A stretch of 64,000 nt of DNA from contig CAZGGU010000003.1 in the NCBI GenBank assembly GCA_964525395.1, positions 2,883 to 66,882 on the forward strand, written 5' to 3'. Made by a program: the position numbers and the translations under genes. This DNA comes from an uncultured Gammaproteobacteria bacterium. GTDB lineage: Bacteria; Patescibacteriota; Microgenomatia; Levybacterales; UBA12049. Positions within the stretch are counted from its first letter, which is position 1; each line of letters starts with the position of its first letter. Below, in pieces: positions 1 through 64,000 of this stretch. Below the pieces are notes generated by a model that was given only the letters and a program-made list of their open reading frames with translations, did no database searches and had not been told where the DNA came from.

Positions 1-79
1 ACAGTCTGCTCATATTGTCGAGAAGCAGGAGGGTTCAAGTGCGGAAATATTAGCCTTAGTTAAGGAATCAGCAGGGATC

Positions 80-757
80 ATGTTTCCTCAGTTTACAGAT
101 TTTGATCCAAGTGAGTTTGAAAATTATGATGAAGCTGCTGATGTGAATAAGAGGGGAAAGGTAGTAAGTTTGTATACAGAAGAAGGGCGAGCTGAAGAAA
201 GTCCAAGAATTCAATTTATTTTTCGAACAGATAATACTTTTGTTTTAAACTTTTATAACTCATCTGAGCCTAATACACCTTATACTCATAGAAATATTAC
301 AGATTCTTCCTATGCCCCAGGTGAAAGAAGATGGCGAGCGGATGAGGCGATGCTGGCACTGGGAAAAATTAAAATTAAAACAGAAGGAATTGATATTAAT
401 GACCCTAAGTTTCTTGGTCAGTATGTAGGCTGGAATGAAGCCGAAGAAAGATTTATTACCATGAAAGAGATCATTGATCAATCTGCTAATGCAAAAAAAT
501 TAAAGAAGAAGTTAAGAATAATTGATGCTTTAACGCCTGAAAAAGCTGCTCTGCTCGCAAGCGAAAGAATTAGACAGTCAGATACGGGTGAGCTTAGTGT
601 GTTCGCTACCCAGAGCGTGGATCATATTAATCTAAAGGATGATATAGGCAATAATTTAATTAGCACAGAGCTTAATAAAATCGATGCACAACTATGCTTA
701 CTAGGAGATAAGTTTGTAATTCCACGAATGAAAAGCGCGGTAGTGGTAACAGGCTAA
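80..757 (+). CDS. hypothetical protein; frame is open back to nt 2, so the true start may lie upstream of the window
   Basis: 678-nt ORF in AT-rich DNA. No in-frame stop between nt 2 and ATG 80. No recognisable motif. Confidence 0.45.
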   Translation: MFPQFTDFDPSEFENYDEAADVNKRGKVVSLYTEEGRAEESPRIQFIFRTDNTFVLNFYNSSEPNTPYTHRNITDSSYAPGERRWRADEAMLALGKIKIKTEGIDINDPKFLGQYVGWNEAEERFITMKEIIDQSANAKKLKKKLRIIDALTPEKAALLASERIRQSDTGELSVFATQSVDHINLKDDIGNNLISTELNKIDAQLCLLGDKFVIPRMKSAVVVTG

Positions 758-796
758 ATCTTTGATTAAAGTTATTTTTTATATTACTATTGATTA

Positions 797-1336
797 ATGG
801 ATAATAAGCCTACGATTACCAGAACTCCGATTGGATTATATCTGATAGATAGACCTACATTTTCAGATGATAGAGGTTTTTTTCGTGAACCAGTAAGAAT
901 AAAAGAGCTAGAGAAAGAAATGAACGAAGAGTTTGAGGTCGTCCAAATGAATCATGCAAGAAGTGAGAAAAATATCTTGCGTGGAATTCATATCGCTCCT
1001 TGGAATAAATTAATTTATGTACCTCGCGGTAAAGTTCAGTCTGTTCTAGTAGATCTTCGTCTTGGTTCTCCAACTTATGGTAAACATGAGTCATATATTT
1101 TGGGAGATGAAAATAAAACAGCGATCTTCGTTCCTAAGGGTTATGGTAATTCATATCTAGTTTTGTCTGATGAAGCAGATTATATTTATCTAACAGATAT
1201 GGAATGGGCTCCAGGACTAGAAAAAAGTTTAGCCTGGGATGATCCAAGGCTGGGGATTAAATGGGAAAGTTCGTCTCCAATTCTTTCAGAAAAAGATCAA
1301 ACAAATCCCACACTTCAAGAACTTCACCAGGCATAA
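797..1336 (+). CDS. RmlC-like cupin (dTDP-4-dehydrorhamnose 3,5-epimerase family)
   Basis: 179 aa. Segment RGIHIAPWNKLIYVPRGKVQSVLVDLR...FVPKGYGNSYLV resembles the RmlC double-stranded beta-helix core. Confidence 0.55.
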   Translation: MDNKPTITRTPIGLYLIDRPTFSDDRGFFREPVRIKELEKEMNEEFEVVQMNHARSEKNILRGIHIAPWNKLIYVPRGKVQSVLVDLRLGSPTYGKHESYILGDENKTAIFVPKGYGNSYLVLSDEADYIYLTDMEWAPGLEKSLAWDDPRLGIKWESSSPILSEKDQTNPTLQELHQA

Positions 1337-1358
1337 ATTCAGCAAAAATTAAGCAACT

Positions 1359-1367
1359 TGCTATAAT
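1359..1367 (+). promoter_or_regulatory. extended -10 element TGcTATAAT, 8 nt upstream of ATG 1376 (leaderless-type promoter)
   Basis: Perfect TATAAT preceded by TGn. No SD between it and the start codon. Confidence 0.5.
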
Positions 1368-1375
1368 CTAGTCTC

Positions 1376-2032
1376 ATGAGAATATTAATCGTCGAAGACG
1401 AACATAAAATCGCTAATTCCCTTAAGCAGGGTCTCACTCAGGAAGGATTCGTGGTGGATGTTTGTTTCGATGGTGAGTCAGGCTTGGATCTAGCAACTGA
1501 AGAAGAATTTGATTTGATTATTCTTGATCGTATGCTTCCTGGAATGGATGGAGTCGAGATTATAAAAAAGATGCGTGAGAAAAAAGTTCATACACCAGTT
1601 CTTTTTCTGACAGCCAAAGGACAAGTCACTGATAAAGTGGAGGGATTGAATGCTGGAGCTGATGATTATTTAGTTAAACCTTTTGCATTTACGGAGCTCC
1701 TTGCTAGAGTACGAGCGCTCATTAGAAGACCGAATAAATCTTTAGGAGATAAATTGATAATTGATAGTCTAACGCTTTCTCCAGATATTTTTGAAGTAAA
1801 GAGAGAAGGAAAGAAAATTGAATTATCTAATAAAGAATTTTCTCTTCTTGAGTATTTAATGCGACATCCAAATCAAATAATTAAAAAAGAACAAATAATT
1901 AATCATGTATGGAGCTATGAATCTGATGTCTTGCCAAATTCTGTGGAAGTTTATGTAAAACATCTTCGAGATAAATTAGGAAAACCGAATGTAATAACTA
2001 CTGTTAGAGGGTTCGGGTATAAAATAGGTTAA
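1376..2032 (+). CDS. OmpR/PhoB-family response regulator (receiver + winged-helix DNA-binding domain)
   Basis: MRILIVEDE...DLIILDRMLPGMDG...LTAKG...GADDYLVKPF receiver signature. C-terminal ...VRGFGYKI winged helix. Confidence 0.9.
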   Translation: MRILIVEDEHKIANSLKQGLTQEGFVVDVCFDGESGLDLATEEEFDLIILDRMLPGMDGVEIIKKMREKKVHTPVLFLTAKGQVTDKVEGLNAGADDYLVKPFAFTELLARVRALIRRPNKSLGDKLIIDSLTLSPDIFEVKREGKKIELSNKEFSLLEYLMRHPNQIIKKEQIINHVWSYESDVLPNSVEVYVKHLRDKLGKPNVITTVRGFGYKIG

Positions 2033-2033
2033 T

Positions 2034-3032
2034 ATGTTTTCTCGTGCAAGAATCAAATTAACTGCTTATTATCTTCTTATACTAATGTCGATTAGTATTT
2101 CATTTAGTGTAATTATTTTTCAATTAGTCAACGCAGATTTTAAAAGGTTAGAAAAAGTTCAAAACAGAATTCAGCGAGAATATAATCCAGAATTTATTGG
2201 TCCTCGACCGCCACATTTAACACCTCAAGAGTTAGAGCTAGTGGGAGAAGCGAGAAATAGATTTATACTTAATTTAATTTTTATTAATTTAGTGGTATTA
2301 ATGGGCGCTGGAACTGCTGCATATTTTCTTGCAGGAATGACATTAAAACCAATTAAAGAAATGATGGATGAGCAAAATAGATTTATTTCAGATTCTTCAC
2401 ATGAACTACGAACTCCACTAACCAATCTCCGTTCAGAAATAGAAGTGACGCTTAGAAATAAAAAATTAACTAAAGATGAAGCGGTAAAAATAATAGAGAG
2501 TAATTTGGAAGAAGTAATTGTTCTTCAGAAATTGTCAGATGAATTATTAGAATTGGTTCAAGGGAAAAATAAAATCGACAAAATAAATCTTGAGAAAATT
2601 TTAATTGGTAAAGTTATTGATCAGGCGTTAGATAAAACTAAAAGTATGGCGAAAATTAAAAATATAAAAATTGAAAATAAAGTAAAAAAAGGTTATACCT
2701 TGGCTGACGAATCAAGATTGACTCAGTTATTTACTATTCTTTTTGATAATGCCATTAAGTACTCGGATAGAAACGGTAAGATTCAAATTTCTTCAGTCAC
2801 TAATAAATCTAAAATTAAAATTAATCTAGAAAATGGTGGTACAGGAATAGACAAAGAAGACTTACCTTTTATTTTCGACAGATTTTATCGGGGAAGTAAG
2901 TCAAGAAGCGAAGACGGTCATGGTTTGGGTTTGTCAATTGCTAAGAAAATCACTGAAGAATTTCAAGGATCTATCTCAGCAAAGAGTGAAAATAATAAAA
3001 CCACTTTCATTTTAATCTTCCCTGCTGCTTAA
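2034..3032 (+). CDS. sensor histidine kinase (two TM segments, HisKA + HATPase_c)
   Basis: H-box SHELRTPLTNL. N/G boxes FDNAIKYSD and GGTGIDKEDLPFIFDRFYRG...GHGLGLSIAK. Starts 2 nt after the RR stop, so likely an operon. Confidence 0.85.
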   Translation: MFSRARIKLTAYYLLILMSISISFSVIIFQLVNADFKRLEKVQNRIQREYNPEFIGPRPPHLTPQELELVGEARNRFILNLIFINLVVLMGAGTAAYFLAGMTLKPIKEMMDEQNRFISDSSHELRTPLTNLRSEIEVTLRNKKLTKDEAVKIIESNLEEVIVLQKLSDELLELVQGKNKIDKINLEKILIGKVIDQALDKTKSMAKIKNIKIENKVKKGYTLADESRLTQLFTILFDNAIKYSDRNGKIQISSVTNKSKIKINLENGGTGIDKEDLPFIFDRFYRGSKSRSEDGHGLGLSIAKKITEEFQGSISAKSENNKTTFILIFPAA

Positions 3033-3084
3033 GCTTCATTTCAGTTTGCACTGCTAAATTATTCATATGAAAGGAGGTGAGAGA

Positions 3085-3561
3085 ATGAATAAAAAACTAT
3101 TACTACCAGCAGTAACTTTACTCGTAGTTGGAGCAAGTATTTTCGGTGTACATGGCGTTTTGGCGGCTGACACTGATAATCCAGAATCTACTCTTGTTCA
3201 AAAAATTGCAACAAAGTTTAATTTAAATCAAGACGAAGTTCAAAAAGTTTTTGATGAAGAACACGCTGTAAGAGAAGCAGAGATGCAAACTAAGAATGAA
3301 GATAGACTTTCTCAGCTGGTTACTGATGGAAAAATCACTGAAGCTCAAAAAACATTGATTTTAAATAAGCAGAAAGAGCTTAAAGCGAATAGGCCAGACA
3401 AAGACAGTTTTAAGAATTTGACGCCTGAAGAGAGAAAATCTCAGATGGAAGCGAAAAAGACTGAGTTAGAAAATTGGGCCAAGGAAAACGGAATAGATAT
3501 AAAGTATCTTTTCGGTTTCGGAGGTCATGGTTTTCGAGGCGGACCAGGAGTCAATAAATAA
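3085..3561 (+). CDS. secreted hypothetical protein (signal peptide, Gly-rich C-terminus)
   Basis: Strong SD AAGGAGGTGA at 3071-3080, 7 nt before ATG 3085. The track ORF starts at 3067, but the SD sits inside its first codons. N-terminus MNKKLLLPAVTLLVVGASIFGVHGVLA is signal-peptide-like. Confidence 0.6.
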   Translation: MNKKLLLPAVTLLVVGASIFGVHGVLAADTDNPESTLVQKIATKFNLNQDEVQKVFDEEHAVREAEMQTKNEDRLSQLVTDGKITEAQKTLILNKQKELKANRPDKDSFKNLTPEERKSQMEAKKTELENWAKENGIDIKYLFGFGGHGFRGGPGVNK

Positions 3562-3575
3562 TCATATATCGGATT

Positions 3576-3620
3576 CCCAAAAATCTCTTCTTTAACGGGA
3601 GATTTTTGGGTTTTTATTTT
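3576..3620. terminator. rho-independent terminator: 12-bp perfect stem CCCAAAAATCTC/GAGATTTTTGGG followed by TTTTTATTTT
   Basis: Inverted repeat read directly. The T-tract follows on the + strand. The hairpin overlaps the stop of the convergent minus-strand gene ending at 3592. Confidence 0.75.
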
Positions 3621-4620
3621 GAATAGACAAGCATCCAAAAATAAACAGACCGATGGATAGTAAAAGTTCACATGGTTCTTGCCACTGCCAATGTTTGCCA
3701 GAGAGGAAATTAATATGGATATAAAAAAAGAAAATTGGCAAAAAGTAAAAAATTAAATATTTAGAGGGAACAAAAGATTCATATTTTGTTCTTAACTTAT
3801 TAGGAAGAGCTGAAACAAGTAACCAAGCAAAAGAAAGAAAACCTGAGAAGACTAAATAAATATATGGTTGAAGTTCTTGAAGTCCATTTATGTTATGAAT
3901 GGTAGTCTCACCTTGAGCATTATTTACCTGAACTACTTCAGGAGAACTAATTCCAAAAATTCTTTGTCCCCATGAAATTTCTTCTCCTGTGATAAATAAT
4001 AATCCTAACCCAAAAATTAGAAAATAGATAAAAAATAATTTATTTGATTTGAAATATTTAAAAGAAATAGTAAAAAATAAAATTGATGAAAAGCCATAAA
4101 AAACTACTTGCAAATTTTCTAGTAAATTATCTTCTCGAATAATATCGTTAAAAACACCACCCGGCCAAGTTTTAATTAGAGCCATTATTCCTAAAAGTAG
4201 AAGAGAAATTAGAAAAATAAAGTTATTTTTGTTTTTGGTAATTTTAGATTTATCAAAAGTGAATATTCTTACGGAAAGGCTTATTAAAAATAGGAAAAAG
4301 ATTATTTCATAATGAATATGGAAATTTTGAAAAACAAAATTGGGATATGTAAATATTTCTAACAAAGTAAAAAGAATTGTGACACTAAAAGTTAAAGGTA
4401 GAATAATGAAAGAATTTATTTGATCAATTAATCTTGGGAGTTTGGTGGGTTTGTTTCTTAGTAAATTAAGTATAGAAAACAAGAATGTCATTAAGACCAA
4501 AAGTTGGATATTGAAGGGTAAATATTTTTCAATATATCCTTGATAAGAAAAAGATTCAACACCTACGAGAACAGTAGAAAGTGACGCAAGTACTAAAAAT
4601 AATAGGGCAGAGTAAGACAT
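3592..4620 (-). CDS. polytopic integral membrane protein, function unknown
   Basis: 342 aa with about 9-10 hydrophobic segments. No catalytic motif recognised. Confidence 0.55.
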   Translation of the reverse strand: MSYSALLFLVLASLSTVLVGVESFSYQGYIEKYLPFNIQLLVLMTFLFSILNLLRNKPTKLPRLIDQINSFIILPLTFSVTILFTLLEIFTYPNFVFQNFHIHYEIIFFLFLISLSVRIFTFDKSKITKNKNNFIFLISLLLLGIMALIKTWPGGVFNDIIREDNLLENLQVVFYGFSSILFFTISFKYFKSNKLFFIYFLIFGLGLLFITGEEISWGQRIFGISSPEVVQVNNAQGETTIHNINGLQELQPYIYLVFSGFLSFAWLLVSALPNKLRTKYESFVPSKYLIFYFLPIFFFYIHINFLSGKHWQWQEPCELLLSIGLFIFGCLSIQNKNPKISR

Positions 4621-5268
4621 TTATTTATCTTCGCTGATTAGTTTTTTAATTTCCTGAAGAGGATTGGGTGCCTCAGGTATGGTTGGGAGACTTATTTTTT
4701 TAAGTGGAAGAATAGGGGCTCCACTTTCCATCTGACGTTCAAGAGCTTTCTCAATTCCTTCAGTATTGGTTGGTTGAAGCATTTCAGCCAAAATTTCATC
4801 TTTGGAAATATCGATTTTATTTTTTTCAGCGATCTGGGTAACTAGCATAAGAATTTTAGTTATTTCTTTTTCTGAAATAAGCCCTATTTGATAATTAACT
4901 TCTTCTCGTAATTCATCTACTTTTGATTGTCTGTTTTGAGAGATTAGTACGAAAATAGCTAAAATAATTGCTTCAAGTGATACCGCGGTGGTTAATAGAT
5001 TAAAAGGATAAGGATCAAAAATTGGAAAGAATGGAATATAACCTTTATTTATTAATAACCAAAATACAAATACAATAAGATTAAATACAAGAAAGAGAAT
5101 TGTTCCAAAAGTTAAAGTCATCCAGTCAGCTAATTTTTCACTCGGTGTTCTATTCCTATTAGCTTTCGCTTTAAAACTTTTGATTACTCTTCGGCTTTTA
5201 CGAATTTCTTCCTGAAAAGGAGTATATGCTGACTGTTCTTTTGATATATCTTTTTCTTTGTTGCTCAT
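4621..5268 (-). CDS. DUF1003-family membrane protein with C-terminal coiled-coil region
   Basis: Motif FFPIFDPYPFNLLTTAVSLEAIILAIFVLISQNRQ matches the DUF1003 signature DPYPF...SLEA...SQNRQ. Paralogue of the 7020-7520 gene. Confidence 0.65.
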   Translation of the reverse strand: MSNKEKDISKEQSAYTPFQEEIRKSRRVIKSFKAKANRNRTPSEKLADWMTLTFGTILFLVFNLIVFVFWLLINKGYIPFFPIFDPYPFNLLTTAVSLEAIILAIFVLISQNRQSKVDELREEVNYQIGLISEKEITKILMLVTQIAEKNKIDISKDEILAEMLQPTNTEGIEKALERQMESGAPILPLKKISLPTIPEAPNPLQEIKKLISEDK

Positions 5269-5348
5269 AGTAAAAGCATCTCACTTTTCAATTTCTCTTG
5301 TCAAGCTCAAAAGTTGTAATTTATTGCAAATTATTTTATGTTTATAGG

Positions 5349-5978
5349 ATGCTTAAAAAGAAGCAAATAAATTTGATAATTGGAGTAATCGTTATAGTTT
5401 TTTCACTGCTGGCTGTCTTTTTTAGTAATCAGAATTCAAGCTTAATTGGAGTTGACTCCAGGGGCTCACTCAGTCCTACAGTAGAGGTTAAAGGAGAATC
5501 GGTAGTCCTCGAAATCACACCCTCAATTACTCCCGGGGAATCATTGCCTAATAAAACGCTTTATAGAGTCTTAAAGGTAATTGATGGAGATACTATCGAT
5601 GTAGCACTGGACGGTAAAAGTGAACGTCTTCGTTTGATCGGCATAAATACTCCTGAGACAGTAGATCCTAGAAAAGAAGTAGAGTGCTTCGGTCATGAAG
5701 CAAGTGATAAAGCTAAGGAGATTCTCAAAGATCAATTCGTAGTTCTAGAAAATGATCCTTCTCAGTCAGAGCGAGATAAGTATGGAAGACTCCTCCGATA
5801 TGTTTTTCTTCCAGACGGCACAAATTATAATTTGTTTATGATCGAAGAAGGGTTTGCATATGAATATACATATAATAGTGCTTATAAGTATCAAAAAGAA
5901 TTTAAAGCTGCTCAGGAGTATGCGCAAAATAATGGAAAAGGACTTTGGAGCTCCACTACTTGTTCTGGGGAAAAATAA
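5349..5978 (+). CDS. membrane-anchored/secreted thermonuclease (staphylococcal nuclease SNase-like)
   Basis: YRVLKVIDGDTIDV...ERLRLIGINTPET...ECFGHEASD...YGRLLRYVF resembles the SNase catalytic core. The track ORF begins with TTG at 5298. First ATG at 5349 gives MLKKKQINLIIGVIVIVFSLLAVFF, a signal-anchor. Confidence 0.8.
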   Translation: MLKKKQINLIIGVIVIVFSLLAVFFSNQNSSLIGVDSRGSLSPTVEVKGESVVLEITPSITPGESLPNKTLYRVLKVIDGDTIDVALDGKSERLRLIGINTPETVDPRKEVECFGHEASDKAKEILKDQFVVLENDPSQSERDKYGRLLRYVFLPDGTNYNLFMIEEGFAYEYTYNSAYKYQKEFKAAQEYAQNNGKGLWSSTTCSGEK

Positions 5979-6088
5979 ATTTTATAATAGATTCATGTTA
6001 ATCCGAGAAATTGTAAAGACCACCACCAACACCTTCCAGCTTAGCTGGGAGATGTGTTAGTGGAATAACTCCTAATTCCTCCAAGACA

Positions 6089-6113
6089 CCTCCCAACTAG
6101 CGGGAGGTTTTTT
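6089..6113 (+). terminator. rho-independent terminator CCTCCC-aactagc-GGGAGG + TTTTTT
   Basis: 6-bp GC stem, 7-nt loop, 6 T's. Lies downstream of the nuclease gene. Confidence 0.65.
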
Positions 6114-6124
6114 ATCATTAAAAA

Positions 6125-6153
6125 TTAACTGGTTAATAAATTAATGCGTTAAT
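6125..6153 (+). promoter_or_regulatory. two near-palindromes TTAACTGGTTAA and TTAATGCGTTAAT just upstream of the small acidic protein gene
   Basis: Same TTAAC-N2-3-GTTAA(C/T) motif family as the repeats around the four-helix-bundle gene at 58282-58310 and 58724-58736. Confidence 0.35.
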
Positions 6154-6175
6154 GAAATGAAGGGGGGTGAGTATT

Positions 6176-6373
6176 ATGGCAGAATTTGAAGGAAGAATTG
6201 ACGACGGTCATGAAGGTGAGGGAGTTTTATATTTCTCCTCAAGCTTGGATGAATTGCCAATGAACGTAGCTTTAGCTAAAAGATTGGATTCAATGAGCGA
6301 TGATGAATGGGAAGAAGTTCTGAAAAAGCATCTAGAGCTTGCTGAAAGATACGACGGACCAGGAGGCCCGTAA
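6176..6373 (+). CDS. small acidic hypothetical protein (65 aa)
   Basis: Strong SD GGGGGGTGA at 6162-6170, 5 nt before ATG 6176. Protein MAEFEGRIDDGHEGEG...DDEWEEVLKKHLELAERYDGPGGP. Terminator hairpins lie on both sides. Confidence 0.5.
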   Translation: MAEFEGRIDDGHEGEGVLYFSSSLDELPMNVALAKRLDSMSDDEWEEVLKKHLELAERYDGPGGP

Positions 6374-6381
6374 CATATTTG

Positions 6382-6408
6382 GCCGGGGCTAGTTCCCGGC
6401 TATCTTTT
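6382..6408. terminator. hairpin GCCGGG-gctagtt-CCCGGC followed by TATCTTTT; shared terminator for the convergent genes
   Basis: Inverted repeat read directly. Overlaps the stop codon of nth on the minus strand. Confidence 0.55.
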
Positions 6409-7023
6409 AACTATATATTCCCTTAAAGGACAATCAATATGTTTGCAGCGAGCGGTGCAATACTTCCTACCATACTCTGCGAATAGGTAAGAAATTTCTC
6501 CCCAATCTTTTTTAGGAAATGCATCCATAAGTTCTTTTTCAATTTTTACCACATCATCTGTATCAGCGAATCCGAACAGCTGAGCGAACCTTCTAGCATG
6601 AGTGTCAATGGCAATTCCCTCTGTCTTGCCATAAATAGTATAAAGAACCACATTGGCAGTTTTTCTACCTACTCCTGGAAGCTTGATAAGCTTTTCCATA
6701 GTGTCAGGCACAACTCCGTCATATTGTTCGTCTAGGATTTTAACTGCAGCCATAATATTTTTCGCTTTGGCTCTAAAAAGTCCAATTCGCCTTATATCTT
6801 GTTCAAATTCTAAGGGATCTGCTGCGGCGTAGTCTTTTACCGTGGGATATTTCTTAAAAAGATCGGCTGTGATGACATTTACCTGTTTGTCTGTGGACTG
6901 AGCAGACATGATGACAGCGATAAGAAGTTCATAAGGAGTGGTGTAGTTGATAGCAATATTAACATTAGGGAAAAGTTTTTCAAGCTTTTGGACTATTTTG
7001 ACGGCTTTTTCATTTTTGGTCAT
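6400..7023 (-). CDS. nth: endonuclease III (HhH-GPD DNA glycosylase with [4Fe-4S] loop)
   Basis: LPGVGRKTANVVL...IAIDTHARRF HhH-GPD motif with catalytic Lys/Asp context. C-terminal C-X6-C-X2-C-X5-C (CTARCKHIDCPLREYIVKR). Confidence 0.9.
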   Translation of the reverse strand: MTKNEKAVKIVQKLEKLFPNVNIAINYTTPYELLIAVIMSAQSTDKQVNVITADLFKKYPTVKDYAAADPLEFEQDIRRIGLFRAKAKNIMAAVKILDEQYDGVVPDTMEKLIKLPGVGRKTANVVLYTIYGKTEGIAIDTHARRFAQLFGFADTDDVVKIEKELMDAFPKKDWGEISYLFAEYGRKYCTARCKHIDCPLREYIVKR

Positions 7024-7520
7024 TTAATTTTCTTTTCTGGTGCAGGTGGAAGTTTTTCCATGGCGGCAATTTTTTGAGAGATAAATGTCATGGCATTTTT
7101 TATGTCATCAAGGTCTTTTTGGATATCTTCGACGTCTTCTTCAAGTTCTTCCTGCTCTTTATCTTCTTCTGCCTGCTCCTGATCTTCTTCCAAATCTCTA
7201 GCAGTTTCAATTAAGGCTTGTCGATTTTGACTAACCATAATAAAAGTAGCTAGAAATATGGCTTCGAGCGAAACAATCATGGTTAATAGTCCGAATGGGT
7301 ATGGGTCAAAAGGTGGGAACCAGCGGTTAATTCTAGGATCATTTAGGGCAAACCAGGCAATAAACCATATAGCATTAAGATAAACAAACCACATGCTACC
7401 CGCAAAACCGGTTATAAAGTCAGCTAGTCTACCTTCAAATGAGTGAAGTTTTTTAGCGATTTGTTCTGGAGTTGTGCTTTCCATCGGTAAGACTTGTGTT
7501 TCTTTTAGCTTTTTTTGCAT
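7020..7520 (-). CDS. DUF1003-family membrane protein with acidic coiled-coil tail
   Basis: WFPPFDPYPFGLLTMIVSLEAIFLATFIMVSQNRQ signature. Overlaps the nth start by 4 nt, so a likely operon. Paralogue of 4621-5268. Confidence 0.65.
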   Translation of the reverse strand: MQKKLKETQVLPMESTTPEQIAKKLHSFEGRLADFITGFAGSMWFVYLNAIWFIAWFALNDPRINRWFPPFDPYPFGLLTMIVSLEAIFLATFIMVSQNRQALIETARDLEEDQEQAEEDKEQEELEEDVEDIQKDLDDIKNAMTFISQKIAAMEKLPPAPEKKIK

Positions 7521-7661
7521 AATTTAATATTACCTTGCCTTGATTTGGTCAGTCAACCCAGGAGAATAAAGGAGCTTGTTTCTCTTGACCCCACCAATTT
7601 TAGCATTCAGCTTACCTACTATTCGTAGCGCGCTTCATGCTGCAATTTTGGAGGGGTCTTC

Positions 7662-7680
7662 GCTCCGATTAAATCGGAGC
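7662..7680 (+). other. 8-bp hairpin GCTCCGAT-taa-ATCGGAGC immediately upstream of the lon -35 box
   Basis: Perfect inverted repeat in the divergent promoter region. Confidence 0.3.
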
Positions 7681-7709
7681 TTGACACCTAGCAGGTCTTG
7701 TGATAGAGT
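7681..7709 (+). promoter_or_regulatory. sigma70-like promoter of lon: TTGACA-N17-TGaTAGAGT, ending 9 nt before ATG 7719
   Basis: Consensus -35, 17-nt spacer, extended -10. GAGTGCTAA at 7706-7714 equals the right half of a CIRCE element. Confidence 0.55.
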
Positions 7710-7718
7710 GCTAATACG

Positions 7719-10091
7719 ATGGAACGAGTGGTCCCCATAATCCCGATTAGGGACGGTATAATTTTTCCAAATACAGATTCAGTTTTGACTTTTGGCAGGC
7801 CAAAAAGTTTGGCAGCGCTTGAGATTTCTTTTTCCCAAGAAAGAATAGTTTGTTTCGTGCTGCAAAAGAGCGCTAGAATCAATGATCCGAGCCCAGCGGA
7901 TATATATAAAGTGGGAACTCTTTGCAAGATTGAGCGTATGATTAAGACTGACGGTGAGATTAATGCTCAGGTTCGAGGCTTGTCTAGGGTGGAGATTCAA
8001 TCATTTCATGAGAATGAAAACTTTCTTATTGGTCATGTTCGGGAAATTCCTGAAGATTTATCTGACACCCCTGAGATAAAGGCTCTTTGTAATCATTTGA
8101 CTAATGAATTTAGACGAGCAATGAATCTAGGAAAAACTGCTGACTTTTTAGTATTCATGAACATTATGTCTCCTGACAATCCGCCCTCACAGCTCGCTGA
8201 CTTAATAGCCTCTGTTTTAGATCTTAAACCTCCTCAGAAGCAAATCTTGCTAGAGGTTATGAATGTTCAGGAAAGACTCGAGAAGGTTACTGAGCTTCTT
8301 GCAAAAGAGATAAAAGTGCTTGAGCTAGAAAAGAAAATTACTTCGAAAACTCAAGAAAGATTTGAAAAAGGTGCAAGAGAGGTAATGCTTAGAGAGAGAT
8401 TAAAAACTATTGAGAAAGAATTGGGGGAAAGTGATGAAGACAGTGAGATTAGAGAATTAATGCAGAAAATTAAAGCCGCTGGCATGCCTGAGGATATTGA
8501 GGAGAAGGCTAGAAAAGAAGCAAAGAAGCTTGCGCAAATGACTCAGTTTAATCCTGAAGCAGGTTATATTAGGAATTATTTGGAATGGTTAGTAGATTTG
8601 CCATGGAGCAATGAAACAAATGGAAAACTTGAAGTAAAGGCCGCTGAGAAAATGCTAAATCGTGATCATTATGGCTTGAAAGATGCAAAAGAGCGAATAC
8701 TTGAGTACCTAGCGGTTCAAAAGCTTTCAGGAAAAATGAAAGGACCGATTCTTTGCTTCGTGGGACCTCCAGGTGTAGGTAAGACTTCAATTGGTAAATC
8801 AATTGCTCAGTCTTTGGGTCGAGAGTTTATAAAAGTTTCTCTCGGAGGAATTCGGGACGAAGCTGAAATAAGGGGACACAGAAGAACTTATGTGGGGGCA
8901 ATGCCAGGAAGAATAATTCAAGGAATCAAAGATGCAGGAACCAAAAACCCAGTCTTTATGCTGGATGAGATTGATAAGGTGGGCGCAGATTTCAGAGGCG
9001 ATCCATCATCAGCCCTTCTTGAGGCGCTGGATCCAGAACAAAATTCGGCTTTTTCAGATCATTATCTGGAAGTTCCATTTGATCTTTCTAATGTAATGTT
9101 TATAACAACTGCAAACGTCTTACATACTATTCCACCTGCATTGAGAGATCGTTTAGAAATAATTAACTTCGCAGGATATACTCATTCTGAAAAATTCCAT
9201 ATAGCGAGTGACTATCTTGTTAAAAAGCAGATGGAGCTACATGGACTAACAGAAAAAAATATCGAAATTAACGATAAAGGTTTGAAATTTATCATTGAAC
9301 ATTACACTCAAGAAGCTGGAGTAAGAAATTTAGAAAGACAGTTGGCAAAACTATTCAGAAAAGTAGCTAAGCTAGTCGCAGAGGGCAATAAGAGAAAAAT
9401 TACCATAACTGATGGAAATGTAACTAAATATCTAGGACCTATTAAAGTTCGCGGAAACCTCATTGAGAAGAAAGATGAAGTGGGGATGTCTACAGGACTT
9501 GCTTATACTGAAGCGGGTGGAGATATTCTTTTTATCGAAGTAGCACTCATGCCAGGAAAAGGAAGCTTAATTCTTACAGGCCAGCTGGGAGATGTGATGA
9601 AAGAATCTATGCAAGCTGCTATGTCTTACATCCGGGCTCGTGGAATTGAACTTGGTCTATCATCTAAATTCTTTCATAAGCTGGATGTTCACGTTCACGT
9701 TCCTGAAGGAGCAGTTCCTAAAGATGGTCCTAGTGCAGGAGCTGCTATCACTACAGCAATTATTTCAGCGCTCACAAAGATTCCAGTCAAGCGCACTGTA
9801 GGGATGACAGGAGAAATAACTTTGAGAGGTCGCGTACTAGAGATTGGCGGAGTAAAAGAAAAAGTTATCGCAGCTCATCGTTCAGGACTTAAAACAATAA
9901 TTCTTCCAAAAGATAATAAAAAAGATTTAATTGATGTGCCTAAAGAGGTAATCGATGATCTAGATTTCAGATTCGTATCTCATATCGATGAAGTGCTCGA
10001 TATAGCATTTGTAACTAAGCTACCAAAAAGTAAAATGCAGAAAGAAGAAAAGACAGTTAGACATACAGCAGCTCCATATAAGGCAGACTAA
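7719..10091 (+). CDS. lon: ATP-dependent Lon protease
   Basis: 790 aa. Lon N-domain. Walker A GPPGVGKTS. Catalytic Ser motif PKDGPSAGAA with downstream Lys. Collinear with LonA. Confidence 0.95.
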   Translation: MERVVPIIPIRDGIIFPNTDSVLTFGRPKSLAALEISFSQERIVCFVLQKSARINDPSPADIYKVGTLCKIERMIKTDGEINAQVRGLSRVEIQSFHENENFLIGHVREIPEDLSDTPEIKALCNHLTNEFRRAMNLGKTADFLVFMNIMSPDNPPSQLADLIASVLDLKPPQKQILLEVMNVQERLEKVTELLAKEIKVLELEKKITSKTQERFEKGAREVMLRERLKTIEKELGESDEDSEIRELMQKIKAAGMPEDIEEKARKEAKKLAQMTQFNPEAGYIRNYLEWLVDLPWSNETNGKLEVKAAEKMLNRDHYGLKDAKERILEYLAVQKLSGKMKGPILCFVGPPGVGKTSIGKSIAQSLGREFIKVSLGGIRDEAEIRGHRRTYVGAMPGRIIQGIKDAGTKNPVFMLDEIDKVGADFRGDPSSALLEALDPEQNSAFSDHYLEVPFDLSNVMFITTANVLHTIPPALRDRLEIINFAGYTHSEKFHIASDYLVKKQMELHGLTEKNIEINDKGLKFIIEHYTQEAGVRNLERQLAKLFRKVAKLVAEGNKRKITITDGNVTKYLGPIKVRGNLIEKKDEVGMSTGLAYTEAGGDILFIEVALMPGKGSLILTGQLGDVMKESMQAAMSYIRARGIELGLSSKFFHKLDVHVHVPEGAVPKDGPSAGAAITTAIISALTKIPVKRTVGMTGEITLRGRVLEIGGVKEKVIAAHRSGLKTIILPKDNKKDLIDVPKEVIDDLDFRFVSHIDEVLDIAFVTKLPKSKMQKEEKTVRHTAAPYKAD

Positions 10092-10101
10092 TTTCTTCCT
10101 T

Positions 10102-10128
10102 GTGTTACTTTTTCCGGAAAAGTAACAC
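10102..10128 (+). terminator. perfect palindromic hairpin GTGTTACTTTT-tccgg-AAAAGTAACAC, 10 nt after the lon stop
   Basis: 11-bp stem. AT-rich, with no clean downstream T-tract, so terminator function is uncertain. Confidence 0.35.
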
Positions 10129-10369
10129 AAAAACTCTTGCGATGAAGTCGAACTTGTTTCTATTCACTTGTTCGTCGGGTAATTTCACCCCTTCCTCGTC
10201 AAGTTTGCGAGGAATTCCCCTGATGTCACAAGTTCATAAAAACTTAACGTTCTATGTTCAATCGCAAAGGGGACGAAAATAGAAGAAAAACGTCTTTTGT
10301 TCTAGGATGTAAAGGGGAACTTTGGATACTGTATTGACAAAGGAGGGGAATTGTGGGAAAAATTAGTTA

Positions 10370-10516
10370 ATGCCTAAAAAGAAATCCAGATCCACAAGAA
10401 AAAGTAACGGCCTTCACAATGTAAAAAAGGGTTATGCGGGCTTCACTCCATTTCAACTCATTGTCGTCTTCTCAGTTTTTATAGTCTTCGCCGTCTTCGT
10501 AATGATGTATTACTAA
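10370..10516 (+). CDS. possible small tail-anchored membrane protein (48 aa), not in the ORF track
   Basis: MPKKKSRSTRKSNGLHNVKKGYAGFTPFQLIVVFSVFIVFAVFVMMYY: basic N-terminus plus a single C-terminal TM. AAGGAGG lies 22 nt upstream, which is too far. Confidence 0.3.
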   Translation: MPKKKSRSTRKSNGLHNVKKGYAGFTPFQLIVVFSVFIVFAVFVMMYY

Positions 10517-10573
10517 TTTGTACGCTGCAAATTATTTGTTTTGGTTTCAATTTTAAGGTAAAATAGAGGCTAA

Positions 10574-10647
10574 GCCCCGTTCGTCTAGTGGCCTAGGACG
10601 TCGGATTCTCATTCCGAAAATCACCGGTTCAACTCCGGTACGGGGTA
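10574..10647 (+). tRNA. tRNA-Glu (anticodon CUC)
   Basis: Cloverleaf read by eye. Acceptor GCCCCGT/ACGGGGT (G1-U72). D-arm TCGTCTAGTGGCCTAGGACG. Anticodon stem TCGGA/TCCGA with loop TTCTCAT. T-arm CCGG-TTCAACT-CCGG. Discriminator A; CCA not encoded. Resembles bacterial tRNA-Glu. Confidence 0.8.
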
Positions 10648-10678
10648 CATATTCAATTTGTTTGCTTTACTTCTTTTT

Positions 10679-10686
10679 TGTATAAT
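10679..10686 (+). promoter_or_regulatory. extended -10 TGTATAAT, 6 nt upstream of GTG 10693
   Basis: Perfect TATAAT right after the tRNA. Supports GTG 10693 rather than TTG 10678 as the start. Confidence 0.45.
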
Positions 10687-10692
10687 CCTAAT

Positions 10693-11454
10693 GTGGCTAA
10701 TAAAGTTTTTCTTTCTGTGGTTATTCCTTCATACAACGAGAAGGTCAATTTACGTAAAGGCGTCTTAGATAAGATTGATCACTACCTCTCCAAACAGAAG
10801 TTTTCCTACGAAGTAATCATTGTAGATGATGGTTCAGATGATGGTTCTGCTGAGTTTGCTGAGAAATATGCGAAAGAAAATAAGCATTTCGAGCTCATAA
10901 AAAGTCCTCATATGGGAAAAGCTGGAGCAGTCACACAGGGAATGCTTAGAGCTGAGGGGGAGTATAGATTGTTTACTGATATGGATCAGGCTACTCCGAT
11001 TGAAGAAGTAGAGCAGCTCTTGCCATTTTTCGAAGAAGATTTTGATATCGTAATTGGTTCTCGAAAAACCAGTAGAAAAGGTTCTCCGTTGTCTCGAAGA
11101 GTTATGTCTAGAAGTATGATTGTTCTTCGTAAAGCATTGGTGGGCATGAATAATATCGAAGATACCCAGTGTGGATTTAAAATGTTTAAAGCCAGTGCAT
11201 CTGACAGAATCTTTAAAAGAATTAATGAGCTGCATCAAGGGTTCACGAAAATTTCCGGATCTAATGTGACTGCTGGATTCGATGTCGAGCTTCTAATCTT
11301 GGCTACTAAAATGGGATACAGAATTATTGAAGTTCCAGTGGAGTGGTATTATGTAGAAACCAGAAGAGTAAGTCCGATTTCAGATTCCATAAATGGTTTA
11401 AAAGATTTAGTTTCTATCAGCATGAGTAAGCATGCAGGTAAGTACAATTCATGA
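10693..11454 (+). CDS. GT2 polyprenyl-phosphate sugar synthase-like glycosyltransferase (Dpm1/CsbB/GtrB-like)
   Basis: LSVVIPSYNE...YEVIIVDDGSDDGS...TDMDQATP...IVIGSR. The track ORF starts at TTG 10678. GTG 10693 is preferred because of the -10 position. Confidence 0.8.
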   Translation: MANKVFLSVVIPSYNEKVNLRKGVLDKIDHYLSKQKFSYEVIIVDDGSDDGSAEFAEKYAKENKHFELIKSPHMGKAGAVTQGMLRAEGEYRLFTDMDQATPIEEVEQLLPFFEEDFDIVIGSRKTSRKGSPLSRRVMSRSMIVLRKALVGMNNIEDTQCGFKMFKASASDRIFKRINELHQGFTKISGSNVTAGFDVELLILATKMGYRIIEVPVEWYYVETRRVSPISDSINGLKDLVSISMSKHAGKYNS

Positions 11455-12629
11455 TTAAGAGAAATTTAGCCTACACGTATTTTATTGCAGTTATTGCACT
11501 TTTCTTCTATTCTTTTACTCAAGTTGACCTAAGCTTAACTTTATCTAGTTCTGGTATTGCTCAAACAATTCAAAAAAGTTTTCAGCAGATCGGCTATTTT
11601 AATCGGCCACTTTCCACAGAAATATATATTATTATCTTAATTGCTCTTTTTGGGTTTTATATTTATTTTTTATATTTAGCTTATAAAAATAAGATTGATA
11701 AGAAAAAAATTTGGATACTTATTATTGGCACAGCCATAATTCTGGCACCTTCGTATACAGCATTTTCCTACGACATTTTTAACTATATATTTGATGCAAA
11801 AATAATTACCCATTATCACCAAAATCCTTATTTTCATAAAGCGCTAGACTATCCGGGAGATCCAATGCTTTCCTTTATGCACTGGACTCACAGGCTCTAT
11901 CCATATGGCCCCGCTTGGTTAGTAGTGACTGTTCCATTTTCATTTATAGGAATGAATATTTTCGTAGTAACTTATTTCTTGTTTAAGTTATTGATAGTCG
12001 CTTTTTATCTAGGGTGCGTTTATTTAATCGGTAAAATATCTCAAAAAATCGATCCTAAATCAGAAAAGTTTAATTTAATTTTATTTGCATTAAATCCTTT
12101 GGTAATAATTGAAGCATTAGTGACTTCTCATAATGATGTGGCGATGATTTTTTTAGCGCTTTTTGGAGTTTTTTTGTTCTTTTTAAGAAAAAGAATTTGG
12201 GCAATAATACTAATAATTATTTCTGCAATGATAAAGATACCGACTTTAGTTCTTCTTGCGCCCATTGTAATATCGTTTGCGCCAAATATTAAAGAAAGAC
12301 TTGATGACCAGAAATATATGTGGTTATTTTTGTTGTTCTCAGTTGGGGGGCTTATTTATTCTATGACCAAGCTTGAAATTCAACCGTGGTATTTCTTATG
12401 GGTGTTGCCATTCGCATGCTTACTTAAGCCAAACAGATATATAATTGCCTTAATAATTGGAATCACCTTCGGACTACTTATCCGTTATGCTGAATTTCTT
12501 TTTTATGGAAATTGGGACGATGTGATCTTGCGAAACAGTATGACGATTGCTGCGATACTTTTTCCAATCTCTTTAGTTTGTATTTATGATTTTCTTCCAA
12601 AAAATTTAAAAGTTGGAAGCAAAAAGTAA
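11451..12629 (+). CDS. polytopic membrane protein (about 10 TM), likely GT-C-like glycosyltransferase or accessory protein
   Basis: 392 aa and highly hydrophobic. Start overlaps the preceding stop. Confidence 0.55.
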   Translation: MIKRNLAYTYFIAVIALFFYSFTQVDLSLTLSSSGIAQTIQKSFQQIGYFNRPLSTEIYIIILIALFGFYIYFLYLAYKNKIDKKKIWILIIGTAIILAPSYTAFSYDIFNYIFDAKIITHYHQNPYFHKALDYPGDPMLSFMHWTHRLYPYGPAWLVVTVPFSFIGMNIFVVTYFLFKLLIVAFYLGCVYLIGKISQKIDPKSEKFNLILFALNPLVIIEALVTSHNDVAMIFLALFGVFLFFLRKRIWAIILIIISAMIKIPTLVLLAPIVISFAPNIKERLDDQKYMWLFLLFSVGGLIYSMTKLEIQPWYFLWVLPFACLLKPNRYIIALIIGITFGLLIRYAEFLFYGNWDDVILRNSMTIAAILFPISLVCIYDFLPKNLKVGSKK

Positions 12630-12632
12630 ACT

Positions 12633-14189
12633 ATGTATAATCAAATGATGGAAATGATACTGAAATATAAAAAAGAAATTTTAGCAGCTGTTGGGCTTAT
12701 TATTTTATATTTTGTAACACGCCTTGTTTTGCTCGGAAATTTCCCAATCTTCACAGATGAGGCAATTTATATTCGTTGGACACAAATTGCTGCCAATGAC
12801 GCAACCTGGAGGTATATTTCTTTGACGGACGGAAAGCAGCCTATGTTTGTTTGGTTGGGAATGCCACTGCTTAAGTTTATTTCTGATCCACTGGTTGCGG
12901 GTAGATTAGTTTCGGTGGCAGCAGGTTTTTTTACGTTAATTGGATTATTTCTTCTTACTTATGAACTGTTTAAAAATAGATTTACAGCGTTTCTCGTCTC
13001 CCTTTTATATTTAGTTTTCCCCTTCGCAGTAGTTTATGACAGAATGGCTCTGTATGATAGTTTGGTGGCAGCATTTGCTGTATGGGCGATTTATTTTTCA
13101 GTACTTTTAGTCAGAAAAGTAAGATTAGACATTGCTCTAATTTTGGGATTTATTATTGGCGGGGGGATGCTGACGAAATCTAATGCTAATTTTAGTATTC
13201 TAATGCTGCCATTTACATTACTTCTTTTTAATTTTAAAGAAAAAAAATGGAAAGCTCATCTAATTAGATGGGGAATTTTTGTTTTACTTGCTGTAGTAAT
13301 GGCAGAAGTCATTTATAACTTTTTAAGACTATCTCCTTTTTTCCACATTATTAAAGAAAAGAATCAGACCTTTATTTATTATCCATTAAGTATTCCAATT
13401 TCTCAAAATATTGAACTTTTCTTTGGAAATCTCAAGGGATTATTAAATTGGCTGCTAACTTATTTAACTCCTGCATATATTGTTTTAATTATTATTTCTA
13501 TTTTTACTTTTAAATTTTGGAGAGAAAGAATATTATTATTTTTATATTTCCTTGCCCCTTTTATGGCACTTGCACTTTTTGGTAAGGTAATCTTCCCAAG
13601 ATTTATTTTCTTCATGAGCATTTATCTTCTGCCGCTTGCTGCTTTTGGTTTAACAATAGCAATTGATTGGGTAAATAAATTTATGAAAGAGAGAAAAATG
13701 AATATGCCCTATGTAATTTCAGCACTGCTTATAATTGTTGTAATTATTTATCCTATTAAAATTTCACTGGATTTTATTTTCAGTCCTGCAAATGCAAAGA
13801 TTGCAGATGCTGATGTGAGGCAGTTGATTTCAGAATGGCCAGCAGGGGGAGGAGTGAAAGAAAGTGTGGAGTTTTTCGAAAATGAGTCTAAAAAAGGAAA
13901 AATCTTAGTAGCAACTGAGGGAACATTTGGTCTTATGCCAGGAGCACTAGATATCTATTTAGGAGATAATCCAAATATCAAGACTGTAGGAATTTGGCCA
14001 ATCGAGCAGTTCCCTGAGGAGCTAAGTGAATCCGCTAAGACGATGCCTGTGTACTACGTGTTCTATCAACCGTGTCCTTCATGTGAATTCTCAGGAGATG
14101 CTCCTAATGAATATCCTTTAGAGTTGGTAAAGCAATATAAGAAAGCAGATAATGTTTATTACTCAATCTATAAAGTGAAAAATCAATAA
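12633..14189 (+). CDS. GT-C family membrane glycosyltransferase (ArnT/PMT-like, GT39/GT83)
   Basis: N-terminal loop FTDEAIYIRWTQ...DGKQPMFVW resembles the ArnT/PMT DE...Y...KPP motif. About 11 TM plus a C-terminal soluble domain. TATAAT at 12636 suggests an internal start around ATG 12645/12648. Confidence 0.65.
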   Translation: MYNQMMEMILKYKKEILAAVGLIILYFVTRLVLLGNFPIFTDEAIYIRWTQIAANDATWRYISLTDGKQPMFVWLGMPLLKFISDPLVAGRLVSVAAGFFTLIGLFLLTYELFKNRFTAFLVSLLYLVFPFAVVYDRMALYDSLVAAFAVWAIYFSVLLVRKVRLDIALILGFIIGGGMLTKSNANFSILMLPFTLLLFNFKEKKWKAHLIRWGIFVLLAVVMAEVIYNFLRLSPFFHIIKEKNQTFIYYPLSIPISQNIELFFGNLKGLLNWLLTYLTPAYIVLIIISIFTFKFWRERILLFLYFLAPFMALALFGKVIFPRFIFFMSIYLLPLAAFGLTIAIDWVNKFMKERKMNMPYVISALLIIVVIIYPIKISLDFIFSPANAKIADADVRQLISEWPAGGGVKESVEFFENESKKGKILVATEGTFGLMPGALDIYLGDNPNIKTVGIWPIEQFPEELSESAKTMPVYYVFYQPCPSCEFSGDAPNEYPLELVKQYKKADNVYYSIYKVKNQ

Positions 14190-15851
14190 ATGAGAAAAGT
14201 ATTTATTTTTTATTTTTTTGTATTAGTTTTCTCACTGTTAATTTCTCTCCCTCTCTTAATTCCATATTTTCATCCCGGATATTTCCCTACTCATGATGGC
14301 GAATGGGCAGTAGTGCGTTTGGCGGATATGTTTCGTGAGGTAAAAGACTTGCAGTTTCCTCCACGATTTAGTGCAAATTTGAATTTCGGCTATGGCTATC
14401 CTCTCTTTAATTTCGCATATCCTCTTCCATATTATATGGGAGTATTCATTCATTCAGTCGGGTTTAACTTCGTCGACACCATAAAAATAATCTTTGCTGC
14501 CTCAATTCCTTTGTCTGCATTCTTTATGTTTCTGGCTTCACGTTCTATTTGGAAAAATGATTATGCTGGAATAATTAGTGCAGTTTTATATTTATATTTT
14601 CCATACCGATTAGTAGATCTTTATGTGCGAGGATCCATTGGGGAGTCAGTGACTTTTGTATTGTTCCCAATTATTTTATTCGCGCTAAGTAAATTAAATG
14701 AGAAGCCAAAAGCATGGGGTTATGTGTTGCTTGGAGGTGTTTCTTTTGGTTTATTAATTTTGGCTCACAATATTATGTCAGTGTTGTTTAGTATTTCAGT
14801 TCTTATTTTCTTTTTGGCATCTCTTATTTCAGGAAGTAAAAAGATTTTTTGGTCATATGTTTTTACTGGTGGTTTAGGTTTCATTCTTTCTGCATTTTTC
14901 TGGATACCAGCGCTTCTTGAGAAAAATAATATTTTGCTTTCTGTTGTTCCTATTTCTGATCGAAATTTATATTTCGTAAACATAAAACAATTGCTTTTTT
15001 CTCCATGGGGCTATGGGGTGCCTACAGATATACAAAACGGATTTACTTATCAAGTGGGCTGGCCATTCTTATTAGTTTTATTATTAGCTTTACTAATTAT
15101 TGCTTATAAAGCATTCCAAAAAATAAAAATTGATGAGATGGATAAATTTTCCTTGGTAATCCTTATAGGAATATTAGTCTTTTCAATCCTAATGTTCTCT
15201 TTCACGAAACCTATTTGGAAACTTCCTATGCTTTCTGAGATTAATTATCCTTGGACAATTCTTTCTCAAATTGGTTTATTAACTTCAATGCTCGCGGGAT
15301 ATTTAGTGCTGGGTAAGATTTCAAGATATGTAGCATTTGGGATCGCGCTTTTAGCTCTTCTTTTGTATTTACCACTTGCTAAGCCATCAGTTTATTTTGA
15401 TAAAGGTGACGGTTTTTATTTTACAAATCAAGGGACCACCACGTCATCAAGTGAGTTAATGCCGCTCTGGGTAAAATCTCATCCAGTTTCAAGCCCAGTA
15501 GAGAAGATTGAAATATTAAAAGAGAAAGGGAAAATCGAAAATTTAATGGTTAAGTCGAACAAGATTATATTTAATGCAAATCTTGAAAATCCAGCGACTG
15601 TACGAATAAATACTATTTATTATCCAGGGTGGAAAATTACAAATAATGGAAAACCTGTAGAAATTAATTATCAAAATCAGCACGGCGTGATGGAGGTTGA
15701 TCTTCCTCAGGGAGCAAATATTGTTGAAGCAAAGTTCGGGGAAACAAATTTACGTTTGCTTGCTGACTTAATGAGCTTAGTGGGTATTGGTGTTGTTATC
15801 GTTGTTGCAATATATTTAATTGTCCCTAAAATTAAAAAATGGAAAAAGTAA
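14190..15851 (+). CDS. YfhO-like polytopic membrane protein (GT-C fold)
   Basis: HDGEWAVVRLADMFRE...FPPRFSANLNFGYGYPLFNFAYP resembles the YfhO N-terminal loop motif (remembered, not searched). Paralogue of the next gene. Confidence 0.6.
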   Translation: MRKVFIFYFFVLVFSLLISLPLLIPYFHPGYFPTHDGEWAVVRLADMFREVKDLQFPPRFSANLNFGYGYPLFNFAYPLPYYMGVFIHSVGFNFVDTIKIIFAASIPLSAFFMFLASRSIWKNDYAGIISAVLYLYFPYRLVDLYVRGSIGESVTFVLFPIILFALSKLNEKPKAWGYVLLGGVSFGLLILAHNIMSVLFSISVLIFFLASLISGSKKIFWSYVFTGGLGFILSAFFWIPALLEKNNILLSVVPISDRNLYFVNIKQLLFSPWGYGVPTDIQNGFTYQVGWPFLLVLLLALLIIAYKAFQKIKIDEMDKFSLVILIGILVFSILMFSFTKPIWKLPMLSEINYPWTILSQIGLLTSMLAGYLVLGKISRYVAFGIALLALLLYLPLAKPSVYFDKGDGFYFTNQGTTTSSSELMPLWVKSHPVSSPVEKIEILKEKGKIENLMVKSNKIIFNANLENPATVRINTIYYPGWKITNNGKPVEINYQNQHGVMEVDLPQGANIVEAKFGETNLRLLADLMSLVGIGVVIVVAIYLIVPKIKKWKK

Positions 15852-17545
15852 AAAAACACATATTTTTTATTCTAGTAATCCTGCTTAGTTTTTTTGCTAT
15901 TGCTGCGCTTTTGCAGCCAGGTTTTTTTCCAATTCACGACGATGAGCAAGTCGGGAGACTTTATGAGTTAAATTATTCGCTTGAATCATTACACATTCCT
16001 CCAAGAATTTCTCAGAATTTAGGCTTCGGATATGGATATCCATTTTTTAATTTTTATCCCTCTTTTGTTTATTATGTAGGTGAGATATTTGTTCTACTTG
16101 GTTTTTCCTACATTGTCTCGATAAAAATAATGGTTGGCTTAGGTTTTGTTTTATCCGCATTGTTCATGTACTTATTCTCACGTCGGCATATAGGTGAGTT
16201 AGGAGGGCTGGTGGCATCTGTTTTGTATTTATATGCACCTTACCACAGCTTAGACGCTTATGTAAGGGGAGCATTTCCTGAATTTTGGTCCTTTGTTTTT
16301 ATTCCTGCTGTATTTTGGGCAATTGATAGGACTTATAAAAACAGTTCAGTAGGAAACATAGTTTTATTGGGATTCTTGGGAGCATTCCTAATGCTTACTC
16401 ATAATCTGATTACTCTAATGTCGATTCCTTTTTTCTTTTTATATTATTTATTCATTCTTTATAAAAATAAAGAAAAAAAGAATATCACTGTCTCACTTAT
16501 TTCGGGAGGGATTATCGCACTATTATTATCTGCGTATTTTTGGATTCCGGCAATTCTAGAAAATAAATATACAATGGTGAGTTTACTTACTAATCAATTA
16601 GCTAGTTATGGATTGCATTTCGTATCACTTCCACAGTTTATTAATTCTCCTTGGGGGTATGGTGGTTCCATTTTGGGGCCAATGGACGGATTTTCATTAG
16701 AGATAGGAAAGATTCAGTTAATTTTAGCTGGAGCCGTCGGAATATTTATTTTAATTAGTATTGCTCGAAAAAAATACAAAATCGATATTGCTTTACTTTT
16801 TCTTATTATGTTTGCTCTGTCTGTATTTTTGCAGTCATATTATTCAAAATTTATTTGGGATCATATATTTGCTCTTTCATATATTCAGTTTCCATGGAGA
16901 TTCATGCTTTTTTCTGTATTTACCTCAGCTTTTCTCGGAGGATATTTATTCTCTTTGAAATTTGACTCTCGACTTAAATATATCTTCGCAACAGGACTTA
17001 TTATTGGAACAATAATTTTTTATGGAAGTTTGTTTCAGCCATCTAAATACCTGACTTCAGTCACCGACAAAGATTATATTGATCAATCAGTAATACGATG
17101 GAAAACAAGCGCAATGGCTTTTGAGTACGTTCCTGCGGGAATTGCTACCAAGAATTCGAGCTTGAATACGACAATTGTGGATATTGATCAGTCAGGAGTT
17201 GCAAAAGAAACTGCAACAGCGCTTGATGAGAATACTCTTGTAAATACATTGGTAGATAAGCCACAGTATAAAAAGATTGAGATTAATTCGGAAAAGGGTG
17301 GAAAAGTAAGAATAAATACATTTTCATTCCCAGGATGGAAGGTATTTATTAATGACCGTGAGACAGTATATAATGATGAAAATAAATTGAAATTGATCGA
17401 TATTACTGTCCCGGAAGGGAAATCGATAGTCGAAGTAAAGTTGACTGACACAAGTATTCGCCTAGTTGCTAACTTGTTAACTTTAATTGGATTGATTCTT
17501 GTAATTATTTCAGTTCCATTTTATTCTAGGAAAGTGAATTTATGA
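15839..17545 (+). CDS. YfhO-like polytopic membrane protein, paralogue of 14190-15851
   Basis: HDDEQVGRLYELNYSLESLHIPPRISQNLGFGYGYPFFNFYP. Similar C-terminal YYPGWK...VEVK region. Confidence 0.6.
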   Translation: MEKVKKHIFFILVILLSFFAIAALLQPGFFPIHDDEQVGRLYELNYSLESLHIPPRISQNLGFGYGYPFFNFYPSFVYYVGEIFVLLGFSYIVSIKIMVGLGFVLSALFMYLFSRRHIGELGGLVASVLYLYAPYHSLDAYVRGAFPEFWSFVFIPAVFWAIDRTYKNSSVGNIVLLGFLGAFLMLTHNLITLMSIPFFFLYYLFILYKNKEKKNITVSLISGGIIALLLSAYFWIPAILENKYTMVSLLTNQLASYGLHFVSLPQFINSPWGYGGSILGPMDGFSLEIGKIQLILAGAVGIFILISIARKKYKIDIALLFLIMFALSVFLQSYYSKFIWDHIFALSYIQFPWRFMLFSVFTSAFLGGYLFSLKFDSRLKYIFATGLIIGTIIFYGSLFQPSKYLTSVTDKDYIDQSVIRWKTSAMAFEYVPAGIATKNSSLNTTIVDIDQSGVAKETATALDENTLVNTLVDKPQYKKIEINSEKGGKVRINTFSFPGWKVFINDRETVYNDENKLKLIDITVPEGKSIVEVKLTDTSIRLVANLLTLIGLILVIISVPFYSRKVNL

Positions 17546-18252
17546 AAAAGTTGGATTCTTTATCAATCTTTTTTCCTTTTTGGAATGAAGGCAAAAATGT
17601 AGAAAATGTCGTAATGAGTGCAATTCCAGTAGCGAAGAAGATTGCGAAAAAATGGGAGATACTGATTATTGATGACGGCTCTAGAGATAACACCTTGGAT
17701 GTAGCGAAGAAGATTGCGAAAAAAGAACCTAATGTCAGAGTTATTTCCCACAGTCCTAACAGAGGTTACGGTGCTGCTCTTAAAGAAGGTTTTGAAAATG
17801 CGAAATATGATTATGTAGTGTTTACTGATGGAGATGCTCAATTCGATTTCGCAGAAATTGATAATTTCATTGAAGAAATAGATAAATGCGATATTGTTAT
17901 TGGTTATCGTAAGAAGCGACAAGATAATATCATTCGCCATATTTTAATGAATATGCTTAAAGCTTGGGATTATATTTTCTTCGGATTTTGGTTTAAAGAT
18001 ATAGATTGCGGATTTAAAATGTTTAAAAAAGAAGCCTTGGTTGAAATAATGCCATTTAGAAGTGAGGGAGCGATGATTACCACAGAAATTTTGGCAAAAT
18101 CAGTAAGAAAGAGGCTGAAAATTAAAGAAGTCGAGGTCACTCATTATCCTCGAAAATTTGGCAACCAGACAGGAGCCAATTTGGCTGTTATAATTAGAGC
18201 AGTCCTCGAAAGTCTGATACTTTGGTGGGACATAAGAAATAAAAGGATTTAA
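17542..18252 (+). CDS. GT2 polyprenyl-phosphate sugar synthase-like glycosyltransferase
   Basis: ILIIDDGSRDNT...GYGAALKEGF...YVVFTDGDAQFD. Contains an in-frame 24-bp direct repeat. Confidence 0.8.
   Translation: MKKLDSLSIFFPFWNEGKNVENVVMSAIPVAKKIAKKWEILIIDDGSRDNTLDVAKKIAKKEPNVRVISHSPNRGYGAALKEGFENAKYDYVVFTDGDAQFDFAEIDNFIEEIDKCDIVIGYRKKRQDNIIRHILMNMLKAWDYIFFGFWFKDIDCGFKMFKKEALVEIMPFRSEGAMITTEILAKSVRKRLKIKEVEVTHYPRKFGNQTGANLAVIIRAVLESLILWWDIRNKRI
17631..17726 (+). repeat. 24-bp exact direct repeat GTAGCGAAGAAGATTGCGAAAAAA (17631-17654 and 17703-17726), in frame, encoding VAKKIAKK twice
   Basis: Read directly in the sequence. The copies are 72 nt apart. Confidence 0.8.
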
Positions 18253-19700
18253 TGGAAGATTTTGATTTAGAGCTTGTCGCACGAAAGTCCGTTAAGAGTG
18301 TATTCGCCCTAATCTCCAGAACGTTTTTTATCCAGGTTCTAGGAGTAGTTGCGAGTTTTATTCTCACAATTTATTTATCTCCTGCTGATTTTGGTGTATT
18401 TTTTATTGTTTCTTCGTTTGTAGTATTTCTTAATTATTTCGCTGATATTGGACTTGCGGCTTCTTTGATTCAGAAGAAGGAAGAACCCACGCTTAAAGAT
18501 TATAGAATCGCGTTTACTGTTCAGCAGGTTTTGGTTTTATCTATCGTTATTCCAGCCTTAATTTTGACTGAGCCTATTGGACACTTTTTTCATATAGATA
18601 GTCAGGGAATTTTTCTTTTCTTCGCATTTTTGTTTTCATTTGTGCTCTCATCCTTAAAAACAATTCCTACTGTGATGCTTGAGAGAAAACTTGATTTTCA
18701 TAAACTGGTGGTTCCTCAGATCGGTGAAAATCTCGTTTATAATTTAGCTTTAATCGTTATGGCGGTAGGTGGTTTTGGAGTCACAAGCTTTACTGTCGCA
18801 ATAGCTTTGCGAAGCATCGTAGGCCTTGCCATGATGTATTGGATTCAGCCATGGCAGGTAGGGCTTGCATATGATAAAAAGACTTTAAAAAGTTTACTTA
18901 CATTTGGCATACCCTTCCAAGCGAATAGTCTTTTAGCCTTAGTAAAAGACGACTTAATAAATGTTTATTTAGGAAAAGTATTGCCCCTTACTCAAGTGGG
19001 TTACATAGGTTTTGCTCAGAAGTGGGCGTTCTTACCTCTCAGGTTAGTTCTAGACAATGTAGTGAAGATCATGTTCCCATCACTCTCCCGTCTTCAGCAT
19101 GATACTAATGCGCAGCGCGTGGTAATCGAGAAATCATTATTTGTTATCTCTATGCTCATTATGCCTTGTGCAGTGGGTTTTATGATGCTTTCACCATATT
19201 TCTTAGATTTTATACCAAGTTATCAAAAATGGGAGCCAGCATATATAGCGCTGGTATTTTTCGCGCTAAATACTGTTTTTGGTTCAATCTCGACACCTAT
19301 TACAAATCTTTTATATGCGACTGGAAAATCAAAGATAACGCTTTATTTCATGGCTGGTTGGACTATTCTGACTTGGATTTTGACACCACTTTTAGTTATG
19401 AAAATCGGCTTTAATGGTGCCGCGATAGCCTCATTCTTAGTCGCTGTAAGTACTTTGAGTATTTATCCAGTGGCGCGAAAATACGTAAAATTCTCTTTAT
19501 TAGGTCCCATTTTGAAGCCTTTTATAGTAAGTATAATTATGCTTGTTTATATCTATTTAACTCAAAGATTTATTACAAATCTTTGGACTTTATTGTTAGA
19601 AATAATAATAGCGGGTATTATTTACCTGTCAATCATTTCACTTTTAAGTAGAGACGATATTAAGGCAATAATTAGATTTGTTCGTCATAACGAAAAATGA
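18252..19700 (+). CDS. Wzx-like oligosaccharide/polysaccharide flippase (MOP superfamily)
   Basis: 482 aa and about 12-14 TM. Architecture and composition typical of the polysaccharide-biosynthesis-protein family. Confidence 0.7.
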   Translation: MEDFDLELVARKSVKSVFALISRTFFIQVLGVVASFILTIYLSPADFGVFFIVSSFVVFLNYFADIGLAASLIQKKEEPTLKDYRIAFTVQQVLVLSIVIPALILTEPIGHFFHIDSQGIFLFFAFLFSFVLSSLKTIPTVMLERKLDFHKLVVPQIGENLVYNLALIVMAVGGFGVTSFTVAIALRSIVGLAMMYWIQPWQVGLAYDKKTLKSLLTFGIPFQANSLLALVKDDLINVYLGKVLPLTQVGYIGFAQKWAFLPLRLVLDNVVKIMFPSLSRLQHDTNAQRVVIEKSLFVISMLIMPCAVGFMMLSPYFLDFIPSYQKWEPAYIALVFFALNTVFGSISTPITNLLYATGKSKITLYFMAGWTILTWILTPLLVMKIGFNGAAIASFLVAVSTLSIYPVARKYVKFSLLGPILKPFIVSIIMLVYIYLTQRFITNLWTLLLEIIIAGIIYLSIISLLSRDDIKAIIRFVRHNEK

Positions 19701-19739
19701 TCTTTTCGACAAGCTCTTCAGAGTGAGCTCAGGATACTT

Positions 19740-19747
19740 TGTAAAAT
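19740..19747 (+). promoter_or_regulatory. extended -10 TGTAAAAT, 6 nt upstream of ATG 19754
   Basis: Same TGTAnAAT-N6-start geometry as at 10679 and 34255. Confidence 0.45.
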
Positions 19748-19753
19748 CGAAAA

Positions 19754-20668
19754 ATGAAAAAAATCTATATAATTCTTATAAATTATAATAGTCAAAAAAA
19801 TACTATTGAGTGTCTAGACTCATTATCAAAAATCAAAACTTCTGGATTTGAAATTTCTACAATAGTGGTTAATAATTCACCGGAAAATATAATTGTGGTA
19901 AATGAAGAAAGATACAAGAGTATTGGATTGAAATTAATTTTTAGTGCAGAAAATGTTGGTTTTTCAGGTGGCATGAATTTAGGTATTTCTGAAGCAATTA
20001 AAAATAATACAGACTATATTTTAATTCATAATAATGACACCCTTGTAAAACAAGATTTTCTTCAGAAGCTCTTTGATTTTGCTGAGAAAAATGAAAATGT
20101 TGGCATAATGTCTCCTAAAATATATTTTGCAAAAGGTTTCGAATTTCATAAAGACAGATATAGAAACGATGAATTAGGGAGAGTGGTTTGGTACGCCGGA
20201 GGAGAAATTGATTGGAAAAATGTAATAGGGCAAAATATGAATGTAGATGAAGTAGACAATGGGCAATTTGATAAAAATATTGAAGTAGATTTTGCCACAG
20301 GCTGTTCAATGCTGATCAGATCTGATTTAATAAGAAAGATTGGTTCGTTCAATGAAAAATATTTCCTATATTATGAGGATGCTGATTTATCAGTCCGTGC
20401 TAAAAAGAATGGGGATAAAGTTTATTTAGTAGCAGATTCTATAGTCTGGCATAAGAACGCAGGCTCAGCTGGAGGATCAGGGTCAAAATTACAAGATTAT
20501 TACATTACTCGAAATAGACTTTATTTTGGAAATAAATATGCTCCAGTTAGAGCCAAGATTGCATTAACAAGAGAGGGTTTATCCTTGATAAAAAAGGGCA
20601 GAGAGGGTCAGAAATGGGGAGCTGCTGATTATTTCAGGGGTAAAATGGGAAGAAGTAATCACTTTTAA
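19754..20668 (+). CDS. GT2 glycosyltransferase
   Basis: IYIILINYNSQKNT...VVNNSPEN...GFSGGMNLGI...DYILIHNNDTLV DXD-type GT-A motifs. Confidence 0.8.
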   Translation: MKKIYIILINYNSQKNTIECLDSLSKIKTSGFEISTIVVNNSPENIIVVNEERYKSIGLKLIFSAENVGFSGGMNLGISEAIKNNTDYILIHNNDTLVKQDFLQKLFDFAEKNENVGIMSPKIYFAKGFEFHKDRYRNDELGRVVWYAGGEIDWKNVIGQNMNVDEVDNGQFDKNIEVDFATGCSMLIRSDLIRKIGSFNEKYFLYYEDADLSVRAKKNGDKVYLVADSIVWHKNAGSAGGSGSKLQDYYITRNRLYFGNKYAPVRAKIALTREGLSLIKKGREGQKWGAADYFRGKMGRSNHF

Positions 20669-20672
20669 GATT

Positions 20673-21416
20673 ATGAAATTAACAACGATAATTATTACAA
20701 AGAATGAAGAAAAAAATATCGCAGATTGTTTGGACTCAGTTAAATTTTCCGACGAAATAATCGTAGTTGATAATAATTCAACTGACTTAACACCCGAGAT
20801 TGCTAAAAAATTTGGTGCAAAAGTCATAAGGGAAAAATTTGAAAGTTTTTCTGCTCAGCGTGAAGCAGGACTTAAAGCTGCTAAATCTGACTGGGTTTTA
20901 TATTTGGATGCTGATGAAAGAATCAGTGAGAAGTTAAAAGAAAATATATTAGAGACAATTAAAGACAATAATACGAAAGAGGTTTATAAAATAAAGAGAA
21001 AAAACTTCTATTTTTATAAATATGAATGGAAATTTTATGATGATTTGGAAAGGTTGTTCAAAAAAGATGCGCTTAAGAGTTGGTATGGGGAAATTCATGA
21101 AAGTCCTAATTTTATCGGTGAAGTTGGTAGTTTAAATGGATTTATAATTCACTATACTCATAATGATTTAACCTCAATGCTTAATAAAACTATAAAGTGG
21201 TCTGATACTGAAGCAAAACTTAGAATTGAAGCAAATCATCCAAATATGGGTTGGTGGAGATTTCCACGGGTCATGGTGCCCACATTTTTTAACTATTATG
21301 TTCGTCAGAAAGGATACAAGCTTGGGACAGCAGGGTTAATTGAATCAATTTTTCAGTCTTATAGCATGTTTATTACTTATGCGAAGTTATGGGAAATGCA
21401 GCAAAAGAAGTCTTAA
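20673..21416 (+). CDS. GT2 glycosyltransferase
   Basis: LTTIIITKNEEKNI...EIIVVDNNSTD...LDADERI. Paralogous in style to 33386-34240. Confidence 0.75.
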   Translation: MKLTTIIITKNEEKNIADCLDSVKFSDEIIVVDNNSTDLTPEIAKKFGAKVIREKFESFSAQREAGLKAAKSDWVLYLDADERISEKLKENILETIKDNNTKEVYKIKRKNFYFYKYEWKFYDDLERLFKKDALKSWYGEIHESPNFIGEVGSLNGFIIHYTHNDLTSMLNKTIKWSDTEAKLRIEANHPNMGWWRFPRVMVPTFFNYYVRQKGYKLGTAGLIESIFQSYSMFITYAKLWEMQQKKS

Positions 21417-21643
21417 GGTAGAAAATTAGTCTTTTTAAAATCTTCAATTTTAATTCTGGTTTTAGCAAATCTAAATAAATAAATAATCTCGAGTATTCCA
21501 AGAGTAATGGTATTTAAAATTAGCATAGCTACGAACCAATTTTTCTGATCATATTTTGCCGCGCGCCAAAGTGCTAGCGCTTTCCAGAAAAGGGTCCATG
21601 CGAGTATTACTATTCCAATTAAGGGGTTAAAGCCAGAATCCAT
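21413..21643 (-). CDS. small two-TM membrane protein (76 aa); the only minus-strand gene inside the glycosylation array
   Basis: PLIGIVILAWTLFWKALALW and WFVAMLILNTITLGILEIIYLF hydrophobic segments. Positive-inside loop. Fills an otherwise empty 280-bp gap. Confidence 0.4.
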   Translation of the reverse strand: MDSGFNPLIGIVILAWTLFWKALALWRAAKYDQKNWFVAMLILNTITLGILEIIYLFRFAKTRIKIEDFKKTNFLP

Positions 21644-21682
21644 ACCTGAATATTATCATTTCTTTCACAAAAGAGCAAAAAT

Positions 21683-21691
21683 TGTTAGAAT
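21683..21691 (+). promoter_or_regulatory. extended -10 TGtTAGAAT, 6 nt upstream of GTG 21698
   Basis: Same geometry as the other leaderless-type promoters. The transcript would begin at GUGAGUCCCGUU. Confidence 0.4.
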
Positions 21692-21697
21692 AAACAT

Positions 21698-22822
21698 GTG
21701 AGTCCCGTTGAGAATTGCGGTGATTTGAGTATGATTGATAATAAAAAAATATCTAACGGGTTAAAAATAGGAATTTATGATCCATATCTAGATGACATTG
21801 GAGGTGGCGAGAAATACATGATGACTATCGCCGAATTTTTATCAAAATCTCACGATGTTGATGTTTTTTGGGATGAAATATCTGTTATCGATAAAATATC
21901 CGAGAGATTTGGATTAAACCTGACTAATGTAAATATTGCTAATAACATTTTTAAGTACCCATTTGTTAAAAGACAGAAAGCTTCTAAAAAATACGATATT
22001 ATTATTTTTCTTTCAGATGGCAGTATCCCGATTTTGTCTTCAAAAAAAATCTTTATTCATATTCAGCAGCCAATTCTTAATAAAAAATTAACGATTAAGG
22101 ATAAATTAAAGCTCAAAAGGATAAGTGGTATTTTCGTTAATTCAGAATTTACAAAAAAATTCGTGGATCGGGTATTTGGGGTAAAAAGTAAAATTTTATT
22201 TCCACCAGTAAATATTTACGGAATGCATAACGAAAAGCAGAATATTATTTTACATGTTGGGCGTTTTAGGGTCATTCAGGTAAGTTCAGATGACTATAAA
22301 AAACAGTCAGTGATGATTAACGTTTTTAAGAAAATGGTTGATTCAGGCCTGAAAGACTGGAAGTTTGTAATTGCAGTAAGCCTCCCTGATGAGTTTGATC
22401 CAAAATTTGTGGCGATGAAAAATAGCGCTAAGGGATATCCAATTGAATTCCTTATTAATTCTTCAAATGAGTCACTTTGGAAAAAAGGAGCAAAGGCAAA
22501 AATTTATTGGCATGCAAGTGGATTTGGTGAGGATCTAGAAAAGCATCCTGAGCTTGCCGAGCATTTTGGTATCTCAACAGTAGAAGCAATGGGTGTAGGA
22601 GCAGTGCCAGTGGTAATTAATGCTGGAGGACAAGCTGAGATAGTTCAAGATGATAAAAATGGACTTCTATGGGAGAGTTTGGATGAATTTGAAAAAGATA
22701 CTTTTAAGTTAATTAATGATCCAAAGCTACTTAAAGAAATGTCAGTGAATGCTTACAAAAGATCACTCGATTTTGATAAAGAAAATTTTTATAAAACAAT
22801 TAAGCAAATATTAAATGTTTAA
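21698..22822 (+). CDS. GT4 (GT-B fold) glycosyltransferase
   Basis: N-terminal LKIGIYDPYLDDIGGGEKY. C-terminal FGISTVEAMGVGAVPVV EX7E-type motif. The start may be GTG 21698 or ATG 21731 (MIDNKK). Confidence 0.8.
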   Translation: MSPVENCGDLSMIDNKKISNGLKIGIYDPYLDDIGGGEKYMMTIAEFLSKSHDVDVFWDEISVIDKISERFGLNLTNVNIANNIFKYPFVKRQKASKKYDIIIFLSDGSIPILSSKKIFIHIQQPILNKKLTIKDKLKLKRISGIFVNSEFTKKFVDRVFGVKSKILFPPVNIYGMHNEKQNIILHVGRFRVIQVSSDDYKKQSVMINVFKKMVDSGLKDWKFVIAVSLPDEFDPKFVAMKNSAKGYPIEFLINSSNESLWKKGAKAKIYWHASGFGEDLEKHPELAEHFGISTVEAMGVGAVPVVINAGGQAEIVQDDKNGLLWESLDEFEKDTFKLINDPKLLKEMSVNAYKRSLDFDKENFYKTIKQILNV

Positions 22823-25052
22823 GAAATTATTACCGATCTTTGGATTTATTTTTATTTCCGTAATATTTTTTTGGCAGTTTTTTTTCAAAGGTCTTGTGCC
22901 AATTTCCTCTGACACAGTAGTTGGATTGTATCATCCGTATAGAGATTTCTATGCGAAAGAATTTCCAAGAGGATATCCTTTTAAAAACTTTTTAATCACA
23001 GATCCCGTTCGTCAACAATATCCTTGGAGAACCCAATCTTTGATTTCATTTGAAAATGGTAAGTTACCAACTTGGAATTCTTACGCTTTTTCTGGTACCC
23101 CAGGGTTAGCCAATTTTCAATCTGCTGCATTTTACCCATTTAATATTTTATTCTTTTTTCTGCCTTATATATATTCTTGGTCAATTTTAATATTTCTCCA
23201 ACCACTACTTGCTGGAATTTTTTTATATTTTTATCTTCGTAATTTAAAACTTGATGGCTATTCCAGTTTTTTCGGAGGAATTGTTTTTGCATTTTCAGGA
23301 TTTTTTGTTACCTGGCTTGAATGGGGAACGGTTCTTTCTACCGCTCTTTGGCTGCCATTAGTTTTACTTTCAATCGACAAAATATTTGAACATAAAAAAG
23401 ATAAAAGAATTATTTGGCCTATTTTATTATTTATTAGCTTAGCTTTTGCAATATTTGGTGGGCATTTGCAGACATTATTTTATTTGTTTATTTTTTCCTT
23501 TGTTTATTTTCTGTGTCGACTATGGCAATCCAAGAAAAAAATACAGTTTTCTTTTAGCGTTGGAGTTTCCATAATTTCAGCGTTAATTATTGGATCGATT
23601 CAATTGGTACCAACCTTTAAATTTATTCAGCTTTCTGGTCGTGGGATGGATATGATTTTATGGAAAGAAGAAGGATGGTTTTTGCCTTTTAGACACATGA
23701 TCCAATTTGTTTCACCTGATTTTTTTGGAAATCCTACCACTCTTAATTATTGGGGGGCTTGGAATTATGGAGAACTTACTGCTTATGCAGGCATTACCAC
23801 TTTAATGTTTGGTTTAGTGGCGATTCTATTTAGAAGAGATAAAAAAACTTGGCTATATCTTTCTGCAATTATTTTTTGCTTAATGCTAATTCTACCTAGT
23901 CCGATTTCTAAATTACCATTCATCTTAAACCTACCATTTATATCAACCTCGCAGCCTACAAGGTTAATCTTTGTCATCGACTTTTCATTGTCTGTTCTAG
24001 GAGCGCTTGGTCTTAATTATTTAATAGTTAAAGGAAAAATAAAAAATGTTGTTATACCAGTTGCTTTCATTTGTTTGATTTTGCTATTTCTCGTCGCCTT
24101 TGCAGTTTTAGGCGGAAGATTTGGAATAGATCCAATAAATTTAATGATTGCAAAAAGAAATTTAATTTTACCAATCGGAATTTTTGCTTTTTCTTCAATT
24201 GCTGTCATTTGTTTTTTACTTTTACCGAAAAAGTTTAAATCAGTTTTTCTTATTTTATTAATTTTTATCACAGTCGCTGATTTATTTAGATTTTCTGGGA
24301 AATTCAATACCTTTTCAAATAAGGAATTTTTGTATCCTCAGACTAAATCTACTGAATTTATGAGAAATAATTTAGGGCTTTACAGAATAGGGACAGCTGA
24401 CGCAAGACTTATGGCGCCGAACTTTCAAATTATGCATGGTCTTTATTCAGTTGAAGGCTATGATCCACTTTATATTGGTCGATATGCAGAGTTTATAGCA
24501 GCTATTAATAGAAATAAGCCTGATATCGCTCCTCCTTTTGGATTTAACAGAATAATTAGAGTGGAAAATTATTCTTCACCACTCATTAATTTACTTGGTA
24601 TAAAGTTTGTTATGAGTATGACTGATATGAACAATCCTGGTTTTGAAAAAGTATTCGAAGAAGGTGAGACAAAAATTTATCAAAACAATAACGTTTTACC
24701 TAAAGCTTATTTTGTGGAAAATATCTTTTTTGCAAATTCCAAGCAAGAAGTAATCAATAAGATGTTTGCTAAAAATTTTAAACCTATGTCTACCGCTGTG
24801 GTTGAGAATAAAATTAATGAAAAATTTGAGGTTGGCTCAGTTGAAATCTTAAGATATTCATCAGATGAAGTTGTTTTAAGAACTACTAATAATGGTGAAG
24901 GATTTTTAGTTTTGACAGATTCATATTATCCAACATGGCATGTTATGATAGATAATCAGAAATCAAGAATATATCAGACAAATTATATTTTTAGGGGTGT
25001 AGTAGTGCCAAGTGGTGAACACAAAATAACATTTGAAAATAATTTATTATGA
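22815..25052 (+). CDS. large YfhO-like/GT-C-like polytopic membrane protein with C-terminal extracytoplasmic domain
   Basis: 745 aa. N-terminal loop YHPYRDFY...LPTWNSYAFSGTPGLANFQSAAFYPFNILF. About 13 TM. Confidence 0.5.
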   Translation: MFKKLLPIFGFIFISVIFFWQFFFKGLVPISSDTVVGLYHPYRDFYAKEFPRGYPFKNFLITDPVRQQYPWRTQSLISFENGKLPTWNSYAFSGTPGLANFQSAAFYPFNILFFFLPYIYSWSILIFLQPLLAGIFLYFYLRNLKLDGYSSFFGGIVFAFSGFFVTWLEWGTVLSTALWLPLVLLSIDKIFEHKKDKRIIWPILLFISLAFAIFGGHLQTLFYLFIFSFVYFLCRLWQSKKKIQFSFSVGVSIISALIIGSIQLVPTFKFIQLSGRGMDMILWKEEGWFLPFRHMIQFVSPDFFGNPTTLNYWGAWNYGELTAYAGITTLMFGLVAILFRRDKKTWLYLSAIIFCLMLILPSPISKLPFILNLPFISTSQPTRLIFVIDFSLSVLGALGLNYLIVKGKIKNVVIPVAFICLILLFLVAFAVLGGRFGIDPINLMIAKRNLILPIGIFAFSSIAVICFLLLPKKFKSVFLILLIFITVADLFRFSGKFNTFSNKEFLYPQTKSTEFMRNNLGLYRIGTADARLMAPNFQIMHGLYSVEGYDPLYIGRYAEFIAAINRNKPDIAPPFGFNRIIRVENYSSPLINLLGIKFVMSMTDMNNPGFEKVFEEGETKIYQNNNVLPKAYFVENIFFANSKQEVINKMFAKNFKPMSTAVVENKINEKFEVGSVEILRYSSDEVVLRTTNNGEGFLVLTDSYYPTWHVMIDNQKSRIYQTNYIFRGVVVPSGEHKITFENNLL

Positions 25053-25981
25053 AAATTAGTGTAATTATTCCAAATTATAATGGTGAGGAATTGCTAAAGA
25101 GAAATATTCCTAAGGTCATTGTGGCACTTCTTGAATATTCAGGACCTAAAGAAATTATTATAGCTGATGATGCATCTACTGATAATTCAATAGAAGTAAT
25201 AAAAAAAATAATTCAAGAAAATAAAAACGTTGATATAAAACTAGTGGACTCAATCGTTAATCGCGGATTTTCTTCCAATGTTAATGCTGGAGTGAATGTT
25301 TCAGTGGGGGACATAATAATTTTACTTAATACGGATGTTGCCCCAAAGAAGAATTTTTTAAAGCCGCTTCTTGCTCATTTTTCTGACGAAAAAACATTTG
25401 CAGTGGGGTCTTTAGATGAAAGTATTGAGGGCAGTAGAACTGTTTTAAGAGGAAGAGGTATTGGACAATTTAAGCGAGGATTTTTAGTTCATAAAGCGGG
25501 AGAATTAGATAAAGACAATACGCTTTGGGTAAGCGGAGGAAGTAGTGCGTTTAGAAAAAGTATTTGGGATAAATTAGGAGGACTTGATGAAAACTTTGAC
25601 CCCTTTTATTGGGAAGATATAGATTTGTCATTTAGAGCATTGAAATCTGGATATAAAATTTATTTTGAGAAAGAATCTGTAGTTGTTCATGAGCATGAAA
25701 AAGGAAGTATAAAAAATGAATTTAGTTCAAAAAAAATTAAAAAAATCGCTTATAGGAACCAGATTATGTTTATTTGGAAAAATACTAATTTTGGTACTTT
25801 AATTTCTAACATTTTTTGGCTACCATATCATTTGATAAAAACTTTAGTAAATGGTGACAGTTCATTTGTTAAGGGATTTATCTTAGCAGTAATTAAATTA
25901 CCAAGAATAATAGGTGGTCGAAGAAAAGCTCAGAAATTATTTTCGCTATCAGATTCTCAGGTGACTCAAAGTATTCAATGA
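25049..25981 (+). CDS. GT2 glycosyltransferase
   Basis: ISVIIPNYNGEE...IIIADDASTDNS...LLNTDV...WEDIDLSFR. Confidence 0.8.
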   Translation: MKISVIIPNYNGEELLKRNIPKVIVALLEYSGPKEIIIADDASTDNSIEVIKKIIQENKNVDIKLVDSIVNRGFSSNVNAGVNVSVGDIIILLNTDVAPKKNFLKPLLAHFSDEKTFAVGSLDESIEGSRTVLRGRGIGQFKRGFLVHKAGELDKDNTLWVSGGSSAFRKSIWDKLGGLDENFDPFYWEDIDLSFRALKSGYKIYFEKESVVVHEHEKGSIKNEFSSKKIKKIAYRNQIMFIWKNTNFGTLISNIFWLPYHLIKTLVNGDSSFVKGFILAVIKLPRIIGGRRKAQKLFSLSDSQVTQSIQ

Positions 25982-26679
25982 AATTATCAATAATCATTCC
26001 GGTTTACAACGAAGAAAAAACAATTGCAAAAATAATAGATCGCGTAAATGCGGTTAAGATTCCCGGTGTGCAGAAAGAAGTTATTGTTGTTGATGATGGG
26101 TCGACTGATAAAACAGTAAGTAAGATTAATAAAAATAAAGTTAAGTTTTTTGAAAACCCAGTAAATATGGGAAAGGGTGCAGCTGTAAAAAACGGGATTG
26201 ATCATGCTACTGGGGATTATGTAATTATTCAGGATGCTGATCTTGAATATGATCCCGAATTCATTAAAATTCTCATGAAGCCAATATTGGATAAAAAGGC
26301 AAAGGTGGTTTATGGAACAAGGCTTAAAAGAATGCCGCATTTTAAAGGAGAAGAGAAAAACTTCAGATTTTTACTTCATTATTTGGGCAATAGAGGTTTA
26401 AGTTTGGTAACAAGTGTTTTATATGGAAGCTGGATCACTGATATGGAGACATGTTACAAATTATTTCCAACGAAAGCTGGTAAGAATTTTAAGTTAAGAG
26501 CAAAAAGATTTGATTTTGAACCAGAGATTACTGCAAAACTCTTAAAAAAAGGCTATAAAATTTTAGAAGTTCCGATTACTACAATTCCGAGAGGATTCGA
26601 TGAGGGAAAAAAATTAAGAACATTTCATGATGGTTCAATTGCACTTTACACCTTAGTTAAATACAGGATTTATGATTAA
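25978..26679 (+). CDS. GT2 polyprenyl-phosphate sugar synthase-like glycosyltransferase (ArnC/GtrB/Dpm1-like)
   Basis: LSIIIPVYNEEKTI...EVIVVDDGSTDKT...GKGAAVKNGI...YVIIQDADLEYDP. Confidence 0.85.
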   Translation: MKLSIIIPVYNEEKTIAKIIDRVNAVKIPGVQKEVIVVDDGSTDKTVSKINKNKVKFFENPVNMGKGAAVKNGIDHATGDYVIIQDADLEYDPEFIKILMKPILDKKAKVVYGTRLKRMPHFKGEEKNFRFLLHYLGNRGLSLVTSVLYGSWITDMETCYKLFPTKAGKNFKLRAKRFDFEPEITAKLLKKGYKILEVPITTIPRGFDEGKKLRTFHDGSIALYTLVKYRIYD

Positions 26680-28360
26680 TTCTGTCCTAAAATATAGGAT
26701 CTACATTTTGCTGGTTCTTATTTTTTTAATTGGAGCATTCTTAAGATTTTATAGAATAAGTGATGTTCCAGTTTCTTTATATTGGGACGAGGTGTCTTCT
26801 GCTTATAACTCATTTTCACTTTTGCATACTGGAAAGGATGAGTTCGGAAAAACTCTTCCACTTCTTTTTAGAGCTTTTGAAGACTATAAAACTCCAGCCA
26901 ATATTTATTTGATGATTGTCCCGGTAGCGCTATTTGGCCTAAATGAGTTTAGCGCAAGATTTACCTCAGCATTTCTAGGATCATTACTAATTATCGTTAC
27001 ATTTTTTCTCGTACGTGAACTTTTTGGGAAAAAAATAAGAGTCTATGGAAGAGATATTAATACAGATTTTGTAGGATTATTATCAGCATTTTTGCTTGGA
27101 ATATCTCCTTGGGCGCTGCAATTTTCACGTACTGGTTTTGAAGCAAATTCAGGACTTTTTTTCGTAGTTTCGGCAATTACATTATTTTTGGGTGGTATAA
27201 ATCGAAATAGTAGAAATTACTATTTTATTTCAATGGCCACTTTTGCTATTAGTTTATATTTTTATAGAAGTATATGGGTCTTTGTTCCATTAATGCTTCT
27301 TAGTTTATTTATTATTTTTAGAAAAGAGATCTTAGATAAGAAAAATATTAAAAATACTATTCTCGGGATAATTATCTTTGGTGTACTTGTGGCTCCTTTT
27401 GCTCCCACAATGATTTCTAAGCAAGGAATGACACGAACTAGGCAAGTTAATGTTATTTCTAATTCTGTTGAGAGAACATATGCAAATGCAAAACTTCAGG
27501 ATTCAGCAGGAAATACATTCATTTCAAGAATTGTCTATAACAGAAGAATCGCATATGTCGAAATAATAATCGGAAATTATACGAAACATTTTCGTCCAGC
27601 ATATTTGTTCTTGAGGGGAGATGCTAATAATAGACATTCTGTAGAGGGGATGGGGGTAATGTATGTTTGGGAATCTATCTTTTTATTATTAGGATTGTTT
27701 CTTCTTATGCATGTTAATAAAAGGACAAGATATATAATTGTTCTTTGGCTTTTAATCGCTCCAATTCCTGCTGCTTTATCTGTTCCTTCACCGCATGCAC
27801 TGAGGAGCATGAATATGCTTCCTACCTTACAAATACTAAGTGCCTTGGGATTAGTCTTTATTTTTTATTACCTAAGAGGGAAGATGAAATTTGTTTATTT
27901 AGTATTTATTTTTGGTGTAATCGCTATCTATTTTATTCGTTATTTTTTTTCTTATTATGACTATACCGCGTTTAAGACAAGCGCAGACTGGGCAGATGGA
28001 TATAAGCAGCTAGCGACATATATGGAGGAAAATGAAAATAAATATGACAAGCTGGTCGTTTCAGGACACTATTGGCAACCCTATGTCTATTTTCTCTTTT
28101 ATAAAAATTATGATCCGAAGTCTTTTCAGGAGAGCGGTTCAAAATCAGGTTTTGGAAAGTATATTTTTGGCGGAACAAGCTGGGATATGAATGGAAAAGA
28201 GCTAGGGGATCAGAATTTAGAAAAGCTCGCTGGTTCAAAAAAGATTTTAGTTGCCTTGTCTCCTATTGAGTATGAGCTTCAAAAAGATAATATAGAAGTT
28301 GTAAAAGAAATAAAAAACCATAATAATGAACTAGTGTTTATTATTGGCACTCTTAAGTGA
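26672..28360 (+). CDS. GT-C membrane glycosyltransferase (ArnT/PMT-like), paralogue 1 of 3
   Basis: LYWDEVSSAYNSFSLLHTGKDEFGKTLPLLF loop-1 motif. About 11 TM plus a C-terminal domain. Confidence 0.75.
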   Translation: MINSVLKYRIYILLVLIFLIGAFLRFYRISDVPVSLYWDEVSSAYNSFSLLHTGKDEFGKTLPLLFRAFEDYKTPANIYLMIVPVALFGLNEFSARFTSAFLGSLLIIVTFFLVRELFGKKIRVYGRDINTDFVGLLSAFLLGISPWALQFSRTGFEANSGLFFVVSAITLFLGGINRNSRNYYFISMATFAISLYFYRSIWVFVPLMLLSLFIIFRKEILDKKNIKNTILGIIIFGVLVAPFAPTMISKQGMTRTRQVNVISNSVERTYANAKLQDSAGNTFISRIVYNRRIAYVEIIIGNYTKHFRPAYLFLRGDANNRHSVEGMGVMYVWESIFLLLGLFLLMHVNKRTRYIIVLWLLIAPIPAALSVPSPHALRSMNMLPTLQILSALGLVFIFYYLRGKMKFVYLVFIFGVIAIYFIRYFFSYYDYTAFKTSADWADGYKQLATYMEENENKYDKLVVSGHYWQPYVYFLFYKNYDPKSFQESGSKSGFGKYIFGGTSWDMNGKELGDQNLEKLAGSKKILVALSPIEYELQKDNIEVVKEIKNHNNELVFIIGTLK

Positions 28361-29988
28361 AAAAATTCTTAAAACCTAAATATATCCTATTTGTCATTGT
28401 TTTACTCGCAGCATTTCTGCGATTTTATAATCTGTCGATAAATCCTCCAGCATTAAATTGGGATGAAGCAGCGCTTGGATATAATGCTTATTTGCTTGGA
28501 ATAGATGGTAAAGATGAATTCGGTAAGACTTTACCACTAGCCTTTATCGAGTCTTACGGAGATTATAAGCCTGTTGTTTATTCATACCTCTCGATCGTTC
28601 CGGTAAGAATATTTGGTTTGAATGAATTAGGTGTGAGATTTTTGAGTGCATTTTTAGGAACATTTACTGTTCTTTTAACATATTTTTTAGTTAAGCAAAT
28701 TTTTTATAAGAAAGAAAATGAAAATATTGAATCGATCGCTTTATTTTCTTCCTTTATAATTGCAATTTCTCCTTGGACGATAATGCTTTCTCGAGGCGCT
28801 TATGAAGCAAATGTCTCAACTTTTTTTATTGTTCTTGGAATTTTATTTTTTCTTTATGCAGTTAATAAAAAGATTTGGTTTTTAGTTCCTTCTGCTATTT
28901 CTCTGGCGATCACTTTTTACACATTTAACACTGCGAGAATATTCATACCTTTAGTCATAGTCGTTATGGCAATTGTTTTTAGAAAAGTTCTAATTAAAAA
29001 TTATAAACAGGTACTAATCTCAGGAATTGTAGGATTAATTATTCTTCTTCCTACGCTCCCTTTTTTATTTTCTCCTCAGGCTAAAATTAGATTTCAGGAA
29101 GTAAATATCTTTAGTAATCCGAAAATTGTTGAAGATTCTAATCAATACATTGTTAATGACAATGGTGCAATTTGGTCCAAGATTATTCACAACAGGAGAG
29201 TTTTGTATGGAATTGAATTTTCGAAACATTATTTTGATAATTTAAATCCTGATTTCTTATTTATAAAAGGAGATGGGAATCCGAGATTTTCAACTCAGGA
29301 CGTAGGTCAGTTATATTTAATTGAACTGCCATTTTTGATTTCGGGAATATTTTTACTTTTCAGAAAAAGAGAAGGGCATTATTGGCTCATACCTGTCTGG
29401 TTTCTTTTAGGAATTATTCCAGCTGCTACAGCACGAGAGACGCCTCATGCTTTAAGAATTGAAACTGTAATTCCGATGCTACAAATCTTGGTGGCTTATG
29501 GAGCAGTAAATCTAATCATCATGATGAAGAAATATAGAGGTGTAGCATATAGTTTGATTATACTTTTTATGTTAGGAAGTTTGATCTATTTTTATCATGG
29601 TTTGATTTTTCACTATCCAAGAGAGTATTCATCTGAATGGCAGTATCCGTATAAGGAGGCTGTTGCATTCGCAAATAAGAATAAAGATAAATATTCATCA
29701 GTTTTGGTCACAGAAAAACTTGGCAGACCTTATATCTACTTTTTACTTTATGGAAAAGTAAGTCCAGTAGAATTCAGACAGAGTTCTAAGATTGACAGGG
29801 AGGCGCTGGGATTTGTACATGTGAGAAGTTTTGATAAATATAAATTCGTAAATGAAATAGAGAAGGAGCAAGAAAGTGGCGTTTTATATATCGATGTTCC
29901 AAATAACTTGCCAAAAGACGTGAAAGTTTTGAAGGAATTCAGATTGTTAAATGGAGACCAGGGCTTAGTGGCATATGAAAAAAATTGA
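28357..29988 (+). CDS. GT-C membrane glycosyltransferase (ArnT/PMT-like), paralogue 2 of 3
   Basis: LNWDEAALGYNAYLLGIDGKDEFGKTLPLAF. Collinear with neighbours, including HNRR..Y, FIKGDGNPRFS and PHALR motifs. Confidence 0.75.
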   Translation: MKKFLKPKYILFVIVLLAAFLRFYNLSINPPALNWDEAALGYNAYLLGIDGKDEFGKTLPLAFIESYGDYKPVVYSYLSIVPVRIFGLNELGVRFLSAFLGTFTVLLTYFLVKQIFYKKENENIESIALFSSFIIAISPWTIMLSRGAYEANVSTFFIVLGILFFLYAVNKKIWFLVPSAISLAITFYTFNTARIFIPLVIVVMAIVFRKVLIKNYKQVLISGIVGLIILLPTLPFLFSPQAKIRFQEVNIFSNPKIVEDSNQYIVNDNGAIWSKIIHNRRVLYGIEFSKHYFDNLNPDFLFIKGDGNPRFSTQDVGQLYLIELPFLISGIFLLFRKREGHYWLIPVWFLLGIIPAATARETPHALRIETVIPMLQILVAYGAVNLIIMMKKYRGVAYSLIILFMLGSLIYFYHGLIFHYPREYSSEWQYPYKEAVAFANKNKDKYSSVLVTEKLGRPYIYFLLYGKVSPVEFRQSSKIDREALGFVHVRSFDKYKFVNEIEKEQESGVLYIDVPNNLPKDVKVLKEFRLLNGDQGLVAYEKN

Positions 29989-31624
29989 TTTTAAAATTAT
30001 CATATTGTTCTTAGGAATTGTTTTACTAGCAATTTTTTTAAGATTTTCGCATCTCGATCAAACTCCACCCTCACTAAATTGGGATGAAACATCATGGGGT
30101 TACAATGCATATTCAATTTTAATGACAGGAAAAGACGAGTATGGATCAAAGCTCCCATTGATAATTAGATCGTTTAATGATTACAAGCCTGGGCTTTATG
30201 CCTATTTACTAATTCCATTCATCTCTGTATTTGGGCTCTCAGATTTTATTGTTCGTTTTCCAAATGCATTATTTGGGGTTTTGACTGTAATTACTACTTA
30301 TTTCCTTGCAAAGGAATTGTTTAAAAATAGAGCTATAGCATTTATTAGTATGTTTCTCATGGCAATTTCTCCGTGGAGTATTCAGTTTTCTAGATTTGCT
30401 CATGAAGGTATCGTGGGACTTGAGTTCAACTTACTTATGGCGTTTTTCTTTATTAAGGGAATGAAGAATCCTAAATTGTTATGTTTATCAGCACTTTTTG
30501 CAGGATTGTCTCTGTATAGTTATCAAAATGAAAAAGTTTTTGTTCCTCTGTTTGGCTTAATACTTTTAGTTGCTTACATTAAAGATTTTATAATAGTCCC
30601 AAAGAAATATATAAGTGCAGCTTTTATGGTGGGTTTAGTCGTAGCTTTGCCTATTATTTATATAACTTTGACTAATCCTGCATCTTTAACTCGTGCCAAA
30701 GGAGCAAGTTTTCTAAATAATCCAATTGGAGTGCTTAGACAAGACCAGCCGGAAAGAATTTTAAAGGATAAGAATAATGGTGATGTCATAGGATTGGCAA
30801 TTGATAACAGGAGGATTTCATATGTCAAAGAAATTGTAGGGAATTATTTAGTTCATTACGATCCTAACTTTTTGTTTATAAATGGCGATGTTATTCCAAG
30901 ACATCAAGCATCAGGAATGGGCCACTTATATCTAATCGAACTGCCTTTCCTATTGTTGGGTTTGTATTTTTTTGTTTTCGGTAAATTTGACCGAAAAAGT
31001 AAGATTTTTGTAATTCTTTGGATACTCATTGTGCCAATTGCTGCGTCGATTACATGGGATGTTCCTAATTCAGGGAGGACATTAAATTTCTTGCCCACCT
31101 TCCAAATGATAATTGCGATAGGGATAGTTAGCTTCTATTTCATAATAAAAAATGCTAAATTCCACAGATATATTAAATATGGAATTTTTGGAGTGATAAT
31201 CTTACTTGCTACTTTTAATTTTATTTACTATCTAAATCAATACTTTGTTCAATATAGATACTTTAATTCTCAAGCTTGGCAATATGGCTATAATCAGATC
31301 ATTCCAGTAATAGAAAAAGAATATCCGAATTATAAAAAAATTCATGTAGGCACTATGGTTCCTCTTGATCAGTCATATATTTTCTTTTTATATGGTTTGA
31401 GATTTGATCCAGCTACTTATCAAAAAACATCATCTTCAGGTGAGTATCAGGCAAATCATAATTTCGATAAGTTTGAATTTTCAAATTTTGATTGGAAAGA
31501 CAGAAAATCTGGAGAACTTTATATAGGAAAAGCTAATCAATTTTCTGGAGTTGAGGAATCAAATATTATAAAAAGGATTAAATTCCTTGATGGGTCATCA
31601 GATATTTTAATAGTAAAAAATTAA
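29975..31624 (+). CDS. GT-C membrane glycosyltransferase (ArnT/PMT-like), paralogue 3 of 3
   Basis: LNWDETSWGYNAYSILMTGKDEYGSKLPLII. Same collinear motifs. Confidence 0.75.
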   Translation: MKKIDFKIIILFLGIVLLAIFLRFSHLDQTPPSLNWDETSWGYNAYSILMTGKDEYGSKLPLIIRSFNDYKPGLYAYLLIPFISVFGLSDFIVRFPNALFGVLTVITTYFLAKELFKNRAIAFISMFLMAISPWSIQFSRFAHEGIVGLEFNLLMAFFFIKGMKNPKLLCLSALFAGLSLYSYQNEKVFVPLFGLILLVAYIKDFIIVPKKYISAAFMVGLVVALPIIYITLTNPASLTRAKGASFLNNPIGVLRQDQPERILKDKNNGDVIGLAIDNRRISYVKEIVGNYLVHYDPNFLFINGDVIPRHQASGMGHLYLIELPFLLLGLYFFVFGKFDRKSKIFVILWILIVPIAASITWDVPNSGRTLNFLPTFQMIIAIGIVSFYFIIKNAKFHRYIKYGIFGVIILLATFNFIYYLNQYFVQYRYFNSQAWQYGYNQIIPVIEKEYPNYKKIHVGTMVPLDQSYIFFLYGLRFDPATYQKTSSSGEYQANHNFDKFEFSNFDWKDRKSGELYIGKANQFSGVEESNIIKRIKFLDGSSDILIVKN

Positions 31625-31634
31625 ATTAATAAAG

Positions 31635-31665
31635 TTGACAGAAATTATCTGTATCGTGCTAAAAT
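31635..31665 (+). promoter_or_regulatory. promoter TTGACA-N16-TGcTAAAAT, ending 5 nt before ATG 31671
   Basis: Consensus -35 at 31635-31640. Extended -10 at 31657-31665. Confidence 0.45.
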
Positions 31666-31670
31666 AAATT

Positions 31671-33386
31671 ATGAAGCTAAATAGAATTAAATTAAAAGTA
31701 AAGGAGTTAATAAAAAATCAGAATTTTTGGATATTTTTAGCCTTTTTTATCTTCGTAGCAGCGATATTTATAATTGATAGTAAGCATGAGAGATATCCTG
31801 ACGAATTTGACAATATTTTAGGTGGAAAGTACTTATTACAAGGTAAATTAATCTATAAAGATTGGTTTACTCATCATGGACCTTTTTCATATGTGGTTGC
31901 AGCTGTAGTAAATTTATTTAGCTTTAATTCCTTTGTTCTTTTTAGATTCTTCTATGCAATATTTTTACTTTTGCTAACATTTGGTTCATATTTTTATATC
32001 AAGTCTAGCCTTAAAACAGTTGAAACTAAATTTTATTTATTTTTTATATTCTTTTTGGGATTAGCATCAACATATTTCTGGGGACAAATGCTTCTCGCTG
32101 ATAATCTGGCAGCTTTTCTTCTAACTCCAGTTTTTGCATTGGTCTTTTTGAAATCAATCAATAATTTGAAGTTTAGTACAAAAGATTTTATTTTTATTTC
32201 AGTATTTTCATTCCTCGCGTTGATGAGCGCACTAACATATTCGTATTTAGTGGCGGGTGTTTATGGTTTTGTATTTATTTATTACTTATACCAAGAAAGA
32301 AGGAAGTCTGACCCAATATATTTATTGAAAATGATTGGTGTAATTCTATTGCCATTTGTTTTATTCCTACTTTATTTAATTGTCACGGGATCTTTAGGAA
32401 GCTATTTTTATGATGCAGTGAAATTTAATCGAGATTTTTATATCTACTATCCAGGATTTGAAGGAAAACCTCCCTCAAATCCAATTAGATACGGAATTAT
32501 CATGCTTCAAGGTTTTCATAATAATTTTTCTTCGATGATGCTAGGCGTTAGAGATTTCAATTTCACTTATCCATTTAACATTTCTCTAGGTGTCGCCAAT
32601 ACAGCTCTCGCAATTTATTTAATTCTTAAAAAGAAATATTTACCAGTTTTACTTCTCGTAGGTGTTTTAGTGTATGCAAATGCAAGAACTAATCCTTTTA
32701 GTTCTGCTGAAACTGACTATCAGTCAGCAGTTTACATAATGATCTCTCTTTTTAATCTTTGTTTCGTAATCCCTGCGCTTTATAGAGAAATAAACATTTC
32801 ATCAGATTCAGCTAAAAAAATTATTTGTGGAGTACTTTTTATACTGGTATTAGTTTATAGCTTTTTCTGTTTCACATTTATATTAAGAAAGTTTTCTTAT
32901 AAAGCTTATGATAAATATATGGGATTGGCTTCCTCTATCTATGACGGTCCTAGAATCGCACCTGTGATGAATAGAATTGTTCCTAGTGATCATTATTCCT
33001 GGATTGGTCCTTTTGCATTTGAAGATTTGTATTACTTAGATTCCAAAATCCCTTCTAGATATCAGGTTTTACTTCCAGGAATGGGTAAATCTGAGAAAAT
33101 TCCCGCTGAAATAATTTCAGATTTTGAAAAAAATAAACCTGACGTAATTTATTTTGATAAAGATTTCTTTATTTTAGGGGGTAATCCCGCAGTTTACGGA
33201 AAATTCTTTATGGACTTCTTAGGAGAGAATTATTACAAGCTTGATGAGATCGATAACGGAGCATATCAGTATTCCGATGGCGTTGATAGATCATTTTTAT
33301 TTGAACAAAAGCTTTATATAAGCAAAGATAAAGCGCCTGAGGTAGTTAAGCGACTTAAATCAGAAGGATTAATAATAAATAACTAA
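31671..33386 (+). CDS. GT-C-like polytopic membrane protein (ArnT-like N-terminal loop)
   Basis: DEFDNILGGKYLLQGKLIYKDWFTHHGPFSY fits the DE...Y...G...Y..(K/H)PP ArnT-type motif. About 12 TM plus a C-terminal soluble region. Confidence 0.55.
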   Translation: MKLNRIKLKVKELIKNQNFWIFLAFFIFVAAIFIIDSKHERYPDEFDNILGGKYLLQGKLIYKDWFTHHGPFSYVVAAVVNLFSFNSFVLFRFFYAIFLLLLTFGSYFYIKSSLKTVETKFYLFFIFFLGLASTYFWGQMLLADNLAAFLLTPVFALVFLKSINNLKFSTKDFIFISVFSFLALMSALTYSYLVAGVYGFVFIYYLYQERRKSDPIYLLKMIGVILLPFVLFLLYLIVTGSLGSYFYDAVKFNRDFYIYYPGFEGKPPSNPIRYGIIMLQGFHNNFSSMMLGVRDFNFTYPFNISLGVANTALAIYLILKKKYLPVLLLVGVLVYANARTNPFSSAETDYQSAVYIMISLFNLCFVIPALYREINISSDSAKKIICGVLFILVLVYSFFCFTFILRKFSYKAYDKYMGLASSIYDGPRIAPVMNRIVPSDHYSWIGPFAFEDLYYLDSKIPSRYQVLLPGMGKSEKIPAEIISDFEKNKPDVIYFDKDFFILGGNPAVYGKFFMDFLGENYYKLDEIDNGAYQYSDGVDRSFLFEQKLYISKDKAPEVVKRLKSEGLIINN

Positions 33387-34240
33387 TGAAAATCTCCGTA
33401 GCGCTAGCTGTATTTAATGAAGAAAAAAATTTAGAGAGGTGTCTTAAATCTGTCGAAGAGTTAGCTGATGAAATAGTTATAGTAGATGGGTCTTCTAATG
33501 ATAAAACAGTGGAGATTGCTAAGAAATTTAAAGCTAAAATTCTCATAAAGGATAATCCTCCCATGTTTCATATCAATAAACAAAAAGCGATTGATATGTG
33601 CTTGGGATCGTGGATCTTGCAGCTTGATGCGGACGAAGTGGTAAGTCACGAGTTGGCTGAAGAAATAAAGTTAATCAGCAGTTTAAGCGACAAGGAGATT
33701 GAAGAATATCAGGAAAGTGTTAAAAATATTGAAATGCTAAGGCGTCACCAGTCTCTAATTGATAAGCGAGATGGAAAAATTGGGGATGATAAAAAAGAGT
33801 ATGCAGCATTTTTCATTCCAAGAGCGAATTTTTTTCTGGGTCGATACTTAAAATATGGGGGAGTTTACCCAGATGGTGTAATCAGGTTATTTAAAAAAGG
33901 AAAAGCTTATTTACCTTGTAAAGATGTGCATGAACAGTTCGAAGTTTCAGGGCGTGTAGGGTGGCTACAAAATGATTTACTGCACTACGATTCTCCGACA
34001 TTCGAAAAGTATATTAAAAGAAATAATAGATATACGACCTTTATTGCATCGCAGTATAAGGATGAAAATCTTCCAAAGAATCCAATCTATTTTATTAAGT
34101 ATGTTTTTGTTTTGCCGATTAAATGGTTTTTCTTAACATTTTTTAGACATAAAGGTTTTCTTGATTCATGGCAAGGATTTGTATTTTCATTTTTTTCTTC
34201 ATTAAGATTTGCAATATCCTACATTAAATACATTAGCTAA
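33386..34240 (+). CDS. GT2 glycosyltransferase
   Basis: ISVALAVFNEEKNL...EIVIVDGSSNDKT...LQLDADEVV. Confidence 0.75.
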   Translation: MKISVALAVFNEEKNLERCLKSVEELADEIVIVDGSSNDKTVEIAKKFKAKILIKDNPPMFHINKQKAIDMCLGSWILQLDADEVVSHELAEEIKLISSLSDKEIEEYQESVKNIEMLRRHQSLIDKRDGKIGDDKKEYAAFFIPRANFFLGRYLKYGGVYPDGVIRLFKKGKAYLPCKDVHEQFEVSGRVGWLQNDLLHYDSPTFEKYIKRNNRYTTFIASQYKDENLPKNPIYFIKYVFVLPIKWFFLTFFRHKGFLDSWQGFVFSFFSSLRFAISYIKYIS

Positions 34241-34254
34241 TCTTCTTAACATTT

Positions 34255-34262
34255 TGTAGAAT
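34255..34262 (+). promoter_or_regulatory. extended -10 TGTAGAAT, 6 nt upstream of ATG 34269
   Basis: Lies in the 28-bp gap after the preceding stop. Confidence 0.45.
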
Positions 34263-34268
34263 AGAAAT

Positions 34269-35237
34269 ATGAAATATCTTGTCACGGGCGGAGCCGGATA
34301 CATCGGAAGTTTTATGGTTAAATCTCTTCTTGAGAGAGGAGAAGAGGTAGTTGTCCTAGATAATTTGGAGAGAGGCCATGACTGGGCTGTGTCTAAAGGG
34401 GCAATACTAGTCACGGGTGACATTCGGGATAAAAGTATTCTTCATAAAATTTTTGAAGAAAATAAGATTGAGGCTATTTTTCATTTTGCTGGATTAATTT
34501 CTGTTGAAGAGTCGACTAAAAATCCTAATATGTACTTCGAAAATAATGTATTAGGTTCAAAAATTTTGTTTGAAACAGCTGTTGAAAAGGGAATTAAGAA
34601 ATTCATTTTTTCATCCACTGCGGCGGTTTATGGTAATCCAGAGATTATACCTATTCCCGAAGATCATCCAAAAGCTCCTACGAGTCCTTATGGTGAGTCT
34701 AAGCTTGAGACTGAGCAGAATCTATCTGGGTTAAGAGAGGACAATCCTGATGTTAGTTTTGTATGCCTTAGGTATTTTAATGCTTGTGGAGCAGCTTTGG
34801 ACGGCTCTCTGGGGGAAGATCATAAGCCAGAAACACATATTATTCCTCTTGCCATTAAGGCTGCAAGGAGTGGTCAAGAATTTAAGATATTTGGCACAGA
34901 CTATGACACGCCAGATGGTTCGTGCTTGAGAGATTACATCCATGTTCTTGATTTAATAGATGCTCATTTCTTAGCTCTTGGGCATATATCAACAAATCCA
35001 GGCGGATATTTTTTCAATGTGGGAACTGGAAAAGGAATATCTAACCGAGAAATCATTGAAGAAGTAAAAAGAATTAGTGGGAAAGACTTTCCGGTCGTTG
35101 AATTTGAGCGTAGAGCGGGAGATGCAGATCGATTAATTGCTGATCCAACGAAAATTAATTCATTAGGATTTTCTCCAAAATATTCAGACATAAAAACTAT
35201 TATTGAATCTGCATGGAATTGGCATAATTCTAGATGA
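34269..35237 (+). CDS. galE: UDP-glucose 4-epimerase
   Basis: MKYLVTGGAGYIGSFMVKSLLERGEEVVVLDNL Rossmann. Catalytic YGESK. Full-length collinear with GalE. Confidence 0.85.
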   Translation: MKYLVTGGAGYIGSFMVKSLLERGEEVVVLDNLERGHDWAVSKGAILVTGDIRDKSILHKIFEENKIEAIFHFAGLISVEESTKNPNMYFENNVLGSKILFETAVEKGIKKFIFSSTAAVYGNPEIIPIPEDHPKAPTSPYGESKLETEQNLSGLREDNPDVSFVCLRYFNACGAALDGSLGEDHKPETHIIPLAIKAARSGQEFKIFGTDYDTPDGSCLRDYIHVLDLIDAHFLALGHISTNPGGYFFNVGTGKGISNREIIEEVKRISGKDFPVVEFERRAGDADRLIADPTKINSLGFSPKYSDIKTIIESAWNWHNSR

Positions 35238-36286
35238 AAATAGCAATTGATATTTCACCTTTAACTTCAGGACACAGTGTTCGTGGAACAGGTTTCTATT
35301 TATTAAATCTCAAGTCAGCACTCGAAAAATACTTTCCTGAAAACGAATATGTTTTTTTTAAAACTGAAGATGAAATCCCACACGATGCACAGCTAGTTCA
35401 TTTTCCTTATTTTGATCCCTTTTTCTTAAATTATCCTAAAACCAATTTACCTAGTGTAATTACAGTTCATGATTTAACGCCCATTGTTTTTAAAGATCAG
35501 TTTCCTGCTGGGATAAAAGGGAATATTAAATGGCAGGTGCAAAAAAGAAAGCTTAAGTCTACGAAAAATATAATTACAGATTCTCATGCTTCTAAAAAAG
35601 ATATAGTTAAGTTTGTTGGGCTACCTCAAAACAGTGTGGAGGTTGTCTATTTGGCTGCTGCAGAGCATTTTAAGCCAATTTCTAAATCGGAAAAAGAAAA
35701 AATAAATAAGAAGTTTAATCTTCCTAATAAATTTTTACTTTATGTGGGTGATGTTACCTGGAATAAAAACCTTCCAAACCTAATTAGAGCTGTTATTGAA
35801 TCTGATGTTAATCTAGTTATTGCTGGTAAAGCTTTTATAAATGAAGAGTATGATAAGGCTAATCCATGGAATAAAAGTTTTCACGAAGCTAAAGTGCTCG
35901 CAAGTTCAAGTGAAAAAATTAAAGCATTGGGTTTTATTTCAGATGTTGATTTAGTAGGGTTATATAACTGTGCCCTAGCTACCATTATGCCTTCATTTTA
36001 TGAAGGCTTTGGTTTACCTGTTCTTGAAGCAATGCAGTCAGGTTGCCCAGTTATCACATCAAAGCGAGGGTCACTTGAAGAAGTGGCTGGTAGCGCAGCT
36101 TATTTTATTGATCCCGACAGCACTCTTTCTATAAAAGAGGGGATACTGGAGGTTTTCTCTAATGATAATTTAAGAAAAGCAATGTCAAAAAAGGGCATTA
36201 TTCAAGCTAAGAAATTTAGCTGGAAGAAAACTGCAGAAGAGACACTAAAAGCTTATGAAAAAGTTATTCTTGAATCAGGAAGTTAA
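35234..36286 (+). CDS. GT4 (GT-B) glycosyltransferase
   Basis: MKIAIDISPL N-terminus. EGFGLPVLEAMQSGCPVITS C-terminal motif. Confidence 0.85.
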   Translation: MKIAIDISPLTSGHSVRGTGFYLLNLKSALEKYFPENEYVFFKTEDEIPHDAQLVHFPYFDPFFLNYPKTNLPSVITVHDLTPIVFKDQFPAGIKGNIKWQVQKRKLKSTKNIITDSHASKKDIVKFVGLPQNSVEVVYLAAAEHFKPISKSEKEKINKKFNLPNKFLLYVGDVTWNKNLPNLIRAVIESDVNLVIAGKAFINEEYDKANPWNKSFHEAKVLASSSEKIKALGFISDVDLVGLYNCALATIMPSFYEGFGLPVLEAMQSGCPVITSKRGSLEEVAGSAAYFIDPDSTLSIKEGILEVFSNDNLRKAMSKKGIIQAKKFSWKKTAEETLKAYEKVILESGS

Positions 36287-37421
36287 TGTTAGGATAATTG
36301 CAGTTTTGTTTATTGCATGGAAAATTTTAGATTTGGTTTCAATCTATTTTTCTTCACAAATTTTAAAACCTAGTAATTTCCCGTACAAGGATATACTTGC
36401 GAAATTTTACTTACCCCATACTATTACCTCTTTTGCTAATTTTGATGGAATTCAGTACATTACGATAGCAAAAGAGGGGTACTATAATTTCAGTCAAGCA
36501 TTTTTCCCTTTCTATCCTATCTTTATTAAATATGTAGCCTTGTTCTTGAACTACAATTACATACTTGCAGGCGTATTAATTTCAAATATATTTTTCTTCT
36601 TAGGACTTATTATATTTGCCAAATTATTAAGAGTGCTTAAATTTTCAGAAAATAACATATTATGGTCTATTTTATTTCTTTTATTTTTTCCTACTTCTTT
36701 TTACTTTGGCTCAGTATATGTGACTGGTTTTTTCTTCTTTCTATTAATAGTTTTCATATACTTAATGCATAAGAAGAGAATTATTGGGAATATTTTTATT
36801 GGGATAATAATGGGGCTCTCTACGATTAACGGTATTCTAGTTTCTATTTCTGTGATACCTCAGATAATACTGGAAAGAAAAATCGACAGAACACTAGTAG
36901 TCTATATTCTCAGTCCCATAGTCGGTCTTTTAATATATTCAGCATATTTATATCAATCTAAAGGAGATGCGATTTATTATTTGCATTCTCTCCCCGCATT
37001 TGGAGTGAATAGAAGTACTTCTATAGTATTTTTACCACAGGTTTTGTATAGATATATAAAAATATTCCTAACTTCCCAGATTAATTATCAATTATTTATT
37101 GCAGTATTAGAATTTATTTTTTTTAGTTTAGGTTTTTTCTTGATTCTTTATTTCCTTTACCTTGTTTTTAAAAAAAGAGAAAGTAAAAATTATAATACCT
37201 TGTTGTTTATTGGAATTTTTTCTTTAGCTAATATATTAATCTCAACACTAACGGGTACGTTGACCTCTACTCCTAGATATATTTTATATTCTTTGTCAAT
37301 ATTTGTAGTTTTACCTATCATTTTAAATAAAAGGTATGTTAAATTTATGGTTTTGCTGATATTCTTAGTATTGCATGTAATTCTTGTATCGTTTTTCTCT
37401 CAAGGGTATTTTGTTTCATGA
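36255..37421 (+). CDS. polytopic membrane protein, possibly PIG-V/GT-C-like mannosyltransferase
   Basis: FDGIQYITIAKEGYYNFSQAFFPFYP resembles the W/FDxxxYxxIAxxGY...AFFPLYP motif of that family (from memory). About 10 TM. Confidence 0.45.
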   Translation: MKKLFLNQEVNVRIIAVLFIAWKILDLVSIYFSSQILKPSNFPYKDILAKFYLPHTITSFANFDGIQYITIAKEGYYNFSQAFFPFYPIFIKYVALFLNYNYILAGVLISNIFFFLGLIIFAKLLRVLKFSENNILWSILFLLFFPTSFYFGSVYVTGFFFFLLIVFIYLMHKKRIIGNIFIGIIMGLSTINGILVSISVIPQIILERKIDRTLVVYILSPIVGLLIYSAYLYQSKGDAIYYLHSLPAFGVNRSTSIVFLPQVLYRYIKIFLTSQINYQLFIAVLEFIFFSLGFFLILYFLYLVFKKRESKNYNTLLFIGIFSLANILISTLTGTLTSTPRYILYSLSIFVVLPIILNKRYVKFMVLLIFLVLHVILVSFFSQGYFVS

Positions 37422-38701
37422 ATAAATATTTAAATTTAATAAAGGGATTCGGAAAGCACGAGCTGGTCAGTGGAAGTTTTTATGTATTTATTGGAACTAC
37501 GGTTTCAAGTTTCTTAGCCTTTGTTTTAAATATATTTTTTGCAAGAGAATTAACTTATGTTGAGTATGGTGTTTTGGCATCTTTATTGTCCCTCGTTACA
37601 CTTTTTACAATTCCAGCATCCTCACTTTCAGCAGTAATAGTACGATATGCCACAAATTTCTTTGCAGAAAAGAAAACAAAGCAGGCAGGAGCTCTTTATA
37701 AAAAATCATTTTTGTGGTTAATCGTCATCGGAATTGGTATAAATGTTTTATTTTTTCTTCTGTTTCCCATATTTTCTAATTTTCTAAAAATTGATAATTT
37801 GCCACTCGTAATGATTACAGCTATTTCTGTTTCCATGTTCTATTTCGCCACTCTTAATATGTCATTCATTCAAAGTATGCTTAAGTTTAGGTTGCTTGGT
37901 GTTTTGTATTCTATTGCCGGAGTCGGCAAATTAGTGGGTGGTGTGGTTCTTATCTTAATGGGATTTAATATTTATGGTGCGATTCTTGCAACATTTATTT
38001 TTTCATTTATTGATTTTGTTTTTGGATTATTTCCACTTAGGGAAACTATTAAAAATGCAGGAAAAGATGTGAAAATCGGAACTAGAGACTTTACATCCTA
38101 TGCAATTCCTACTTCTATAGCTGTGATTGCGCTTTCCTCGTTTATTGCGTCCGATGTGCTTTTAGTTAAGCATTTCTTTAGTCCATATCAAGCTGGCCTT
38201 TATGGAGGGTTAAATTTGGTGGGAAAAGTAATTTTTTACTTCACAGGTCCGATTGCTTTGGCAATGTTTCCTTTAATAGTTAAGAGGCATTCAAATAATG
38301 GAAATTTTAATAATCTTTTTTATCTTTCAATTGGGCTTGTTTTATTTTGCTCACTATTGATTACTGCATTTTATTTAATATTTCCAGAGTTTGTTCTTCA
38401 AATATTCTTGGGAGGGAAGCAGTATCTAACAATGGCGCCATATCTAGGAATTTTCGCTATCTTTCTAACAATCTTTAGTTTAAATAATGTTTTCGTTAGC
38501 TTTTTCTTATCAATTAAAAAAACGAATGTGTTTCCGATTGTAGTAATTTTTGCAGTTATGCAGATAGTTTTAATTTGTTTATATCATTCAAATTTTTATC
38601 AAATAATTTATATTTCTATTATCGTTTCGGCCTTGCTTCTGGCCTCACTTGTGATATATTATCTTAAGCTTTATGGTGGGATTTATCTTAAGAAAAAATA
38701 G
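37418..38701 (+). CDS. Wzx-like flippase / polysaccharide biosynthesis membrane protein
   Basis: 427 aa and about 12 TM. N-terminal amphipathic region plus hydrophobic repeats typical of the MOP family. Confidence 0.65.
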   Translation: MNKYLNLIKGFGKHELVSGSFYVFIGTTVSSFLAFVLNIFFARELTYVEYGVLASLLSLVTLFTIPASSLSAVIVRYATNFFAEKKTKQAGALYKKSFLWLIVIGIGINVLFFLLFPIFSNFLKIDNLPLVMITAISVSMFYFATLNMSFIQSMLKFRLLGVLYSIAGVGKLVGGVVLILMGFNIYGAILATFIFSFIDFVFGLFPLRETIKNAGKDVKIGTRDFTSYAIPTSIAVIALSSFIASDVLLVKHFFSPYQAGLYGGLNLVGKVIFYFTGPIALAMFPLIVKRHSNNGNFNNLFYLSIGLVLFCSLLITAFYLIFPEFVLQIFLGGKQYLTMAPYLGIFAIFLTIFSLNNVFVSFFLSIKKTNVFPIVVIFAVMQIVLICLYHSNFYQIIYISIIVSALLLASLVIYYLKLYGGIYLKKK

Positions 38702-38721
38702 TATTTATTCGCTTCTTTATT

Positions 38722-39459
38722 ATGGCAGTTGATTTGAGTCTAATCATGCCTGCCTACAAACAAGAAAAAACAATCGTTAAGGATATCAAAGAGATTGATA
38801 AAGTTCTCTCCACGCTTAAATTGAAATACGAAATAATCGTTGTTGTTGATGGGTTTGTCGATAAAACATTCCAAAAAGCCAAAAGAATTAAAAAAAGAAA
38901 AGTAAAAGTTATAGGTTACGAAAAAAATCTAGGCAAAGGATTTGCGATTAAGACTGGTGTTGAAAAAGCAAATGGAGATATTATTGGCTTCATCGATGCA
39001 GGAATGGATTTAGATCCCAGAGAGATAAAATATATGTTAGATATTATGTCCTGGAAAAATGCTGATATAGTTGTTGGAAGTAAACTTCATCCGGATTCAG
39101 TTGTAAATTACCCAATTAGCCGTAAAGTTATTTCATGGTGTTATAGATTGGTAACGCGTTCTTTATTTAATTTAAATATTAAGGATACACAGGTGGGTCT
39201 GAAAATTTTTAAGTATAAAGTTGCTAAGAAAGTTTTTCCCAAAATAGTAGTTAAAGCATTTGCATTTGATATAGAAGTTTTAGCAGTAGCTCACAGTTTT
39301 GGTTATAAGAAAATATATGAAGCACCTATTAGATTAAGATTTCGTCAAGGCAGTATTACGAATACCAATTTTTGGAAAGTGGGCTTTTGGACATTAGTTG
39401 ATACGATGGCCATATTTTACAGAATGCACATCATCAATTACTATAAAAAGAATGGGTAA
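38722..39459 (+). CDS. GT2 polyprenyl-phosphate sugar synthase-like glycosyltransferase
   Basis: LSLIMPAYKQEKTI...YEIIVVVDGFVDKT...GKGFAIKTGV...IGFIDAGMDLDP. Confidence 0.8.
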   Translation: MAVDLSLIMPAYKQEKTIVKDIKEIDKVLSTLKLKYEIIVVVDGFVDKTFQKAKRIKKRKVKVIGYEKNLGKGFAIKTGVEKANGDIIGFIDAGMDLDPREIKYMLDIMSWKNADIVVGSKLHPDSVVNYPISRKVISWCYRLVTRSLFNLNIKDTQVGLKIFKYKVAKKVFPKIVVKAFAFDIEVLAVAHSFGYKKIYEAPIRLRFRQGSITNTNFWKVGFWTLVDTMAIFYRMHIINYYKKNG

Positions 39460-40780
39460 GCTTCTTAAAAATAAATTTTTAGTTATTTTAGTGTCAATTT
39501 TACTTTTGGCATTTTTTCTAAGAGCTTATAACCTGACCAATTCTCCTCGACTTGGTGCAACTTTTGACGAATTCGCTTGGACATGGATAGGAATTAGTTT
39601 AATACAAGAGCATGTTCCTAGCTCTTGGTCTCCGCACCCTCAATACGAAGGACACAGGGAGTATAAGAAATACCTAAATGCAGATTTTTGGATAGTTAAG
39701 CCTTATCTTGAGCATCCACCCTTCTTTGGGCTTGTAGCAGGTTCTTTTGCGATCTTAAACGGGGCAGACGGGATGTTTGATGTGACTCTTGATAAAATTC
39801 GCCCACTGGCTCTTATTTTGGGTTTAGTATCAATTGGCACGTTATTTTTGCTAGTCAGAGAAATATATGATGAAAAAATTGCATTGCTCTCAACGCTTAT
39901 ATATGCCACTATTCCGACTGTGGTTATAGGATCACGCTTAGTCCAGAATGAGAATTTTTTTATCCCGATATATTTATCTGCTTTATTTTTAATTGCGAAA
40001 TATTTTAGAACAAAGAATAAGAAATTAATCTACATGTCAGCGGTATTGTGCGGATTGTTGGTTATTTCAAAAGTTCCTTGGATTGCAGCTTCAGTGGGAA
40101 TTATTTCCATATTGTTTTATAAGCAGAAATATAATTTGGGATTAAGAGTTGGATTGATTGTAGCTCTATTTTTCATTGGATATTTAATTTATGGATTATT
40201 TTTTAATTCTGATTTATTTTTGGGTCTTTGGGGTCTCCAGTTGCAAAGATATGACATTTCATTTAACAGCGTTTACGCTCTGTTTACAGAGCCGTATTTA
40301 ACTGATAGGTACTTCATTGATGGGTGGATATTTTTTGGGTGGTTTGCTTTTATTCTCTTATTGATTAAAGATTATAAAAAGAACATTGTAGTTATCCTTG
40401 GGCTGCTTGCATATTTAGGAATTTTTATTTTTGCAATTCCAAATGAAGCAGGTCATGGTTGGTATAGATATCCGTTTTATCCATTTCTTGCGATTTCTGT
40501 CGCATTATTTATAAAAGAATATTTTAATAAAAACATTCTTTTAACCTTTCTATTTATTTTACTTGTTGGATTGTCGATGCTTGAAGTTTCTTACGGAACA
40601 AAGTTTGGGTTTTCATTTTTAGTTTTTAGAGGATTTTTGTTTGTATGCGCTTTATCACTCTTGCCACTATTTTTTAGAAGTAATAATTTGTTAAAATTCT
40701 CGCACGGACTTAACTTTATATTGCTGATTGGAGTATTTGGTTTAAATGTCCTCGCTGTCCTCACATATCTAGAAATTTAA
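39452..40780 (+). CDS. GT-C-like membrane glycosyltransferase (ArnT-like)
   Basis: TFDEFAWTWIGISL...VKPYLEHPPFFG matches the ArnT YFEKPP-type motif. The track ORF starts at 39398. ATG 39452 (MGKLLKNKF) overlaps the preceding stop by 8 nt and is preferred. Confidence 0.6.
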   Translation: MGKLLKNKFLVILVSILLLAFFLRAYNLTNSPRLGATFDEFAWTWIGISLIQEHVPSSWSPHPQYEGHREYKKYLNADFWIVKPYLEHPPFFGLVAGSFAILNGADGMFDVTLDKIRPLALILGLVSIGTLFLLVREIYDEKIALLSTLIYATIPTVVIGSRLVQNENFFIPIYLSALFLIAKYFRTKNKKLIYMSAVLCGLLVISKVPWIAASVGIISILFYKQKYNLGLRVGLIVALFFIGYLIYGLFFNSDLFLGLWGLQLQRYDISFNSVYALFTEPYLTDRYFIDGWIFFGWFAFILLLIKDYKKNIVVILGLLAYLGIFIFAIPNEAGHGWYRYPFYPFLAISVALFIKEYFNKNILLTFLFILLVGLSMLEVSYGTKFGFSFLVFRGFLFVCALSLLPLFFRSNNLLKFSHGLNFILLIGVFGLNVLAVLTYLEI

Positions 40781-41880
40781 TGAATATTTTAATTCTCAAT
40801 TGGAAGGATATTAAGAATCCTACTGCAGGTGGGGCTGAAATTGTCACATACGAGCATGCAAGAAGATGGATAAAGGCAGGGCACACTGTTACCTGGCTTT
40901 CTTCAGCATTTAGAAAGAGTCTAAAGGAAGAGACTATAGAGGGTATTAAGATTAGAAGGTTCGGAAATATATATCAAGTATATTTATTTGCCCCCTACTT
41001 TTATTTGTTCGGCGGCCAGAAGTTTGATTTAGTGATTGATGAGGTCCATGGTATTCCTTTTTTTACCCCTTTTTATGTGAGAAAGCCTAAGTTAATTCTT
41101 ATCCACGAAATAGCAGGAGAGATTTGGGATTACATGTATAGTTTTCCCTTTAATTATTTAGGAAAAGTTCTGGAGCGATTTTATCTAACAATTTATAGAA
41201 ATCAATATTTTTGGACCGATTGTAAATCAACGATCGATGAGTTAGTCAAGAACGGAATTAAAAGAAAAAGATGTATTGCAATTCCTTGTCCTTCAAACGC
41301 CAAGCCTATTAGTAAGCCAATTATAAATAAGCAATTAATTTTCGTTTCGGTTTCCAGAATTGTAAAGATGAAAGGAATAGAAGATGTAATAAAAGCCTTT
41401 TCAATAGTGAATAAAAAATTTTTAAACTCAAAACTACTTATTATTGGAGACGGCGACAAGAGATATATTAATTACCTAAAAAAGGAATTAGTCAGAGCAA
41501 ATGGAATTGAGAAAAATGTACAATTTTTAGGTTATGTAGAAGAAAAGAAAAAACTTAATATTTTAAAAAAATCTTACCTACTTCTCCATGCTTCTGTGAA
41601 AGAAGGTTGGGGAATAGTTGTGATTGAGGCAGCCAGTCAGTCTACGCCTGCAGTTGTATATAACGTTCCAGGTTTAAGTGAGTCGGTTAAAAATAAATTG
41701 ACTGGAGTAGTTCTCTCGAAAAATTCATTCGAGGAGATGGCTAATAGTGTGATTAGATTGACTCAGCAGAAAAATACATATCGCAAATATCAAAAAAATT
41801 GTTTAGAATGGGCTAATGATTTAAATTGGGATGACCAAGTTAAAAAGAGTTTATCAATGTTAAATAAATTAAAGTCATGA
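40780..41880 (+). CDS. GT4 (GT-B) glycosyltransferase
   Basis: MNILILNWKDIKNPTAGGAE...EGWGIVVIEAASQSTPAVV. Confidence 0.8.
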   Translation: MNILILNWKDIKNPTAGGAEIVTYEHARRWIKAGHTVTWLSSAFRKSLKEETIEGIKIRRFGNIYQVYLFAPYFYLFGGQKFDLVIDEVHGIPFFTPFYVRKPKLILIHEIAGEIWDYMYSFPFNYLGKVLERFYLTIYRNQYFWTDCKSTIDELVKNGIKRKRCIAIPCPSNAKPISKPIINKQLIFVSVSRIVKMKGIEDVIKAFSIVNKKFLNSKLLIIGDGDKRYINYLKKELVRANGIEKNVQFLGYVEEKKKLNILKKSYLLLHASVKEGWGIVVIEAASQSTPAVVYNVPGLSESVKNKLTGVVLSKNSFEEMANSVIRLTQQKNTYRKYQKNCLEWANDLNWDDQVKKSLSMLNKLKS

Positions 41881-42896
41881 AATTATCTAAGCCATCTGTA
41901 ACAATTATTTTAATCACATGGAATGTAGAGAGAACAATAAGTAAAGTTCTTAAAACAATCGAGGAGCAGGAATATCCAAAAAAATTAATTGAGGTTATTG
42001 CAGTTGATGGTGATTCAGATGATTCAACAGTTAAAATATTAAAGAAATCTCCTCTAAAAATAAAAGTTCTGAATAGTCCTTATCCTAAAGATCCTGAGGC
42101 TTGTAGGGGCGTAGGGCTTAAAGCTGCAAAAAACGATATTATCTGTTTTATAGATTCTGACAATTATCTACCTCATAGGAAATGGCTCAGTAAGATGATT
42201 GAGCCTTTTAATAAAGAGCCAAACATAGTTGGAACAGAGACTTTAAGGTTTGCATATAGAAAGTCAGATAATTACTTAAATAGGTATTTTGCTCTTATTG
42301 GTTCGGCAGATCCTGTGGGCCTATATCTTGGGAAAGCAGATAAGCTCTCTTATTTGACTGATAATTGGAAGTTGTATGGAAATGTGATTGGTGATGAAAA
42401 AGATTACTTCGTAGTTAATTTTAGTCCTAATGAATTTCCAACTCTAGGTTCAAACGGATTCTGCGCGCGAAGAAAACTTCTTTTAAAAGGAAAATCAGAT
42501 CCTAAGCACTATTTTCATATTGATGTGCCTTTAGATTTAGCTAGGATGGGTTTTACAAAATACGGTGTAGTAAGAGACGTAATTATTCATGACACAGCTA
42601 CTACTCTGTCAAACTTTTTAAGTAAGAGAGCAAAATACATGAGACTTCATTATCAAAAGAGATCTCGAGATAGAAGATATAAGGTATTTGATCCAAATAG
42701 TCATGATGATTTGCTTAGAATATTCCTATTCATTTTCTTTTCATTAACTTTTGTTCAACCTACTTATGTGGCGCTTAAGGGATTTTTAAAAATTAGAGAT
42801 TTGGCTTGGTTTACTCATCCAATATTTTGTTTTTCCATTATGACAATTTATACATATGCTGTACTAGAGAAATTTATAAAAACAAAATTAAAATGA
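41877..42896 (+). CDS. GT2 glycosyltransferase
   Basis: VTIILITWNVERTI...EVIAVDGDSDDST...FIDSDNYL. Confidence 0.75.
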   Translation: MKLSKPSVTIILITWNVERTISKVLKTIEEQEYPKKLIEVIAVDGDSDDSTVKILKKSPLKIKVLNSPYPKDPEACRGVGLKAAKNDIICFIDSDNYLPHRKWLSKMIEPFNKEPNIVGTETLRFAYRKSDNYLNRYFALIGSADPVGLYLGKADKLSYLTDNWKLYGNVIGDEKDYFVVNFSPNEFPTLGSNGFCARRKLLLKGKSDPKHYFHIDVPLDLARMGFTKYGVVRDVIIHDTATTLSNFLSKRAKYMRLHYQKRSRDRRYKVFDPNSHDDLLRIFLFIFFSLTFVQPTYVALKGFLKIRDLAWFTHPIFCFSIMTIYTYAVLEKFIKTKLK

Positions 42897-44068
42897 TCCC
42901 ACTTATAAAATCAACATTCTATAACGAAACAAAAGTAAAAAAAGATTTGATAAGTTTTATTAAAAAATCTAAAAAATTAAGTTTTGGTAGAGAATGTGAA
43001 AAATTTGAAAAAAACTTTGCAAAGTATCAAGGTAGAAAAAGATGCGTTTTTGTAAATAGTGGAAGTTCGGCAAATTTAGCGCTCATTCAAGCTTTGTTAA
43101 ATCTCAAAAGATTGAAGAGAGGAGATAAAGTGGCTTTTTCAGCATTAACATGGGCAACCAATGCTATGCCGCTAATTCAGCTTGGCTTGGATCCGGTGCC
43201 CGTCGATATTGAAGTAGAAACACTTAATATTTCCAGTCAAAATTTTCTAGAAGTGATTAAAAAAGAAAAAGTAAAAGCATTATTTATAACGAATATTTTA
43301 GGGTTTTGTGGCGATATAGATAAAATTAAAAAAATATGTAGAGAGAAAAATATTATTTTGATTGAAGACAATTGCGAATCTCTTGGCACGATCTATAAAG
43401 GGAAAAAACTTGGTAATTTCGGCCTCGCTTCTACTTTTTCTTTTTATGTGGGACATCATATGTCTACGATAGAGGGCGGATCAATATGCACAGATGATAA
43501 TGAGCTGGCGGACATGCTTTCTCTGGTAAGGGCACATGGTTGGGATCGAAACTTAGATTTTTCAAAACAAGATAAAATTAGAAAAAAGTTCAATGTTAAT
43601 TCCACCTTTTATTCTAGATATACATTTTATGATCTGGGATATAATTTGAGGCCAACAGAAATTAATGGATTTATCGGAAACCAGGAGCTTAGGCATATAA
43701 ATAAGATTGTAAAGCAGAGAAACAAAAATTTCTTAAAGATTGCAAAGGAAATTTATGAAAACGAAAATTTTTATCCTCTTAAATACGATCATATTGATTT
43801 AATTTCAAACTTCGCAATTCCAATTGTTTGCAAGAGTAGGGAAATTAGGGACAGAATTGTTAAGGAGTGTGAGAACAAGATTGAGATTAGGCCGATTGTT
43901 GGCGGAGATTTAACGCTTCAACCATTTTTTAGTAAATATGTAAAAAAGAGATATAAAAATTCTAATGCCAGGCTAGCTCATGAGCAGGGTTTGTATTTGG
44001 GGAATAACCCAGAATTAACAGAAAAAGAAATAAAAATTATTACTAAATTATTATCTAATGCAATATGA
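42893..44068 (+). CDS. PLP-dependent sugar 3-dehydratase of the ColD/E1 type (DegT/AAT class V fold, His replacing the Schiff-base Lys)
   Basis: TFSFYVGHHMSTIEGGSICTDD...VRAHGWDRNL closely parallels the ColD active-site region. NSGSSANLALIQAL PLP region. The track ORF starts at 42806. ATG 42893 overlaps the upstream stop (ATGA). Confidence 0.75.
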   Translation: MIPLIKSTFYNETKVKKDLISFIKKSKKLSFGRECEKFEKNFAKYQGRKRCVFVNSGSSANLALIQALLNLKRLKRGDKVAFSALTWATNAMPLIQLGLDPVPVDIEVETLNISSQNFLEVIKKEKVKALFITNILGFCGDIDKIKKICREKNIILIEDNCESLGTIYKGKKLGNFGLASTFSFYVGHHMSTIEGGSICTDDNELADMLSLVRAHGWDRNLDFSKQDKIRKKFNVNSTFYSRYTFYDLGYNLRPTEINGFIGNQELRHINKIVKQRNKNFLKIAKEIYENENFYPLKYDHIDLISNFAIPIVCKSREIRDRIVKECENKIEIRPIVGGDLTLQPFFSKYVKKRYKNSNARLAHEQGLYLGNNPELTEKEIKIITKLLSNAI

Positions 44069-44766
44069 AGATACTAGAAATAGGATCTGGTCAAGGATTC
44101 CATTTAAGCGTTTTAGCAAGAGATGATTCAAACGAAGTTATTGGCATAGATTTATCCAAAAACGATTTAAAAATCTCAAGAAAGAGGTATCCAAATTTAG
44201 ATTTTAGATATATGAACGCCGAAAAGCTTAAATTTAAAAAAAATACTTTTGATGAAATATATGCGCTCGATGTATTAGAGCATGTCGATAATTTAAATAA
44301 GGTCCTTAATGAAATTACCAGGGTTTTAAAACCTGGAGGAAAATTTATTATTAATATTCCTTACCATAAATCTGAGCGTTGGCTTCTTAAAGTTCGCCCT
44401 ACATTTCATAAAGAAATTCACCATGTCCGAATTTTTGGAGAGAAAGAGCTTGAATCTATCTTAAAAAAGAAAAAATATAAATTGCTTAAGAAGGAAAGAA
44501 AAGAGTTTCTTCAGCACATTGAGCTATATGTCTTATTTAGACGAAAAATAAAATCAAAAACACAATTAAGTATTGGTAGTTGGAGAGACACATATTTTAC
44601 AAAATTTGTTCATGTAGCAGTCCTTTACACGAATCCAGCTGTATTAAAAACTCCATTAGTATATTTTCCAATTTGGATTATTACACTTCCGGTTGGAGGT
44701 GTTATTAACTTTATTGCTAATCAAAAATTTCCAAGATCTCTATATTACATATTTGAGAAAAAATAA
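44065..44766 (+). CDS. class I SAM-dependent methyltransferase
   Basis: ILEIGSGQGFH motif I. LDVLEHV...LKPGGKFII post-I motifs. Confidence 0.7.
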   Translation: MKILEIGSGQGFHLSVLARDDSNEVIGIDLSKNDLKISRKRYPNLDFRYMNAEKLKFKKNTFDEIYALDVLEHVDNLNKVLNEITRVLKPGGKFIINIPYHKSERWLLKVRPTFHKEIHHVRIFGEKELESILKKKKYKLLKKERKEFLQHIELYVLFRRKIKSKTQLSIGSWRDTYFTKFVHVAVLYTNPAVLKTPLVYFPIWIITLPVGGVINFIANQKFPRSLYYIFEKK

Positions 44767-44768
44767 AA

Positions 44769-45734
44769 ATGAAAAAAAACGAGAAAATTACTATCTTTAC
44801 AGTTAACTGGAATGGTAAGAAGTGGCTTAAAAAATATTTAGATTCTGTCGAGAATCAAACATATCCAAATATTGAAAATATTGTTGTTGATAATGCTTCC
44901 AATGATGGTTCAGTAGAATTTATTAAGAAATATTATCCTAAGGTAAAAATTATTCAAAATAAAAAAAATTTTGGTTTAGCAAAAGCAACACAAATTGGTG
45001 TTAAAAATGCAAAAGGGAAGTATATTTTATTTATTAACAACGATACTTGGTTTAATAAAGCTTTTGTAAGTGATTTATTTGAGTTTTATCAGAATAATAA
45101 TTATACGGTAGTCTCAGCTAGGGAGGAAAGATATTTTGATAATAAAAAATTCAACTGTAATACAACTATTGATCTAACAGGTAGTCCTGCATATTTTAAG
45201 CCTGCTTATTCAAAACCTCATAAAATATTTTATTTAACTGTATGTTTTTTATGCTTAAAAGATGACTTTATTAAATCGAAAGGAACTGACGAGGATTTTT
45301 TTATGTACTATGAGGATGTTGATTGGTTTTGGAGATTAACTTTATTAGGTAAAAAATTTAGAGTAGCAGAAAAAATAAAAATTCATCATGCAGGAGCAGG
45401 AAGTAGCGGCTCTGGAATTAGATATGATTTCTTCCTTTGGAGAAATCAAAACTCATTACAATCTTTAATCAAGAACTATTCATCAAAAATGCTATTAGTG
45501 ACGCTACCGTTATTTGTTCTGCAAAATATTTTTGAAATAATATTTTTTTTAGTAATTCTTAAGCCAAAAATTTCTTATTCATATATTGAAGGATGGATTT
45601 TTAATTTAAAGAATGTAAGGAGAACTTTAAAAAAGAGAAAATGGATTCAGAATAATCGAATCGTGGGGGACTTAGAGGTCATTAAGAAAATGTATATTGG
45701 GCCATCTAAATTAAAAACATTATTGAATCATTAA
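44769..45734 (+). CDS. GT2 glycosyltransferase
   Basis: ITIFTVNWNGKKWL...NIVVDNASNDGS...LFINNDTWF. Confidence 0.8.
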   Translation: MKKNEKITIFTVNWNGKKWLKKYLDSVENQTYPNIENIVVDNASNDGSVEFIKKYYPKVKIIQNKKNFGLAKATQIGVKNAKGKYILFINNDTWFNKAFVSDLFEFYQNNNYTVVSAREERYFDNKKFNCNTTIDLTGSPAYFKPAYSKPHKIFYLTVCFLCLKDDFIKSKGTDEDFFMYYEDVDWFWRLTLLGKKFRVAEKIKIHHAGAGSSGSGIRYDFFLWRNQNSLQSLIKNYSSKMLLVTLPLFVLQNIFEIIFFLVILKPKISYSYIEGWIFNLKNVRRTLKKRKWIQNNRIVGDLEVIKKMYIGPSKLKTLLNH

Positions 45735-45735
45735 T

Positions 45736-46731
45736 ATGAAAAAGAAATTACTCTTATCTATTATTACGCCTACATTAAACAACCAGAAAGATATTAAGAG
45801 ATTTCTGAATTATATTAATTCTCAAAAAAAAGAAACATTCAATACTGAAATAATTGTTTTTGATGGTGGATCATCTGATAGAACCGTAGAGATTGCAAGA
45901 AAACTTGGTGCAAAGGTATATGAAAACCCTTTTGTTTTAGCTGATTCTGGAGTTAATTTAGGAATTAAAAAAGCTAAAGGTGAAATCTTGATGATTCTTG
46001 CAGTGGATAATATTTTTTATGAAAAAGATTCACTTCAGAAAATGGTTAATGTTTTCAAAGATAAAACTATTATGGCAGCATTTCCCATACATTCAAGTTT
46101 AAAAAGTGATTCGCTATTTACGAAGTACATAAATAATTTTACTGATCCATTTAATAATTTTGTTTATGGTTACGCAGCAAACGGAAGAACATTTAAAAAG
46201 GTATTTAAAACACTTGAGTCAAATGAACTATATGAAATTTATGATTTCTCTTCAAGTAGTGAAAGGCCTTTAATTGCTTTTGCTCAAGGTTTTACAATCC
46301 GTAAAGGTTTTACAAGAAATAAAGATAGAAGTCACGATGATGTATTGCCGGTAATTGATTTGATAGTGCAAGGAAAGAAAATAGCATTTGTTTATTCTGT
46401 GCGACTGCATCATCACACAGTGCGAAATTTAAGTCATTTTATTAGAAAACAGGCTTGGGCTACTTTAAATTCTCTTCAAAGAAAAAAATATGGAATATCC
46501 TTTCGAAGGGTTTACTTGTCTGAAGGACAGCAGCTTCGGATGAATTTCTGGCCATTTTATTCACTGCTCATTTTTCCAGTAGTCATCAGGGCTTCTTACA
46601 AGCTTGTTAGAGATCGTGATAAATTATGGCTTTTAGATCCTATTTTGTGTATTATTTCTGCTTACACAAGCTTAGTAGTAGGATTATCATATTTATTTAA
46701 TAAAAAAATGGCATTTAAGAGACAAAAATGA
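45736..46731 (+). CDS. GT2-like glycosyltransferase
   Basis: LSIITPTLNNQKDI...EIIVFDGGSSDRT. The DXD equivalent is less clear. Confidence 0.65.
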   Translation: MKKKLLLSIITPTLNNQKDIKRFLNYINSQKKETFNTEIIVFDGGSSDRTVEIARKLGAKVYENPFVLADSGVNLGIKKAKGEILMILAVDNIFYEKDSLQKMVNVFKDKTIMAAFPIHSSLKSDSLFTKYINNFTDPFNNFVYGYAANGRTFKKVFKTLESNELYEIYDFSSSSERPLIAFAQGFTIRKGFTRNKDRSHDDVLPVIDLIVQGKKIAFVYSVRLHHHTVRNLSHFIRKQAWATLNSLQRKKYGISFRRVYLSEGQQLRMNFWPFYSLLIFPVVIRASYKLVRDRDKLWLLDPILCIISAYTSLVVGLSYLFNKKMAFKRQK

Positions 46732-47660
46732 AAACTTTTATTCACCCTTCAGCGATTGTAAAAACAAAAAAAATAGGTGATAAAACTACAATTTGGGCAT
46801 TTTGTAATATTTTAGAAAAAGCCTCAATTGGAGAGAATTGTAATATTAATGATAGGGTTTTCATTGAAAATGATGTTGTAGTAGGAAACAACGTGACAAT
46901 AAAAGTCGGTGTGTCTCTGTGGGATGGATTAAGAGTGGAAGATAATGTTTTTATTGGCCCGAATGCTACTTTTTCTAACGATATTTTCCCAAGAAGTAAG
47001 AAATATCTTAAGAAATATCCTCAAACGGTACTTAAGAAGGGATCTTCTGTCGGAGCAAATTCAACAATTCTCCCAGGGATTACAATTGGTGTAAATTCAA
47101 TGGTAGGGGCAGGTGCAGTTGTAACGAAAGATGTTCCTCAGAATGCAATAGTTGCGGGAAATCCGGCAAGGATAATTGGATATATTGATGCTAAAAATGA
47201 GAAGCTTAAGCAAGTCAATGCTGGAAATGGTCTCAAGAAAAGTAAAAGCCACATAAGAGTTAAAGGTGTTAAGGTCTATTCTCTTCCAGAATTTAGTGAT
47301 ATTAGAGGAGATTTAATTGCTGGAGAATTTCTGGATCAGATCCCTTTTTTAATCAAGAGGTTCTTTATTGTTCACAATGTGCCTAATCAGGAGGTAAGAG
47401 GAGAGCACGCTCATAAAAAATTACAACAATATCTTATCTGCCTGAGTGGCTCTGTAAGTGTAATCGTAGACGATGGTAAAAAATCGGCTGAGATATTGCT
47501 TTCTCCGCTTCAGACAGGGCTGTACATAGGACCAAAAGTGTGGAGCGTGCAGTACAAGTTTAGCAATAACGCTTCTTTGCTTGTTTTGGCTTCAGAAAAG
47601 TACAAATCGGAGGATTATTTAAGAAATTATAATGATTTCTTGGACTTTATTAAAAAATGA
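46728..47660 (+). CDS. WxcM-like bifunctional protein: N-terminal hexapeptide-repeat sugar N-acetyltransferase + C-terminal FdtA-like cupin (dTDP-4-keto-6-deoxyhexose 3,4-ketoisomerase)
   Basis: LbH repeats VVGNNVTIKVGVSL...IGVNSMVGAGAVV. C-terminal RGEHAH motif and cupin strands as in FdtA. Confidence 0.75.
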   Translation: MKTFIHPSAIVKTKKIGDKTTIWAFCNILEKASIGENCNINDRVFIENDVVVGNNVTIKVGVSLWDGLRVEDNVFIGPNATFSNDIFPRSKKYLKKYPQTVLKKGSSVGANSTILPGITIGVNSMVGAGAVVTKDVPQNAIVAGNPARIIGYIDAKNEKLKQVNAGNGLKKSKSHIRVKGVKVYSLPEFSDIRGDLIAGEFLDQIPFLIKRFFIVHNVPNQEVRGEHAHKKLQQYLICLSGSVSVIVDDGKKSAEILLSPLQTGLYIGPKVWSVQYKFSNNASLLVLASEKYKSEDYLRNYNDFLDFIKK

Positions 47661-48763
47661 AAATTAATTATCTTGATATTAAAAGGGCTCATAATTTTAT
47701 TCTTCCTGAGTTAAATAATTCACTTGAGAAGGTAATAAAAAGTGGATTGTTAATTTTAGGTAAAGAGCTAGAGGGGTTTGAGAGAAAATACGCTAAGTTT
47801 ACAGGGACTAAGTATGCTTTAGGAGTTGCTAATGGCTTAGATGCGCTCATACTTTCGTTAATGGCTCTTGATGTTAAGGAAGGAGACGAAGTTATTGTTC
47901 CATCCAATACATATATTGCTACAGTTTTAGCAATTTCTAGAGTTGGTGCAAAACCAATTTTAGTTGAACCAAACAAAGAAACGTATAATATTGATCCGAT
48001 GGAGATAGAGAAAAATATTTCTAAGAAAACAAAGGTAATCATTCCAGTTCATTTATTTGGTCAAGTTGCACAAATGGATGCAATTATGAAGATTGCTATA
48101 AAGCATAAGTTATTTGTCGTGGAGGATAATGCTCAGTCACACGGAGCAAAATATATGAATAAAATGGCAGGTAGCTTTGGGCATATTAATGCTACAAGTT
48201 TTTATCCTGGAAAAAATTTAGGTGCATTAGGGGATGGGGGGATGATCACAACTAATAGTAAATCTTTATATGAAAAAGTGAAGATAATGCGCAATTATGG
48301 TTCAAAAATAAAATACTATAATGAGATCAAAGGTTATAATTCTCGACTGGATGAACTTCAAGCTGCTTTTCTGAAAATAAAACTTAATTATTTGAAATCG
48401 AATAATAAATTAAGAAAAATGAAAGCTGATAAATATCTCTCTGAGTTAAAAAATATAGGAGATATTATTTTACCCATGACAGATTCAAATTCTACGCATG
48501 TTTATCATATATTCAACATCAGAACTAAAAAAAGAGATTCATTGAAGAAGTACTTAGATCAAAATAAGATTGGAAATTTGATTCATTATCCAGTCCCCCC
48601 TCATCTTCAGAAAGCTTATGCCGAATTAGGATTTAAAAAAGGAGATTTCCCCATCGCAGAAGAACTTGCTAGTACTTCGATAAGCCTACCGATTTATCCA
48701 GAATTAACCGATAATGAGCAAAATTTTGTTATATTAAAAATAAAGGAATTTTATGAAAAATAG
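47657..48763 (+). CDS. DegT/DnrJ/EryC1/StrS-family sugar aminotransferase (FdtB-like, PLP-dependent)
   Basis: GVANGLDALILSL...DNAQSHGA...SFYPGKNLGALGDGG, with the Schiff-base Lys present. Confidence 0.85.
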   Translation: MKINYLDIKRAHNFILPELNNSLEKVIKSGLLILGKELEGFERKYAKFTGTKYALGVANGLDALILSLMALDVKEGDEVIVPSNTYIATVLAISRVGAKPILVEPNKETYNIDPMEIEKNISKKTKVIIPVHLFGQVAQMDAIMKIAIKHKLFVVEDNAQSHGAKYMNKMAGSFGHINATSFYPGKNLGALGDGGMITTNSKSLYEKVKIMRNYGSKIKYYNEIKGYNSRLDELQAAFLKIKLNYLKSNNKLRKMKADKYLSELKNIGDIILPMTDSNSTHVYHIFNIRTKKRDSLKKYLDQNKIGNLIHYPVPPHLQKAYAELGFKKGDFPIAEELASTSISLPIYPELTDNEQNFVILKIKEFYEK

Positions 48764-49718
48764 TCCCTTAGTTTCAATTGTTATTCCGACATATAATAGA
48801 AAAATACTTGTTGAAAGATTGATTAAGAGCATATTGAAAAGTACCTATAAAAATCTTGAAATAATTGTGATAGATGACGCATCTGCTGATAATACTCTCG
48901 AATATATATCTTCAAAATTTAGAAAAAATAAAAATATAAAAATTTTTAGAAATAAAATTAATCAGTTTGCTGCAGGAAGTAAAAATATAGGTCAATCAAA
49001 AGCCCAAGGAAAATTTATTGCATTTATAGACGATGATAATGTTGTGGATCAACAAATGATAGAGAAGCTTGTAAATGTTTTGTTAAAAAATGATGTTGTG
49101 GGCGAGGTGGGTCCAATTAACTATAATTTTAATAAAAAAAAATTGGTACTTCTAACTAGATCTACTAGAAATATGTGGACGACCAAAACTAACCATTTAA
49201 GAACTTTTAAGCCGTTTGGGGCTCTTAAAGAATGGGAAGCAGATGATATACCAAATGCTTTCATGGTCAGAGCAGATGTAGTAATTAAAAATAAAATTAA
49301 ATTCAGACCAAAATATGGAATTATGTATGAAGAAAGCGATTATGCATATAGAATCAGAAGGGCTGGCTTTAAAGTTTTGATGGTACGTGAGGCTAAGATA
49401 TATCATGACATTGAGGATTCAAATTCTAAAGAGAATAGTAAAGATTACCTGTATCATTTTATGGAAGATAAAAGAAGACCATTTGTTTTTGCAAGAAACA
49501 GAGTAATTTTTCACTCCTTATATTCAACCCCTTTGCAAAAATTCGTAATTTATTTATTTTGGATTTGGTTTTTCACAGCTTATTACGTTTATAAATTTTT
49601 ATTTTATAATGGATATGGCAATTTTAAGTTTAAAAATAAATTATCTGCAGCAATTAGCTATATAAAAGGGACTTTTAACGGGTTTGGTTTTGCACTTCTG
49701 AAAACCTCTAAAATATGA
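48753..49718 (+). CDS. GT2 glycosyltransferase
   Basis: VSIVIPTYNRKILV...EIIVIDDASADNT...FIDDDNVV. Confidence 0.8.
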   Translation: MKNSPLVSIVIPTYNRKILVERLIKSILKSTYKNLEIIVIDDASADNTLEYISSKFRKNKNIKIFRNKINQFAAGSKNIGQSKAQGKFIAFIDDDNVVDQQMIEKLVNVLLKNDVVGEVGPINYNFNKKKLVLLTRSTRNMWTTKTNHLRTFKPFGALKEWEADDIPNAFMVRADVVIKNKIKFRPKYGIMYEESDYAYRIRRAGFKVLMVREAKIYHDIEDSNSKENSKDYLYHFMEDKRRPFVFARNRVIFHSLYSTPLQKFVIYLFWIWFFTAYYVYKFLFYNGYGNFKFKNKLSAAISYIKGTFNGFGFALLKTSKI

Positions 49719-50527
49719 AGAAATTCAATTATTCTAAGCAGTCAATTTTTAAGTTTTATTTCTTTTATTTATTTTATAAACTATTAATCCCATTTGAAGT
49801 AAAAAAAGGAAAAATAAATATTATTGTAGCGGAGTTTATATGGGTTAGTAGTAAGTTATTTAGATTTAAACCATTCCTCTTTAAAAATTTTACCTCTAAT
49901 TATTATGAAACAAAATTTGGGAAATTTTACATAAATCCAGACTTGATTAGTACAATTGCTGCCTCTCCTTCTTTTGAGAGGAAAGAGATTGAGATTCTTT
50001 TAAAAATGATAGAGTCTGACGTTTCGAATAATAAGAAAATATTATTTATTGATGTTGGGGCATTTTTTGGTCTATATACCGTATTGGTTGGTAATAGATA
50101 TAAAAAATATAAGAATTTGGACATCATGTCATTTGAGCCAGACACATTTTATCTGTCAGATGCCACATTTAATTTAATCAAAAAAAATATAAAGGTTAAC
50201 AATATAAAAAATTCAAAGTTATATCATTTTGGTTTGGGATCAATCAATTCAAACAAAAAAAATAAGAAAGGAATAATTACCAAAAAATTAGACACAGTTT
50301 TAACTAAAAAGATACTAGTTAAATACGATTCAGTATATATAAAAATAGATGTGGACGGTTCAGAAAAAGATGTATTATTGGGTGCAAAGAGCTCTATAAA
50401 AAATGCCAAGGAGATTACACTTCTTATTGAAGATTTTGTTGACCAAAGAATAGTTAAGTATTTATCGAAAGATTTTGAATTTATCTCAAAACCTTCTAGT
50501 TATAACAGTTTTTGGAAAAAGAAATGA
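49715..50527 (+). CDS. FkbM-family methyltransferase (putative sugar O-methyltransferase)
   Basis: IDVGAFFGLYTVLVG...FEPDTFYLSDATFNL resembles the FkbM domain. Confidence 0.55.
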   Translation: MKKFNYSKQSIFKFYFFYLFYKLLIPFEVKKGKINIIVAEFIWVSSKLFRFKPFLFKNFTSNYYETKFGKFYINPDLISTIAASPSFERKEIEILLKMIESDVSNNKKILFIDVGAFFGLYTVLVGNRYKKYKNLDIMSFEPDTFYLSDATFNLIKKNIKVNNIKNSKLYHFGLGSINSNKKNKKGIITKKLDTVLTKKILVKYDSVYIKIDVDGSEKDVLLGAKSSIKNAKEITLLIEDFVDQRIVKYLSKDFEFISKPSSYNSFWKKK

Positions 50528-52812
50528 AGAAGCTATTTTCTCTAAAGTTTTTCAATCTTTTAGCAATAATTTTTATTTTAGCGCTCCCATACTATTTATT
50601 TGATGGAAAGCTATTTTTAGGGGGAGATGACACCAGGCTTCTTTATTCTTATCCAGTTGAATTTGTGAAGAATATAACTTTTTTCTCATGGCATAATGTT
50701 TCAACGACAGGCATTAGTGCAGCAGATCAATATATACTGCCATTTTTATCAGTTTGGGTACTTCTTTCAGCAATCATTCCCTCAAAGTTAATTTTGGCTT
50801 ATCTCGCATTCTCACTCCCTGTGATAGTGGGCATGATTGGTTTTCAAAAATTAGTCAGAGAACTTTTTGAATTAGAAAATAATAATGTCGTGATTTTTCT
50901 TGGTAGCTTATTTTATGTATTTTCTCCAATTCTGATTCAAGATCAGTATTTTATTTTTCTCACAGCAATTTGGCTCATAGGGTTAATTCCTATTAATATC
51001 TATTTATTTATACGGTATTTAAAAACTTCTGATTTTAAATATGTATTTTTTGCCGCCACATTTTGTATATTCTTTTTAGGAATATTATATTCACTTCCAT
51101 GGGTTTTTGGAACATTTTTACCTCTATTTCTTGGACTGATTTTTGTTTCTATATTTTTCAGGAAAAAAGATATTTTATTTTTTATTAAAAAACTATTTAT
51201 TTTTTGTGGATTTATAGGATTAACTCAGTTTTTTTGGATCGCAAATTTTGCATTATCTTATTTTTCGAAGAGTTCAAATAGTTTTGCGCAAAAATTTGTT
51301 TCTCAAGATTTTCTTGACACGTTTACTCCGACTGTATTTACTACTGCAACAGGGAGCATATTTTACCCAATACTCAACTTATTTCATCGACAAATAGCAT
51401 TTGATTTTGAATGGACATTATCAGGAATATTTAATAATTATTATGATAAAACGTATATCTTTAACGTCGTTTTCATTTTTGTTCTTTTTATTGGTCTTTT
51501 ATACTTTCGAAAATATTCAAATAAAAAGAATCAGATTATCTTTATATTTTTATTCATAAGTTTTCTTATCTCTTTGTTTTTATTCACGGTTAACATAGGA
51601 CCTTTAAAAGATTTGTTTACATACTTGAGATATGTTCCCGGATTTATTATGTTTAGGAATTTCTATGACAAATTTGCAATTGGCTACATTCTAATTTACT
51701 CCTTATTAATAACTTACTCATTGTTAATAGTTCATTTGAAATTTAATATAAAATTTTGGCTAGTATTTGGAATATTTTCGCTAGCGATATTCTTTAATTT
51801 TTTACCAATTAAGCAAACTATAAATTCTCCTCTGTGGAAAACTAAGTCAATTTATCGTGTGATAAATATTCCAAATGAATATTTGGAAACTATGAAATTT
51901 GTTAATTCGGAAATTCCTTCTACGAACACAATTTTAAGTGTTCCTTTTGGAGCATCGATCTACACTGTGATAAAAGAAGATAAATCAAATAACGTTTATG
52001 TGGGTGCTTCTCCTGTCAGGATTTTTAGCGGAGTAAATGACATTTCAGGTCATTATTCATTTAATTTTAGTGATCAGGCAAATACAATAGACGCTGTATT
52101 TGTAGATAGAGAATTTGAAAAACTAAAGAAAATTCTTTTTGAATATAACATTAATTATATTCTGGTCACCAAGAATTTACCTGAAGAAGTAAAGAGGGCG
52201 AAGTGGCTTTATGATGAGCAAATGCTTTCTGTTCAGAATCAGGAATTTATAAATGGCATTGCAAATAAAAAGATATACACAAGCGATAATAAAAATTATG
52301 AGATTTATGATCTGAAAAATAAAAATACGATTCTTTCATCAAAAAACATTACATATCAAAAAGTAAGTCCAGTGAAGTATAGATTTTTTATTAGAAATAT
52401 AAATTCACAAAATTTAGACTTTCATGATACATATCATGGTGACTGGAAGATTTTTATCCAAAAAAATCCAAATTTAAATTGGTGTAAAAATAAAAAGTTT
52501 CTCAAAAGTGATGTAGTCGAATGCCAAGAAGCAAAAAAACTATTTGAAATTAATGATTTGAAGTATTTCTTTGAGAAACCAGTTTTTGATGACAAACATA
52601 GTACTGTTTTTGGATACGGCAATAGATGGAGTATAAACAATAAAGAAATTTCTACTAACTATAATCAAGATTTTTATGTAAAAAATAAAGATGGAAGTAT
52701 TGATGCAGAATTCGTTCTTTATTTTAAGCCGCAAACCTATTTTTATTATGGTTTTATTTTCTCATTCGTAGTCTATTTATTAGGAGCAATTTATGTCATC
52801 AAAAAAAGATAA
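50512..52812 (+). CDS. large polytopic membrane protein with C-terminal extracytoplasmic domain (GT-C-like, uncharacterised)
   Basis: 766 aa. About 14 TM in the first 450 aa, then a hydrophilic domain and a terminal TM. Confidence 0.5.
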   Translation: MEKEMKKLFSLKFFNLLAIIFILALPYYLFDGKLFLGGDDTRLLYSYPVEFVKNITFFSWHNVSTTGISAADQYILPFLSVWVLLSAIIPSKLILAYLAFSLPVIVGMIGFQKLVRELFELENNNVVIFLGSLFYVFSPILIQDQYFIFLTAIWLIGLIPINIYLFIRYLKTSDFKYVFFAATFCIFFLGILYSLPWVFGTFLPLFLGLIFVSIFFRKKDILFFIKKLFIFCGFIGLTQFFWIANFALSYFSKSSNSFAQKFVSQDFLDTFTPTVFTTATGSIFYPILNLFHRQIAFDFEWTLSGIFNNYYDKTYIFNVVFIFVLFIGLLYFRKYSNKKNQIIFIFLFISFLISLFLFTVNIGPLKDLFTYLRYVPGFIMFRNFYDKFAIGYILIYSLLITYSLLIVHLKFNIKFWLVFGIFSLAIFFNFLPIKQTINSPLWKTKSIYRVINIPNEYLETMKFVNSEIPSTNTILSVPFGASIYTVIKEDKSNNVYVGASPVRIFSGVNDISGHYSFNFSDQANTIDAVFVDREFEKLKKILFEYNINYILVTKNLPEEVKRAKWLYDEQMLSVQNQEFINGIANKKIYTSDNKNYEIYDLKNKNTILSSKNITYQKVSPVKYRFFIRNINSQNLDFHDTYHGDWKIFIQKNPNLNWCKNKKFLKSDVVECQEAKKLFEINDLKYFFEKPVFDDKHSTVFGYGNRWSINNKEISTNYNQDFYVKNKDGSIDAEFVLYFKPQTYFYYGFIFSFVVYLLGAIYVIKKR

Positions 52813-53755
52813 AAAAATAAAATATTTAATCTGCGCCACTATTTTTGGTTTATTAATTTTTTGGTGGAGCGCATCACTACTTTTTAACGAGAGTATAAGT
52901 TTTAAAGTATTAAGATACCATCATGAATTGTCTGGAGATGTTAATTCAAAAATATTAAAAGGAGATAAAATTAATAGTGAGTTTTATTCTAAGAGGCAAA
53001 ACTTAGGAATAGTAAATATCAAATTCAACAGGTATGTTAAACCTGATTTTGAAAAAGAAGATCAAATTATTTTCAGAATTAAAGAAAAAGGAATGAAAGA
53101 CTGGTTATATGAACAGAAGTATCAATCAGGGCTTTTCCAAGATTCGCCAATTTTTCCATTTGGATTTCCAATAATTACTAACTCAAGCGATAAAGACTAT
53201 CAAATTCAAATAGAATCCTTAAAAGGGAATAACTCTAATGCTTTAAGTTTAAGAAATAAAGATTATGAGGTGGATTACTTTAATACAAATCAAGATATTA
53301 AAAAGAACGTTCCTGAATATTTAATTCTAAAATCAATAAATTCTGTTTTAGATTTGAATTTCTTAATTTATTCGAGTGTTTTTTTGATTCCTTTATTCAT
53401 TTTTCTTTTTTTAATTTCTTTATTTAGGAAAAAAAATAAAAAAAACAAATATTTGCTGTTTGTCTCAATATCTTTAATTTTTATTGATATATTTATTGTT
53501 CCCGTTTATACATTTGGAATTCTGATAATTTCTATTTTAGTTTGGCTTATTAATATGAGAGTTAATAAAATAAGTAGTAATTTTAACTTTACATTTGCAT
53601 TCATTTTGTTTCTCATCTGGATTTTCTTGAAACTATTGAACATAGACGTATATACATCAAAGCTTAATATTTGGACATATGTATTTTTATCCATTGGCGC
53701 AGGAACGCTTTTATTAGAAAGTAAATTAAAAATAAGAAAAAATGCAAAAATTTAA
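52793..53755 (+). CDS. hypothetical membrane-anchored protein
   Basis: N-terminal TM, 180-aa hydrophilic domain, C-terminal 4 TM. Confidence 0.45.
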   Translation: MSSKKDKKIKYLICATIFGLLIFWWSASLLFNESISFKVLRYHHELSGDVNSKILKGDKINSEFYSKRQNLGIVNIKFNRYVKPDFEKEDQIIFRIKEKGMKDWLYEQKYQSGLFQDSPIFPFGFPIITNSSDKDYQIQIESLKGNNSNALSLRNKDYEVDYFNTNQDIKKNVPEYLILKSINSVLDLNFLIYSSVFLIPLFIFLFLISLFRKKNKKNKYLLFVSISLIFIDIFIVPVYTFGILIISILVWLINMRVNKISSNFNFTFAFILFLIWIFLKLLNIDVYTSKLNIWTYVFLSIGAGTLLLESKLKIRKNAKI

Positions 53756-54488
53756 TTACGAAAATAAACAATATCTTAGTAAATTGAATGATTTAGGGGA
53801 AAGTTATTATTCTAAATACATCTCGTTTATTAAGTTCTATTCGAAAAGAAAAGATAAAATTTTGGACGTAGGGTGTGGAACTGGGACAGTACTCTTTAAT
53901 TTGCAAAACAAAGGTTTTGTAAATCTTTATGGTATTGATGTTTCTCGGATGTTTATTAAGGAAGCCCAAAGGAAGAAGCTAAAAAATTTGAAATCTTTTT
54001 CAGGTAAAAAATTTCCTTATAAAAATGAATCATTTAATGTCGTAGGCTCATTTAATGTCTTAGAGCATACCCAGAATCCAAACTTTTTCATAAGCGAACA
54101 GATAAGGCTTCTTAAACCGGGTGGTAAATTAATAATAGCCTGTCCCAATTTCCTGTCGATCATGCTTATCAATAATTGGCATCCAAGATTGAGAGGTTTT
54201 AGGCAAAAATCAAAAAATTTTGTTTGTGTCCTTAAGAAAGTGCTTGATAAAAATTCTGAATTTGAAAAAATAAAACCGATTAAAATGAAAATCTTTAAAT
54301 ATGATAGCGATGCGATAGTCATTACTAATCTTATCGATTTAAAAAGACAGTTGAAAAAAGAAAAATGTGAAATAATATACGAGAGTGGTTTTATAAAAAT
54401 GGATTCATATATAGTTAAGATTTTGAATTTGGTTCCCTTGATAAGATATGTAAGTCCCTCCTGCTTTATAGTCGCTCAAAAAAAATGA
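53742..54488 (+). CDS. class I SAM-dependent methyltransferase
   Basis: ILDVGCGTGTVLFNL motif I. LKPGGKLIIACPNF. Confidence 0.7.
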   Translation: MQKFNYENKQYLSKLNDLGESYYSKYISFIKFYSKRKDKILDVGCGTGTVLFNLQNKGFVNLYGIDVSRMFIKEAQRKKLKNLKSFSGKKFPYKNESFNVVGSFNVLEHTQNPNFFISEQIRLLKPGGKLIIACPNFLSIMLINNWHPRLRGFRQKSKNFVCVLKKVLDKNSEFEKIKPIKMKIFKYDSDAIVITNLIDLKRQLKKEKCEIIYESGFIKMDSYIVKILNLVPLIRYVSPSCFIVAQKK

Positions 54489-56497
54489 AAAATATTTCTA
54501 ACTTGATTCAGCTCTCAATAATCATCGTACTTATTTTAATCGTATTTAGAGCATGGATTTTTGGCAGTATTATTTCAGCGGGGGATAATTGGTATTACTA
54601 TCCTTCGATGTACAGTAATCATTTTCTAAATCCTTACTCTTGGTATACTCAAGCAACGGCAAATGGATTGGGCGGTCAGGGATTCGCTTATATAAATACA
54701 TACATTGTTGTTGGATTCCTTTTAGAAATTGCTAAATTATTTCATCTTTCTTGGGATCTGACTTCAAAATTAGGCTTATATATTCTCTTTTTAATCATCT
54801 CCTCAATTTCATCAATATTTTTAATTAAAAAACTTTTTCCTGAAAATAGAGTTTGGATACTTGCCCCATTTATTTTTATTTTTAATACCTATGTACTAAT
54901 GACAGTGGGCGGGGGACAAATAATAACCGCACTTTCATATTCACTTGTTCCATTTTCTATTTATTCTGTAATTTCACTAATTGATCTAGAGAAGAGAAAT
55001 CTAAAATTAAAATTTGTTTTTTTAACATCAATATTATTTTTTCTTCAAGCAATTTTAGATTTAAGAATTGCATTTGTCACAACTATTGCTGTTTTTGTCT
55101 ATTTAATAATTTCTTTTATTCAAAATAAATTTAAATTAAATTTAATTAATTCTATTTACTTCGTATGTGCATTTTTATTGTTTGCATTGATGTGTTCTTA
55201 CTGGTTAATTCCAATTCTTTTATATGGAATAAATCCAATCGAACAGTTAGGCGTAGATTATAGTTCAGCGACAATTGTAAAATTTTTAAGTTTTGCAAAA
55301 TTAGAAAATTCATTAGGACTTATGCATCCATATTGGCCAGAAAATATTTTTGGAAAAATTGGATTTATGAAAGCAGAATTTCTATTTCTTCCAATTGCGG
55401 CATTTTCCTCATTATTATTTCTTGATAAAGAAAAAAGAAAATATATTTTATTTTTTGCACTGATTGGGCTTTTCGGTATATTTTTAGGAAAAGGAGCGAG
55501 CGAGCCATTAGGTGGTGTTTATTTATTTTTATTTGAACACGTCCCAGGGTTTCAATTATTCAGGGATTCAATAAAATGGTATGTTTTAATTGCAATCTCA
55601 TTTTCAATTCTCATTCCTTATTCCCTAGACAAGATTTCTTTATTGATTGAAGAAAAAATTAATAAGAAAAACTTTTACTTATTAGTTGAAATTCTATTTA
55701 TTATTTACATTTGCATTTTTCTTAGACCTGCTTTTATGAATCAATTAAGTGGAACATTTAAGGAAAGAATAATTCCTAAAGAATATATTTCTCTAAATAA
55801 TTTTTTATCATCTCAAAATAATTTTTACAGAACGCTTTGGGTTCCTAATACTATGCTGTTAGGTTATTATTCAAATATGAATCCTCAGATTTCAGCAAGA
55901 GATTATTTCAAAGAATATTCCCAAGAAAAATTGTATAAAGTTATTGCGAAAAATGAATCAAATAACTCTTTAGATTATGCTTCTGTTAAATATGTGATTA
56001 TTCCGAAAGATACAGAAAAGGAAATATTTTTAACTGACAGAGAATTTGATAAAGAAAAATATAAAAATGCAGTTAAATCTTTAGATAAAATTTCATGGTT
56101 GGAAAAGGTGAAAGCATTTGGAGACATAGTTGTTTATGAAAATAAAAATTATAAAGATCATATTTGGTGTGATTGTGATGCAAAGATTAATTATCAATTT
56201 GTAAATCCAACTTTATATAAAATTTCAGTTAAAAATTATAAGAAAGGGGATAAAATAATTTTCTCCGAAGCATATGATTCTTTATGGACAATTAATGATG
56301 GTAAAAATATAAAAAATTCAGAAAGATTTGAAAAAAGCCTTAACAGTTTTATATTGCCTGGAGATGGAAATTATACGATTGAATATTCTGCGCAAAAGTT
56401 GGTAGATAAAAGTTTAATAATAAGTTTAATCGCAGTATTTTTAACAATTAGCGGCCTAACATTTTTAGTAATAAAAAATAAAAATGAAAATAAATAA
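54485..56497 (+). CDS. large polytopic membrane protein with extracytoplasmic domain (GT-C-like, uncharacterised)
   Basis: 670 aa. About 13 TM, then a soluble domain and a terminal TM. Architecture parallels 50512-52812. Confidence 0.5.
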   Translation: MKNISNLIQLSIIIVLILIVFRAWIFGSIISAGDNWYYYPSMYSNHFLNPYSWYTQATANGLGGQGFAYINTYIVVGFLLEIAKLFHLSWDLTSKLGLYILFLIISSISSIFLIKKLFPENRVWILAPFIFIFNTYVLMTVGGGQIITALSYSLVPFSIYSVISLIDLEKRNLKLKFVFLTSILFFLQAILDLRIAFVTTIAVFVYLIISFIQNKFKLNLINSIYFVCAFLLFALMCSYWLIPILLYGINPIEQLGVDYSSATIVKFLSFAKLENSLGLMHPYWPENIFGKIGFMKAEFLFLPIAAFSSLLFLDKEKRKYILFFALIGLFGIFLGKGASEPLGGVYLFLFEHVPGFQLFRDSIKWYVLIAISFSILIPYSLDKISLLIEEKINKKNFYLLVEILFIIYICIFLRPAFMNQLSGTFKERIIPKEYISLNNFLSSQNNFYRTLWVPNTMLLGYYSNMNPQISARDYFKEYSQEKLYKVIAKNESNNSLDYASVKYVIIPKDTEKEIFLTDREFDKEKYKNAVKSLDKISWLEKVKAFGDIVVYENKNYKDHIWCDCDAKINYQFVNPTLYKISVKNYKKGDKIIFSEAYDSLWTINDGKNIKNSERFEKSLNSFILPGDGNYTIEYSAQKLVDKSLIISLIAVFLTISGLTFLVIKNKNENK

Positions 56498-57461
56498 TTC
56501 TGAAATTTTAATTACAGGGGGTGCTGGATTTATTGGTAGTAGTCTTGCTGATGAATTAGTAAAGCAAGGAGCAACGGTTACCATTCTTGATGCAATGATT
56601 GCCCCATATGGTGGCAATATGTTTAATATCAAACAAATAAAAAATAAAGTTAATTTTATTAAAGGAGATGTGAGAAATCACAAAGCTGTGGAAAAAGCAG
56701 TCAAAGGAAAAGATTTTGTTTTTCACCTGGCTGGACAGACAGGCAGAAATATTTCTATGGAGAACCCTATTCTAGATACCGAAATAAATATAATAGGGAC
56801 ATTAAATGTAATTGATGGTATTAGAAGGCAAATGAAAAAACCTAAACTTATTTTTGCTGGAAGTAGGGGAGCTTGTGGAATGCCAACATATTTACCAGTT
56901 AATGAGAAACATCCAGATAACCCTAGGGATGTCTATGGAATTAATAAAATGTCAGCTGAAAAAATGTGTCTACTTTTAGGAAAAGAAAACGATTTTGAAG
57001 TAGTATCCTTGCGACTTAATAATGTTTACGGACCAAGATGCCAAATAAAAAGTAACCATTATGGAACTATTAATTTGTTTGTTTCTTACGCATTGCAGGG
57101 AAAAGTAATGCCAATTTATGGAGATGGTTTACAAACAAGAGATTATGTGTACGTAACAGACGTAGTGAATGCTTTTATTAGTTCTATGAATCCAAAAGCA
57201 AATAATAATATGTATTATGTGGGAACTGGAGTTCCTACTTCGTTACTGGAAATAGTAGGGATAATTCAAGAAAAGATTCCTGATGCCAAATTTAAAAAGG
57301 TACCTTTTCCAAAAGAACTTAAAAGTGTAGATTTTCCAGAGTTTTATTCCGACTCATCGTTTATAGAAAAACAACTTGGTTGGAAACCAAAAATTAATAT
57401 AGAAAAAGGTATTGAAGAGACTATAGTGTTTTATAAAGAGAACTTGAAATACTATTTATGA
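56484..57461 (+). CDS. NAD-dependent nucleotide-sugar epimerase/dehydratase (extended SDR)
   Basis: ILITGGAGFIGSSLADELVKQGATVTILD. Catalytic YGINK. Confidence 0.8.
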   Translation: MKINNSEILITGGAGFIGSSLADELVKQGATVTILDAMIAPYGGNMFNIKQIKNKVNFIKGDVRNHKAVEKAVKGKDFVFHLAGQTGRNISMENPILDTEINIIGTLNVIDGIRRQMKKPKLIFAGSRGACGMPTYLPVNEKHPDNPRDVYGINKMSAEKMCLLLGKENDFEVVSLRLNNVYGPRCQIKSNHYGTINLFVSYALQGKVMPIYGDGLQTRDYVYVTDVVNAFISSMNPKANNNMYYVGTGVPTSLLEIVGIIQEKIPDAKFKKVPFPKELKSVDFPEFYSDSSFIEKQLGWKPKINIEKGIEETIVFYKENLKYYL

Positions 57462-57679
57462 AACCACAAGATATATTATTCTTAATAATTCTAGGTATAC
57501 TTTTATACAAAAGAGATTCTAGGTTGTTTGTCTGGGCAGGACTCATCTCTCTTTTAATCTCGATCCCTTTATTCGCAAAATGGATTTTCTTTACTGCTGA
57601 GAGATTTACTCTATATGCATTTGTTTTTCTTTTAATCGCGGTTCTTTTCAATTTAGCTAAAATTAGGCATAATAAATGA
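57458..57679 (+). CDS. small two-TM membrane protein (73 aa)
   Basis: Two hydrophobic helices. Start overlaps the upstream stop. Confidence 0.4.
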   Translation: MKPQDILFLIILGILLYKRDSRLFVWAGLISLLISIPLFAKWIFFTAERFTLYAFVFLLIAVLFNLAKIRHNK

Positions 57680-57682
57680 ATG

Positions 57683-57708
57683 AGTCCCGTTAGGATTTTA
57701 ATGGGACT
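57683..57708 (+). other. hairpin AGTCCC-N14-GGGACT containing the conserved TGAGTCCCGTT element
   Basis: The same 11-mer occurs at 21699-21709, also immediately 5' of a GT4 gene. Confidence 0.35.
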
Positions 57709-57747
57709 ATTTATTTATGTTGTTATTGAAAGGAAAAATCTAACGGG

Positions 57748-58293
57748 ATGAAAATCGGAATTGATATTAGCCAGCTTGCTTATCCAAATACAGGCGTAGC
57801 TAATTATCTCGAAAATCTTATTGATTCATTGTTGAAGGTGGACTCAAAGAATGAATATGTTCTTTTCTATTCATCGATGAGAAAAAATTTACAATTTACA
57901 ATTTTCAATTTTCAATCAAATCCAAATGTTTCAATTAAAAAATTTAAATTACCACCGACTTTATTAAACCTGTTATGGAATAAATTACATATTCTGCCAA
58001 TTGAAAGAATTATTGGTCCAGTAGACTTGTTTATCACTTCCGACTGGACAGAGCCTCCTGCGAAAGCTAAGAAGGCTACGATCATTTATGACATGATTGT
58101 TTATAAAAATCCTGAAGAAACAGCCAAAAGTATTGTAGAGACTCAAAAGAGAAAACTAAAATGGGTTAAGAAAGAATCAGACATAATATTTGCCATCTCT
58201 AAATCTACTAAGAAAGATATTGAAGAAATATTAGGAATTGATTCATCAAAAATTAAAGTAATTTATCCAGGGCTGAATAAATTAACTAGTTAA
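57748..58293 (+). pseudogene. GT4 glycosyltransferase N-terminal-domain-only fragment (C-terminal catalytic half missing)
   Basis: MKIGIDISQL... ends at ...KVIYPGLNKLTS, the inter-domain linker position in the intact neighbouring GT4 genes. Confidence 0.45.
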
Positions 58294-58310
58294 CACATTA
58301 ACTTGTTAAC
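58282..58310 (+). repeat. tandem palindromic repeats TTAACTAGTTAAC and TTAACTTGTTAAC upstream of the four-helix-bundle gene
   Basis: Read directly. The second copy is repeated exactly at 58724-58736. Confidence 0.8.
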
Positions 58311-58324
58311 GCGTTAATAACTTT

Positions 58325-58714
58325 ATGAAGATTACCAAATATGAGGAGTTGGAAATTTGGAATCTCAGCATCGAGATTGCATTAAAAGTTTATGAATTAA
58401 CTAGCAAGGGGAAATTCATGAAAGTTTATGGCTTAAGAGATCAAATTCGGCGTGCATCTGTTTCAATCAGTTCAAATATTGCAGAAGGTTTTGAAATGAA
58501 TAATAACAACGATTTTATTAGATTTTTGAGAATAGCTAAGAGTTCGGCTGGAGAAGTTAGAAGTCAACTTTATATTTCGTATGAGCTTGGTTATATTAAT
58601 TCAAGAGAATATAATGAATTAACCGATAAATTAATAACTTTATCCTCACAGAACGGAAAATTTATTAGTTATCTTTTGAGCAAGAAGAATAATAAAGAAT
58701 TTTTGAACCGATGA
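58325..58714 (+). CDS. four-helix-bundle protein (so-called 23S rRNA intervening-sequence protein family)
   Basis: 129 aa. YEELEIWNLSIEIALKVYELTSK...DQIRRASVSISSNIAEGF...SAGEVRSQLYIS typical of that family. Confidence 0.75.
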   Translation: MKITKYEELEIWNLSIEIALKVYELTSKGKFMKVYGLRDQIRRASVSISSNIAEGFEMNNNNDFIRFLRIAKSSAGEVRSQLYISYELGYINSREYNELTDKLITLSSQNGKFISYLLSKKNNKEFLNR

Positions 58715-58723
58715 AAGAACTTT

Positions 58724-58736
58724 TTAACTTGTTAAC
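58724..58736 (+). repeat. direct repeat TTAACTTGTTAAC (exact copy of 58298-58310) downstream of the four-helix-bundle gene
   Basis: 13/13 identical. Together the two copies bracket the 390-nt gene. Confidence 0.8.
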
Positions 58737-58751
58737 TTATTTAATTATCCG

Positions 58752-59882
58752 ATGAAGATTGCAATTAATGGTTACGAAGCCGCGGTTCCACGTTTTGGTT
58801 ATGATGAGATAACAGGACTTCCTAATAGGGTTGGTTCTAGTGCATATGTATTTGAATTACTCCTCAACCTGAACAGACTAGATCATGATAATGAATACGT
58901 AATTTATTTGCCGGTCAATCCGACAAAGGATATGCCTGCTGAATCTGAAAAATGGAAATACAATGTTCTTCCTGCGAGAAAACTTTGGACCCTTACTGCT
59001 CTTTCTCGAGAATTTGCATTGAAAAAACCATACTATGATGCTTTCTGGAATCCTGGACATTATCTTCCTCCCTTTGCTCCGAAAAACTCTATCGTCTCTA
59101 TACTCGATTTGTCCTATGTATATTTCCCAGAACTATTTGCTAAAACTGACCTTCTGAAGCTAAATAAGTGGAGTAAATATTCAGCAAAGCACGCAAAAAA
59201 GATTCTTACGATAAGTATTAGTAGTAAGAATGATATAATTAAAGAGTACAAGATTGACTCTGGAAAGGTAGAAGTAATCTATCCTGGAATAGGCATTGAA
59301 TCTAGAATTAAGAATAATGAATTAAGCATGGAGAATTTATCTAAAAAATATAGCGTCACTAGTCCTTATATTTTATTTGTTGGTACACTTCAGCCTCGTA
59401 AAAATGTAGCTCGTCTCATTGAAGCCTTTTCAAAACTTGATAGTGATATCTCTTTAGTTGTGATTGGAAAAAAAGGATGGCAATATGAAGAAATATTGGC
59501 TGCTCCAGCTAAGTTTGGCGTAGAGTCTAAAGTAAGATTTCTTCATAACGTAACAAGTGAGGATCTTCCATCCTTTTATAAAAATGCCGAGTTTTTTGTG
59601 CTCCCTAGTCTTTATGAAGGTTTTGGTCTACCTGTGCTTGAGGCAATGCAACTTGGTTGCCCAGTAATAACCAGTGACATTTCTAGCCTTCCAGAAGCGG
59701 GAGGGAATGCAGCTCTTTACTTTGATCCAAAAAACGTAGACGATATAAAAGAGAAAATGCAAAAAGTGTTGAATGACAAAGATTTAAGAAAAAAAATGAT
59801 TGACAAAGGGCATGATCAGGTGAAGAAATTTTCATGGGAAAAATCTGCTAAAGAAACATTGGCTATTATTGAATCTTTATGA
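58752..59882 (+). CDS. GT4 (GT-B) glycosyltransferase
   Basis: MKIAINGYEA...EGFGLPVLEAMQLGCPVITSDISSLPE. Full-length two-domain architecture. Confidence 0.85.
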   Translation: MKIAINGYEAAVPRFGYDEITGLPNRVGSSAYVFELLLNLNRLDHDNEYVIYLPVNPTKDMPAESEKWKYNVLPARKLWTLTALSREFALKKPYYDAFWNPGHYLPPFAPKNSIVSILDLSYVYFPELFAKTDLLKLNKWSKYSAKHAKKILTISISSKNDIIKEYKIDSGKVEVIYPGIGIESRIKNNELSMENLSKKYSVTSPYILFVGTLQPRKNVARLIEAFSKLDSDISLVVIGKKGWQYEEILAAPAKFGVESKVRFLHNVTSEDLPSFYKNAEFFVLPSLYEGFGLPVLEAMQLGCPVITSDISSLPEAGGNAALYFDPKNVDDIKEKMQKVLNDKDLRKKMIDKGHDQVKKFSWEKSAKETLAIIESL

Positions 59883-60430
59883 AAAGAGTAATGAGAAGAG
59901 GAACGACATTAATTCGTGAATTCGAAAATATGATTATGGCTTGGAGTGGCCATGTTCCATCGCACCATTTCCGCCGTTTTATTTATAGACTTGGGGGAAT
60001 GAGAATTGGTAAAGGTTCTACGATTCACTGCGGTGCTAAGTTTTACAACGCTCATAAAATAAGAATTGGGTCTGACACTATTATAGGCGAAGATGCAGTG
60101 CTTGATGGGCGAGATATGCTTGTGATTGGAAGCCATGTAGATATTGCTTCAGAAGTAATGATTTATAATGCTGAGCATGATGTAAACGATGCATCTTTCT
60201 CAGCAATTACTGGAGCTGTTGAGGTAGAAGATTATGTGTTCATTGGTCCGCGAGCAATAATTCTCCCAGGAGTAAAGATTGGAAGAGGTGCCGTAATAGG
60301 CGCTGGGGCAGTAGTCACTAAAGATGTAGAGCCGTTTAAAATAGTAGGTGGTGTGCCAGCAAAAGAAATTGGTGAGAGAACGAATAAAGATCCTCATTAC
60401 AGACTGGGAAGAGCTGCTTGGTTTAGATAA
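59879..60430 (+). CDS. hexapeptide-repeat (left-handed beta-helix) sugar O-acetyltransferase, WbbJ/WcaF-like
   Basis: IGEDAVLDGRDMLVIGSHVDIASEVMIYN...IGPRAIILPGVKIGRGAVIGAGAVVTKDV. GC looks higher than the flanks. Confidence 0.8.
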   Translation: MKRVMRRGTTLIREFENMIMAWSGHVPSHHFRRFIYRLGGMRIGKGSTIHCGAKFYNAHKIRIGSDTIIGEDAVLDGRDMLVIGSHVDIASEVMIYNAEHDVNDASFSAITGAVEVEDYVFIGPRAIILPGVKIGRGAVIGAGAVVTKDVEPFKIVGGVPAKEIGERTNKDPHYRLGRAAWFR

Positions 60431-61302
60431 TGAAATTATCAATTGTTATTCTTAGCTACAATACTCCGGATTTGATAAAAAATTGCTTAGATTCTCTCGA
60501 AAAATTCTACAAAGATGATTTAGGGAAAAATATTGAAGCTATTGTGGTAGATAATAAATCAGAAAAAGAGAACTTAGACAAAACTAAAAAATTTGTTTCA
60601 AGTAAAAAATTTGCATATTTTATCGAAAACAGTGAAAATGCAGGTTTTGGAAAAGGCTGTAATTTAGGCGTAGCTAAAGCGAAAGCAGACTATGTTTTAT
60701 TTTTAAATTCCGATGCAGAAGTAATTGACTCTAATCTGTTAGAAATGTCAGGTTTCCTTGATAAGAATCATGATATTGGAATCTTGGGTGGGAAAATTTT
60801 AAATCCTGATAAATCTCCTCAGAAATCTGCTGGCAAATTTTATAATCTATTAAATTTTTTAATTATGATTTTAGGCGGAGAAAAATTTGGTTTGCTTAGA
60901 AAAAGTCCAGAAAAAATTGAAAAAGTTGATTGGGTAAGTGGCGCATTTATGATGGTAAATAAAAAAATGTTTAATCTGATTGGTGGATTTGATAAGAATA
61001 TTTTTATGTACATGGAGGATATGGAGATTTCTTTTAAGGCAAAAAAGAAGGGAATTGAAACCTACTTTTACCCAGATGCGAAAGTAATTCATAAAGAATA
61101 TGGAAGCAGTAATCGTGGATTTGCCATTGTAAATATTTATAAAGGACTTTTATATTTTTACAAAAAATATAAAAGTCCTTGGGAATACGGGATTGTTAAA
61201 TTATGTTTATATACCAAAGCAATGCTTATTTACTTATTGGGGAAATTGACTAATAATAGTTATTACGTAAAAACATACGGGGAAGCATTAAAGATTATAT
61301 GA
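60430..61302 (+). CDS. GT2 glycosyltransferase
   Basis: LSIVILSYNTPDLI...EAIVVDNKSEKEN...LFLNSDAEV...YMEDMEISF. Confidence 0.8.
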   Translation: MKLSIVILSYNTPDLIKNCLDSLEKFYKDDLGKNIEAIVVDNKSEKENLDKTKKFVSSKKFAYFIENSENAGFGKGCNLGVAKAKADYVLFLNSDAEVIDSNLLEMSGFLDKNHDIGILGGKILNPDKSPQKSAGKFYNLLNFLIMILGGEKFGLLRKSPEKIEKVDWVSGAFMMVNKKMFNLIGGFDKNIFMYMEDMEISFKAKKKGIETYFYPDAKVIHKEYGSSNRGFAIVNIYKGLLYFYKKYKSPWEYGIVKLCLYTKAMLIYLLGKLTNNSYYVKTYGEALKII

Positions 61303-64000
61303 AAAAAGGTTTAGCTTGGCTTTGGGACAATATTTTATTTATCGAAACAATCTTTCTTTTAGTTTTTATTCCCCTTTTTCCCAAAATCCCAATTTTAGAT
61401 GTGAGAAACACATGGGTTTATATTCGTGCTGAAGATTTTATAGTTTTCTTTGTATTAATCTCATGGTTAATCTTGCTAATTAAGAATAAAGTTACCCTCA
61501 GAACCCCAATCACATTTCCAATACTCATTTTTTGGATTATTGGTCTTATCGCAACTGTTCATGGAGTTCTCATTATTTTTCCAGAAATTGCCAATGCCTA
61601 TCCGAATGTGGCATTTCTCAGCCTGCTTCGACATATCGAATATATGAGCATTTTCTTCATCGCTTTTGCTGGAATTAGAGACAAAAATCAGCTTAAGTGG
61701 GTTATTGCAGCTTTATTTGTAACTCTTCTTGGAGTCATTCTTTATGGATTTGGACAGAAATTCCTTGGATTTCCAGCTTATTTAACGATGAATGAGGAAT
61801 TTGCTAAAGGAATTCCTATTAAACTATCTGAACTTTCGCGTGTTCCTTCTACTTTCGCAGGACATTATGATTTAGCAGCTTATCTAGTATTAATAATTCC
61901 AATTATGGCAAGTTTATTCTTTGGAGTTAAAAATTATATAGCAAAAGCTTCATTTGTAGTTATCTCATTTTTGGGATTAATTCTTCTATTTATGACGGTT
62001 TCAAGAGTTTCATTCGCTGTTCTTTTTATCGCGCTTTTTGCAGTTTTATTTTTCCAAAAAAGAAAATTGGCACTTTTGGCCATTCCTTTGGGAATATTAA
62101 TGATCGTAGGCTTATTAACATTCCAGTCTTCTCTTACTGACAGATTTAAAAGTACAGTTTCAGAAGTGGATGTTTTAGTGGATGCAAAAACAGGAGATTC
62201 TCTCGGCCATGTGAGATTTGTAAACAAGGAAGAGCTAAAAGACAAAGTAGTTCTGCAAAGAAGAGTAAAAGATAAGACTGAACTAGAAGTAGCACTTAGT
62301 GGAGAAGATCCAAATGCTTATTCCACAACATCGGCTATTTTACCGTTTAAATATATTCCTGAAGAAGTGCCTTTGGTAACAGCAGTGAATATTTCAACCG
62401 GCGAAAGTCTTTCTCAAGGAACAGGCTATACAAATTTGTATCTTTCTCCTGTGGTAAAGCGTTTAGGAAATTTTTATTATGAACTTCCACCTGATTTTAA
62501 AGCCTCTCCTTCAGCGCAGATTCTAGTATTACATGGTGACTTTATTGTAAAGCGCGCGTCTGCTTATGATTTATCATTTACCACTCGTTTCCAGGGTGAA
62601 TGGCCAAATGCAATCCAAGCATTTAAGAGAAATCTTTTGGTGGGCAGTGGATATGGGTCAGTTAGTTTGGCAGTAGATAATAACTATTTAAGAATTTTAG
62701 GTGAAATTGGAGTTCTTGGATTCGTTTCATTTTTGTTAATCTTTATTTCCCTGGGAATTTATATAAGAAAAGTATTCTCTGATATCGATTCTATATTGGT
62801 TAGAAGTTACATAATTGGATTTGGGGCAGGTCTTATTGGTTTAGCATTAAATGCTACTTTGATCGACGTTTTCGAAGCATCTAAGATAGCATTTCTTCTT
62901 TGGACACTCACTGGTGTAACATTTGGAATATTAGTTTTCTATCAGAAGAAAAGTTTTAGTCTCAAAGATGAACTTATCAGAGTAGCCACTTCTTCTTACG
63001 CTATTTTAATTTATCTTTTCCTGTTTACTTTTGTAATTTTCGTACCAACCCTAGGAAATAATTTCGTGGGTGATGATTTCACATGGCTTAGATGGGTAGC
63101 TGATTGCAAAAATGCATGTGGTCCGGTTCATTCGCTTTCAAATTATCTGATTAATGCTGATGGATTTTTCTATCGACCGGGCACTAAAGCTTATTTCTAT
63201 TTCATGTATAACTCATTTTGGCTTAATCAAGTTGTTTATCATTTGGTTTCATTAGTCTTACATTTCGTGGTCGCAGCTCTATTTTATTTACTTGCTAGAA
63301 AAATTCTAAAAAATAATTTGCTTGCAACAATCGCTGCATTCTTGTTCGTAATTATGAGTGGATCTGCTGAAGCAGTACTTTGGGTTTCTTCAACGGGATA
63401 TTTATTTAATGCAGTTTTCGGTTTGATCGGTCTACTTTCATTTATCTATTGGGACGAGAAAAAGAAAATATATTGGTTAATAATTTCGATCGTTTCATTT
63501 TCTGCTGCGATGCTCTTTCATGAATTAGGTGTAGTTCTACCGTTCCTAGTCCCGGTTTACCTTTGGTATAAAGATTTTTCTATTAAAGGTTTGAAAAATA
63601 TTGTGAAGAGATGGGATGTATTAATCCTCTTGGTGCCAATGATTTTATATATTCTTCTTAGATTTATCGCTGGAAGTCATTGGTTTAACGGAGATTATAG
63701 CTATGATCCTCTTATGCTTCCGTTTAACTTTATAGGTAATTCAATTGGATACCTAATGCTTAGTACAGTAGGATCAATGTCGTTGTCTATCTATGAAAGC
63801 ATTAGGATGGTTGCAAGACAAAATATACTTGCAATGCTAGTGATTATTCCAATATTCGTTGCTGGAGTTTATTTAGCAATTCGATATGGCAAGAAATATA
63901 TTACAAATGAAGAAAAGAAGACGATAGTATTTGGAATTTTGTTCTTTATCGTGGCACTTTTGCCGTTCATTGCTCTGGGAAATATAACCTCAAGATATAG
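61299..64000 (+). CDS. Wzy/O-antigen-ligase-like polymerase domain fused to a C-terminal GT-C-like membrane domain; partial, runs off the window end
   Basis: Stop-free frame for at least 900 codons from an ATG overlapping the previous stop (ATGA); not in the supplied ORF track. Wzy_C-like motif GSGYGSVSLAVDNNYLRILGEIGVLG. Large hydrophilic loop around aa 280-440. Second module with DDFTWLRW...YHLVSLVLHFVVAALFYLLA. Confidence 0.7.
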   Translation, partial: MKKGLAWLWDNILFIETIFLLVFIPLFPKIPILDVRNTWVYIRAEDFIVFFVLISWLILLIKNKVTLRTPITFPILIFWIIGLIATVHGVLIIFPEIANAYPNVAFLSLLRHIEYMSIFFIAFAGIRDKNQLKWVIAALFVTLLGVILYGFGQKFLGFPAYLTMNEEFAKGIPIKLSELSRVPSTFAGHYDLAAYLVLIIPIMASLFFGVKNYIAKASFVVISFLGLILLFMTVSRVSFAVLFIALFAVLFFQKRKLALLAIPLGILMIVGLLTFQSSLTDRFKSTVSEVDVLVDAKTGDSLGHVRFVNKEELKDKVVLQRRVKDKTELEVALSGEDPNAYSTTSAILPFKYIPEEVPLVTAVNISTGESLSQGTGYTNLYLSPVVKRLGNFYYELPPDFKASPSAQILVLHGDFIVKRASAYDLSFTTRFQGEWPNAIQAFKRNLLVGSGYGSVSLAVDNNYLRILGEIGVLGFVSFLLIFISLGIYIRKVFSDIDSILVRSYIIGFGAGLIGLALNATLIDVFEASKIAFLLWTLTGVTFGILVFYQKKSFSLKDELIRVATSSYAILIYLFLFTFVIFVPTLGNNFVGDDFTWLRWVADCKNACGPVHSLSNYLINADGFFYRPGTKAYFYFMYNSFWLNQVVYHLVSLVLHFVVAALFYLLARKILKNNLLATIAAFLFVIMSGSAEAVLWVSSTGYLFNAVFGLIGLLSFIYWDEKKKIYWLIISIVSFSAAMLFHELGVVLPFLVPVYLWYKDFSIKGLKNIVKRWDVLILLVPMILYILLRFIAGSHWFNGDYSYDPLMLPFNFIGNSIGYLMLSTVGSMSLSIYESIRMVARQNILAMLVIIPIFVAGVYLAIRYGKKYITNEEKKTIVFGILFFIVALLPFIALGNITSRY

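Follow-up and report, generated by a model that had tools for sequence, protein, structure and literature searches.

Among the gene-start types defined by GeneMarkS-2, the leaderless group C (Lomsadze et al. 2018, PMC6028130) covers about one fifth of the surveyed bacterial genomes and includes Actinobacteria, e.g. Mycobacterium tuberculosis, and Deinococcus-Thermus. In this group, a TANNNT Pribnow-type box lies 6-8 nt before the start codon of operon-first genes, these genes lack a Shine-Dalgarno (SD) sequence, and leaderless initiation, which concerns about 25-50% of operons, occurs alongside other initiation modes. For Deinococcus radiodurans and Thermus, a '-10-motif adjacent to ORFs', again TANNNT with strict spacing to the ORF, has been described (PMC12340547, 2025); experiments show that leaderless mRNAs have this motif as their promoter -10 and that expression rises when a -35 is added at 17 bp. 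The same study ranks Deinococcus-Thermus highest among the phyla surveyed, and its text makes no mention of CPR. Mycoplasma-type code-4 genomes, which are low-GC and reduced, are predicted to have 30-60% leaderless transcripts (MetaGeneMark-2 preprint, 10.1101/2022.07.25.500264). The only CPR transcription start set that we found in the literature is that of Nanosynbacter lyticus (PMC12641261), and no report of leaderless expression in the present lineage was found.

The DNA analysed here, called the window, is a stretch of 64 kb with 32% GC. Judged from its sequence, the host is a Levyibacteria-like member of the Microgenomates (CPR), with a small genome and of a groundwater type; Lon of the window shares 76% identity with that of a Candidatus Levyibacteriota MAG. 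The ORFs are intact under genetic code 11, with TGA as stop. The window resembles group C in the box, its position and the mixture of initiation modes, but differs from it in three respects. The code-11 members of group C are reported to be almost all high-GC (preprint 10.1101/2022.07.25.500264), whereas this is a CPR locus of 32% GC; the remaining genes of group C are described as SD-led, whereas in the window an SD match is missing from 42 of 56 genes; and the window promoters show a marked extended -10 (TGn) character. The Deinococcus/Thermus system is experimentally validated and belongs to another phylum and base composition, whereas the present description is drawn from sequence. Low GC and a reduced genome are shared with Mycoplasma, but TGA is a stop in the window and the lineage (Patescibacteria) is unrelated. 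The mechanism is known, i.e. the classic bacterial leaderless architecture; what is new is the low-GC lineage showing it.

Boxes at the starts of operon-first genes

An earlier note on this DNA had listed seven gene starts with a TG-proximal -10 hexamer, placed so that the transcript would begin at or within 3 nt of the start codon. All seven motif strings were located where the note had put them.

1359-1378, + strand: TGCTATAAT at 1359-1367 (TGcTATAAT, hexamer 1362-1367), N8, ATG 1376; OmpR-type response regulator gene heading a two-component operon
7681-7721, + strand: TTGACA at 7681-7686, 17-nt spacer, TGATAGAGT at 7701-7709 (-10 TAGAGT at 7704-7709, preceded by TGa), N9, ATG 7719; lon
10679-10695, + strand: TGTATAAT at 10679-10686 (TATAAT 10681-10686), N6, GTG 10693; GT2 glycosyltransferase gene heading an 8-gene overlapping operon, 30 nt downstream of tRNA-Glu
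19740-19756, + strand: TGTAAAAT at 19740-19747 (TAAAAT 19742-19747), N6, ATG 19754; GT2 glycosyltransferase gene
21683-21763, + strand: TGTTAGAAT at 21683-21691 (TGtTAGAAT), N6, GTG 21698; GT4 glycosyltransferase gene
31635-31673, + strand: TTGACA at 31635-31640, N19 (a long spacer), TGCTAAAAT at 31657-31665 (hexamer TAAAAT 31660-31665, preceded by TGc), N5, ATG 31671; gene for a 571-aa membrane protein with no Pfam match
34255-34271, + strand: TGTAGAAT at 34255-34262 (TAGAAT 34257-34262), N6, ATG 34269; NAD-dependent sugar epimerase gene

The count of seven was too low, since at least five more such starts (797, 3067, 5349, 7520 and 21643, the last two on the - strand) were found; one SD-led gene is listed with them as a contrast.

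762-799, + strand: TTGATT at 762-767, N17, TACTAT at 785-790, N6, ATG 797; dTDP-4-dehydrorhamnose 3,5-epimerase homologue
3052-3087, + strand: TGcTAAATT at 3052-3060, N6, ATG 3067, then AAGGAGGTGA at 3071-3080, N4, ATG 3085
5314-5351, + strand: TTGTAA at 5314-5319, N17, TATGTT at 5337-5342, N6, ATG 5349; SNase-family nuclease
7518-7556, - strand, divergent from lon: TTGACT at 7556-7551, N18, TAATAT at 7532-7527, N6, ATG 7520; DUF1003 protein (Pfam)
21641-21658, - strand: TGaTAATAT at 21658-21650, N6, ATG 21643; DUF5652 protein
6162-6178, + strand: GGGGGGTGA at 6162-6170, N5, ATG 6176; SD-led 65-aa ORF

The 12 promoter-abutting starts so tabulated have no SD inside their 5-9-nt discriminators. 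The TGnTAnnnT form is present at 1359, 3052, 7701, 21658 (- strand), 21683 and 31657. The extension was therefore canonical at only four of the seven starts listed first; at 10679, 19740 and 34255, the TG directly adjoins the hexamer (TGTAnAAT).

Distance of the box from the start codon in the window

The 64 kb contain only 23 copies of TG[N]TANAAT, both strands counted. Seven of them are intergenic, each promoter-oriented toward a gene, and six of these seven lie 5-8 nt upstream of a gene start. With window starts set by the longest-ORF rule, which is blind to the motif, TANNNT was found at 5-9 nt before 9 of the 18 genes with their own intergenic space, compared with 3.5 in dinucleotide shuffles (P ~0.003), and before 5 of the 38 operon-internal genes. 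On this sequence evidence, transcription of about one operon in two appears to begin directly at the start codon.

DNA of 32% GC is full of TATAAT-like strings, and the earlier reader might simply have chosen those near starts. TANAAT occurs 389 times in the window, the background frequency of TANNNT in upstream regions is about 3.6% per position, and a generic -35/-10 scan of the window gave 79 matches vs 70.2 expected from shuffles, which is no excess. That scan is uninformative because the DNA is AT-rich, and the signal is carried only by the fixed motif-to-start distance. Such a reading by chance is opposed by the abutment of six of the seven intergenic copies and by the shuffle result, and the relatives described below leave it with next to no probability.

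Position and form of the box in related genomes

A scan against controls, run on the window and on 37 CPR loci, found the motif enriched at a fixed distance. Among the 301 first genes of these loci, whose start codons were chosen without regard to the motif, TANNNT stood 6 nt before the start 47 times vs 11.0 per background position, a count based on crude in-house ORF calls that dilute the signal and could in principle bias it. The TGnTAnnnT form (TGNTANNNT) at exactly 6 nt before operon-first CPR genes was counted 18 times against a background of 1.03 (P ~1e-16). The occurrence is Microgenomates-wide, with 21 vs 4.8 at this position in 14 named Microgenomates loci. The 6-nt peak persisted in CPR loci with a GC content of at least 44% and was absent from the 94 first genes of low-GC non-CPR loci, both of which speak against chance; in the non-CPR loci, a normal SD peak takes the place of the -10 peak, and the SD peak of the CPR loci is weak. 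The motif is restricted to operon-first genes: among operon-internal genes of the relatives, TGNTANNNT at 6 nt was found in 1 of 171 and 0 of 168, without a peak. Given this peak and the window results, the placement of the -10 boxes before starts is non-random. At the canonical TGn positions, the relatives have G in 42% and T in 54%, vs 17% and 32% in the background, and a TG adjoining the hexamer is not enriched in them, its position being at background.

The restriction to first genes also bears on whether the box is a promoter at all. In group B (Bacteroidetes), a motif precedes all genes, internal ones included (PMC6028130), and by analogy the box could act in translation on leadered mRNAs, as a ribosome-binding site or enhancer other than an SD. 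In favour of such an element, most window genes lack an SD, the 20 nt before window start codons are A-rich, and group B itself consists of AT-rich genomes (preprint 10.1101/2022.07.25.500264). It would, however, be expected before first and internal genes alike, and the internal genes of the relatives have no peak. In addition, TG sits at the exact extended -10 position, TTG never follows the box, a -35 (TTGACA or TTGCAA) lies at 17 nt in some sites, and the surroundings of the lon box, a -35 and a repressor operator, are those of a typical regulated promoter. We consider a translational element very improbable.

Start codons after the motif in the relatives were ATG (24) and GTG (5), with TTG at 0, as compared with 215 ATG, 24 GTG and 62 TTG for all their first genes; this choice agrees with purine initiation. 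It also fits the choice of GTG 10693 over the alternative start TTG 10678, which overlaps the -10 box of GTG 10693, because TTG never and GTG commonly follows the motif in relatives; GTG 10693 is also the start that the earlier note had preferred. The product from GTG 10693 has its GT2 domain from residue 8.

Conservation of the GT4 glycosyltransferase promoter

The N-terminus of the GT4 family is pinned by the signature [MV][KR]IGI[FY]DPY. TGnTAnAAT precedes the start in 43 of 53 distinct upstream sequences of GT4 orthologues, at 6 nt (n=32) or 7 nt (n=11), followed by ATG in 24 and GTG in 19. The box has the form TGnTAGAAT, with the T and G of TGn invariant in the 43 promoters, and the promoter consensus is TTGCAA...AAAAnTTGnTAGAAT. 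In distant operon-internal GT4 paralogues, the box is absent. Given this comparison, the promoter of 21698 is ancestral, and with the geometry kept in 43 of 53 orthologous promoters we regard the reading by chance as already refuted. The start codon of the window gene itself is ambiguous: a 63-nt in-frame insertion after GTG 21698 (21701-21763) contains ATG 21731, which may be the working start. Hence the claim for this site held for the promoter, with GTG 21698 and ATG 21731 both being candidate starts.

The gene at 21413-21643 (- strand) encodes a 76-aa DUF5652 protein (PF18893, E = 2.4e-20) and was absent from the window ORF list, which has a threshold of at least 80 aa. Its promoter and that at 21683 share a divergent spacer of 54 nt, in which they point away from each other; the syntenic relative L081 has the same arrangement. 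The counterpart of gene 19754 in L081 is operon-internal, with a degenerate box, and this promoter is not conserved there.

Assignment of the start codons

The boxes could also be real promoters with the true starts further downstream, so that the mRNAs would have ordinary short leaders. This is probable at 3085: ATG 3067 and ATG 3085 are in one frame, the signal peptide MNKKLLLPAV... starts at 3085, and the SD and signal peptide lie 18 nt past the predicted transcription start. The 3067 transcript is predicted to begin at AUG and also to hold a perfect SD 18 nt in. A downstream start is possible at 21731 as well. For 797, 1376, 19754, 31671 and 34269, however, the next in-frame start is 15-74 codons downstream, and its use would remove conserved domain residues, e.g. 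of the receiver domain or the GxGxxG motif. Starts 1376, 7719, 19754, 31671 and 34269 are pinned by in-frame stops and domain boundaries. Response_reg begins at residue 3 of the 1376 product, an in-frame stop precedes start 1376 by 4 codons, and the following start codon comes 25 codons later; for 19754, the stop is 4 codons upstream and the GT2 domain begins at residue 4; for 31671, the stop is 2 codons upstream and the following start codon comes 74 codons later; for 34269, the stop is 4 codons upstream and the Rossmann motif VTGGAGYIG occupies residues 5-13. The epimerase homologue at 797 has an in-frame stop 2 codons upstream, no other start codon for 41 codons and a PF00908 match from residue 13. 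Moreover, the GT4 family has the invariant N-terminus MKIGIFDPY, and in 43 of 53 orthologues its first codon follows the box at 6-7 nt. As a general account, downstream starts are unlikely.

Start codons next to the box are also favoured at two of the added sites. The SNase-family nuclease probably starts at ATG 5349: the product then has an N-terminal membrane anchor, MLKKKQINLIIGVIVIV, and an SNase domain, and the longest-ORF start TTG 5298 falls within the divergent promoter region. Gene 7520 (- strand) has an in-frame stop 2 codons upstream of its start, and its promoter was also a match in the generic promoter scan.

Proposed mode of initiation

With good confidence, we propose that sigma-70-type promoters abut the start codons of first genes in this lineage and give leaderless transcripts, the 5' ends being predicted. 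The promoters would be mostly of the extended -10 type (TGnTAnnnT), with a weak or absent -35, and would immediately adjoin the coding region of each operon's first gene. RNA polymerase would start about 7 nt beyond the -10 hexamer, which with a 6-nt gap is the A or G of ATG or GTG, so that the preferred gap puts +1 on the start codon and the mRNA would begin with it; at the N8 and N9 sites, 1-3 extra nt would precede the start codon. The 6-nt gap equals the usual -10-to-TSS distance, which we count as support: the TSS follows the -10 at about 7 bp (PMC12641261), and leaderless genes have their -10 motif 6-8 nt from the start (PMC6028130). From these spacings we infer the position of transcription start and leaderless translation, and the claim that transcripts begin at or within 3 nt of the start codon was supported by every in silico test. 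Such mRNAs would have no room for an SD, and the ribosome with initiator tRNA would recognise the 5'-terminal AUG or GUG directly.

The genes behind these starts mostly overlap one another. Gene junctions of at most 4 nt account for 36 of 48, internal genes mostly overlap the preceding gene, and downstream of 34269 about 23 kb of same-strand genes run almost gapless to 57461. An SD match of at least 4 nt was missing in 42 of the 56 window genes, and a strong SD was found in only about three. The strong SDs that the earlier note had seen before 3085 and 6176 (AAGGAGGTGA and GGGGGGTGA) are real. Its mixture of leaderless and SD-led initiation holds in that both kinds are present, although it understated how many genes have no SD at all, and it is not new in kind, since it defines GeneMarkS-2 group C (PMC6028130). 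SD-led genes are a small minority, the majority being SD-less, overlapping, operon-internal genes, which are presumably translated by coupling or reinitiation. Because a few genes (3085, 6176) carry a canonical strong SD, the anti-SD is probably intact. Several promoters lie in 28-53-nt gaps within long same-strand arrays without a terminator, and read-through transcripts carrying such starts internally must also exist.

Throughout the Microgenomates, and perhaps in much of the CPR, operon-first genes may use leaderless extended -10 initiation by default, an extension to which we give slightly better than even chances. If true, together with the near-absence of SDs before internal genes, translation initiation in the CPR would be largely SD-independent, and a low-GC code-11 lineage would stand outside the reported high-GC pattern of leaderless-rich bacteria. 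A deep-branching low-GC lineage would then join these bacteria, a point relevant to the question of an ancestral origin of leaderless initiation. CPR ribosomes are unusual and reduced, and for most of the CPR we know of no promoter or translation-initiation model tested by experiment. Start codons of CPR MAGs are called with SD-tuned tools, and the proposed mode would mean systematic wrong start calls in CPR genome annotations. TGnTAnnnT 6 nt upstream would mark the start and fix calls such as GTG 10693, ATG 5349 and the second ATG of L081 3160, and the motif also uncovers small genes such as the DUF5652 gene. A compact conserved promoter with a predictable +1 would offer a handle for metatranscriptome analysis, and promoter knowledge could aid expression tools for the few cultivable Patescibacteria.

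The lon promoter and CIRCE

At lon, the motif and TTGACA are present as the earlier note had stated, but the promoter lies within a CIRCE operator, the type known from heat-shock genes, and the leader would be about 3 nt. The -10 falls within a CIRCE-type inverted repeat, CTAGCAGGT-N9-GAGTGCTAA, at 7688-7714, which shares with the CIRCE/HrcA operator the 9-nt inverted repeat and 9-nt spacer. As compared with the consensus TTAGCACTC-N9-GAGTGCTAA, it has mismatches at 4 of 18 positions. They are confined to the left arm CTAGCAGGT, which is degenerate (5/9), and the right arm GAGTGCTAA matches perfectly. The known operator is located in the 5' UTR, whereas that of the window overlaps the promoter spacer and -10, so that the transcript would contain next to nothing of it. 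The scanned window genes included no hrcA. The best reading from the sequence is a CIRCE-embedded promoter with a predicted leader of about 3 nt.

In relatives, the -10-to-ATG distance of lon is variable, with leader estimates from about 0 to >20 nt, which is a point in favour of downstream starts at this gene. The TTGACA-n-TTAGCA...TGCTAA layout is kept upstream of lon in >30 CPR loci, with 0-5 mismatches in the CIRCE of relatives. Mycoplasma genitalium also has CIRCE elements upstream of lon and clpB, and second CIRCE copies were found upstream of clpB in two CPR loci, L025 and L046.

Distance between -10 boxes and start codons in the window

The earlier note had described seven gene starts (1376, 7719 (lon), 10693, 19754, 21698, 31671 and 34269) closely preceded by a TG-proximal -10 hexamer, as well as two genes (3085 and 6176) led by strong Shine-Dalgarno (SD) sequences. 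All seven motif-to-start strings and both SD sequences were recovered at these positions. Given that the GC content of the window is 32%, a generic -35/-10 promoter scan performed at chance level (79 matches versus 70 expected), and the fixed distance was therefore the property to be tested, by distance-resolved counts. TG[N]TANAAT occurs in 23 copies on both strands of the window, seven of them intergenic; six of these seven precede a real gene start by 5-8 nt, the remaining copy by 76 nt. When start codons were called without regard to the motif, the hexamer TANNNT was found at 5-9 nt in 9 of the 18 genes that have their own upstream space, versus 3.5 in dinucleotide shuffles (P about 0.003), and in 5 of the 38 operon-internal genes. 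The fixed motif-to-start distance is thus special beyond AT-rich chance.

Start codons and additional sites

An in-frame stop lies 2-5 codons upstream of the starts at 797, 1376, 7719, 19754, 31671 and 34269. For all of these except 7719, the next in-frame start lies 15-74 codons downstream, inside a conserved domain (e.g., a receiver domain or the Rossmann GxGxxG motif). In lon (7719), an in-frame GTG follows after only 3 codons, and residue 4 is the first of the LON substrate-binding domain. Judged by reading frame and domain content, these starts are secure. The following sites were found in addition:

797, plus strand: TTGATT, N17, TACTAT, N6, ATG
3067, plus strand: TGcTAAATT, N6, ATG
5349, plus strand: TTGTAA, N17, TATGTT, N6, ATG; likely the true start of a nuclease gene
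7520, minus strand: TTGACT, N18, TAATAT, N6, ATG
21643, minus strand: TGaTAATAT, N6, ATG; start of a 76-aa DUF5652 gene

Added to the sites already noticed, they bring the promoter-abutting architecture to about 12 of roughly 20 operon-first starts. The DUF5652 gene (21413-21643, minus strand; PF18893, E = 2.4e-20) lies inside an apparent 281-nt gap and is kept in L081 and L082, both syntenic contigs. Its promoter and that at 21683 stand back to back across a 54-nt spacer, an arrangement also kept in L081.

Between lon and tRNA-Glu, 10334-10540 (plus strand) may encode a 56-aa small membrane protein (MPKKKSRSTRKSNG..., one hydrophobic helix). ATG 10370 is preceded by TTGACA, N18, AAAAAT, N6, a consensus -35 with a weak -10, and is possibly another leaderless-type start.

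Organism and related loci

The genes of the window are bacterial, including a two-component system, Lon and a very large glycosyltransferase array. Since Lon shares 76% identity with a Candidatus Levyibacteriota MAG and its next best matches are other Microgenomates and Patescibacteria, the window comes from a bacterium of the candidate phyla radiation (CPR), Microgenomates group. In an Rfam search of the window, tRNA alone was matched. An archaeal-type leaderless organisation, with a TATA box at -26, was rejected because genes, tRNA and relatives are all bacterial.

The motif distance was then determined in 37 CPR loci, in which ORFs were called crudely by a longest-ORF rule that ignored the motif; the 301 first genes included had 30 nt or more of space upstream. 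TANNNT peaked at exactly 6 nt (47 genes versus 11.0 per background position), and TGNTANNNT occurred at 6 nt in 18 of the same genes versus a background of 1.03 (P about 1e-16). The 6-nt peak was kept in 14 loci named as Microgenomates lineages (21 versus 4.8) and in CPR loci with a GC content of at least 44%. No such peak was seen in 94 first genes from low-GC non-CPR loci; non-CPR loci showed an ordinary SD peak at 5-9 nt instead. If the box were a ribosome-binding motif of the general, AT-rich Bacteroidetes type, it would be expected before internal genes as well; the operon-internal genes of the relatives showed no motif peak, which excludes this explanation. In the hexamer-aligned sites, T (54%) and G (42%) were raised at the canonical extended -10 positions versus 32% and 17%, and the -35 element was weak on average. 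The start codons after the motif were ATG in 24, GTG in 5 and TTG in none, versus 215, 24 and 62 among the crude calls overall; the use of ATG and GTG without TTG fits initiation at a purine.

Conservation of the GT4 promoter

The N-terminus [MV][KR]IGI[FY]DPY is invariant in the family of the GT4 glycosyltransferase encoded at 21698 and pins the start codon across that family. Metagenome contigs supplied 53 distinct upstream sequences. In 43 of these, TGnTAnAAT precedes the pinned start by 6 nt (32 sequences) or 7 nt (11 sequences), and the start itself is an ATG in 24 cases and a GTG in 19. The conserved promoter consists of TTGCAA, N8, AAAA, n and TTGnTAGAAT, and can be written AAAAnTTGnTAGAAT-N6-ATG/GTG. 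No TGnTAnAAT box was found before distant GT4 paralogues inside operons. When the query gene was left aside, 6 of 32 first genes in the flanks of the GT4 loci had the extended box 6-7 nt from the start, versus 0.07 per background position; among 168 internal genes there was none.

Close orthologues of the 21698 gene read TGTTAGAAT-aaatat-(A/G)TG-AAA-ATA-GG. In the window (21701-21763, 63 nt) and in L082 (1171-1233), an insertion directly follows the ancestral GTG. As the insertion of the window is 63 nt long and in frame, GTG 21698 would still be usable there. In L082 the GTG frame reaches a stop, so that an ATG within the insertion must serve; it equals ATG 21731 of the window, where GGTGA-N7-ATG provides a weak SD-like match. 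The promoter at 21698 is ancestral, and the working start in the window would be either GTG 21698 or ATG 21731. The insertion ends in inverted repeats (CCCGTT...AACGGG), which form a 15-bp stem in L082 (z = -4.9 versus shuffles). A leader riboswitch or attenuator at this site was rejected in favour of an inverted-repeat insertion, the fold of the leader in the window being no better than shuffles (z = -0.9). Two other genes, the paralogue at 57748 and the orthologue in the related locus L093, have TCTAACGGG immediately 5' of their ATG; in L093 a strong SD lies upstream of it. The 63-nt insertion possibly represents a small 5' module, either mobile or recombined.

The lon promoter

The -10 box of lon lies inside a CIRCE-type inverted repeat, CTAGCAGGT-N9-GAGTGCTAA (7688-7714), immediately 3' of the -35 TTGACA. 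More than 30 CPR loci (within L001-L064) share the layout TTGACA-n-TTAGCA...TGCTAA ahead of lon; across these relatives the operator is TTAGCACTC-N9-GAGTGCTAA, set between the -35 and the -10. Second CIRCE-type copies precede clpB in two CPR loci (L025:5272 and L046:167). The lon promoter is predicted to be heat-shock-regulated, with an operator that would occlude the -10, and the two sets of sites suggest a putative HrcA-type regulon covering lon and clpB in CPR. With a gap of N9, the predicted lon leader is about 3 nt; the gap in relatives varies from 7 to more than 30 nt.

A perfect palindrome of 19 nt, GCTCCGATTAAATCGGAGC (7662-7680), adjoins the lon -35 on its upstream side and could serve either as a regulator site or as terminator for the divergent transcript; similar CCGATTAAATCGG motifs lie just upstream of promoters in three related loci (L006, L010 and L007). 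The lon-divergent spacer also holds a second strong extended -10 box, TGCTAAAAT (7597-7605, minus strand), 76 nt upstream of the DUF1003 start at 7520, which could be a second, leadered promoter or a small-RNA start.

SD-led and operon-internal genes

Gene 3085 had been set apart as SD-led. The transcript predicted from the 3067 site opens with an in-frame AUG; ATG 3085, the first codon of the signal peptide, is preceded in it by a perfect 10-nt SD. This gene therefore shares the start-abutting promoter geometry, with an 18-nt leader.

No SD match of at least 4 nt was found in 42 of the 56 window genes. Across 48 same-strand junctions, 36 overlap or are at most 4 nt apart, and 14 are of the 4-nt ATGA type. 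The mixture of leaderless and SD-led genes proposed earlier would comprise three classes: leaderless first genes, SD-less coupled internal genes, which form the majority, and a few genes with a strong SD. Such SDs imply an anti-SD that is probably intact, in agreement with a survey in which anti-SD loss was found only in one Parcubacteria subgroup (PMC9297842).

The 22 genes of the segment 34269-57461 (about 23 kb) all lie on one strand and encode glycosyltransferases, sugar epimerases and membrane proteins; there is almost no intergenic space, and most starts overlap the preceding gene. After 34269, no start-abutting promoter was found within this array. TGnTAnAAT boxes within its coding sequence (for instance the one at 40689, 82 nt upstream of gene 40780) may be leadered internal promoters.

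Palindromes of 12 nt, TTAAYNNRTTAA, are phased, overlapping every 8 nt (9 copies versus 2.6 expected), and cluster at 6125-6152, 58282-58317 and 58724-58735. They are found ahead of the small SD-led ORF 6176 and flank a PF05635 gene ('23S rRNA intervening sequence protein'; 58325-58714), whose neighbours are an N-terminal fragment of a GT4 gene (57748-58293) and a GT4 gene of full length (58752-59882). This arrangement looks like an inserted cassette or operator array.

Proposed initiation and comparison with group C

A sigma-70-type holoenzyme would bind the extended -10 promoter and initiate about 7 nt past the hexamer, the usual spacing (PMC12641261); here this is the first base, A or G, of the start codon. 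A 5'-terminal AUG or GUG would be decoded without an SD, and downstream genes would be translated by coupling. The earlier reading of promoters placed at start codons is backed in silico, the 5' ends being predicted; with corrections at lon, 21698 and 3085, the leaderless interpretation appears to extend to more sites and to the whole lineage.

In GeneMarkS-2 group C, a Pribnow box lies 6-8 nt from the start of first genes; of 4769 bacteria surveyed, 1028 fall into this class, most of them Actinobacteria and Deinococcus-Thermus (PMC6028130). The '-10-motif' has been validated experimentally in Deinococcus radiodurans (PMC12340547), and group C genomes with genetic code 11 are reportedly almost all high-GC (preprint 10.1101/2022.07.25.500264). 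The window shares the defining architecture, a Pribnow box near the start of first genes, but differs in belonging to CPR, in combining low GC with code 11, in its pronounced TGn signature and in the near-absence of SD at the remaining genes. In full-text literature of incomplete coverage, leaderless mRNAs together with CPR, Patescibacteria, Saccharibacteria, Microgenomates or TM7x gave incidental co-mentions and no linking paper. A known architecture is thus found here in a further lineage.

The NCBI annotation pipeline already models a leaderless signal. In L081 (3154-3168), the gene caller's ATG directly adjoins TATAAT, and a second ATG 6 nt further on fits both the leaderless spacing and the N-terminus of the orthologue; the caller's start is likely wrong, for want of a leaderless model.

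Follow-up and report, generated by a model that had tools for sequence, protein, structure and literature searches.

A tRNA-Glu gene is followed, on one strand of the 64,000-nt stretch of DNA analysed here (the window), by glycan-assembly genes that run to the end of that stretch. Is this run an island integrated at the tRNA, an artefact of assembly or a locus in its own right, and what might it build? The reading that we consider probable is that these ~53 kb belong to a larger chromosomal locus, inherited vertically and devoted to cell-envelope glycan assembly, with two conserved arms and, mid-locus and far from the tRNA, a variable centre that behaves like a serotype cassette. The host is a Levybacteria-like bacterium (Microgenomates, CPR/Patescibacteria) with a tiny genome; its Lon is 76% identical to that of a Levyibacteriota MAG.

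Between 10678 and 64000 there are 46 consecutive ORFs on the + strand, the last still open at the window edge, which bears out the one-strand run of glycan genes in the original prediction. Neighbours overlap at 32 of the 45 junctions and are separated by 0-10 bp at five and by 11-60 bp at six; the two larger gaps are of 68 bp and of 281 bp, the latter containing the single - strand gene of the run. This gene (DUF5652) is genuine, and is found in the identical place and on the same strand in one related locus (L166) and missing from another (L169). The coding fraction of the run is 0.996. Promoter and terminator scans gave chance-level results, and operon structure is presumed.

Pfam and NCBIfam assignment left the predicted family content standing, with minor corrections only. 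There are 13 GT2 (PF00535) genes rather than the claimed 14 or more; four of five claimed GT4 genes are full and the fifth is a 181-aa N-terminal half; and where at least ten GT-C-like proteins had been proposed, we count 13 GT-C modules. Nine of these have a Pfam match (GT87, five PMT_2/PMT, YfhO and two PTPS_related, one of them 0.8 bit under the cut-off) and four were recognised by profile-profile or fold comparison (the genes starting at 31671, 50512 and 54485, and the C-terminal half of that at 61299). Two Wzx-like MOP flippases, a Wzy_C/WaaL-like module and tailoring genes (GalE, a further SDR, two DegT, an FdtD-like bifunctional enzyme, a WcaF-like acetyltransferase and three methyltransferases) complete the set. 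A very large surface-glycan locus is thereby supported, and the gene content fits both assembly routes that had been suggested, one GT-C-mediated and extracytoplasmic, the other of the Wzx/Wzy_C type. As also predicted, profile searches of all window ORFs of at least 70 aa found no initiating transferase (PF02397 or PF00953) and no Wzz/Wzc; a GtrA-type flippase is absent.

Table 1. Features of the window, with the profile match or other evidence for each
Feature	Position	Strand	Evidence
tRNA-Glu(CTC)	10574-10648	+	ARAGORN and Rfam; sole Rfam match in window
GT2_01, small soluble GT2, first left-arm gene	10678-11454	+	PF00535 96.9 bits
GT-C, GT87/MptA_B-like	11451-12629	+	PF09594 27.7 bits; 8 TM helices
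PMT2_a, GT-C PMT_2	12633-14189	+	PF13231 47.4 bits
PTPS_a, GT-C PTPS_related/YfhO-clan	14190-15851	+	PF10131 25.6 bits, cut-off 26.4
PTPS_b, GT-C PTPS_related	15839-17545	+	PF10131 30.5 bits
GT2_02, small soluble GT2	17542-18252	+	PF00535 101 bits
Wzx_a, MOP-family flippase	18252-19700	+	PF13440 154 bits; 11 TM helices
GT2_03	19754-20668	+	PF13641 and PF00535; rhamnosyltransferase-like, under cut-off
GT2_04	20673-21416	+	PF00535 88.8 bits
DUF5652 small 2-TM protein	21413-21643	-	PF18893 72.4 bits
GT4_a	21698-22822	+	PF00534 61.3 bits
GT-C YfhO family	22815-25052	+	PF09586 105 bits; 12 TM helices
GT2_05	25049-25981	+	PF00535 92.6 bits
GT2_06, small soluble GT2	25978-26679	+	PF00535 118.7 bits
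PMT2_b, GT-C PMT_2	26672-28360	+	WDE motif
PMT_c, GT-C PMT/PMT_2	28357-29988	+	PF02366 47.4 bits
PMT2_d, GT-C PMT_2	29975-31624	+	PF13231 52.1 bits
unk571, GT-C-fold enzyme	31671-33386	+	structure comparison; family without Pfam model
GT2_07	33386-34240	+	PF00535 65.8 bits
GalE, UDP-glucose 4-epimerase, final left-arm gene	34269-35237	+	TIGR01179 390.5 bits, cut-off 262.3
GT4_b, start of variable centre	35234-36286	+	PF00534 99 bits
unk388, 9-TM protein	36255-37421	+	no Pfam match
Wzx_b, MOP-family flippase	37418-38701	+	PF13440 42.9 bits; 12 TM helices
GT2_08, small GT2	38722-39459	+	PF00535 68 bits
PMT2_e, GT-C PMT_2	39398-40780	+	PF13231 46.9 bits; FDE motif
GT4_c	40780-41880	+	PF00534 116.8 bits
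GT2_09	41877-42896	+	PF00535 73 bits
DegT_a, PLP-dependent sugar aminotransferase/dehydrase, RfbH-like	42806-44068	+	PF01041 224.8 bits
Class I SAM methyltransferase	44065-44766	+	PF08241 84.7 bits
GT2_10	44769-45734	+	PF00535 105.7 bits
GT2_11	45736-46731	+	PF00535 66.4 bits
FdtD-like bifunctional N-acetyltransferase/3,4-ketoisomerase	46728-47660	+	PF05523 159.8 bits and Hexapep
DegT_b, sugar aminotransferase	47657-48763	+	PF01041 366 bits
GT2_12	48753-49718	+	PF00535 118 bits
FkbM-family methyltransferase	49715-50527	+	TIGR01444 45.1 bits, cut-off 37.7
unk766, GT-C-like, YfhO/PTPS clan	50512-52812	+	13 TM helices; no Pfam match
unk320, 4-TM protein	52793-53755	+	no Pfam match
Class I SAM methyltransferase	53742-54488	+	PF13489 69.2 bits
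unk670, GT-C-like, PTPS/YfhO clan	54485-56497	+	hhalign to PTPS family
SDR NDP-sugar epimerase/dehydratase, final centre gene	56484-57461	+	PF01370 167 bits
unk73, 2-TM mini-protein, first right-arm gene	57458-57679	+	conserved
GT4N, stand-alone N-terminal half of GT4	57748-58293	+	PF13439 only
23S_rRNA_IVP four-helix-bundle protein, 129 aa	58325-58714	+	PF05635 120.7 bits
GT4_d	58752-59882	+	PF00534 136.9 bits
WcaF-like hexapeptide acetyltransferase	59879-60430	+	PF00132
GT2_13	60430-61302	+	PF00535 72.1 bits
unk900, WaaL/Wzy_C-like and GT-C fusion	61299-64000, cut by window edge	+	

The window comes from a contig assembled from metagenome data, where assemblers could be misled by paralogous GT genes into joining unrelated glycan loci by misassembly or misbinning. 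We regard such a chimera as practically negligible in probability. The same gene order occurs in independent assemblies that stem from separate projects, namely in NCBI assemblies (GCA_016307145.1, GCA_964637955.1 and JACPLF010000010.1), in an 83-kb Logan contig (SRR14001311) and in many JGI contigs. Moreover, the window's paralogues share just 27-37% protein identity, and the sole nucleotide similarity seen between them, 62 bp at 84%, is too short to have caused misjoins.

The same relatives bear on inheritance. In GCA_016307145.1 (JADMIO011419501.1), Lon, tRNA-Glu, GT2, GT87, PMT_2 and the whole left arm to GalE are present gene for gene; GCA_964637955.1 (CAZWXQ010000003.1) keeps the left arm apart from two small insertions and some local deviations towards its GalE end, and the Levyibacteriota MAG L004 keeps the first seven genes. 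In each of the 80 metagenome loci the right arm is present over the whole stretch that the locus covers. Both reference genomes, compared outside 40.8-48.3 kb of the JADMIO contig and 109.3-123.3 kb of the CAZWXQ contig, carry the two arms on one contig in the same orientation, ~50-60 kb apart. The outermost conserved genes lie ~62 kb apart in one relative and at least 73 kb apart in another, giving a locus of roughly 62-74 kb.

These comparisons make it highly improbable that the cluster is a genomic island, horizontally acquired and integrated at tRNA-Glu. Such an origin would account for a tRNA exactly at the left boundary, where it abuts the first cluster gene, for a cluster GC below that of the Lon region, for an interior that differs among close relatives and for a Lon-tRNA segment that is rearranged in relatives, with additional ORFs and with the tRNA inverted in place in L168, L166 and L006. 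Those rearrangements are, however, confined to the Lon side and leave the cluster side unaffected: the GT2_01 orthologue (62-93% identity) adjoins tRNA-Glu in L004, L006, L166, L168 and L169, and the tRNA/GT2/GT87/PMT_2 junction and first 20 genes are syntenic, with proteins 51-93% identical. The variable segment begins ~25 kb away from the tRNA. Among the window ORFs there is no integrase or recombinase, and elsewhere in the window no copy of the tRNA of at least 13 nt and no tRNA-derived repeat. The predicted insertion at the tRNA thus failed on conserved synteny across relatives, the outcome named beforehand as refuting it, and the suggested test of compositional skew at the boundary also went against it, GC3 being 0.262 and 0.261 in the left and right arms and 0.257 in the housekeeping flank. 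The tRNA-Glu is a conserved landmark, and we reject it as an island boundary.

The left arm (10.7-35.2 kb) repeats one kind of module, a small soluble GT2 standing beside one to four GT-C membrane glycosyltransferases. GT2_01 probably starts, as originally proposed, at GTG 10693, judging from the resulting 253 aa, the length in relatives. Orthologues of the adjoining GT87/MptA_B-like protein carry PF26314 (MptA_B_family), and PMT2_a, with a DE motif (D42 E43) following TM1, has >2600 homologues, the 120 best listed showing 50-86% identity. The family profile of PTPS_a, where D36 is invariant, matches YfhO at 98% probability; PTPS_b is its tandem paralogue (33% identity). Further along, GT2_06 lies immediately 5' of three PMT_2 paralogues, PMT2_b being 34-36% identical to PMT_c and PMT2_d.

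The centre (35.2-57.4 kb), whose left boundary is set only by relatives at 50-65% identity, opens with GT4_b, present in relatives in changed order. In SRR23592399, arm proteins are 83-94% identical, nucleotide similarity ends at 57,748, unk670 is 39% identical and all genes upstream of unk670 are different. This divergence of unk670 is allele-like (39% versus 84-91% for neighbouring right-arm genes). Composition also differs: GC is 0.289 and GC3 0.230 in the centre (centre B), compared with arm values of 0.33 and 0.26. No profile of the GT-C families matches unk388, a candidate Wzy-type polymerase by position and topology only. The FdtD-like protein aligns over its full length with PDB 4MZU (E=3.1e-105), which suggests a role in dTDP-3-acetamido-3,6-dideoxyhexose synthesis; DegT_b is an FdtB-like candidate by position. 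DegT_a scores 233.7 bits against the RfbH model (cut-off 423), and the SDR at the end of the centre falls under every NCBIfam cut-off. The unk320 gene travels with unk766 and unk670 in L093, L096, L098, L101 and L106.

In the right arm, unk73 has orthologues immediately 5' of GT4N in L093, L164 and L165 (45-74% identity). We rejected GT4N as a pseudogene, the half-length form being conserved: it measures 174-208 aa in 51 related loci (60-88% identity where measured), with full-length orthologues of 369-379 aa in L012, L014 and L019. The next slot is empty in 27 of these 51 loci and is elsewhere filled by IVP, GIY-YIG, NYN or other genes. The window's 23S_rRNA_IVP gene is therefore an insertion at a recurrent hot spot, outside the glycan pathway. 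Orthologues of GT4_d are 49-85% identical in every related locus reaching that position; the WcaF-like protein scores 107.6 bits against NF007797 (cut-off 192).

Where, then, is the initiating enzyme? Past unk900, the right arm of 31 related loci continues with PMT_2, GT4, GT2, GT4, GT4, ManC and a PF02397 phosphoglycosyltransferase (210 bits in L086 and L093), followed by DUF4012 wherever the fetched flank extends there. The PF02397 gene lies 6.3-9.0 kb beyond the unk900 stop in these loci, and its absence from the window is therefore most likely an effect of truncation. By gene order in relatives, this organism's copy would most likely sit outside the 69.3-kb source contig, ~7 kb from where the window ends.

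The most conserved right-arm protein is unk900 (1066 aa at full length, ending at ~64499). A WaaL/Wzy_C-like module (residues ~1-550, interrupted at ~287-424 by a beta-rich insert) is followed by a GT-C module (~560-1066) in which a GDD at 591-593 is invariant. One enzyme may thus both polymerise or ligate a flipped glycan and add a lipid-phosphate-linked sugar.

An acidic motif lies just past TM1 in 13 of 13 GT-C candidates. For unk571 no Pfam match was found even at E<=10; an HE..PDEFDN motif after TM1 is invariant in 40 homologues, and all 11 best Foldseek matches of its AF2 model (pLDDT 90.9) in the PDB are GT-C enzymes (STT3, AftA, PglB, ArnT; probability 1.0). On this predicted fold, unk571 represents a GT-C family lacking a Pfam model. 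By hhalign, unk766, with a GGDD motif following TM1, matches the unk670 family (99%, E=9e-18), and unk670, with D34 invariant, matches the PTPS family (97.4%, E=1e-11).

How might these parts work together? In the left arm, each small GT2 would charge polyprenyl phosphate with a sugar; the resulting lipid-linked sugar would be flipped, probably by Wzx_a because a GtrA-type flippase is absent; and it would then serve the GT-C enzymes, outside the membrane, as donor for building or decorating an envelope glycoconjugate, the acceptor presumably being a wall polymer, a lipoglycan or an S-layer or pilin protein. The centre would contribute the second Wzx, the Wzy-like candidate, GT2 and GT4 enzymes, methyltransferases, divergent GT-C alleles and the putative dTDP-3-acetamido-3,6-dideoxyhexose genes, and the right arm a phosphoglycosyltransferase-initiated pathway with assembly on undecaprenyl diphosphate.

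Alternatively, the locus could be mainly a protein O-glycosylation machine that builds no polysaccharide or lipoglycan, its PMT/PMT_2 GT-C enzymes moving sugar from polyprenyl-phosphate-sugars to Ser/Thr of a secreted S-layer protein, pilin or adhesin. Actinobacterial Pmt and the eukaryotic PMTs carry out such direct transfer to Ser/Thr. We nonetheless think this unlikely: PMT_2 also includes ArnT, GtlB, GacL and CsdD, whose targets are lipid A or wall polymers (PMC8035078); GT87/MptA_B and YfhO relatives work on lipoglycans and teichoic acids; in relatives, the right arm combines a phosphoglycosyltransferase with five GT4 and three GT2, a typical undecaprenyl-diphosphate oligo- or polysaccharide set; and a gene for an acceptor protein is absent from the locus.

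Envelope glycan assembly, the reading that we prefer, agrees with how the small GT2s (GT2_01, GT2_02, GT2_06 and GT2_08; 233-258 aa) are placed. They form one subgroup, each abutting a GT-C run (GT2_08 immediately 5' of PMT2_e). Alignments to the PpgS and Dol-P-hexose transferase models are close to full length for all four, with scores far under the equivalog cut-offs of all polyprenyl-phosphate-sugar synthase models. Top NCBIfam matches, also under cut-off, are ArnC (80.7 bits, model 3-211 of 316) and AglJ for GT2_02 and PpgS (model 1-202 of 226) for GT2_08; GT2_06 scores 115 bits against AglJ (cut-off 325). On these similarities the four are candidate polyprenyl-phosphate-sugar synthases. 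GT2_06 is the best of them, its best solved relative being dolichol-phosphate-mannose synthase 5MLZ over the full length (residues 1-228, E=1e-14), with further matches to the GtrB-type 5EKP and to ArnC. In contrast to GtrB, ArnC and CsbB, the small GT2s are without C-terminal TM helices. A GT-A enzyme paired with a GT-C of the YfhO or PMT_2 type is itself the signature of multi-component transmembrane glycosylation (PMC8035078).

Downstream of tRNA-Glu(CTC), which was called by both ARAGORN and Rfam, the window carries one long locus, and comparison with relatives divides it into a conserved left arm, a rearranged and variable centre and a conserved right arm (coordinates in the table). The same-strand run described in the original prediction was borne out: 46 consecutive + strand ORFs reach the window edge at a coding density of 99.6%, and the cluster's one - strand gene encodes a genuine DUF5652 protein. 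Among the 45 junctions of the run, 32 are overlapping and 5 have gaps of 0-10 bp. Promoter and terminator scans over 10-30 kb gave shuffle-level numbers (84 versus 84.4 promoters; 11 versus 10.9 terminators) and are thus uninformative on operon structure. Apart from the tRNA, an Rfam scan of the window returned neither riboswitches nor other RNA elements.

To assign families, every window ORF was scanned with Pfam and NCBIfam. The scans returned 13 GT2 proteins, short of the at least 14 that had been claimed, and four full GT4 proteins; the fifth GT4 claimed is a 181-aa protein (GT4N) that matches the N-terminal GT4 domain only. Nine GT-C-like proteins had a Pfam match (GT87, five PMT_2/PMT, two PTPS_related and YfhO). 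Also present were two MOP/Wzx flippases, one GalE above the curated cut-off, a second SDR, two DegT enzymes, a WcaF-like acetyltransferase, three methyltransferases and an FdtD-like ketoisomerase/N-acetyltransferase. The 23S_rRNA_IVP gene of the right arm encodes a four-helix-bundle protein and is not a glycan enzyme. As had been noted beforehand, neither an initiating transferase (PF02397 or PF00953) nor a Wzz/Wzc chain-length regulator was found among the window ORFs. With the small exceptions named here, the original description is correct.

Positions of the features discussed, in window coordinates
Feature	Position	Strand	Remarks
First ORF	1-757		ATG at 80; open in frame back to position 2
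RmlC-like gene	797-1336		dTDP-sugar 3,5-epimerase
Two-component system	1376-3032
342-aa protein	3592-4620	-	9 predicted TM helices
DUF1003 paralogue	4621-5268	-
DUF1003 paralogue	7020-7520	-
Lon	7719-10091
Segment with tRNA	10554-10649		inverted in closest relative
tRNA-Glu(CTC)	10574-10648	+
Same-strand run	10678 to window edge	+
Left arm	10.7-35.2 kb		GT2_01 to GalE
MOP/Wzx flippase	18252-19700	+	PF13440, 154 bits
DUF5652	21413-21643	-
unk571	31671-33386	+	predicted GT-C
Centre	35.2-57.4 kb
unk388	36255-37421	+	Wzy candidate
MOP/Wzx flippase	37418-38701	+	42.9 bits
Inner segment	41.9-57.5 kb		GC 0.289; GC3 0.230
FdtD-like gene	46728-47660	+	PDB 4MZU over full length, E=3e-105
unk766	50512-52812	+	predicted GT-C
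unk320	52793-53755	+
unk670	54485-56497	+	predicted GT-C
SDR	56484 onward	+	151 bits against RmlB
Right arm	from 57458
2-TM protein and GT4N	57458-58293	+
GT4N-GT4_d junction	58294-58751
23S_rRNA_IVP gene	58325-58714	+
unk900	61299 onward	+	open at 64000

At least 10 GT-C enzymes had been predicted, and we count 13 predicted GT-C modules: the nine with a Pfam match and four more from profile and fold comparison. Five large ORFs without a Pfam match all encode polytopic membrane proteins, and 8-17 TM helices are present in unk571, unk766, unk670 and the C-terminal half of unk900, the fusion gene at the window edge. The AlphaFold model of unk571 (pLDDT 90.9) had GT-C proteins as all of its 11 best PDB matches (STT3, AftA, PglB, ArnT; probability 1.0); the matches below these were transporters with a probability of <0.25. 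By profile-profile comparison, unk670 is linked to PTPS_related (97%, E=1e-11), unk766 to unk670 (99%) and PTPS_related to YfhO (98%). An acidic motif follows just after TM1 in 13/13 candidates: in unk571 it reads HE..PDEFDN and is invariant among 40 aligned homologues, and in the first extracytoplasmic loop of the other three modules without a Pfam match it is GGDD (unk766), an invariant D34 (unk670) and, in the C-terminal half of unk900, an invariant GDD at 591-593. Together, the profile links, the unk571 fold matches and the acidic motifs argue for the count of 13. PDB sequence searches with unk670 and its family profile gave no useful match, so that its assignment draws on fold and profile-profile comparison. 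Neither unk388 nor unk320 could be placed in a family; unk388 has 9 TM helices and lies between a GT4 and a Wzx, and is from this position only a candidate Wzy.

The ORF of unk900 is 100% identical to a full-length protein of 1066 aa (P0001). Its family shows 50-68% identity over 900 residues across 80 metagenome loci, making it approximately as conserved as Lon. Intact unk900 scored 15.7-17.2 bits with PF04932 (Wzy_C), under the cut-off of 31.7 bits. When the beta-rich insert at residues 296-417 was removed, the score was 42.8 bits over model positions 2-149, and a homologue of 505 aa that stands alone in a Roizmanbacteria-like genome (L012), and aligns to unk900 residues 3-547, scored 36.8 bits. 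The N-terminal module has a WaaL-like fold and belongs to Wzy_C, a family that contains both ligases and polymerases. The C-terminal half had no Pfam match and by profile weakly resembled the PMT_2 paralogues; PDB sequence searches with unk900 and its family profile returned nothing useful. Given the Wzy_C score after removal of the insert, the stand-alone homologue, the GDD motif and the PMT_2 profile match, we conclude that unk900 is a lineage-specific fusion of a Wzy_C/WaaL-type module with a GT-C glycosyltransferase.

The original prediction also took the tRNA at the boundary as a landmark of island insertion, and proposed that a locus conserved and syntenic across relatives would argue against an island. 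The arms of the locus are of just this kind, and by that standard the island idea is refuted. The Lon protein is 76% identical to that of a Candidatus Levyibacteriota MAG, with other Microgenomates as the next relatives, and that MAG (L004) has the series Lon, tRNA-Glu(CTC), GT2, GT87, PMT_2, PTPS, YfhO, PMT_2, PTPS. The tRNA-Glu is followed by the same genes (GT2, GT87, PMT_2 and onward) in five related loci (L004, L006, L166, L168, L169). The Lon of sample SRR23592399 shares 94% identity with that of the window, and its first five cluster genes share 83-93%. The whole arrangement is found on one contig in two genomes. On JADMIO011419501.1 (GCA_016307145.1; 89.7 kb), Nth, DUF1003, Lon and tRNA-Glu are followed by the left arm in window order: 19/20 left-arm genes through GalE are collinear, with identities of 34-71%, the only absent gene being the - strand DUF5652, and the right arm lies on the same strand ~50 kb beyond the left. 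On CAZWXQ010000003.1 (GCA_964637955.1; 299.9 kb), the left arm is nearly identical in order, with DUF5652 at the same place on the - strand; the differences are two small inserted genes, one PBP-like and one for DUF2079, an exchanged order of the matches to two of the three PMT_2 paralogues, and a DegT gene ahead of GalE. From one outermost conserved gene to the other, the locus spans ~62 kb on the first of these contigs and >=73 kb on the second, both read in part. An assembly chimera was dismissed, as the synteny is found in independent assemblies.

No integrase, recombinase or transposase was found among window ORFs of >=70 aa, and no tRNA-derived 13-mer had another copy on either strand of the window; the distal end of the locus lies beyond it. 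The GC3 of the left arm (0.262) and right arm (0.261) matches that of the upstream housekeeping flank (0.257), and only the inner segment is lower. Rearrangement at the tRNA is confined to its Lon side.

In the closest relative, the tRNA itself is inverted without a change of location: the same 75 nt lie in a reversed ~100-bp segment between collinear flanks. Inversion was seen in three relatives (L168 3644-3718, L166 6561-6635 and L006 10262-10336), and inverted-tRNA relatives have extra - strand ORFs without a Pfam match between Lon and the tRNA (293 aa; 220 + 379 aa). In the window, L169 and L004, the tRNA is + oriented and the extra ORFs are absent. The two genes that the left arm of GCA_964637955.1 has in addition to those of the window encode a 710-aa MecA_N + PBP_dimer protein (L166 18056-20188) and a DUF2079 membrane protein (L172 2870-4270). 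Upstream of Lon in the window, the SNase and Nth genes lie between two DUF1003 paralogues that share 48% identity over 79 residues. The 342-aa protein recalls MraY/WecA-type transferases in size and topology; it had no Pfam match even at E<=10, PF00953 included, and so is not counted as an initiating enzyme. The gene of the first ORF probably runs off the left window edge and, as that ORF is open, the window start is not obviously a contig end.

The centre behaves differently from the arms. The closest relative of the right arm is L164, a locus from SRR23592399, in which GT4N, GT4_d (the next GT4), the acetyltransferase, GT2_13 and the fusion protein are 84-91% identical to those of the window. 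Just upstream, unk670 is only 39% identical, and further upstream L164 has a different gene set (GT90, methyltransferases, a GT4); nucleotide similarity stops at 57,748. The two reference genomes part from the window order at GalE or just ahead of it; some 35-44 kb genes recur reordered, and for most of 44-57.4 kb the matches do not go beyond paralogue level. The inner segment has the lowest GC in the window. It is the L164 divergence, the reordering in the reference genomes and the low inner GC that give the locus its three parts. Hypervariability of surface-glycan genes is commonly attributed to phage pressure (PMC9426551); in a cell-attached bacterium, host recognition would be an equally open explanation of the variable centre.

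The DegT aminotransferase adjoining the FdtD-like gene scored 366 bits, and the two genes make up the 3,4-ketoisomerase, aminotransferase and N-acetyltransferase set for dTDP-3-acetamido-3,6-dideoxyhexose (Fuc3NAc/Qui3NAc). As to precursor supply by RmlA/RmlB, the window has no nucleotidyltransferase, and its SDR at 56484 scored 151 bits, below the RmlB cut-off of 365 bits; other parts of the genome may encode RmlA/RmlB. The RmlC-like gene neighbours a two-component system, 10 kb before the start of the cluster. Two relatives instead have a dTDP_sugar_isom gene within the variable centre (L171 18641-19198; L172 15906-16463).

In related loci, the genes after the fusion gene keep one order: PMT_2-type GT-C, GT4, GT2, GT4, GT4, ManC-like nucleotidyltransferase, PF02397 phosphoglycosyltransferase (small; 210 bits) and DUF4012. 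The PF02397 gene lies 6.3-9.0 kb (median 6.9 kb) past the fusion-gene stop in 31 loci; in the five loci that have 9.5 kb of flank and no complete PF02397 gene, the sequence ends inside the ManC or phosphoglycosyltransferase gene. By this spacing, the initiating enzyme of the present genome is predicted at ~70.8-73.5 kb in window coordinates. The source contig is only 69,295 bp long, short of the predicted position, so that the contig beyond 64 kb could not reveal the enzyme. The lack of an initiating transferase in the window is, judged from the related sequences, a truncation effect and not a property of the pathway. The lesson for annotation is that an edge tRNA and a missing initiating transferase do not amount to an island or an unusual pathway when a window cuts through a locus.

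Could GT4N be a pseudogene broken by the IVP gene? This was ruled out by its orthologues in 51 related loci, which are 174-208 aa long, 60-88% identical where measured and mostly uninterrupted. A PDB sequence search with GT4N returned nothing useful. Speculatively, and by analogy with Alg14 and Alg13, GT4N may assist the next GT4 without being catalytic itself. GT4N forms a conserved pair with a 73-aa 2-TM protein; in Roizmanbacteria-like genomes, a full-length GT4 of 369-379 aa takes its place. The GT4N-GT4_d junction is a recurrent insertion hot spot; the genes overlap or abut in 27/51 related loci. Its occupants are a 23S_rRNA_IVP gene (window, L116-118, L122-123), a GIY-YIG gene (L164, L137), an NYN-domain gene (L112, L119, L130/131), once beside a weak Bro-N match, or 3.3 kb with NAD synthase and a membrane protein (L120/121). 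The IVP proteins of the window and L117 are ~35% identical, less than the flanking genes (57-66%), which suggests repeated insertions or fast evolution.

Four small soluble GT2s (GT2_01, GT2_02, GT2_06 and GT2_08; 233-258 aa) form one subgroup and each abuts a GT-C gene run: GT2_01 is followed by GT87, PMT_2 and two PTPS, with GT2_02 directly after that run; GT2_06 by three PMT_2 and unk571; and GT2_08 by PMT_2. The models that all four match best, near end-to-end, are those of polyprenyl-phosphate-sugar synthases (PpgS, Dol-P-hexose transferase, AglJ and ArnC), at 41-115 bits (cut-offs 325-529), and GT2_06 aligns in full length (residues 1-228) to dolichol-phosphate-mannose synthase (5MLZ), with further matches to GtrB and ArnC. 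By hydropathy, GT2_01, GT2_02 and GT2_06 have no TM helix and GT2_08 has one doubtful internal segment; mycobacterial PpgS is a TM-less precedent. Series of GT-Cs that include GT87/MptA_B members define mycobacterial lipoglycan assembly. Pairs of a GT-A with a YfhO or PMT_2 GT-C define multi-component transmembrane glycosylation in Gram-positive bacteria (PMC8035078).

From the GT2/GT-C adjacency, the synthase-like GT2 matches and the known paired systems, we infer a load-flip-transfer scheme for the left arm. The small GT2s would make lipid-phosphate-linked monosaccharides inside the cell; these would be flipped, probably by a Wzx-like protein because no GtrA-type small flippase (PF04138) was matched among window ORFs of >=70 aa; and the GT-C enzymes would use them outside the membrane. 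The weak points of this scheme are the GT2s without TM anchors, the sub-threshold scores and the absent GtrA. The right arm (predicted phosphoglycosyltransferase and ManC, GT4, GT2, acetyltransferase) looks, by its gene content, like a route to a glycan built on undecaprenyl diphosphate, which the Wzy_C-GT-C fusion would polymerise or ligate. The centre would contribute the second Wzx, a possible Wzy, the dideoxyhexose pathway and methyltransferases. Candidate acceptors are a wall polymer, a lipoglycan and envelope proteins, among which the sequence does not discriminate.

CPR bacteria (Patescibacteria) are ultra-small, mostly uncultured and attached to other cells, and their surface chemistry is almost unknown. 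With a conservation like that of housekeeping genes and a share of several percent in a reduced genome, the locus probably makes a glycan of central importance for the envelope or for host contact. A more far-reaching reading, which we regard as rather doubtful, would be this: of the DNA in the ~1 Mb genomes of Levybacteria, ~6-8% would belong to a single conserved locus on one strand; their glycoconjugate would be built largely outside the membrane, as in mycobacteria, by at least 13 GT-Cs including at least two families without a Pfam model; the lineage-specific WaaL-GT-C fusion would couple ligation or polymerisation to lipid-phosphate-sugar transfer; and the swappable centre would provide serotype-like diversity. 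If true, CPR bacteria would have here their own counterpart of an O-antigen locus, perhaps one adapted to host attachment or to escape from phage. The conserved arms are potential lineage markers and targets for enzyme discovery, and the centre could be of use in strain typing and in studies of phage or host specificity.

Our literature search, of incomplete coverage, brought up no account of the locus or of glycan superclusters in CPR bacteria. Each type of component is already known. What sets the locus apart from described systems is 13 GT-C modules and ~30 glycosyltransferase genes in 53 kb of a ~1 Mb genome, the single-strand packing, the fact that an entire CPR lineage has conserved it, the division into three parts, the GT-C families without a Pfam model and the WaaL-GT-C fusion. 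The last two widen the known range of lipid-linked-sugar transferases. As a lead for CPR envelope biology and GT-C enzymology the locus is solid, but it is not a new principle.

Among the nearest parallels are the multi-component (three-component) systems of Gram-positive bacteria, such as CsbB/GtcA/YfhO, GtlA/GtlB, Lactococcus lactis CsdA-F and GacI/GacL, and the Gram-negative Gtr/Arn systems, in which, as in the window, a GT2 gene adjoins a YfhO/PMT_2 GT-C. The logic would be the same in both: a sugar is put onto lipid phosphate inside, flipped and transferred outside (PMC8035078). The window differs in having 13 GT-C modules and ~4 candidate synthases in one locus instead of single pairs, MOP/Wzx proteins instead of a GtrA-type flippase, candidate synthases without TM helices and several GT-C families without a Pfam model.

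Mycobacterial and corynebacterial lipomannan, lipoarabinomannan and arabinogalactan are assembled outside the cytoplasm (Ppm1, PimE, MptA/B/C, AftA-D, Emb; PpgS with Rv3779) by serial GT-Cs, which use polyprenyl-phosphate-sugar donors after cytoplasmic GT4 steps. The window shares with this assembly its many GT-Cs, a GT87/MptA_B-family member and small GT2s aligning to the PpgS model, and AftA and PimE are among the fold matches of its GT-C proteins. The likeness is at the level of fold and family only; the phylum is unrelated, the genome is ~1 Mb, the genes are in a single one-strand locus and not scattered, and there is no sign of a phosphatidylinositol anchor or arabinofuranose donors.

Wzy_C membership invites comparison with the O-antigen ligase WaaL (PDB 7TPJ/7TPG), to which unk900 is 13% identical in sequence. 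Unlike WaaL, unk900 contains an extra domain rich in beta structure and continues at its C terminus into a GT-C. The acceptor on which WaaL acts, lipid A-core, would not be expected in this bacterium. At the level of the whole locus, the resemblance is to Wzx/Wzy loci for O-antigen, capsule, S-layer glycan and secondary cell wall polymers, which likewise have a Wzx, a Wzy_C protein, sets of GT2 and GT4, an FdtD-like enzyme with an aminotransferase, a low-GC cassette exchanged among close relatives and, as in the relatives of the window, a PF02397 initiating transferase. In contrast to those loci, the window has no Wzz/Wzc, DUF4012 ending the locus in relatives instead, and its group has no outer membrane or lipid A acceptor; a beta-rich insert of ~120 aa and a fused GT-C distinguish its Wzy_C module, and the variable cassette is far smaller than the conserved arms on either side.

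Follow-up and report, generated by a model that had tools for sequence, protein, structure and literature searches.

What kind of glycosylation would be served by a co-directional block of cell-surface sugar genes, about 50 kb long, in a small-genome Patescibacteria bacterium, probably related to Levybacteria? The window, i.e., the whole stretch of DNA analyzed, measures 64 kb, and by gene annotation the glycan locus extends at least to its end. The original prediction was that four modules, each with a GT2 synthase of polyprenyl-phosphate sugars followed by GT-C membrane enzymes, carry out extracytoplasmic glycosylation from lipid-linked sugars. The class of the GT2 enzymes, the GT-C families and the synteny lend support to this interpretation. 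Our favored reading is a multiplexed variant, lacking GtrA, of the known three-component system for extracytoplasmic glycosylation; most likely the mechanism is a known one, present here at unusual density.

Four GT2 enzymes are assigned to the polyprenyl-phosphate glycosyltransferase class

The window encodes 13 GT2 enzymes, and the four predicted synthases were all found at their expected positions, each above the PF00535 cut-off of 23.3 bits. These genes, and the tRNA gene that lies immediately 5' of the glycan locus, are:

10574–10648, + strand: tRNA-Glu(CTC) (ARAGORN)
10693–11454, + strand: synthase 1, GT2 of 253 aa (PF00535, 97 bits; best PDB match PfDPMS)
17542–18252, + strand: synthase 2, ArnC-like GT2 of 236 aa (PF00535, 101 bits; best PDB match ArnC; AF2 model)
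25978–26679, + strand: synthase 3, DPMS/AglJ-like GT2 of 233 aa (PF00535, 119 bits; best NCBIfam match AglJ, 115 bits)
38722–39459, + strand: synthase 4, GT2 with variant donor-site motifs (PF00535, 68 bits; best PDB match PfDPMS, 6e-15)

In BLASTP comparisons these four are mutual best matches (27–33% identity over ~200 aa), apart from the nine other GT2 enzymes of the window. A sequence search of the PDB returned PfDPMS, ArnC or GtrB as the closest solved structures for all of them: 10693 matched PfDPMS first (5mlz, 9e-15), with ArnC and GtrB next, and the top match of 17542 was ArnC (8e-18, residues 6–210 covered). The AF2 model of 17542 has a pLDDT of 91.3, and in a Foldseek search with this model the top 19 places were occupied by ArnC, DPMS and GtrB, with a TMq (query-normalised TM-score) of up to 0.83 for ArnC. 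The family profile of 25978 aligned with PfDPMS end to end (23–248, 4.7e-29) and also matched ArnC (7.6e-25) and GtrB (2.7e-23); non-lipid GT2 enzymes aligned with it over the nucleotide-binding half only (positions 1 to ~120). The NCBIfam models for PpgS and the haloarchaeal Dol-P-hexose transferase were aligned almost full-length by all four enzymes; the other GT2 enzymes scanned gave no PpgS match, and matched the hexose-transferase model only over the N-terminal half. On sequence, family profile and predicted fold, we assign the four short GT2 enzymes to the polyprenyl-phosphate glycosyltransferase class (DPMS, ArnC, GtrB) and not to the processive synthases, the class that the original prediction had set against them. 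All four fell short of the NCBIfam equivalog cut-offs and are therefore not orthologues of a characterised synthase.

Two features set these enzymes somewhat apart. No transmembrane (TM) helices were predicted in 10693, 17542, 25978 or 38722, whereas GtrB, ArnC and CsbB carry a C-terminal membrane hairpin; mycobacterial Ppm1-D2 is likewise TM-less and provides a precedent for such synthases (PMC3485146). In addition, the motif layout thought to be common to all four is exact for 25978 only. Deviations were found in 17542, which has FPFWNE and a DGD without the trailing proline, and in 38722, where YKQE, VVVDGF and DAG replace YNE, DDGS and DxD and the second Asp of DxD is absent, a variant kept in close homologues. 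With more than 120 homologue clusters at 67–90% identity, 17542 is a core gene of the lineage, and the 25978 family is widespread (43–64% identity).

GT-C-type enzymes account for most of the coding length of 10693–40780

Between 10693 and 40780, 11 of the 24 genes, with ~58% of the coding length there, were assigned to GT-C: five PMT_2/ArnT-like, two PTPS_related and one each of YfhO, MptA/B-like, PIG-V-like and a type without a Pfam model, so that at least five GT-C subfamilies are represented.

11451–12629, + strand: MptA/MptB- and GT87-like, 392 aa, ~10 TM (PF09594 GT87, 27.7 bits)
12633–14189, + strand: PMT_2/ArnT-like, 518 aa, ~11 TM (PF13231, 47 bits; TDE after TM1)
14190–15851, + strand: PTPS_related, YfhO-related, 553 aa (PF10131, 25.6 bits; HDGE after TM1)
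15839–17545, + strand: PTPS_related, 568 aa (PF10131, 30.5 bits; HDDE motif)
22815–25052, + strand: YfhO family proper, 745 aa (PF09586, 105 bits)
26672–28360, 28357–29988 and 29975–31624, + strand: three PMT_2/PMT (ArnT-like) paralogues (Pfam; WDE after TM1)
31671–33386, + strand: family without a Pfam model, 571 aa (GT-C fold)
36255–37421, + strand: PIG-V/Gpi18-like mannosyltransferase family, 388 aa (via homologues)
39452–40780 (39398/39452), + strand: PMT_2-like (PF13231, 47 bits; FDE after TM1)

Eight proteins exceed the Pfam cut-offs for PMT_2, PMT, PTPS_related, YfhO or GT87, including 11451 (PF09594 cut-off, 25 bits); 14190 lies slightly below that of PF10131 (26.4 bits). 11451 also matched the NCBIfam models MptA (3e-14) and MptB (2e-7), and its orthologue in a related locus (L084) carries PF26314, MptA_B_family. 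The three paralogues 26672, 28357 and 29975 scored 35–52 bits for PMT_2/PMT and share 34–36% mutual identity. 14190 and 15839, which are 33% identical over the full length of 14190, had been described as YfhO-like. This relationship stood, in that iterative search ties both to 22815 (jackhmmer from 14190 reaches 22815 and 54485), but the Pfam model they match is PTPS_related, not YfhO. 36255 has no Pfam match of its own; PF04188 is found in its homologues (40–46% identity), which are annotated as mannosyltransferase family protein or Gpi18-like, and on this basis 36255 was rejected as a Wzy polymerase. Acidic motifs (DE, DD or related) follow TM1 in most GT-C proteins, among them the anticipated WDE, TDE and FDE, and in the 31671 family D44, E45 and D47 are invariant at this place. 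GT-C features are evident in family matches, acidic motifs and the fold of 31671, and iterative searches connect the subfamilies with one another. The membrane proteins named as GT-C in the original prediction are all polytopic, each with a GT-C-clan Pfam match; their number was an undercount, with four missed, including 11451, 22815 and 36255.

Two MOP flippases adjoin synthases 2 and 4

18252–19700, + strand: MOP/Wzx-type flippase, 482 aa (PF13440, 154 bits)
37418–38701, + strand: second MOP/Wzx-type flippase, 427 aa (PF13440, PF01943)

The expectation that 18252 is a flippase, and that the window has no small GtrA-type flippase, was borne out. The start of 18252 overlaps the stop of synthase 2, and the GT2-MOP adjacency is kept in four related loci (L082–L085). 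37418, an additional finding, lies directly 5' of synthase 4. The role of GtrA is plausibly filled by these two MOP flippases, and a three-component system with a flippase of the MOP superfamily has a precedent (PMC11127046).

Alternatively, the two flippases may export repeat units that the soluble GT enzymes assemble on Und-PP. A rival reading of the whole is a conventional Wzx/Wzy polysaccharide locus, in which the four GT2 enzymes would act on Und-PP repeat units, the MOP proteins would be Wzx, and the polytopic proteins would be polymerases, ligases or other enzymes that do not use polyprenyl-phosphate sugars. The gene content, with numerous soluble GT2/GT4 enzymes, a pair of Wzx-like proteins and genes for sugar nucleotides, is indeed typical of O-antigen or capsule clusters, and the lack of equivalog matches and of TM anchors in the four GT2 enzymes agrees with it. 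However, their homology and fold similarity are to DPMS, ArnC and GtrB specifically, acceptor half included, and the polytopic proteins belong to PMT_2, YfhO, PTPS_related, MptA/B and PIG-V, families in most of which the characterised members, as far as is known, take polyprenyl-monophosphate sugars as donors. Furthermore, the sole Wzy-like candidate within 10693–40780 is the PIG-V-like 36255, and an initiating transferase was not found in the window. We consider a conventional locus of this kind quite improbable.

Gene order is conserved among relatives

Three soluble GT2 enzymes of the non-lipid-phosphate class take part in the conserved blocks:

19754–20668 and 20673–21416, + strand: two soluble GT2 enzymes (Pfam, NCBIfam, synteny)
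25049–25981, + strand: soluble GT2, syntenic with 22815 and 25978 (Pfam, synteny)

A Levybacteria contig has the order Lon, GT2, MptA/B-like, PMT_2, YfhO, an unannotated gene of 522 aa, PTPS_related, GT2, MOP, GT2, GT2, and an orthologue of 10693 (61% identical) is likewise placed after Lon in a Levybacteria contig; the core block was also found in a Parcubacteria contig. Because the first 21 kb are syntenic in Levybacteria-like and other Patescibacteria, the array is a lineage trait and not a one-off, distinctive for the lineage rather than for this genome. 15839 is a conserved neighbor of synthase 2, with an orthologous position in two loci (L084 and L085). Further along, YfhO, GT2, GT2 and several GT-C genes follow in that order in four loci (L002, L003, L005 and L006), where the 22815 orthologues are 45–47% identical; L004 and L007 hold parts of this block, and orthologues of 26672, 28357 and 29975 occur in L002–L007. 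The soluble enzymes 19754 and 20673 are members of a conserved GT-C-GT2-MOP-GT2-GT2 block.

Judging from the conserved blocks, the genes may fall into three groupings: 10693 together with 11451 and 12633; 15839-17542-18252-19754-20673; and 22815-25049-25978-26672/28357/29975. Any one-to-one assignment of modules would be a matter of adjacency, at least 11 GT-C genes being set against four synthases. It might be argued that GT2 and GT-C genes are neighbors through incidental clustering of envelope genes, functionally uncoupled, and indeed 45 of 69 orthologues of 25978 across wider phyla have no large polytopic neighbor. As just 24 of the 69 have one, this adjacency is lineage-specific. Nevertheless, gene order is kept among relatives at 45–73% protein identity, start and stop codons overlap along the array, and GT2 and flippase parts are found fused, so that uncoupled clustering is very hard to credit. 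The recurrence in related genomes, together with the mutual best matches of the four GT2 enzymes, places the predicted GT2-GT-C arrangement beyond chance.

Proposed mechanism and the nature of the lipid-linked donor

We think it probable that the locus loads sugars onto a lipid, flips them outward and attaches them outside the cell, with several copies of a three-component system side by side. Judging from homology and fold, the four GT2 enzymes of the DPMS/ArnC/GtrB class, soluble and peripheral to the membrane, appear to load the sugar of a nucleotide-sugar onto polyprenyl (undecaprenyl) monophosphate at the inner membrane face. The lipid-linked sugars would then move to the outer face, for which adjacency, conserved synteny and gene fusions point to the MOP/Wzx flippases abutting synthases 2 and 4 as the likely carriers. 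Family assignment and fold suggest that GT-C-fold enzymes, 11 or more of them, glycosylate acceptors outside the membrane from lipid-linked donors; candidate acceptors are wall or membrane glycopolymers, lipoglycans and surface proteins. The soluble GT2/GT4 and sugar-nucleotide-modifying genes may supply one or more backbone glycans and unusual donor sugars.

The cassette around synthase 4 (37418-38722-39452-40780) ends with:

40780–41880, + strand: GT4 (PF00534, 117 bits)

Of the 59 long proteins present in the 150 top-ranking representatives of the 38722 family, 13 are MOP-GT2 fusions, of which four were confirmed by Pfam; 37418 matches the MOP domain of one MOP-GT2 fusion, P0338 (7e-15). 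The family also holds a MOP-GT2-GT4 fusion (P0392), whose GT4 domain (residues 684–1039) is 30% identical to 40780 over the full length (4e-62), as well as GT2-GT4 and GT2-GT2 fusions; no GT2-GT-C fusion was seen. The fusions with GT4 or a second GT2 would fit cytoplasmic chain extension better than monosaccharide donors, and those of MOP-GT2-GT4 type hint that the donor of the 38722 module is a short oligosaccharide.

These fusions raise an archaeal-type lipid-monophosphate route, in which Dpm1-like GT2 enzymes would initiate like Haloferax AglJ by placing a first sugar on polyprenyl monophosphate, soluble GT2/GT4 enzymes would extend this into short oligosaccharides, MOP proteins would export them, and GT-C enzymes would transfer or polymerise outside, at least in the synthase 4 cassette and perhaps in 15839-17542-18252-19754-20673. 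The ORFs scanned in the 64 kb yielded no phosphoglycosyl transferase (PF02397 or PF00953), AglJ tops the NCBIfam matches of 25978, the P0392 GT4 domain is homologous to a neighbor of synthase 4, and in the conserved block synthase and flippase are always paired with two soluble GT2 enzymes. In archaea, AglJ, AglG, AglI and AglE work on Dol-P (PMC3871713). On the other hand, the fusions indicate a common pathway and not a common lipid intermediate, and a weak Wzy_C-like domain at 61299 hints at an additional, conventional Und-PP pathway. The 64 kb are part of a genome in which an initiating transferase may sit elsewhere, and in Gram-positive bacteria this enzyme is often encoded away from the glycan locus. 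We also know of no bacterial precedent for this route. Such a route is unlikely, if less so than a conventional Wzx/Wzy locus, and the three-component system remains our preferred reading.

Remaining genes and further polytopic proteins downstream

The other genes of the array, and its continuation past 40780–41880, are:

21698–22822, + strand: GT4 glycosyltransferase (PF00534)
33386–34240, + strand: soluble GT2 (Pfam; this and the next two within 33386–36286)
34269–35237, + strand: NAD-dependent sugar epimerase/dehydratase (Pfam)
35234–36286, + strand: GT4 (Pfam)
41877–50527, + strand: continuation of the locus (Pfam), with GT2 enzymes 41877, 44769, 45736 and 48753; DegT aminotransferases 42806 and 47657; FdtA-like protein 46728 with hexapeptide-transferase repeats; methyltransferases 44065 and 49715
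50512–52812 (within 50512–56497), + strand: probable GT-C-type protein, 766 aa, ~16 TM (TM count, alignment to 54485)
52793 and 53742, + strand, between 50512–52812 and 54485–56497: unknown membrane protein and methyltransferase
54485–56497, + strand: probable GT-C-type protein, 670 aa, ~12 TM (jackhmmer from 14190; weak PTPS_related match)
61299–63998, + strand: polytopic ORF of at least 900 aa that runs off the window end (sequence reading)

50512 gave no Pfam, NCBIfam or PDB match and is 24% identical to 54485 (9e-6); both are probable further GT-C-type proteins. In 61299, where Wzy_C scored 15.7 bits, a weak match under the cut-off, the sequence appears to resemble an O-antigen ligase/polymerase in its N-terminal half and a GT-C enzyme in its C-terminal half.

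Layout of the glycan locus

We think it likely that the locus runs a known three-component scheme in parallel, and we infer each step from homology, fold, synteny and fusions. In this scheme, peripheral GT2 synthases would charge polyprenyl phosphate, MOP flippases, or other ones, would export the lipid-linked product, and the many GT-C enzymes would hand it to extracytoplasmic acceptors. From 7719 on, almost all genes lie on the + strand (genes are named by their start positions), and their stop and start codons often overlap. The array of glycan genes is unbroken from 10693 to the window end at least, and it is preceded by the following genes:

7719-10091, + strand: LonA protease gene, which precedes the tRNA-Glu gene and the glycan array
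10574-10648: tRNA-Glu(CTC) gene, lying directly after Lon and ahead of the first glycan gene

The range 10693-40780 contains 24 genes, and 11 of these are of the GT-C type. With more than 50 kb of the window occupied by surface glycans and about 58% of the coding length of this 30-kb core taken up by GT-C genes, extracytoplasmic glycosylation is implied to be a major investment. The closest relatives of several window proteins are found in Patescibacteria, chiefly in Candidatus Levybacteria/Levyibacteriota. Patescibacteria, also called the candidate phyla radiation, are bacteria of very small genome size that are believed to spend their lives attached to other cells, and their surface chemistry is little known.

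Classification of the four GT2 synthases

All four GT2 proteins (10693, 17542, 25978 and 38722; 233-253 aa) scored above the Pfam PF00535 threshold (68-119 bits), and, of the 13 GT2 proteins encoded in the window, they match one another best, with 27-33% identity over about 200 residues. In phmmer searches against all PDB chains, PfDPMS (5mlz) was the best match for 10693, 25978 and 38722 (6e-15 to 1e-14), and ArnC for 17542 (8e-18). ArnC, GtrB and DPMS followed in the ranking of 10693 and 25978; in that of 17542 and 38722, a few further GT2 structures (chondroitin synthase, heparosan synthase) come in between. Residues 6-210 of 17542 align to ArnC and residues 3-208 of 38722 to DPMS, and the alignment of 10693 to DPMS is limited to residues 6-166. 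A profile of the 25978 family, built from 17 sequences, placed positions 1-226 on PfDPMS residues 23-248 (4.7e-29) and positions 1-210 on ArnC (7.6e-25), and matched GtrB at 2.7e-23; other GT2 structures, chondroitin synthase and TarS-like ones included, fitted the profile at positions 1 to about 120 only, in the N-terminal nucleotide-binding half. In its AlphaFold (AF2) model (pLDDT 91.3), 17542 adopts a GT-A fold, and the best 19 Foldseek matches of this model are ArnC, PfDPMS and GtrB, with a query-normalised TM-score (TMq) of up to 0.83.

The short NCBIfam models of PpgS and of a haloarchaeal Dol-P-hexose transferase were covered almost end to end by all four proteins; the other window GT2 proteins scanned gave no PpgS match and matched the hexose-transferase model over the N-terminal half only. 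AglJ was the top NCBIfam match of 25978 (115 bits). None of the four reached an NCBIfam equivalog cut-off, the best scores being 60-115 bits against cut-offs of 325-529 bits (ArnC, AglJ, PpgS, PgfS). These results suggest that the four GT2 proteins class with the polyprenyl-phosphate glycosyltransferases (DPMS, GtrB, ArnC, CsbB and PpgS), with their catalysis predicted from sequence and model. The original prediction had called them Dpm1-type and not processive synthases, and this is upheld by the profile, PDB and Foldseek matches to DPMS, ArnC and GtrB, which run through the acceptor half.

The motif layout claimed for all four (IPxYNE, DDGS, DxD) held in part: it is exact for 25978 only, whose DxD motif reads DAD. 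Protein 10693 has DMD at this position, 17542 reads FPFWNE and DGD, and 38722 reads YKQE, VVVDGF and DAG, the last followed by MDLD. Decay of 38722 was considered in view of its DAG, VDGF and YKQ motifs, and was ruled out because close homologues conserve the variant.

A hydropathy scan found no TM helix in any of the four GT2 proteins, and the C-terminal anchor of the GtrB, ArnC, CsbB and PfDPMS types is absent. The lack of a membrane hairpin has a precedent, since the D2 domain of mycobacterial Ppm1 is sufficient on its own for synthase activity, and a TM anchor is thus not universal (PMC3485146). Amphipathic helices follow the GSR motif in the GT2 enzymes, by a scoring that is weak and does not discriminate.

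The GT-C enzymes and a family missing from domain libraries

Each of the 11 GT-C candidates shows about 10-16 hydropathy peaks. The GT-C-like nature that had been proposed for the membrane proteins was supported by profile searches, in which eight of the 11 passed a Pfam cut-off: 11451 (GT87), 12633, 26672, 28357, 29975 and 39398/39452 (PMT_2 or PMT), 15839 (PTPS_related) and 22815 (YfhO, 105 bits). We take these Pfam families to be members of the GT-C clan. The others (14190, 31671 and 36255) were connected through a paralogue, homologues or fold. Protein 14190 is slightly below the PTPS_related cut-off and is a full-length paralogue of 15839 (33% identity); neither of the two, which the original prediction had called YfhO-like, matches PF09586 (E up to 0.01), and both match PF10131. 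An orthologue of 15839 carries PTPS_related plus a weak YfhO match, and a local iterative search (jackhmmer) ties 14190 and 15839 to the YfhO protein 22815 and to 54485, and also ties the PMT_2 group to 15839. Protein 11451 matched the MptA model at 3e-14 and the MptB model at 2e-7, and its orthologue carries PF26314 (MptA_B_family).

Protein 36255 had no direct Pfam hit. Its homologues (40-46% identity), named Gpi18-like or mannosyltransferase family protein, carry PF04188, which makes 36255 a GT-C enzyme of the PIG-V-like kind, and its candidacy as a Wzy polymerase was ruled out. Conserved DE-type acidic motifs, expected in loop 1, were indeed found after TM1 in most of the GT-C proteins (TDE, HDGE, HDDE, WDE in three proteins, PDEFDN and FDE); 11451, 22815 and 36255 were assessed by reading of the sequence.

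No Pfam hit and no family model were found for 31671 (31671-33386). Its 181 homologues (40-88% identity, about 575 aa) are all hypothetical or unannotated, and in 38 members of the family D44, E45 and D47 are invariant right behind TM1, forming a D-E-x-D motif. The AlphaFold model of 31671 (pLDDT 90.9) has a confident GT-C fold. By its predicted structure, this is a GT-C family that is absent from Pfam and current domain libraries.

These family identities of the polytopic proteins conflict with a conventional Wzx/Wzy polysaccharide locus, a reading that we consider very unlikely although Wzx-like proteins are present. The same reading sits poorly with GT2 homology that runs through the acceptor half, with a window that gave no match to PF02397 or PF00953, with the PIG-V-like character of 36255, and with a sole Wzy_C match (61299) that is weak and below threshold.

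From weak sequence evidence, the part of the locus downstream probably holds a further two or three GT-C genes (50512, 54485 and 61299). Searches of PDB, Pfam and NCBIfam gave no match for 50512, and its sole link is a weak BLASTP alignment to 54485. The ORF at 61299-63998, cut by the window end, is at least 900 aa long; its N-terminal half is O-antigen ligase/polymerase-like with a large extracytoplasmic insert, and its C-terminal half is like a PMT_2-type GT-C enzyme (GDDFTW... after a TM helix). Its sequence may represent a ligase/polymerase-GT-C fusion.

MOP flippases and natural fusions

Two synthases are directly adjoined by flippases of the MOP/Wzx type: the start of 18252 overlaps the stop of 17542, and the stop of 37418 is 20 bases upstream of 38722. 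No small GtrA-type flippase had been recognised in the original prediction, and the searches within the window agree, with no PF04138 (GtrA/GtcA-type) hit in any Pfam scan of window ORFs and no free ORF of 60-200 aa with more than two TM helices. A MOP-superfamily flippase has been proposed earlier in a three-component system (PMC11127046).

To this we can add natural fusions. The 38722 family is large; we searched 38722 against 1.84 billion representatives and counted fusions among the best 150, of which 59 are at least 400 aa long. Among these 59 long proteins, a MOP domain is present in 13, a GT4 domain in four (including P0392, which also has a MOP domain) and a second GT2 domain in at least nine; a GT2-GT-C fusion was found in none of the best 150. 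The homologues P0312, P0331, P0338, P0392, P0273 and P0277 are MOP-GT2, MOP-GT2-GT4 or GT2-GT4 fusions, and Pfam confirmed MOP-GT2 in P0312, P0331 and P0338 and MOP-GT2-GT4 in P0392. The separate window genes 37418, 38722 and 40780 are counterparts of the three fusion domains: the whole of 40780 aligned to the GT4 domain in P0392 (30% identity, 4e-62), and 37418 aligned to the MOP domain of P0338 (7e-15). The natural fusions support the view that MOP flippases may replace GtrA. The second GT2 domain of the GT2-GT2 fusions was also considered as a counterpart of 41877 and rejected; its best match, a weak one, is a 25049-type GT2.

Conservation of the array across relatives

Synthase and GT-C genes adjoin with overlapping reading frames, and the synteny is kept in relatives. 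A Levybacteria contig (L084) has the order Lon, GT2, MptA/B-like, PMT_2, YfhO, an unannotated 522-aa gene, PTPS_related, GT2, MOP, GT2, GT2, with identities to the window proteins of 61% (10693), 46% (11451), 47% (12633), 73% (17542) and 58% (18252). The PTPS_related, GT2, MOP, GT2, GT2 block is also retained in a Parcubacteria contig (L085). In four other loci (L002, L003, L005 and L006), YfhO is followed by a GT2, a short GT2 and several PMT_2 genes (45-64% identity), and two (L004 and L007) retain only parts of this YfhO-GT2-GT2-PMT_2 order; in L002, L003, L005, L006 and L007, each 20 kb holds six to nine large polytopic proteins. Orthologues of 25978 are found, at 43-55% identity, across many phyla and among DPANN archaea, with a large polytopic neighbour beside 24 of the 69 in the wider phyla. 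Since relatives retain the array and the distant 25978 orthologues mostly stand alone, the dense array is a trait of the Patescibacteria lineage, formed around widespread stand-alone synthases.

The conserved block contains two soluble GT2 enzymes every time. Together with the MOP-GT2-GT4 fusions and a 64-kb window in which no initiating phosphoglycosyl transferase was found, this suggests the main rival reading, in which some Dpm1-like GT2 enzymes of the lineage would initiate short oligosaccharides on polyprenyl monophosphate, AglJ-like and without a phosphoglycosyl transferase, dedicated MOP flippases (elsewhere fused to the GT2 and a GT4) would export them, and the large, fast-diversifying GT-C set, with one or more families that Pfam lacks, would transfer them outside. 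Haloferax AglJ initiates on a lipid monophosphate, and AglJ, AglG, AglI and AglE act with AglB (PMC3871713). We regard this reading as tentative and rather unlikely; if true, it would be a bacterial glycan assembly that needs no phosphoglycosyl transferase.

Protein 17542 (236 aa) is unusually conserved for a glycan-locus gene. Its more than 120 homologue clusters (P0407-P0525 among them), with 67-90% identity, range from 230 to 243 aa in length, and nearly all measure 236-237 aa; such conservation points to a core role, perhaps an essential one, in Levybacteria-like Patescibacteria. The contigs of L005, L006 and L007, titled 'uncultured Gammaproteobacteria', carry Patescibacteria-type GT2/GT-C arrays (55-62% identity), and are probably mislabelled bins.

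Comparison with known systems

The three-component scheme, which we prefer, can be compared with known systems. A GT2 of the polyprenyl-phosphate class beside a GT-C enzyme is common to the locus, to GtrA-GtrB-GtrC of Shigella and Salmonella O-antigen glucosylation, and to CsbB/GtlA-GtcA-YfhO/GtlB of Bacillus and Listeria lipoteichoic acid (PMC11127046, PMC7389260, PMC5836110). As in the CsbB-GtcA-YfhO systems, the locus has a YfhO-family member (22815), and lipid-linked donors would be used outside the membrane. Unlike these systems, which have one of each component, it combines four synthases with at least 11 GT-C genes in one array; its synthases are without the two C-terminal TM helices, and MOP-type flippases adjoin in place of a small GtrA/GtcA-type flippase.

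A TM-less synthase is also found in mycobacteria and corynebacteria, where Ppm1 (D2) and PpgS feed MptA, MptB, PimE, Pmt, Emb and Aft (PMC3485146). Here, too, many GT-C enzymes would draw on few lipid-sugar donors, 11451 is MptA/MptB-like and the GT2 proteins cover the PpgS model. However, the window GT2 proteins fall far short of the equivalog cut-offs, no partner resembling Ppm1-D1 or Rv3632 was detected, and the genes are clustered, whereas the mycobacterial genes are scattered; the organism is unrelated, small-genome and monoderm-type. The pentofuranose system of Citrobacter youngae consists of a polyprenyl-phosphoribose synthase, a MATE flippase and a GT136 GT-C enzyme (PMC11127046). Like the locus, it has a MOP-superfamily transporter rather than GtrA as the proposed flippase, encoded beside synthase and GT-C enzyme. 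Its synthase is a PRPP-using phosphoribosyltransferase, unlike the window GT2 proteins, and its flippase is of the MATE type, whereas those of the window are of the Wzx/Polysacc_synt type.

The haloarchaeal protein AglR is Wzx-like and AglS is a GT-C enzyme. In the AglD-AglR-AglS system of Haloferax volcanii, which is comparable with the proposed scheme, a Dpm1-like GT2 charges lipid monophosphate, export requires AglR as a separate membrane protein, and AglS transfers the sugar outside (PMC3871713). The Haloferax systems, however, are archaeal, dolichol-based and serve N-glycosylation, and the window scores are below the AglJ cut-off. In the ArnC-ArnE/F-ArnT system (lipid A aminoarabinose), ArnC is nearest to 17542 in sequence and fold, and the window PMT_2 proteins are ArnT-like; unlike that system, there is no ArnE/F flippase of the small multidrug-resistance type, 17542 is without the TM hairpin, and no Arn sugar-nucleotide genes lie by 17542. 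To our knowledge, Patescibacteria have no lipid A.

Every element thus has a precedent: TM-less synthases in Ppm1-D2, a MOP-type flippase in Citrobacter (and further in haloarchaeal AglR), and many GT-C enzymes sharing few donors in mycobacteria. New are how densely the array is packed for an organism with a small genome, a core block (GT-C-GT2-MOP-GT2-GT2) that is conserved, MOP-GT2(-GT4) fusions that occur naturally, and the predicted GT-C family absent from Pfam. Because the mechanism is already well known, the density and the choice of flippase are notable rather than surprising to a specialist. The locus provides testable gene sets, namely candidate anchor-less lipid-sugar synthases, candidate GtrA-replacing MOP flippases and the GT-C family that libraries missed. 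A literature search on GT-C or YfhO in Patescibacteria found nothing specific and no paper describing such arrays; a Saccharibacteria genome paper mentions, in passing, three Dol-P-mannosyltransferase copies and one GT87 (PMC6031116).

Surroundings of the locus

The G+C content of the window is about 32%. Values of about 39-40% near the Lon gene (6-10 kb) give way to 30-36% in the glycan locus and, from about 44 to 58 kb, to 26-29%, except for a 33% stretch at 46-48 kb; this drop suggests that the distal part of the locus is mosaic or horizontally exchanged. A sugar-nucleotide tailoring set at 42806-49718 comprises methyltransferases, two DegT aminotransferases and, at 46728, an FdtA-like protein that carries hexapeptide-transferase repeats. 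Pathways for 3-amino-3,6-dideoxyhexoses (Fuc3NAc/Qui3NAc type) typically have genes of this kind. RmlC is encoded at 797-1336.

At 57748-58293, a 181-aa fragment has the N-terminal GT4 domain only, and is followed by a gene for a 23S rRNA intervening-sequence protein (58325-58714) and a complete GT4 gene (58752-59882). The region 57748-59882 resembles a remnant, or a rearrangement, with an inserted gene in its midst. Two small two-TM ORFs, at 21413-21643 (- strand, 76 aa) and 57458-57679 (+ strand, 73 aa), occupy the locus's only intergenic gaps of any size, and in the Parcubacteria locus L085 a gene for an 80-aa DUF5652 protein lies at a comparable place, on the opposite strand. Upstream of the locus, 3592-4620 (- strand) encodes a 342-aa protein with about nine TM helices and without any family match; it was considered as an initiating phosphoglycosyl transferase and rejected, a Pfam scan with the E limit relaxed to 1 having given no match. 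Two DUF1003 paralogues (4621-5268 and 7020-7520, both - strand) also lie upstream, one of them adjoining this gene.
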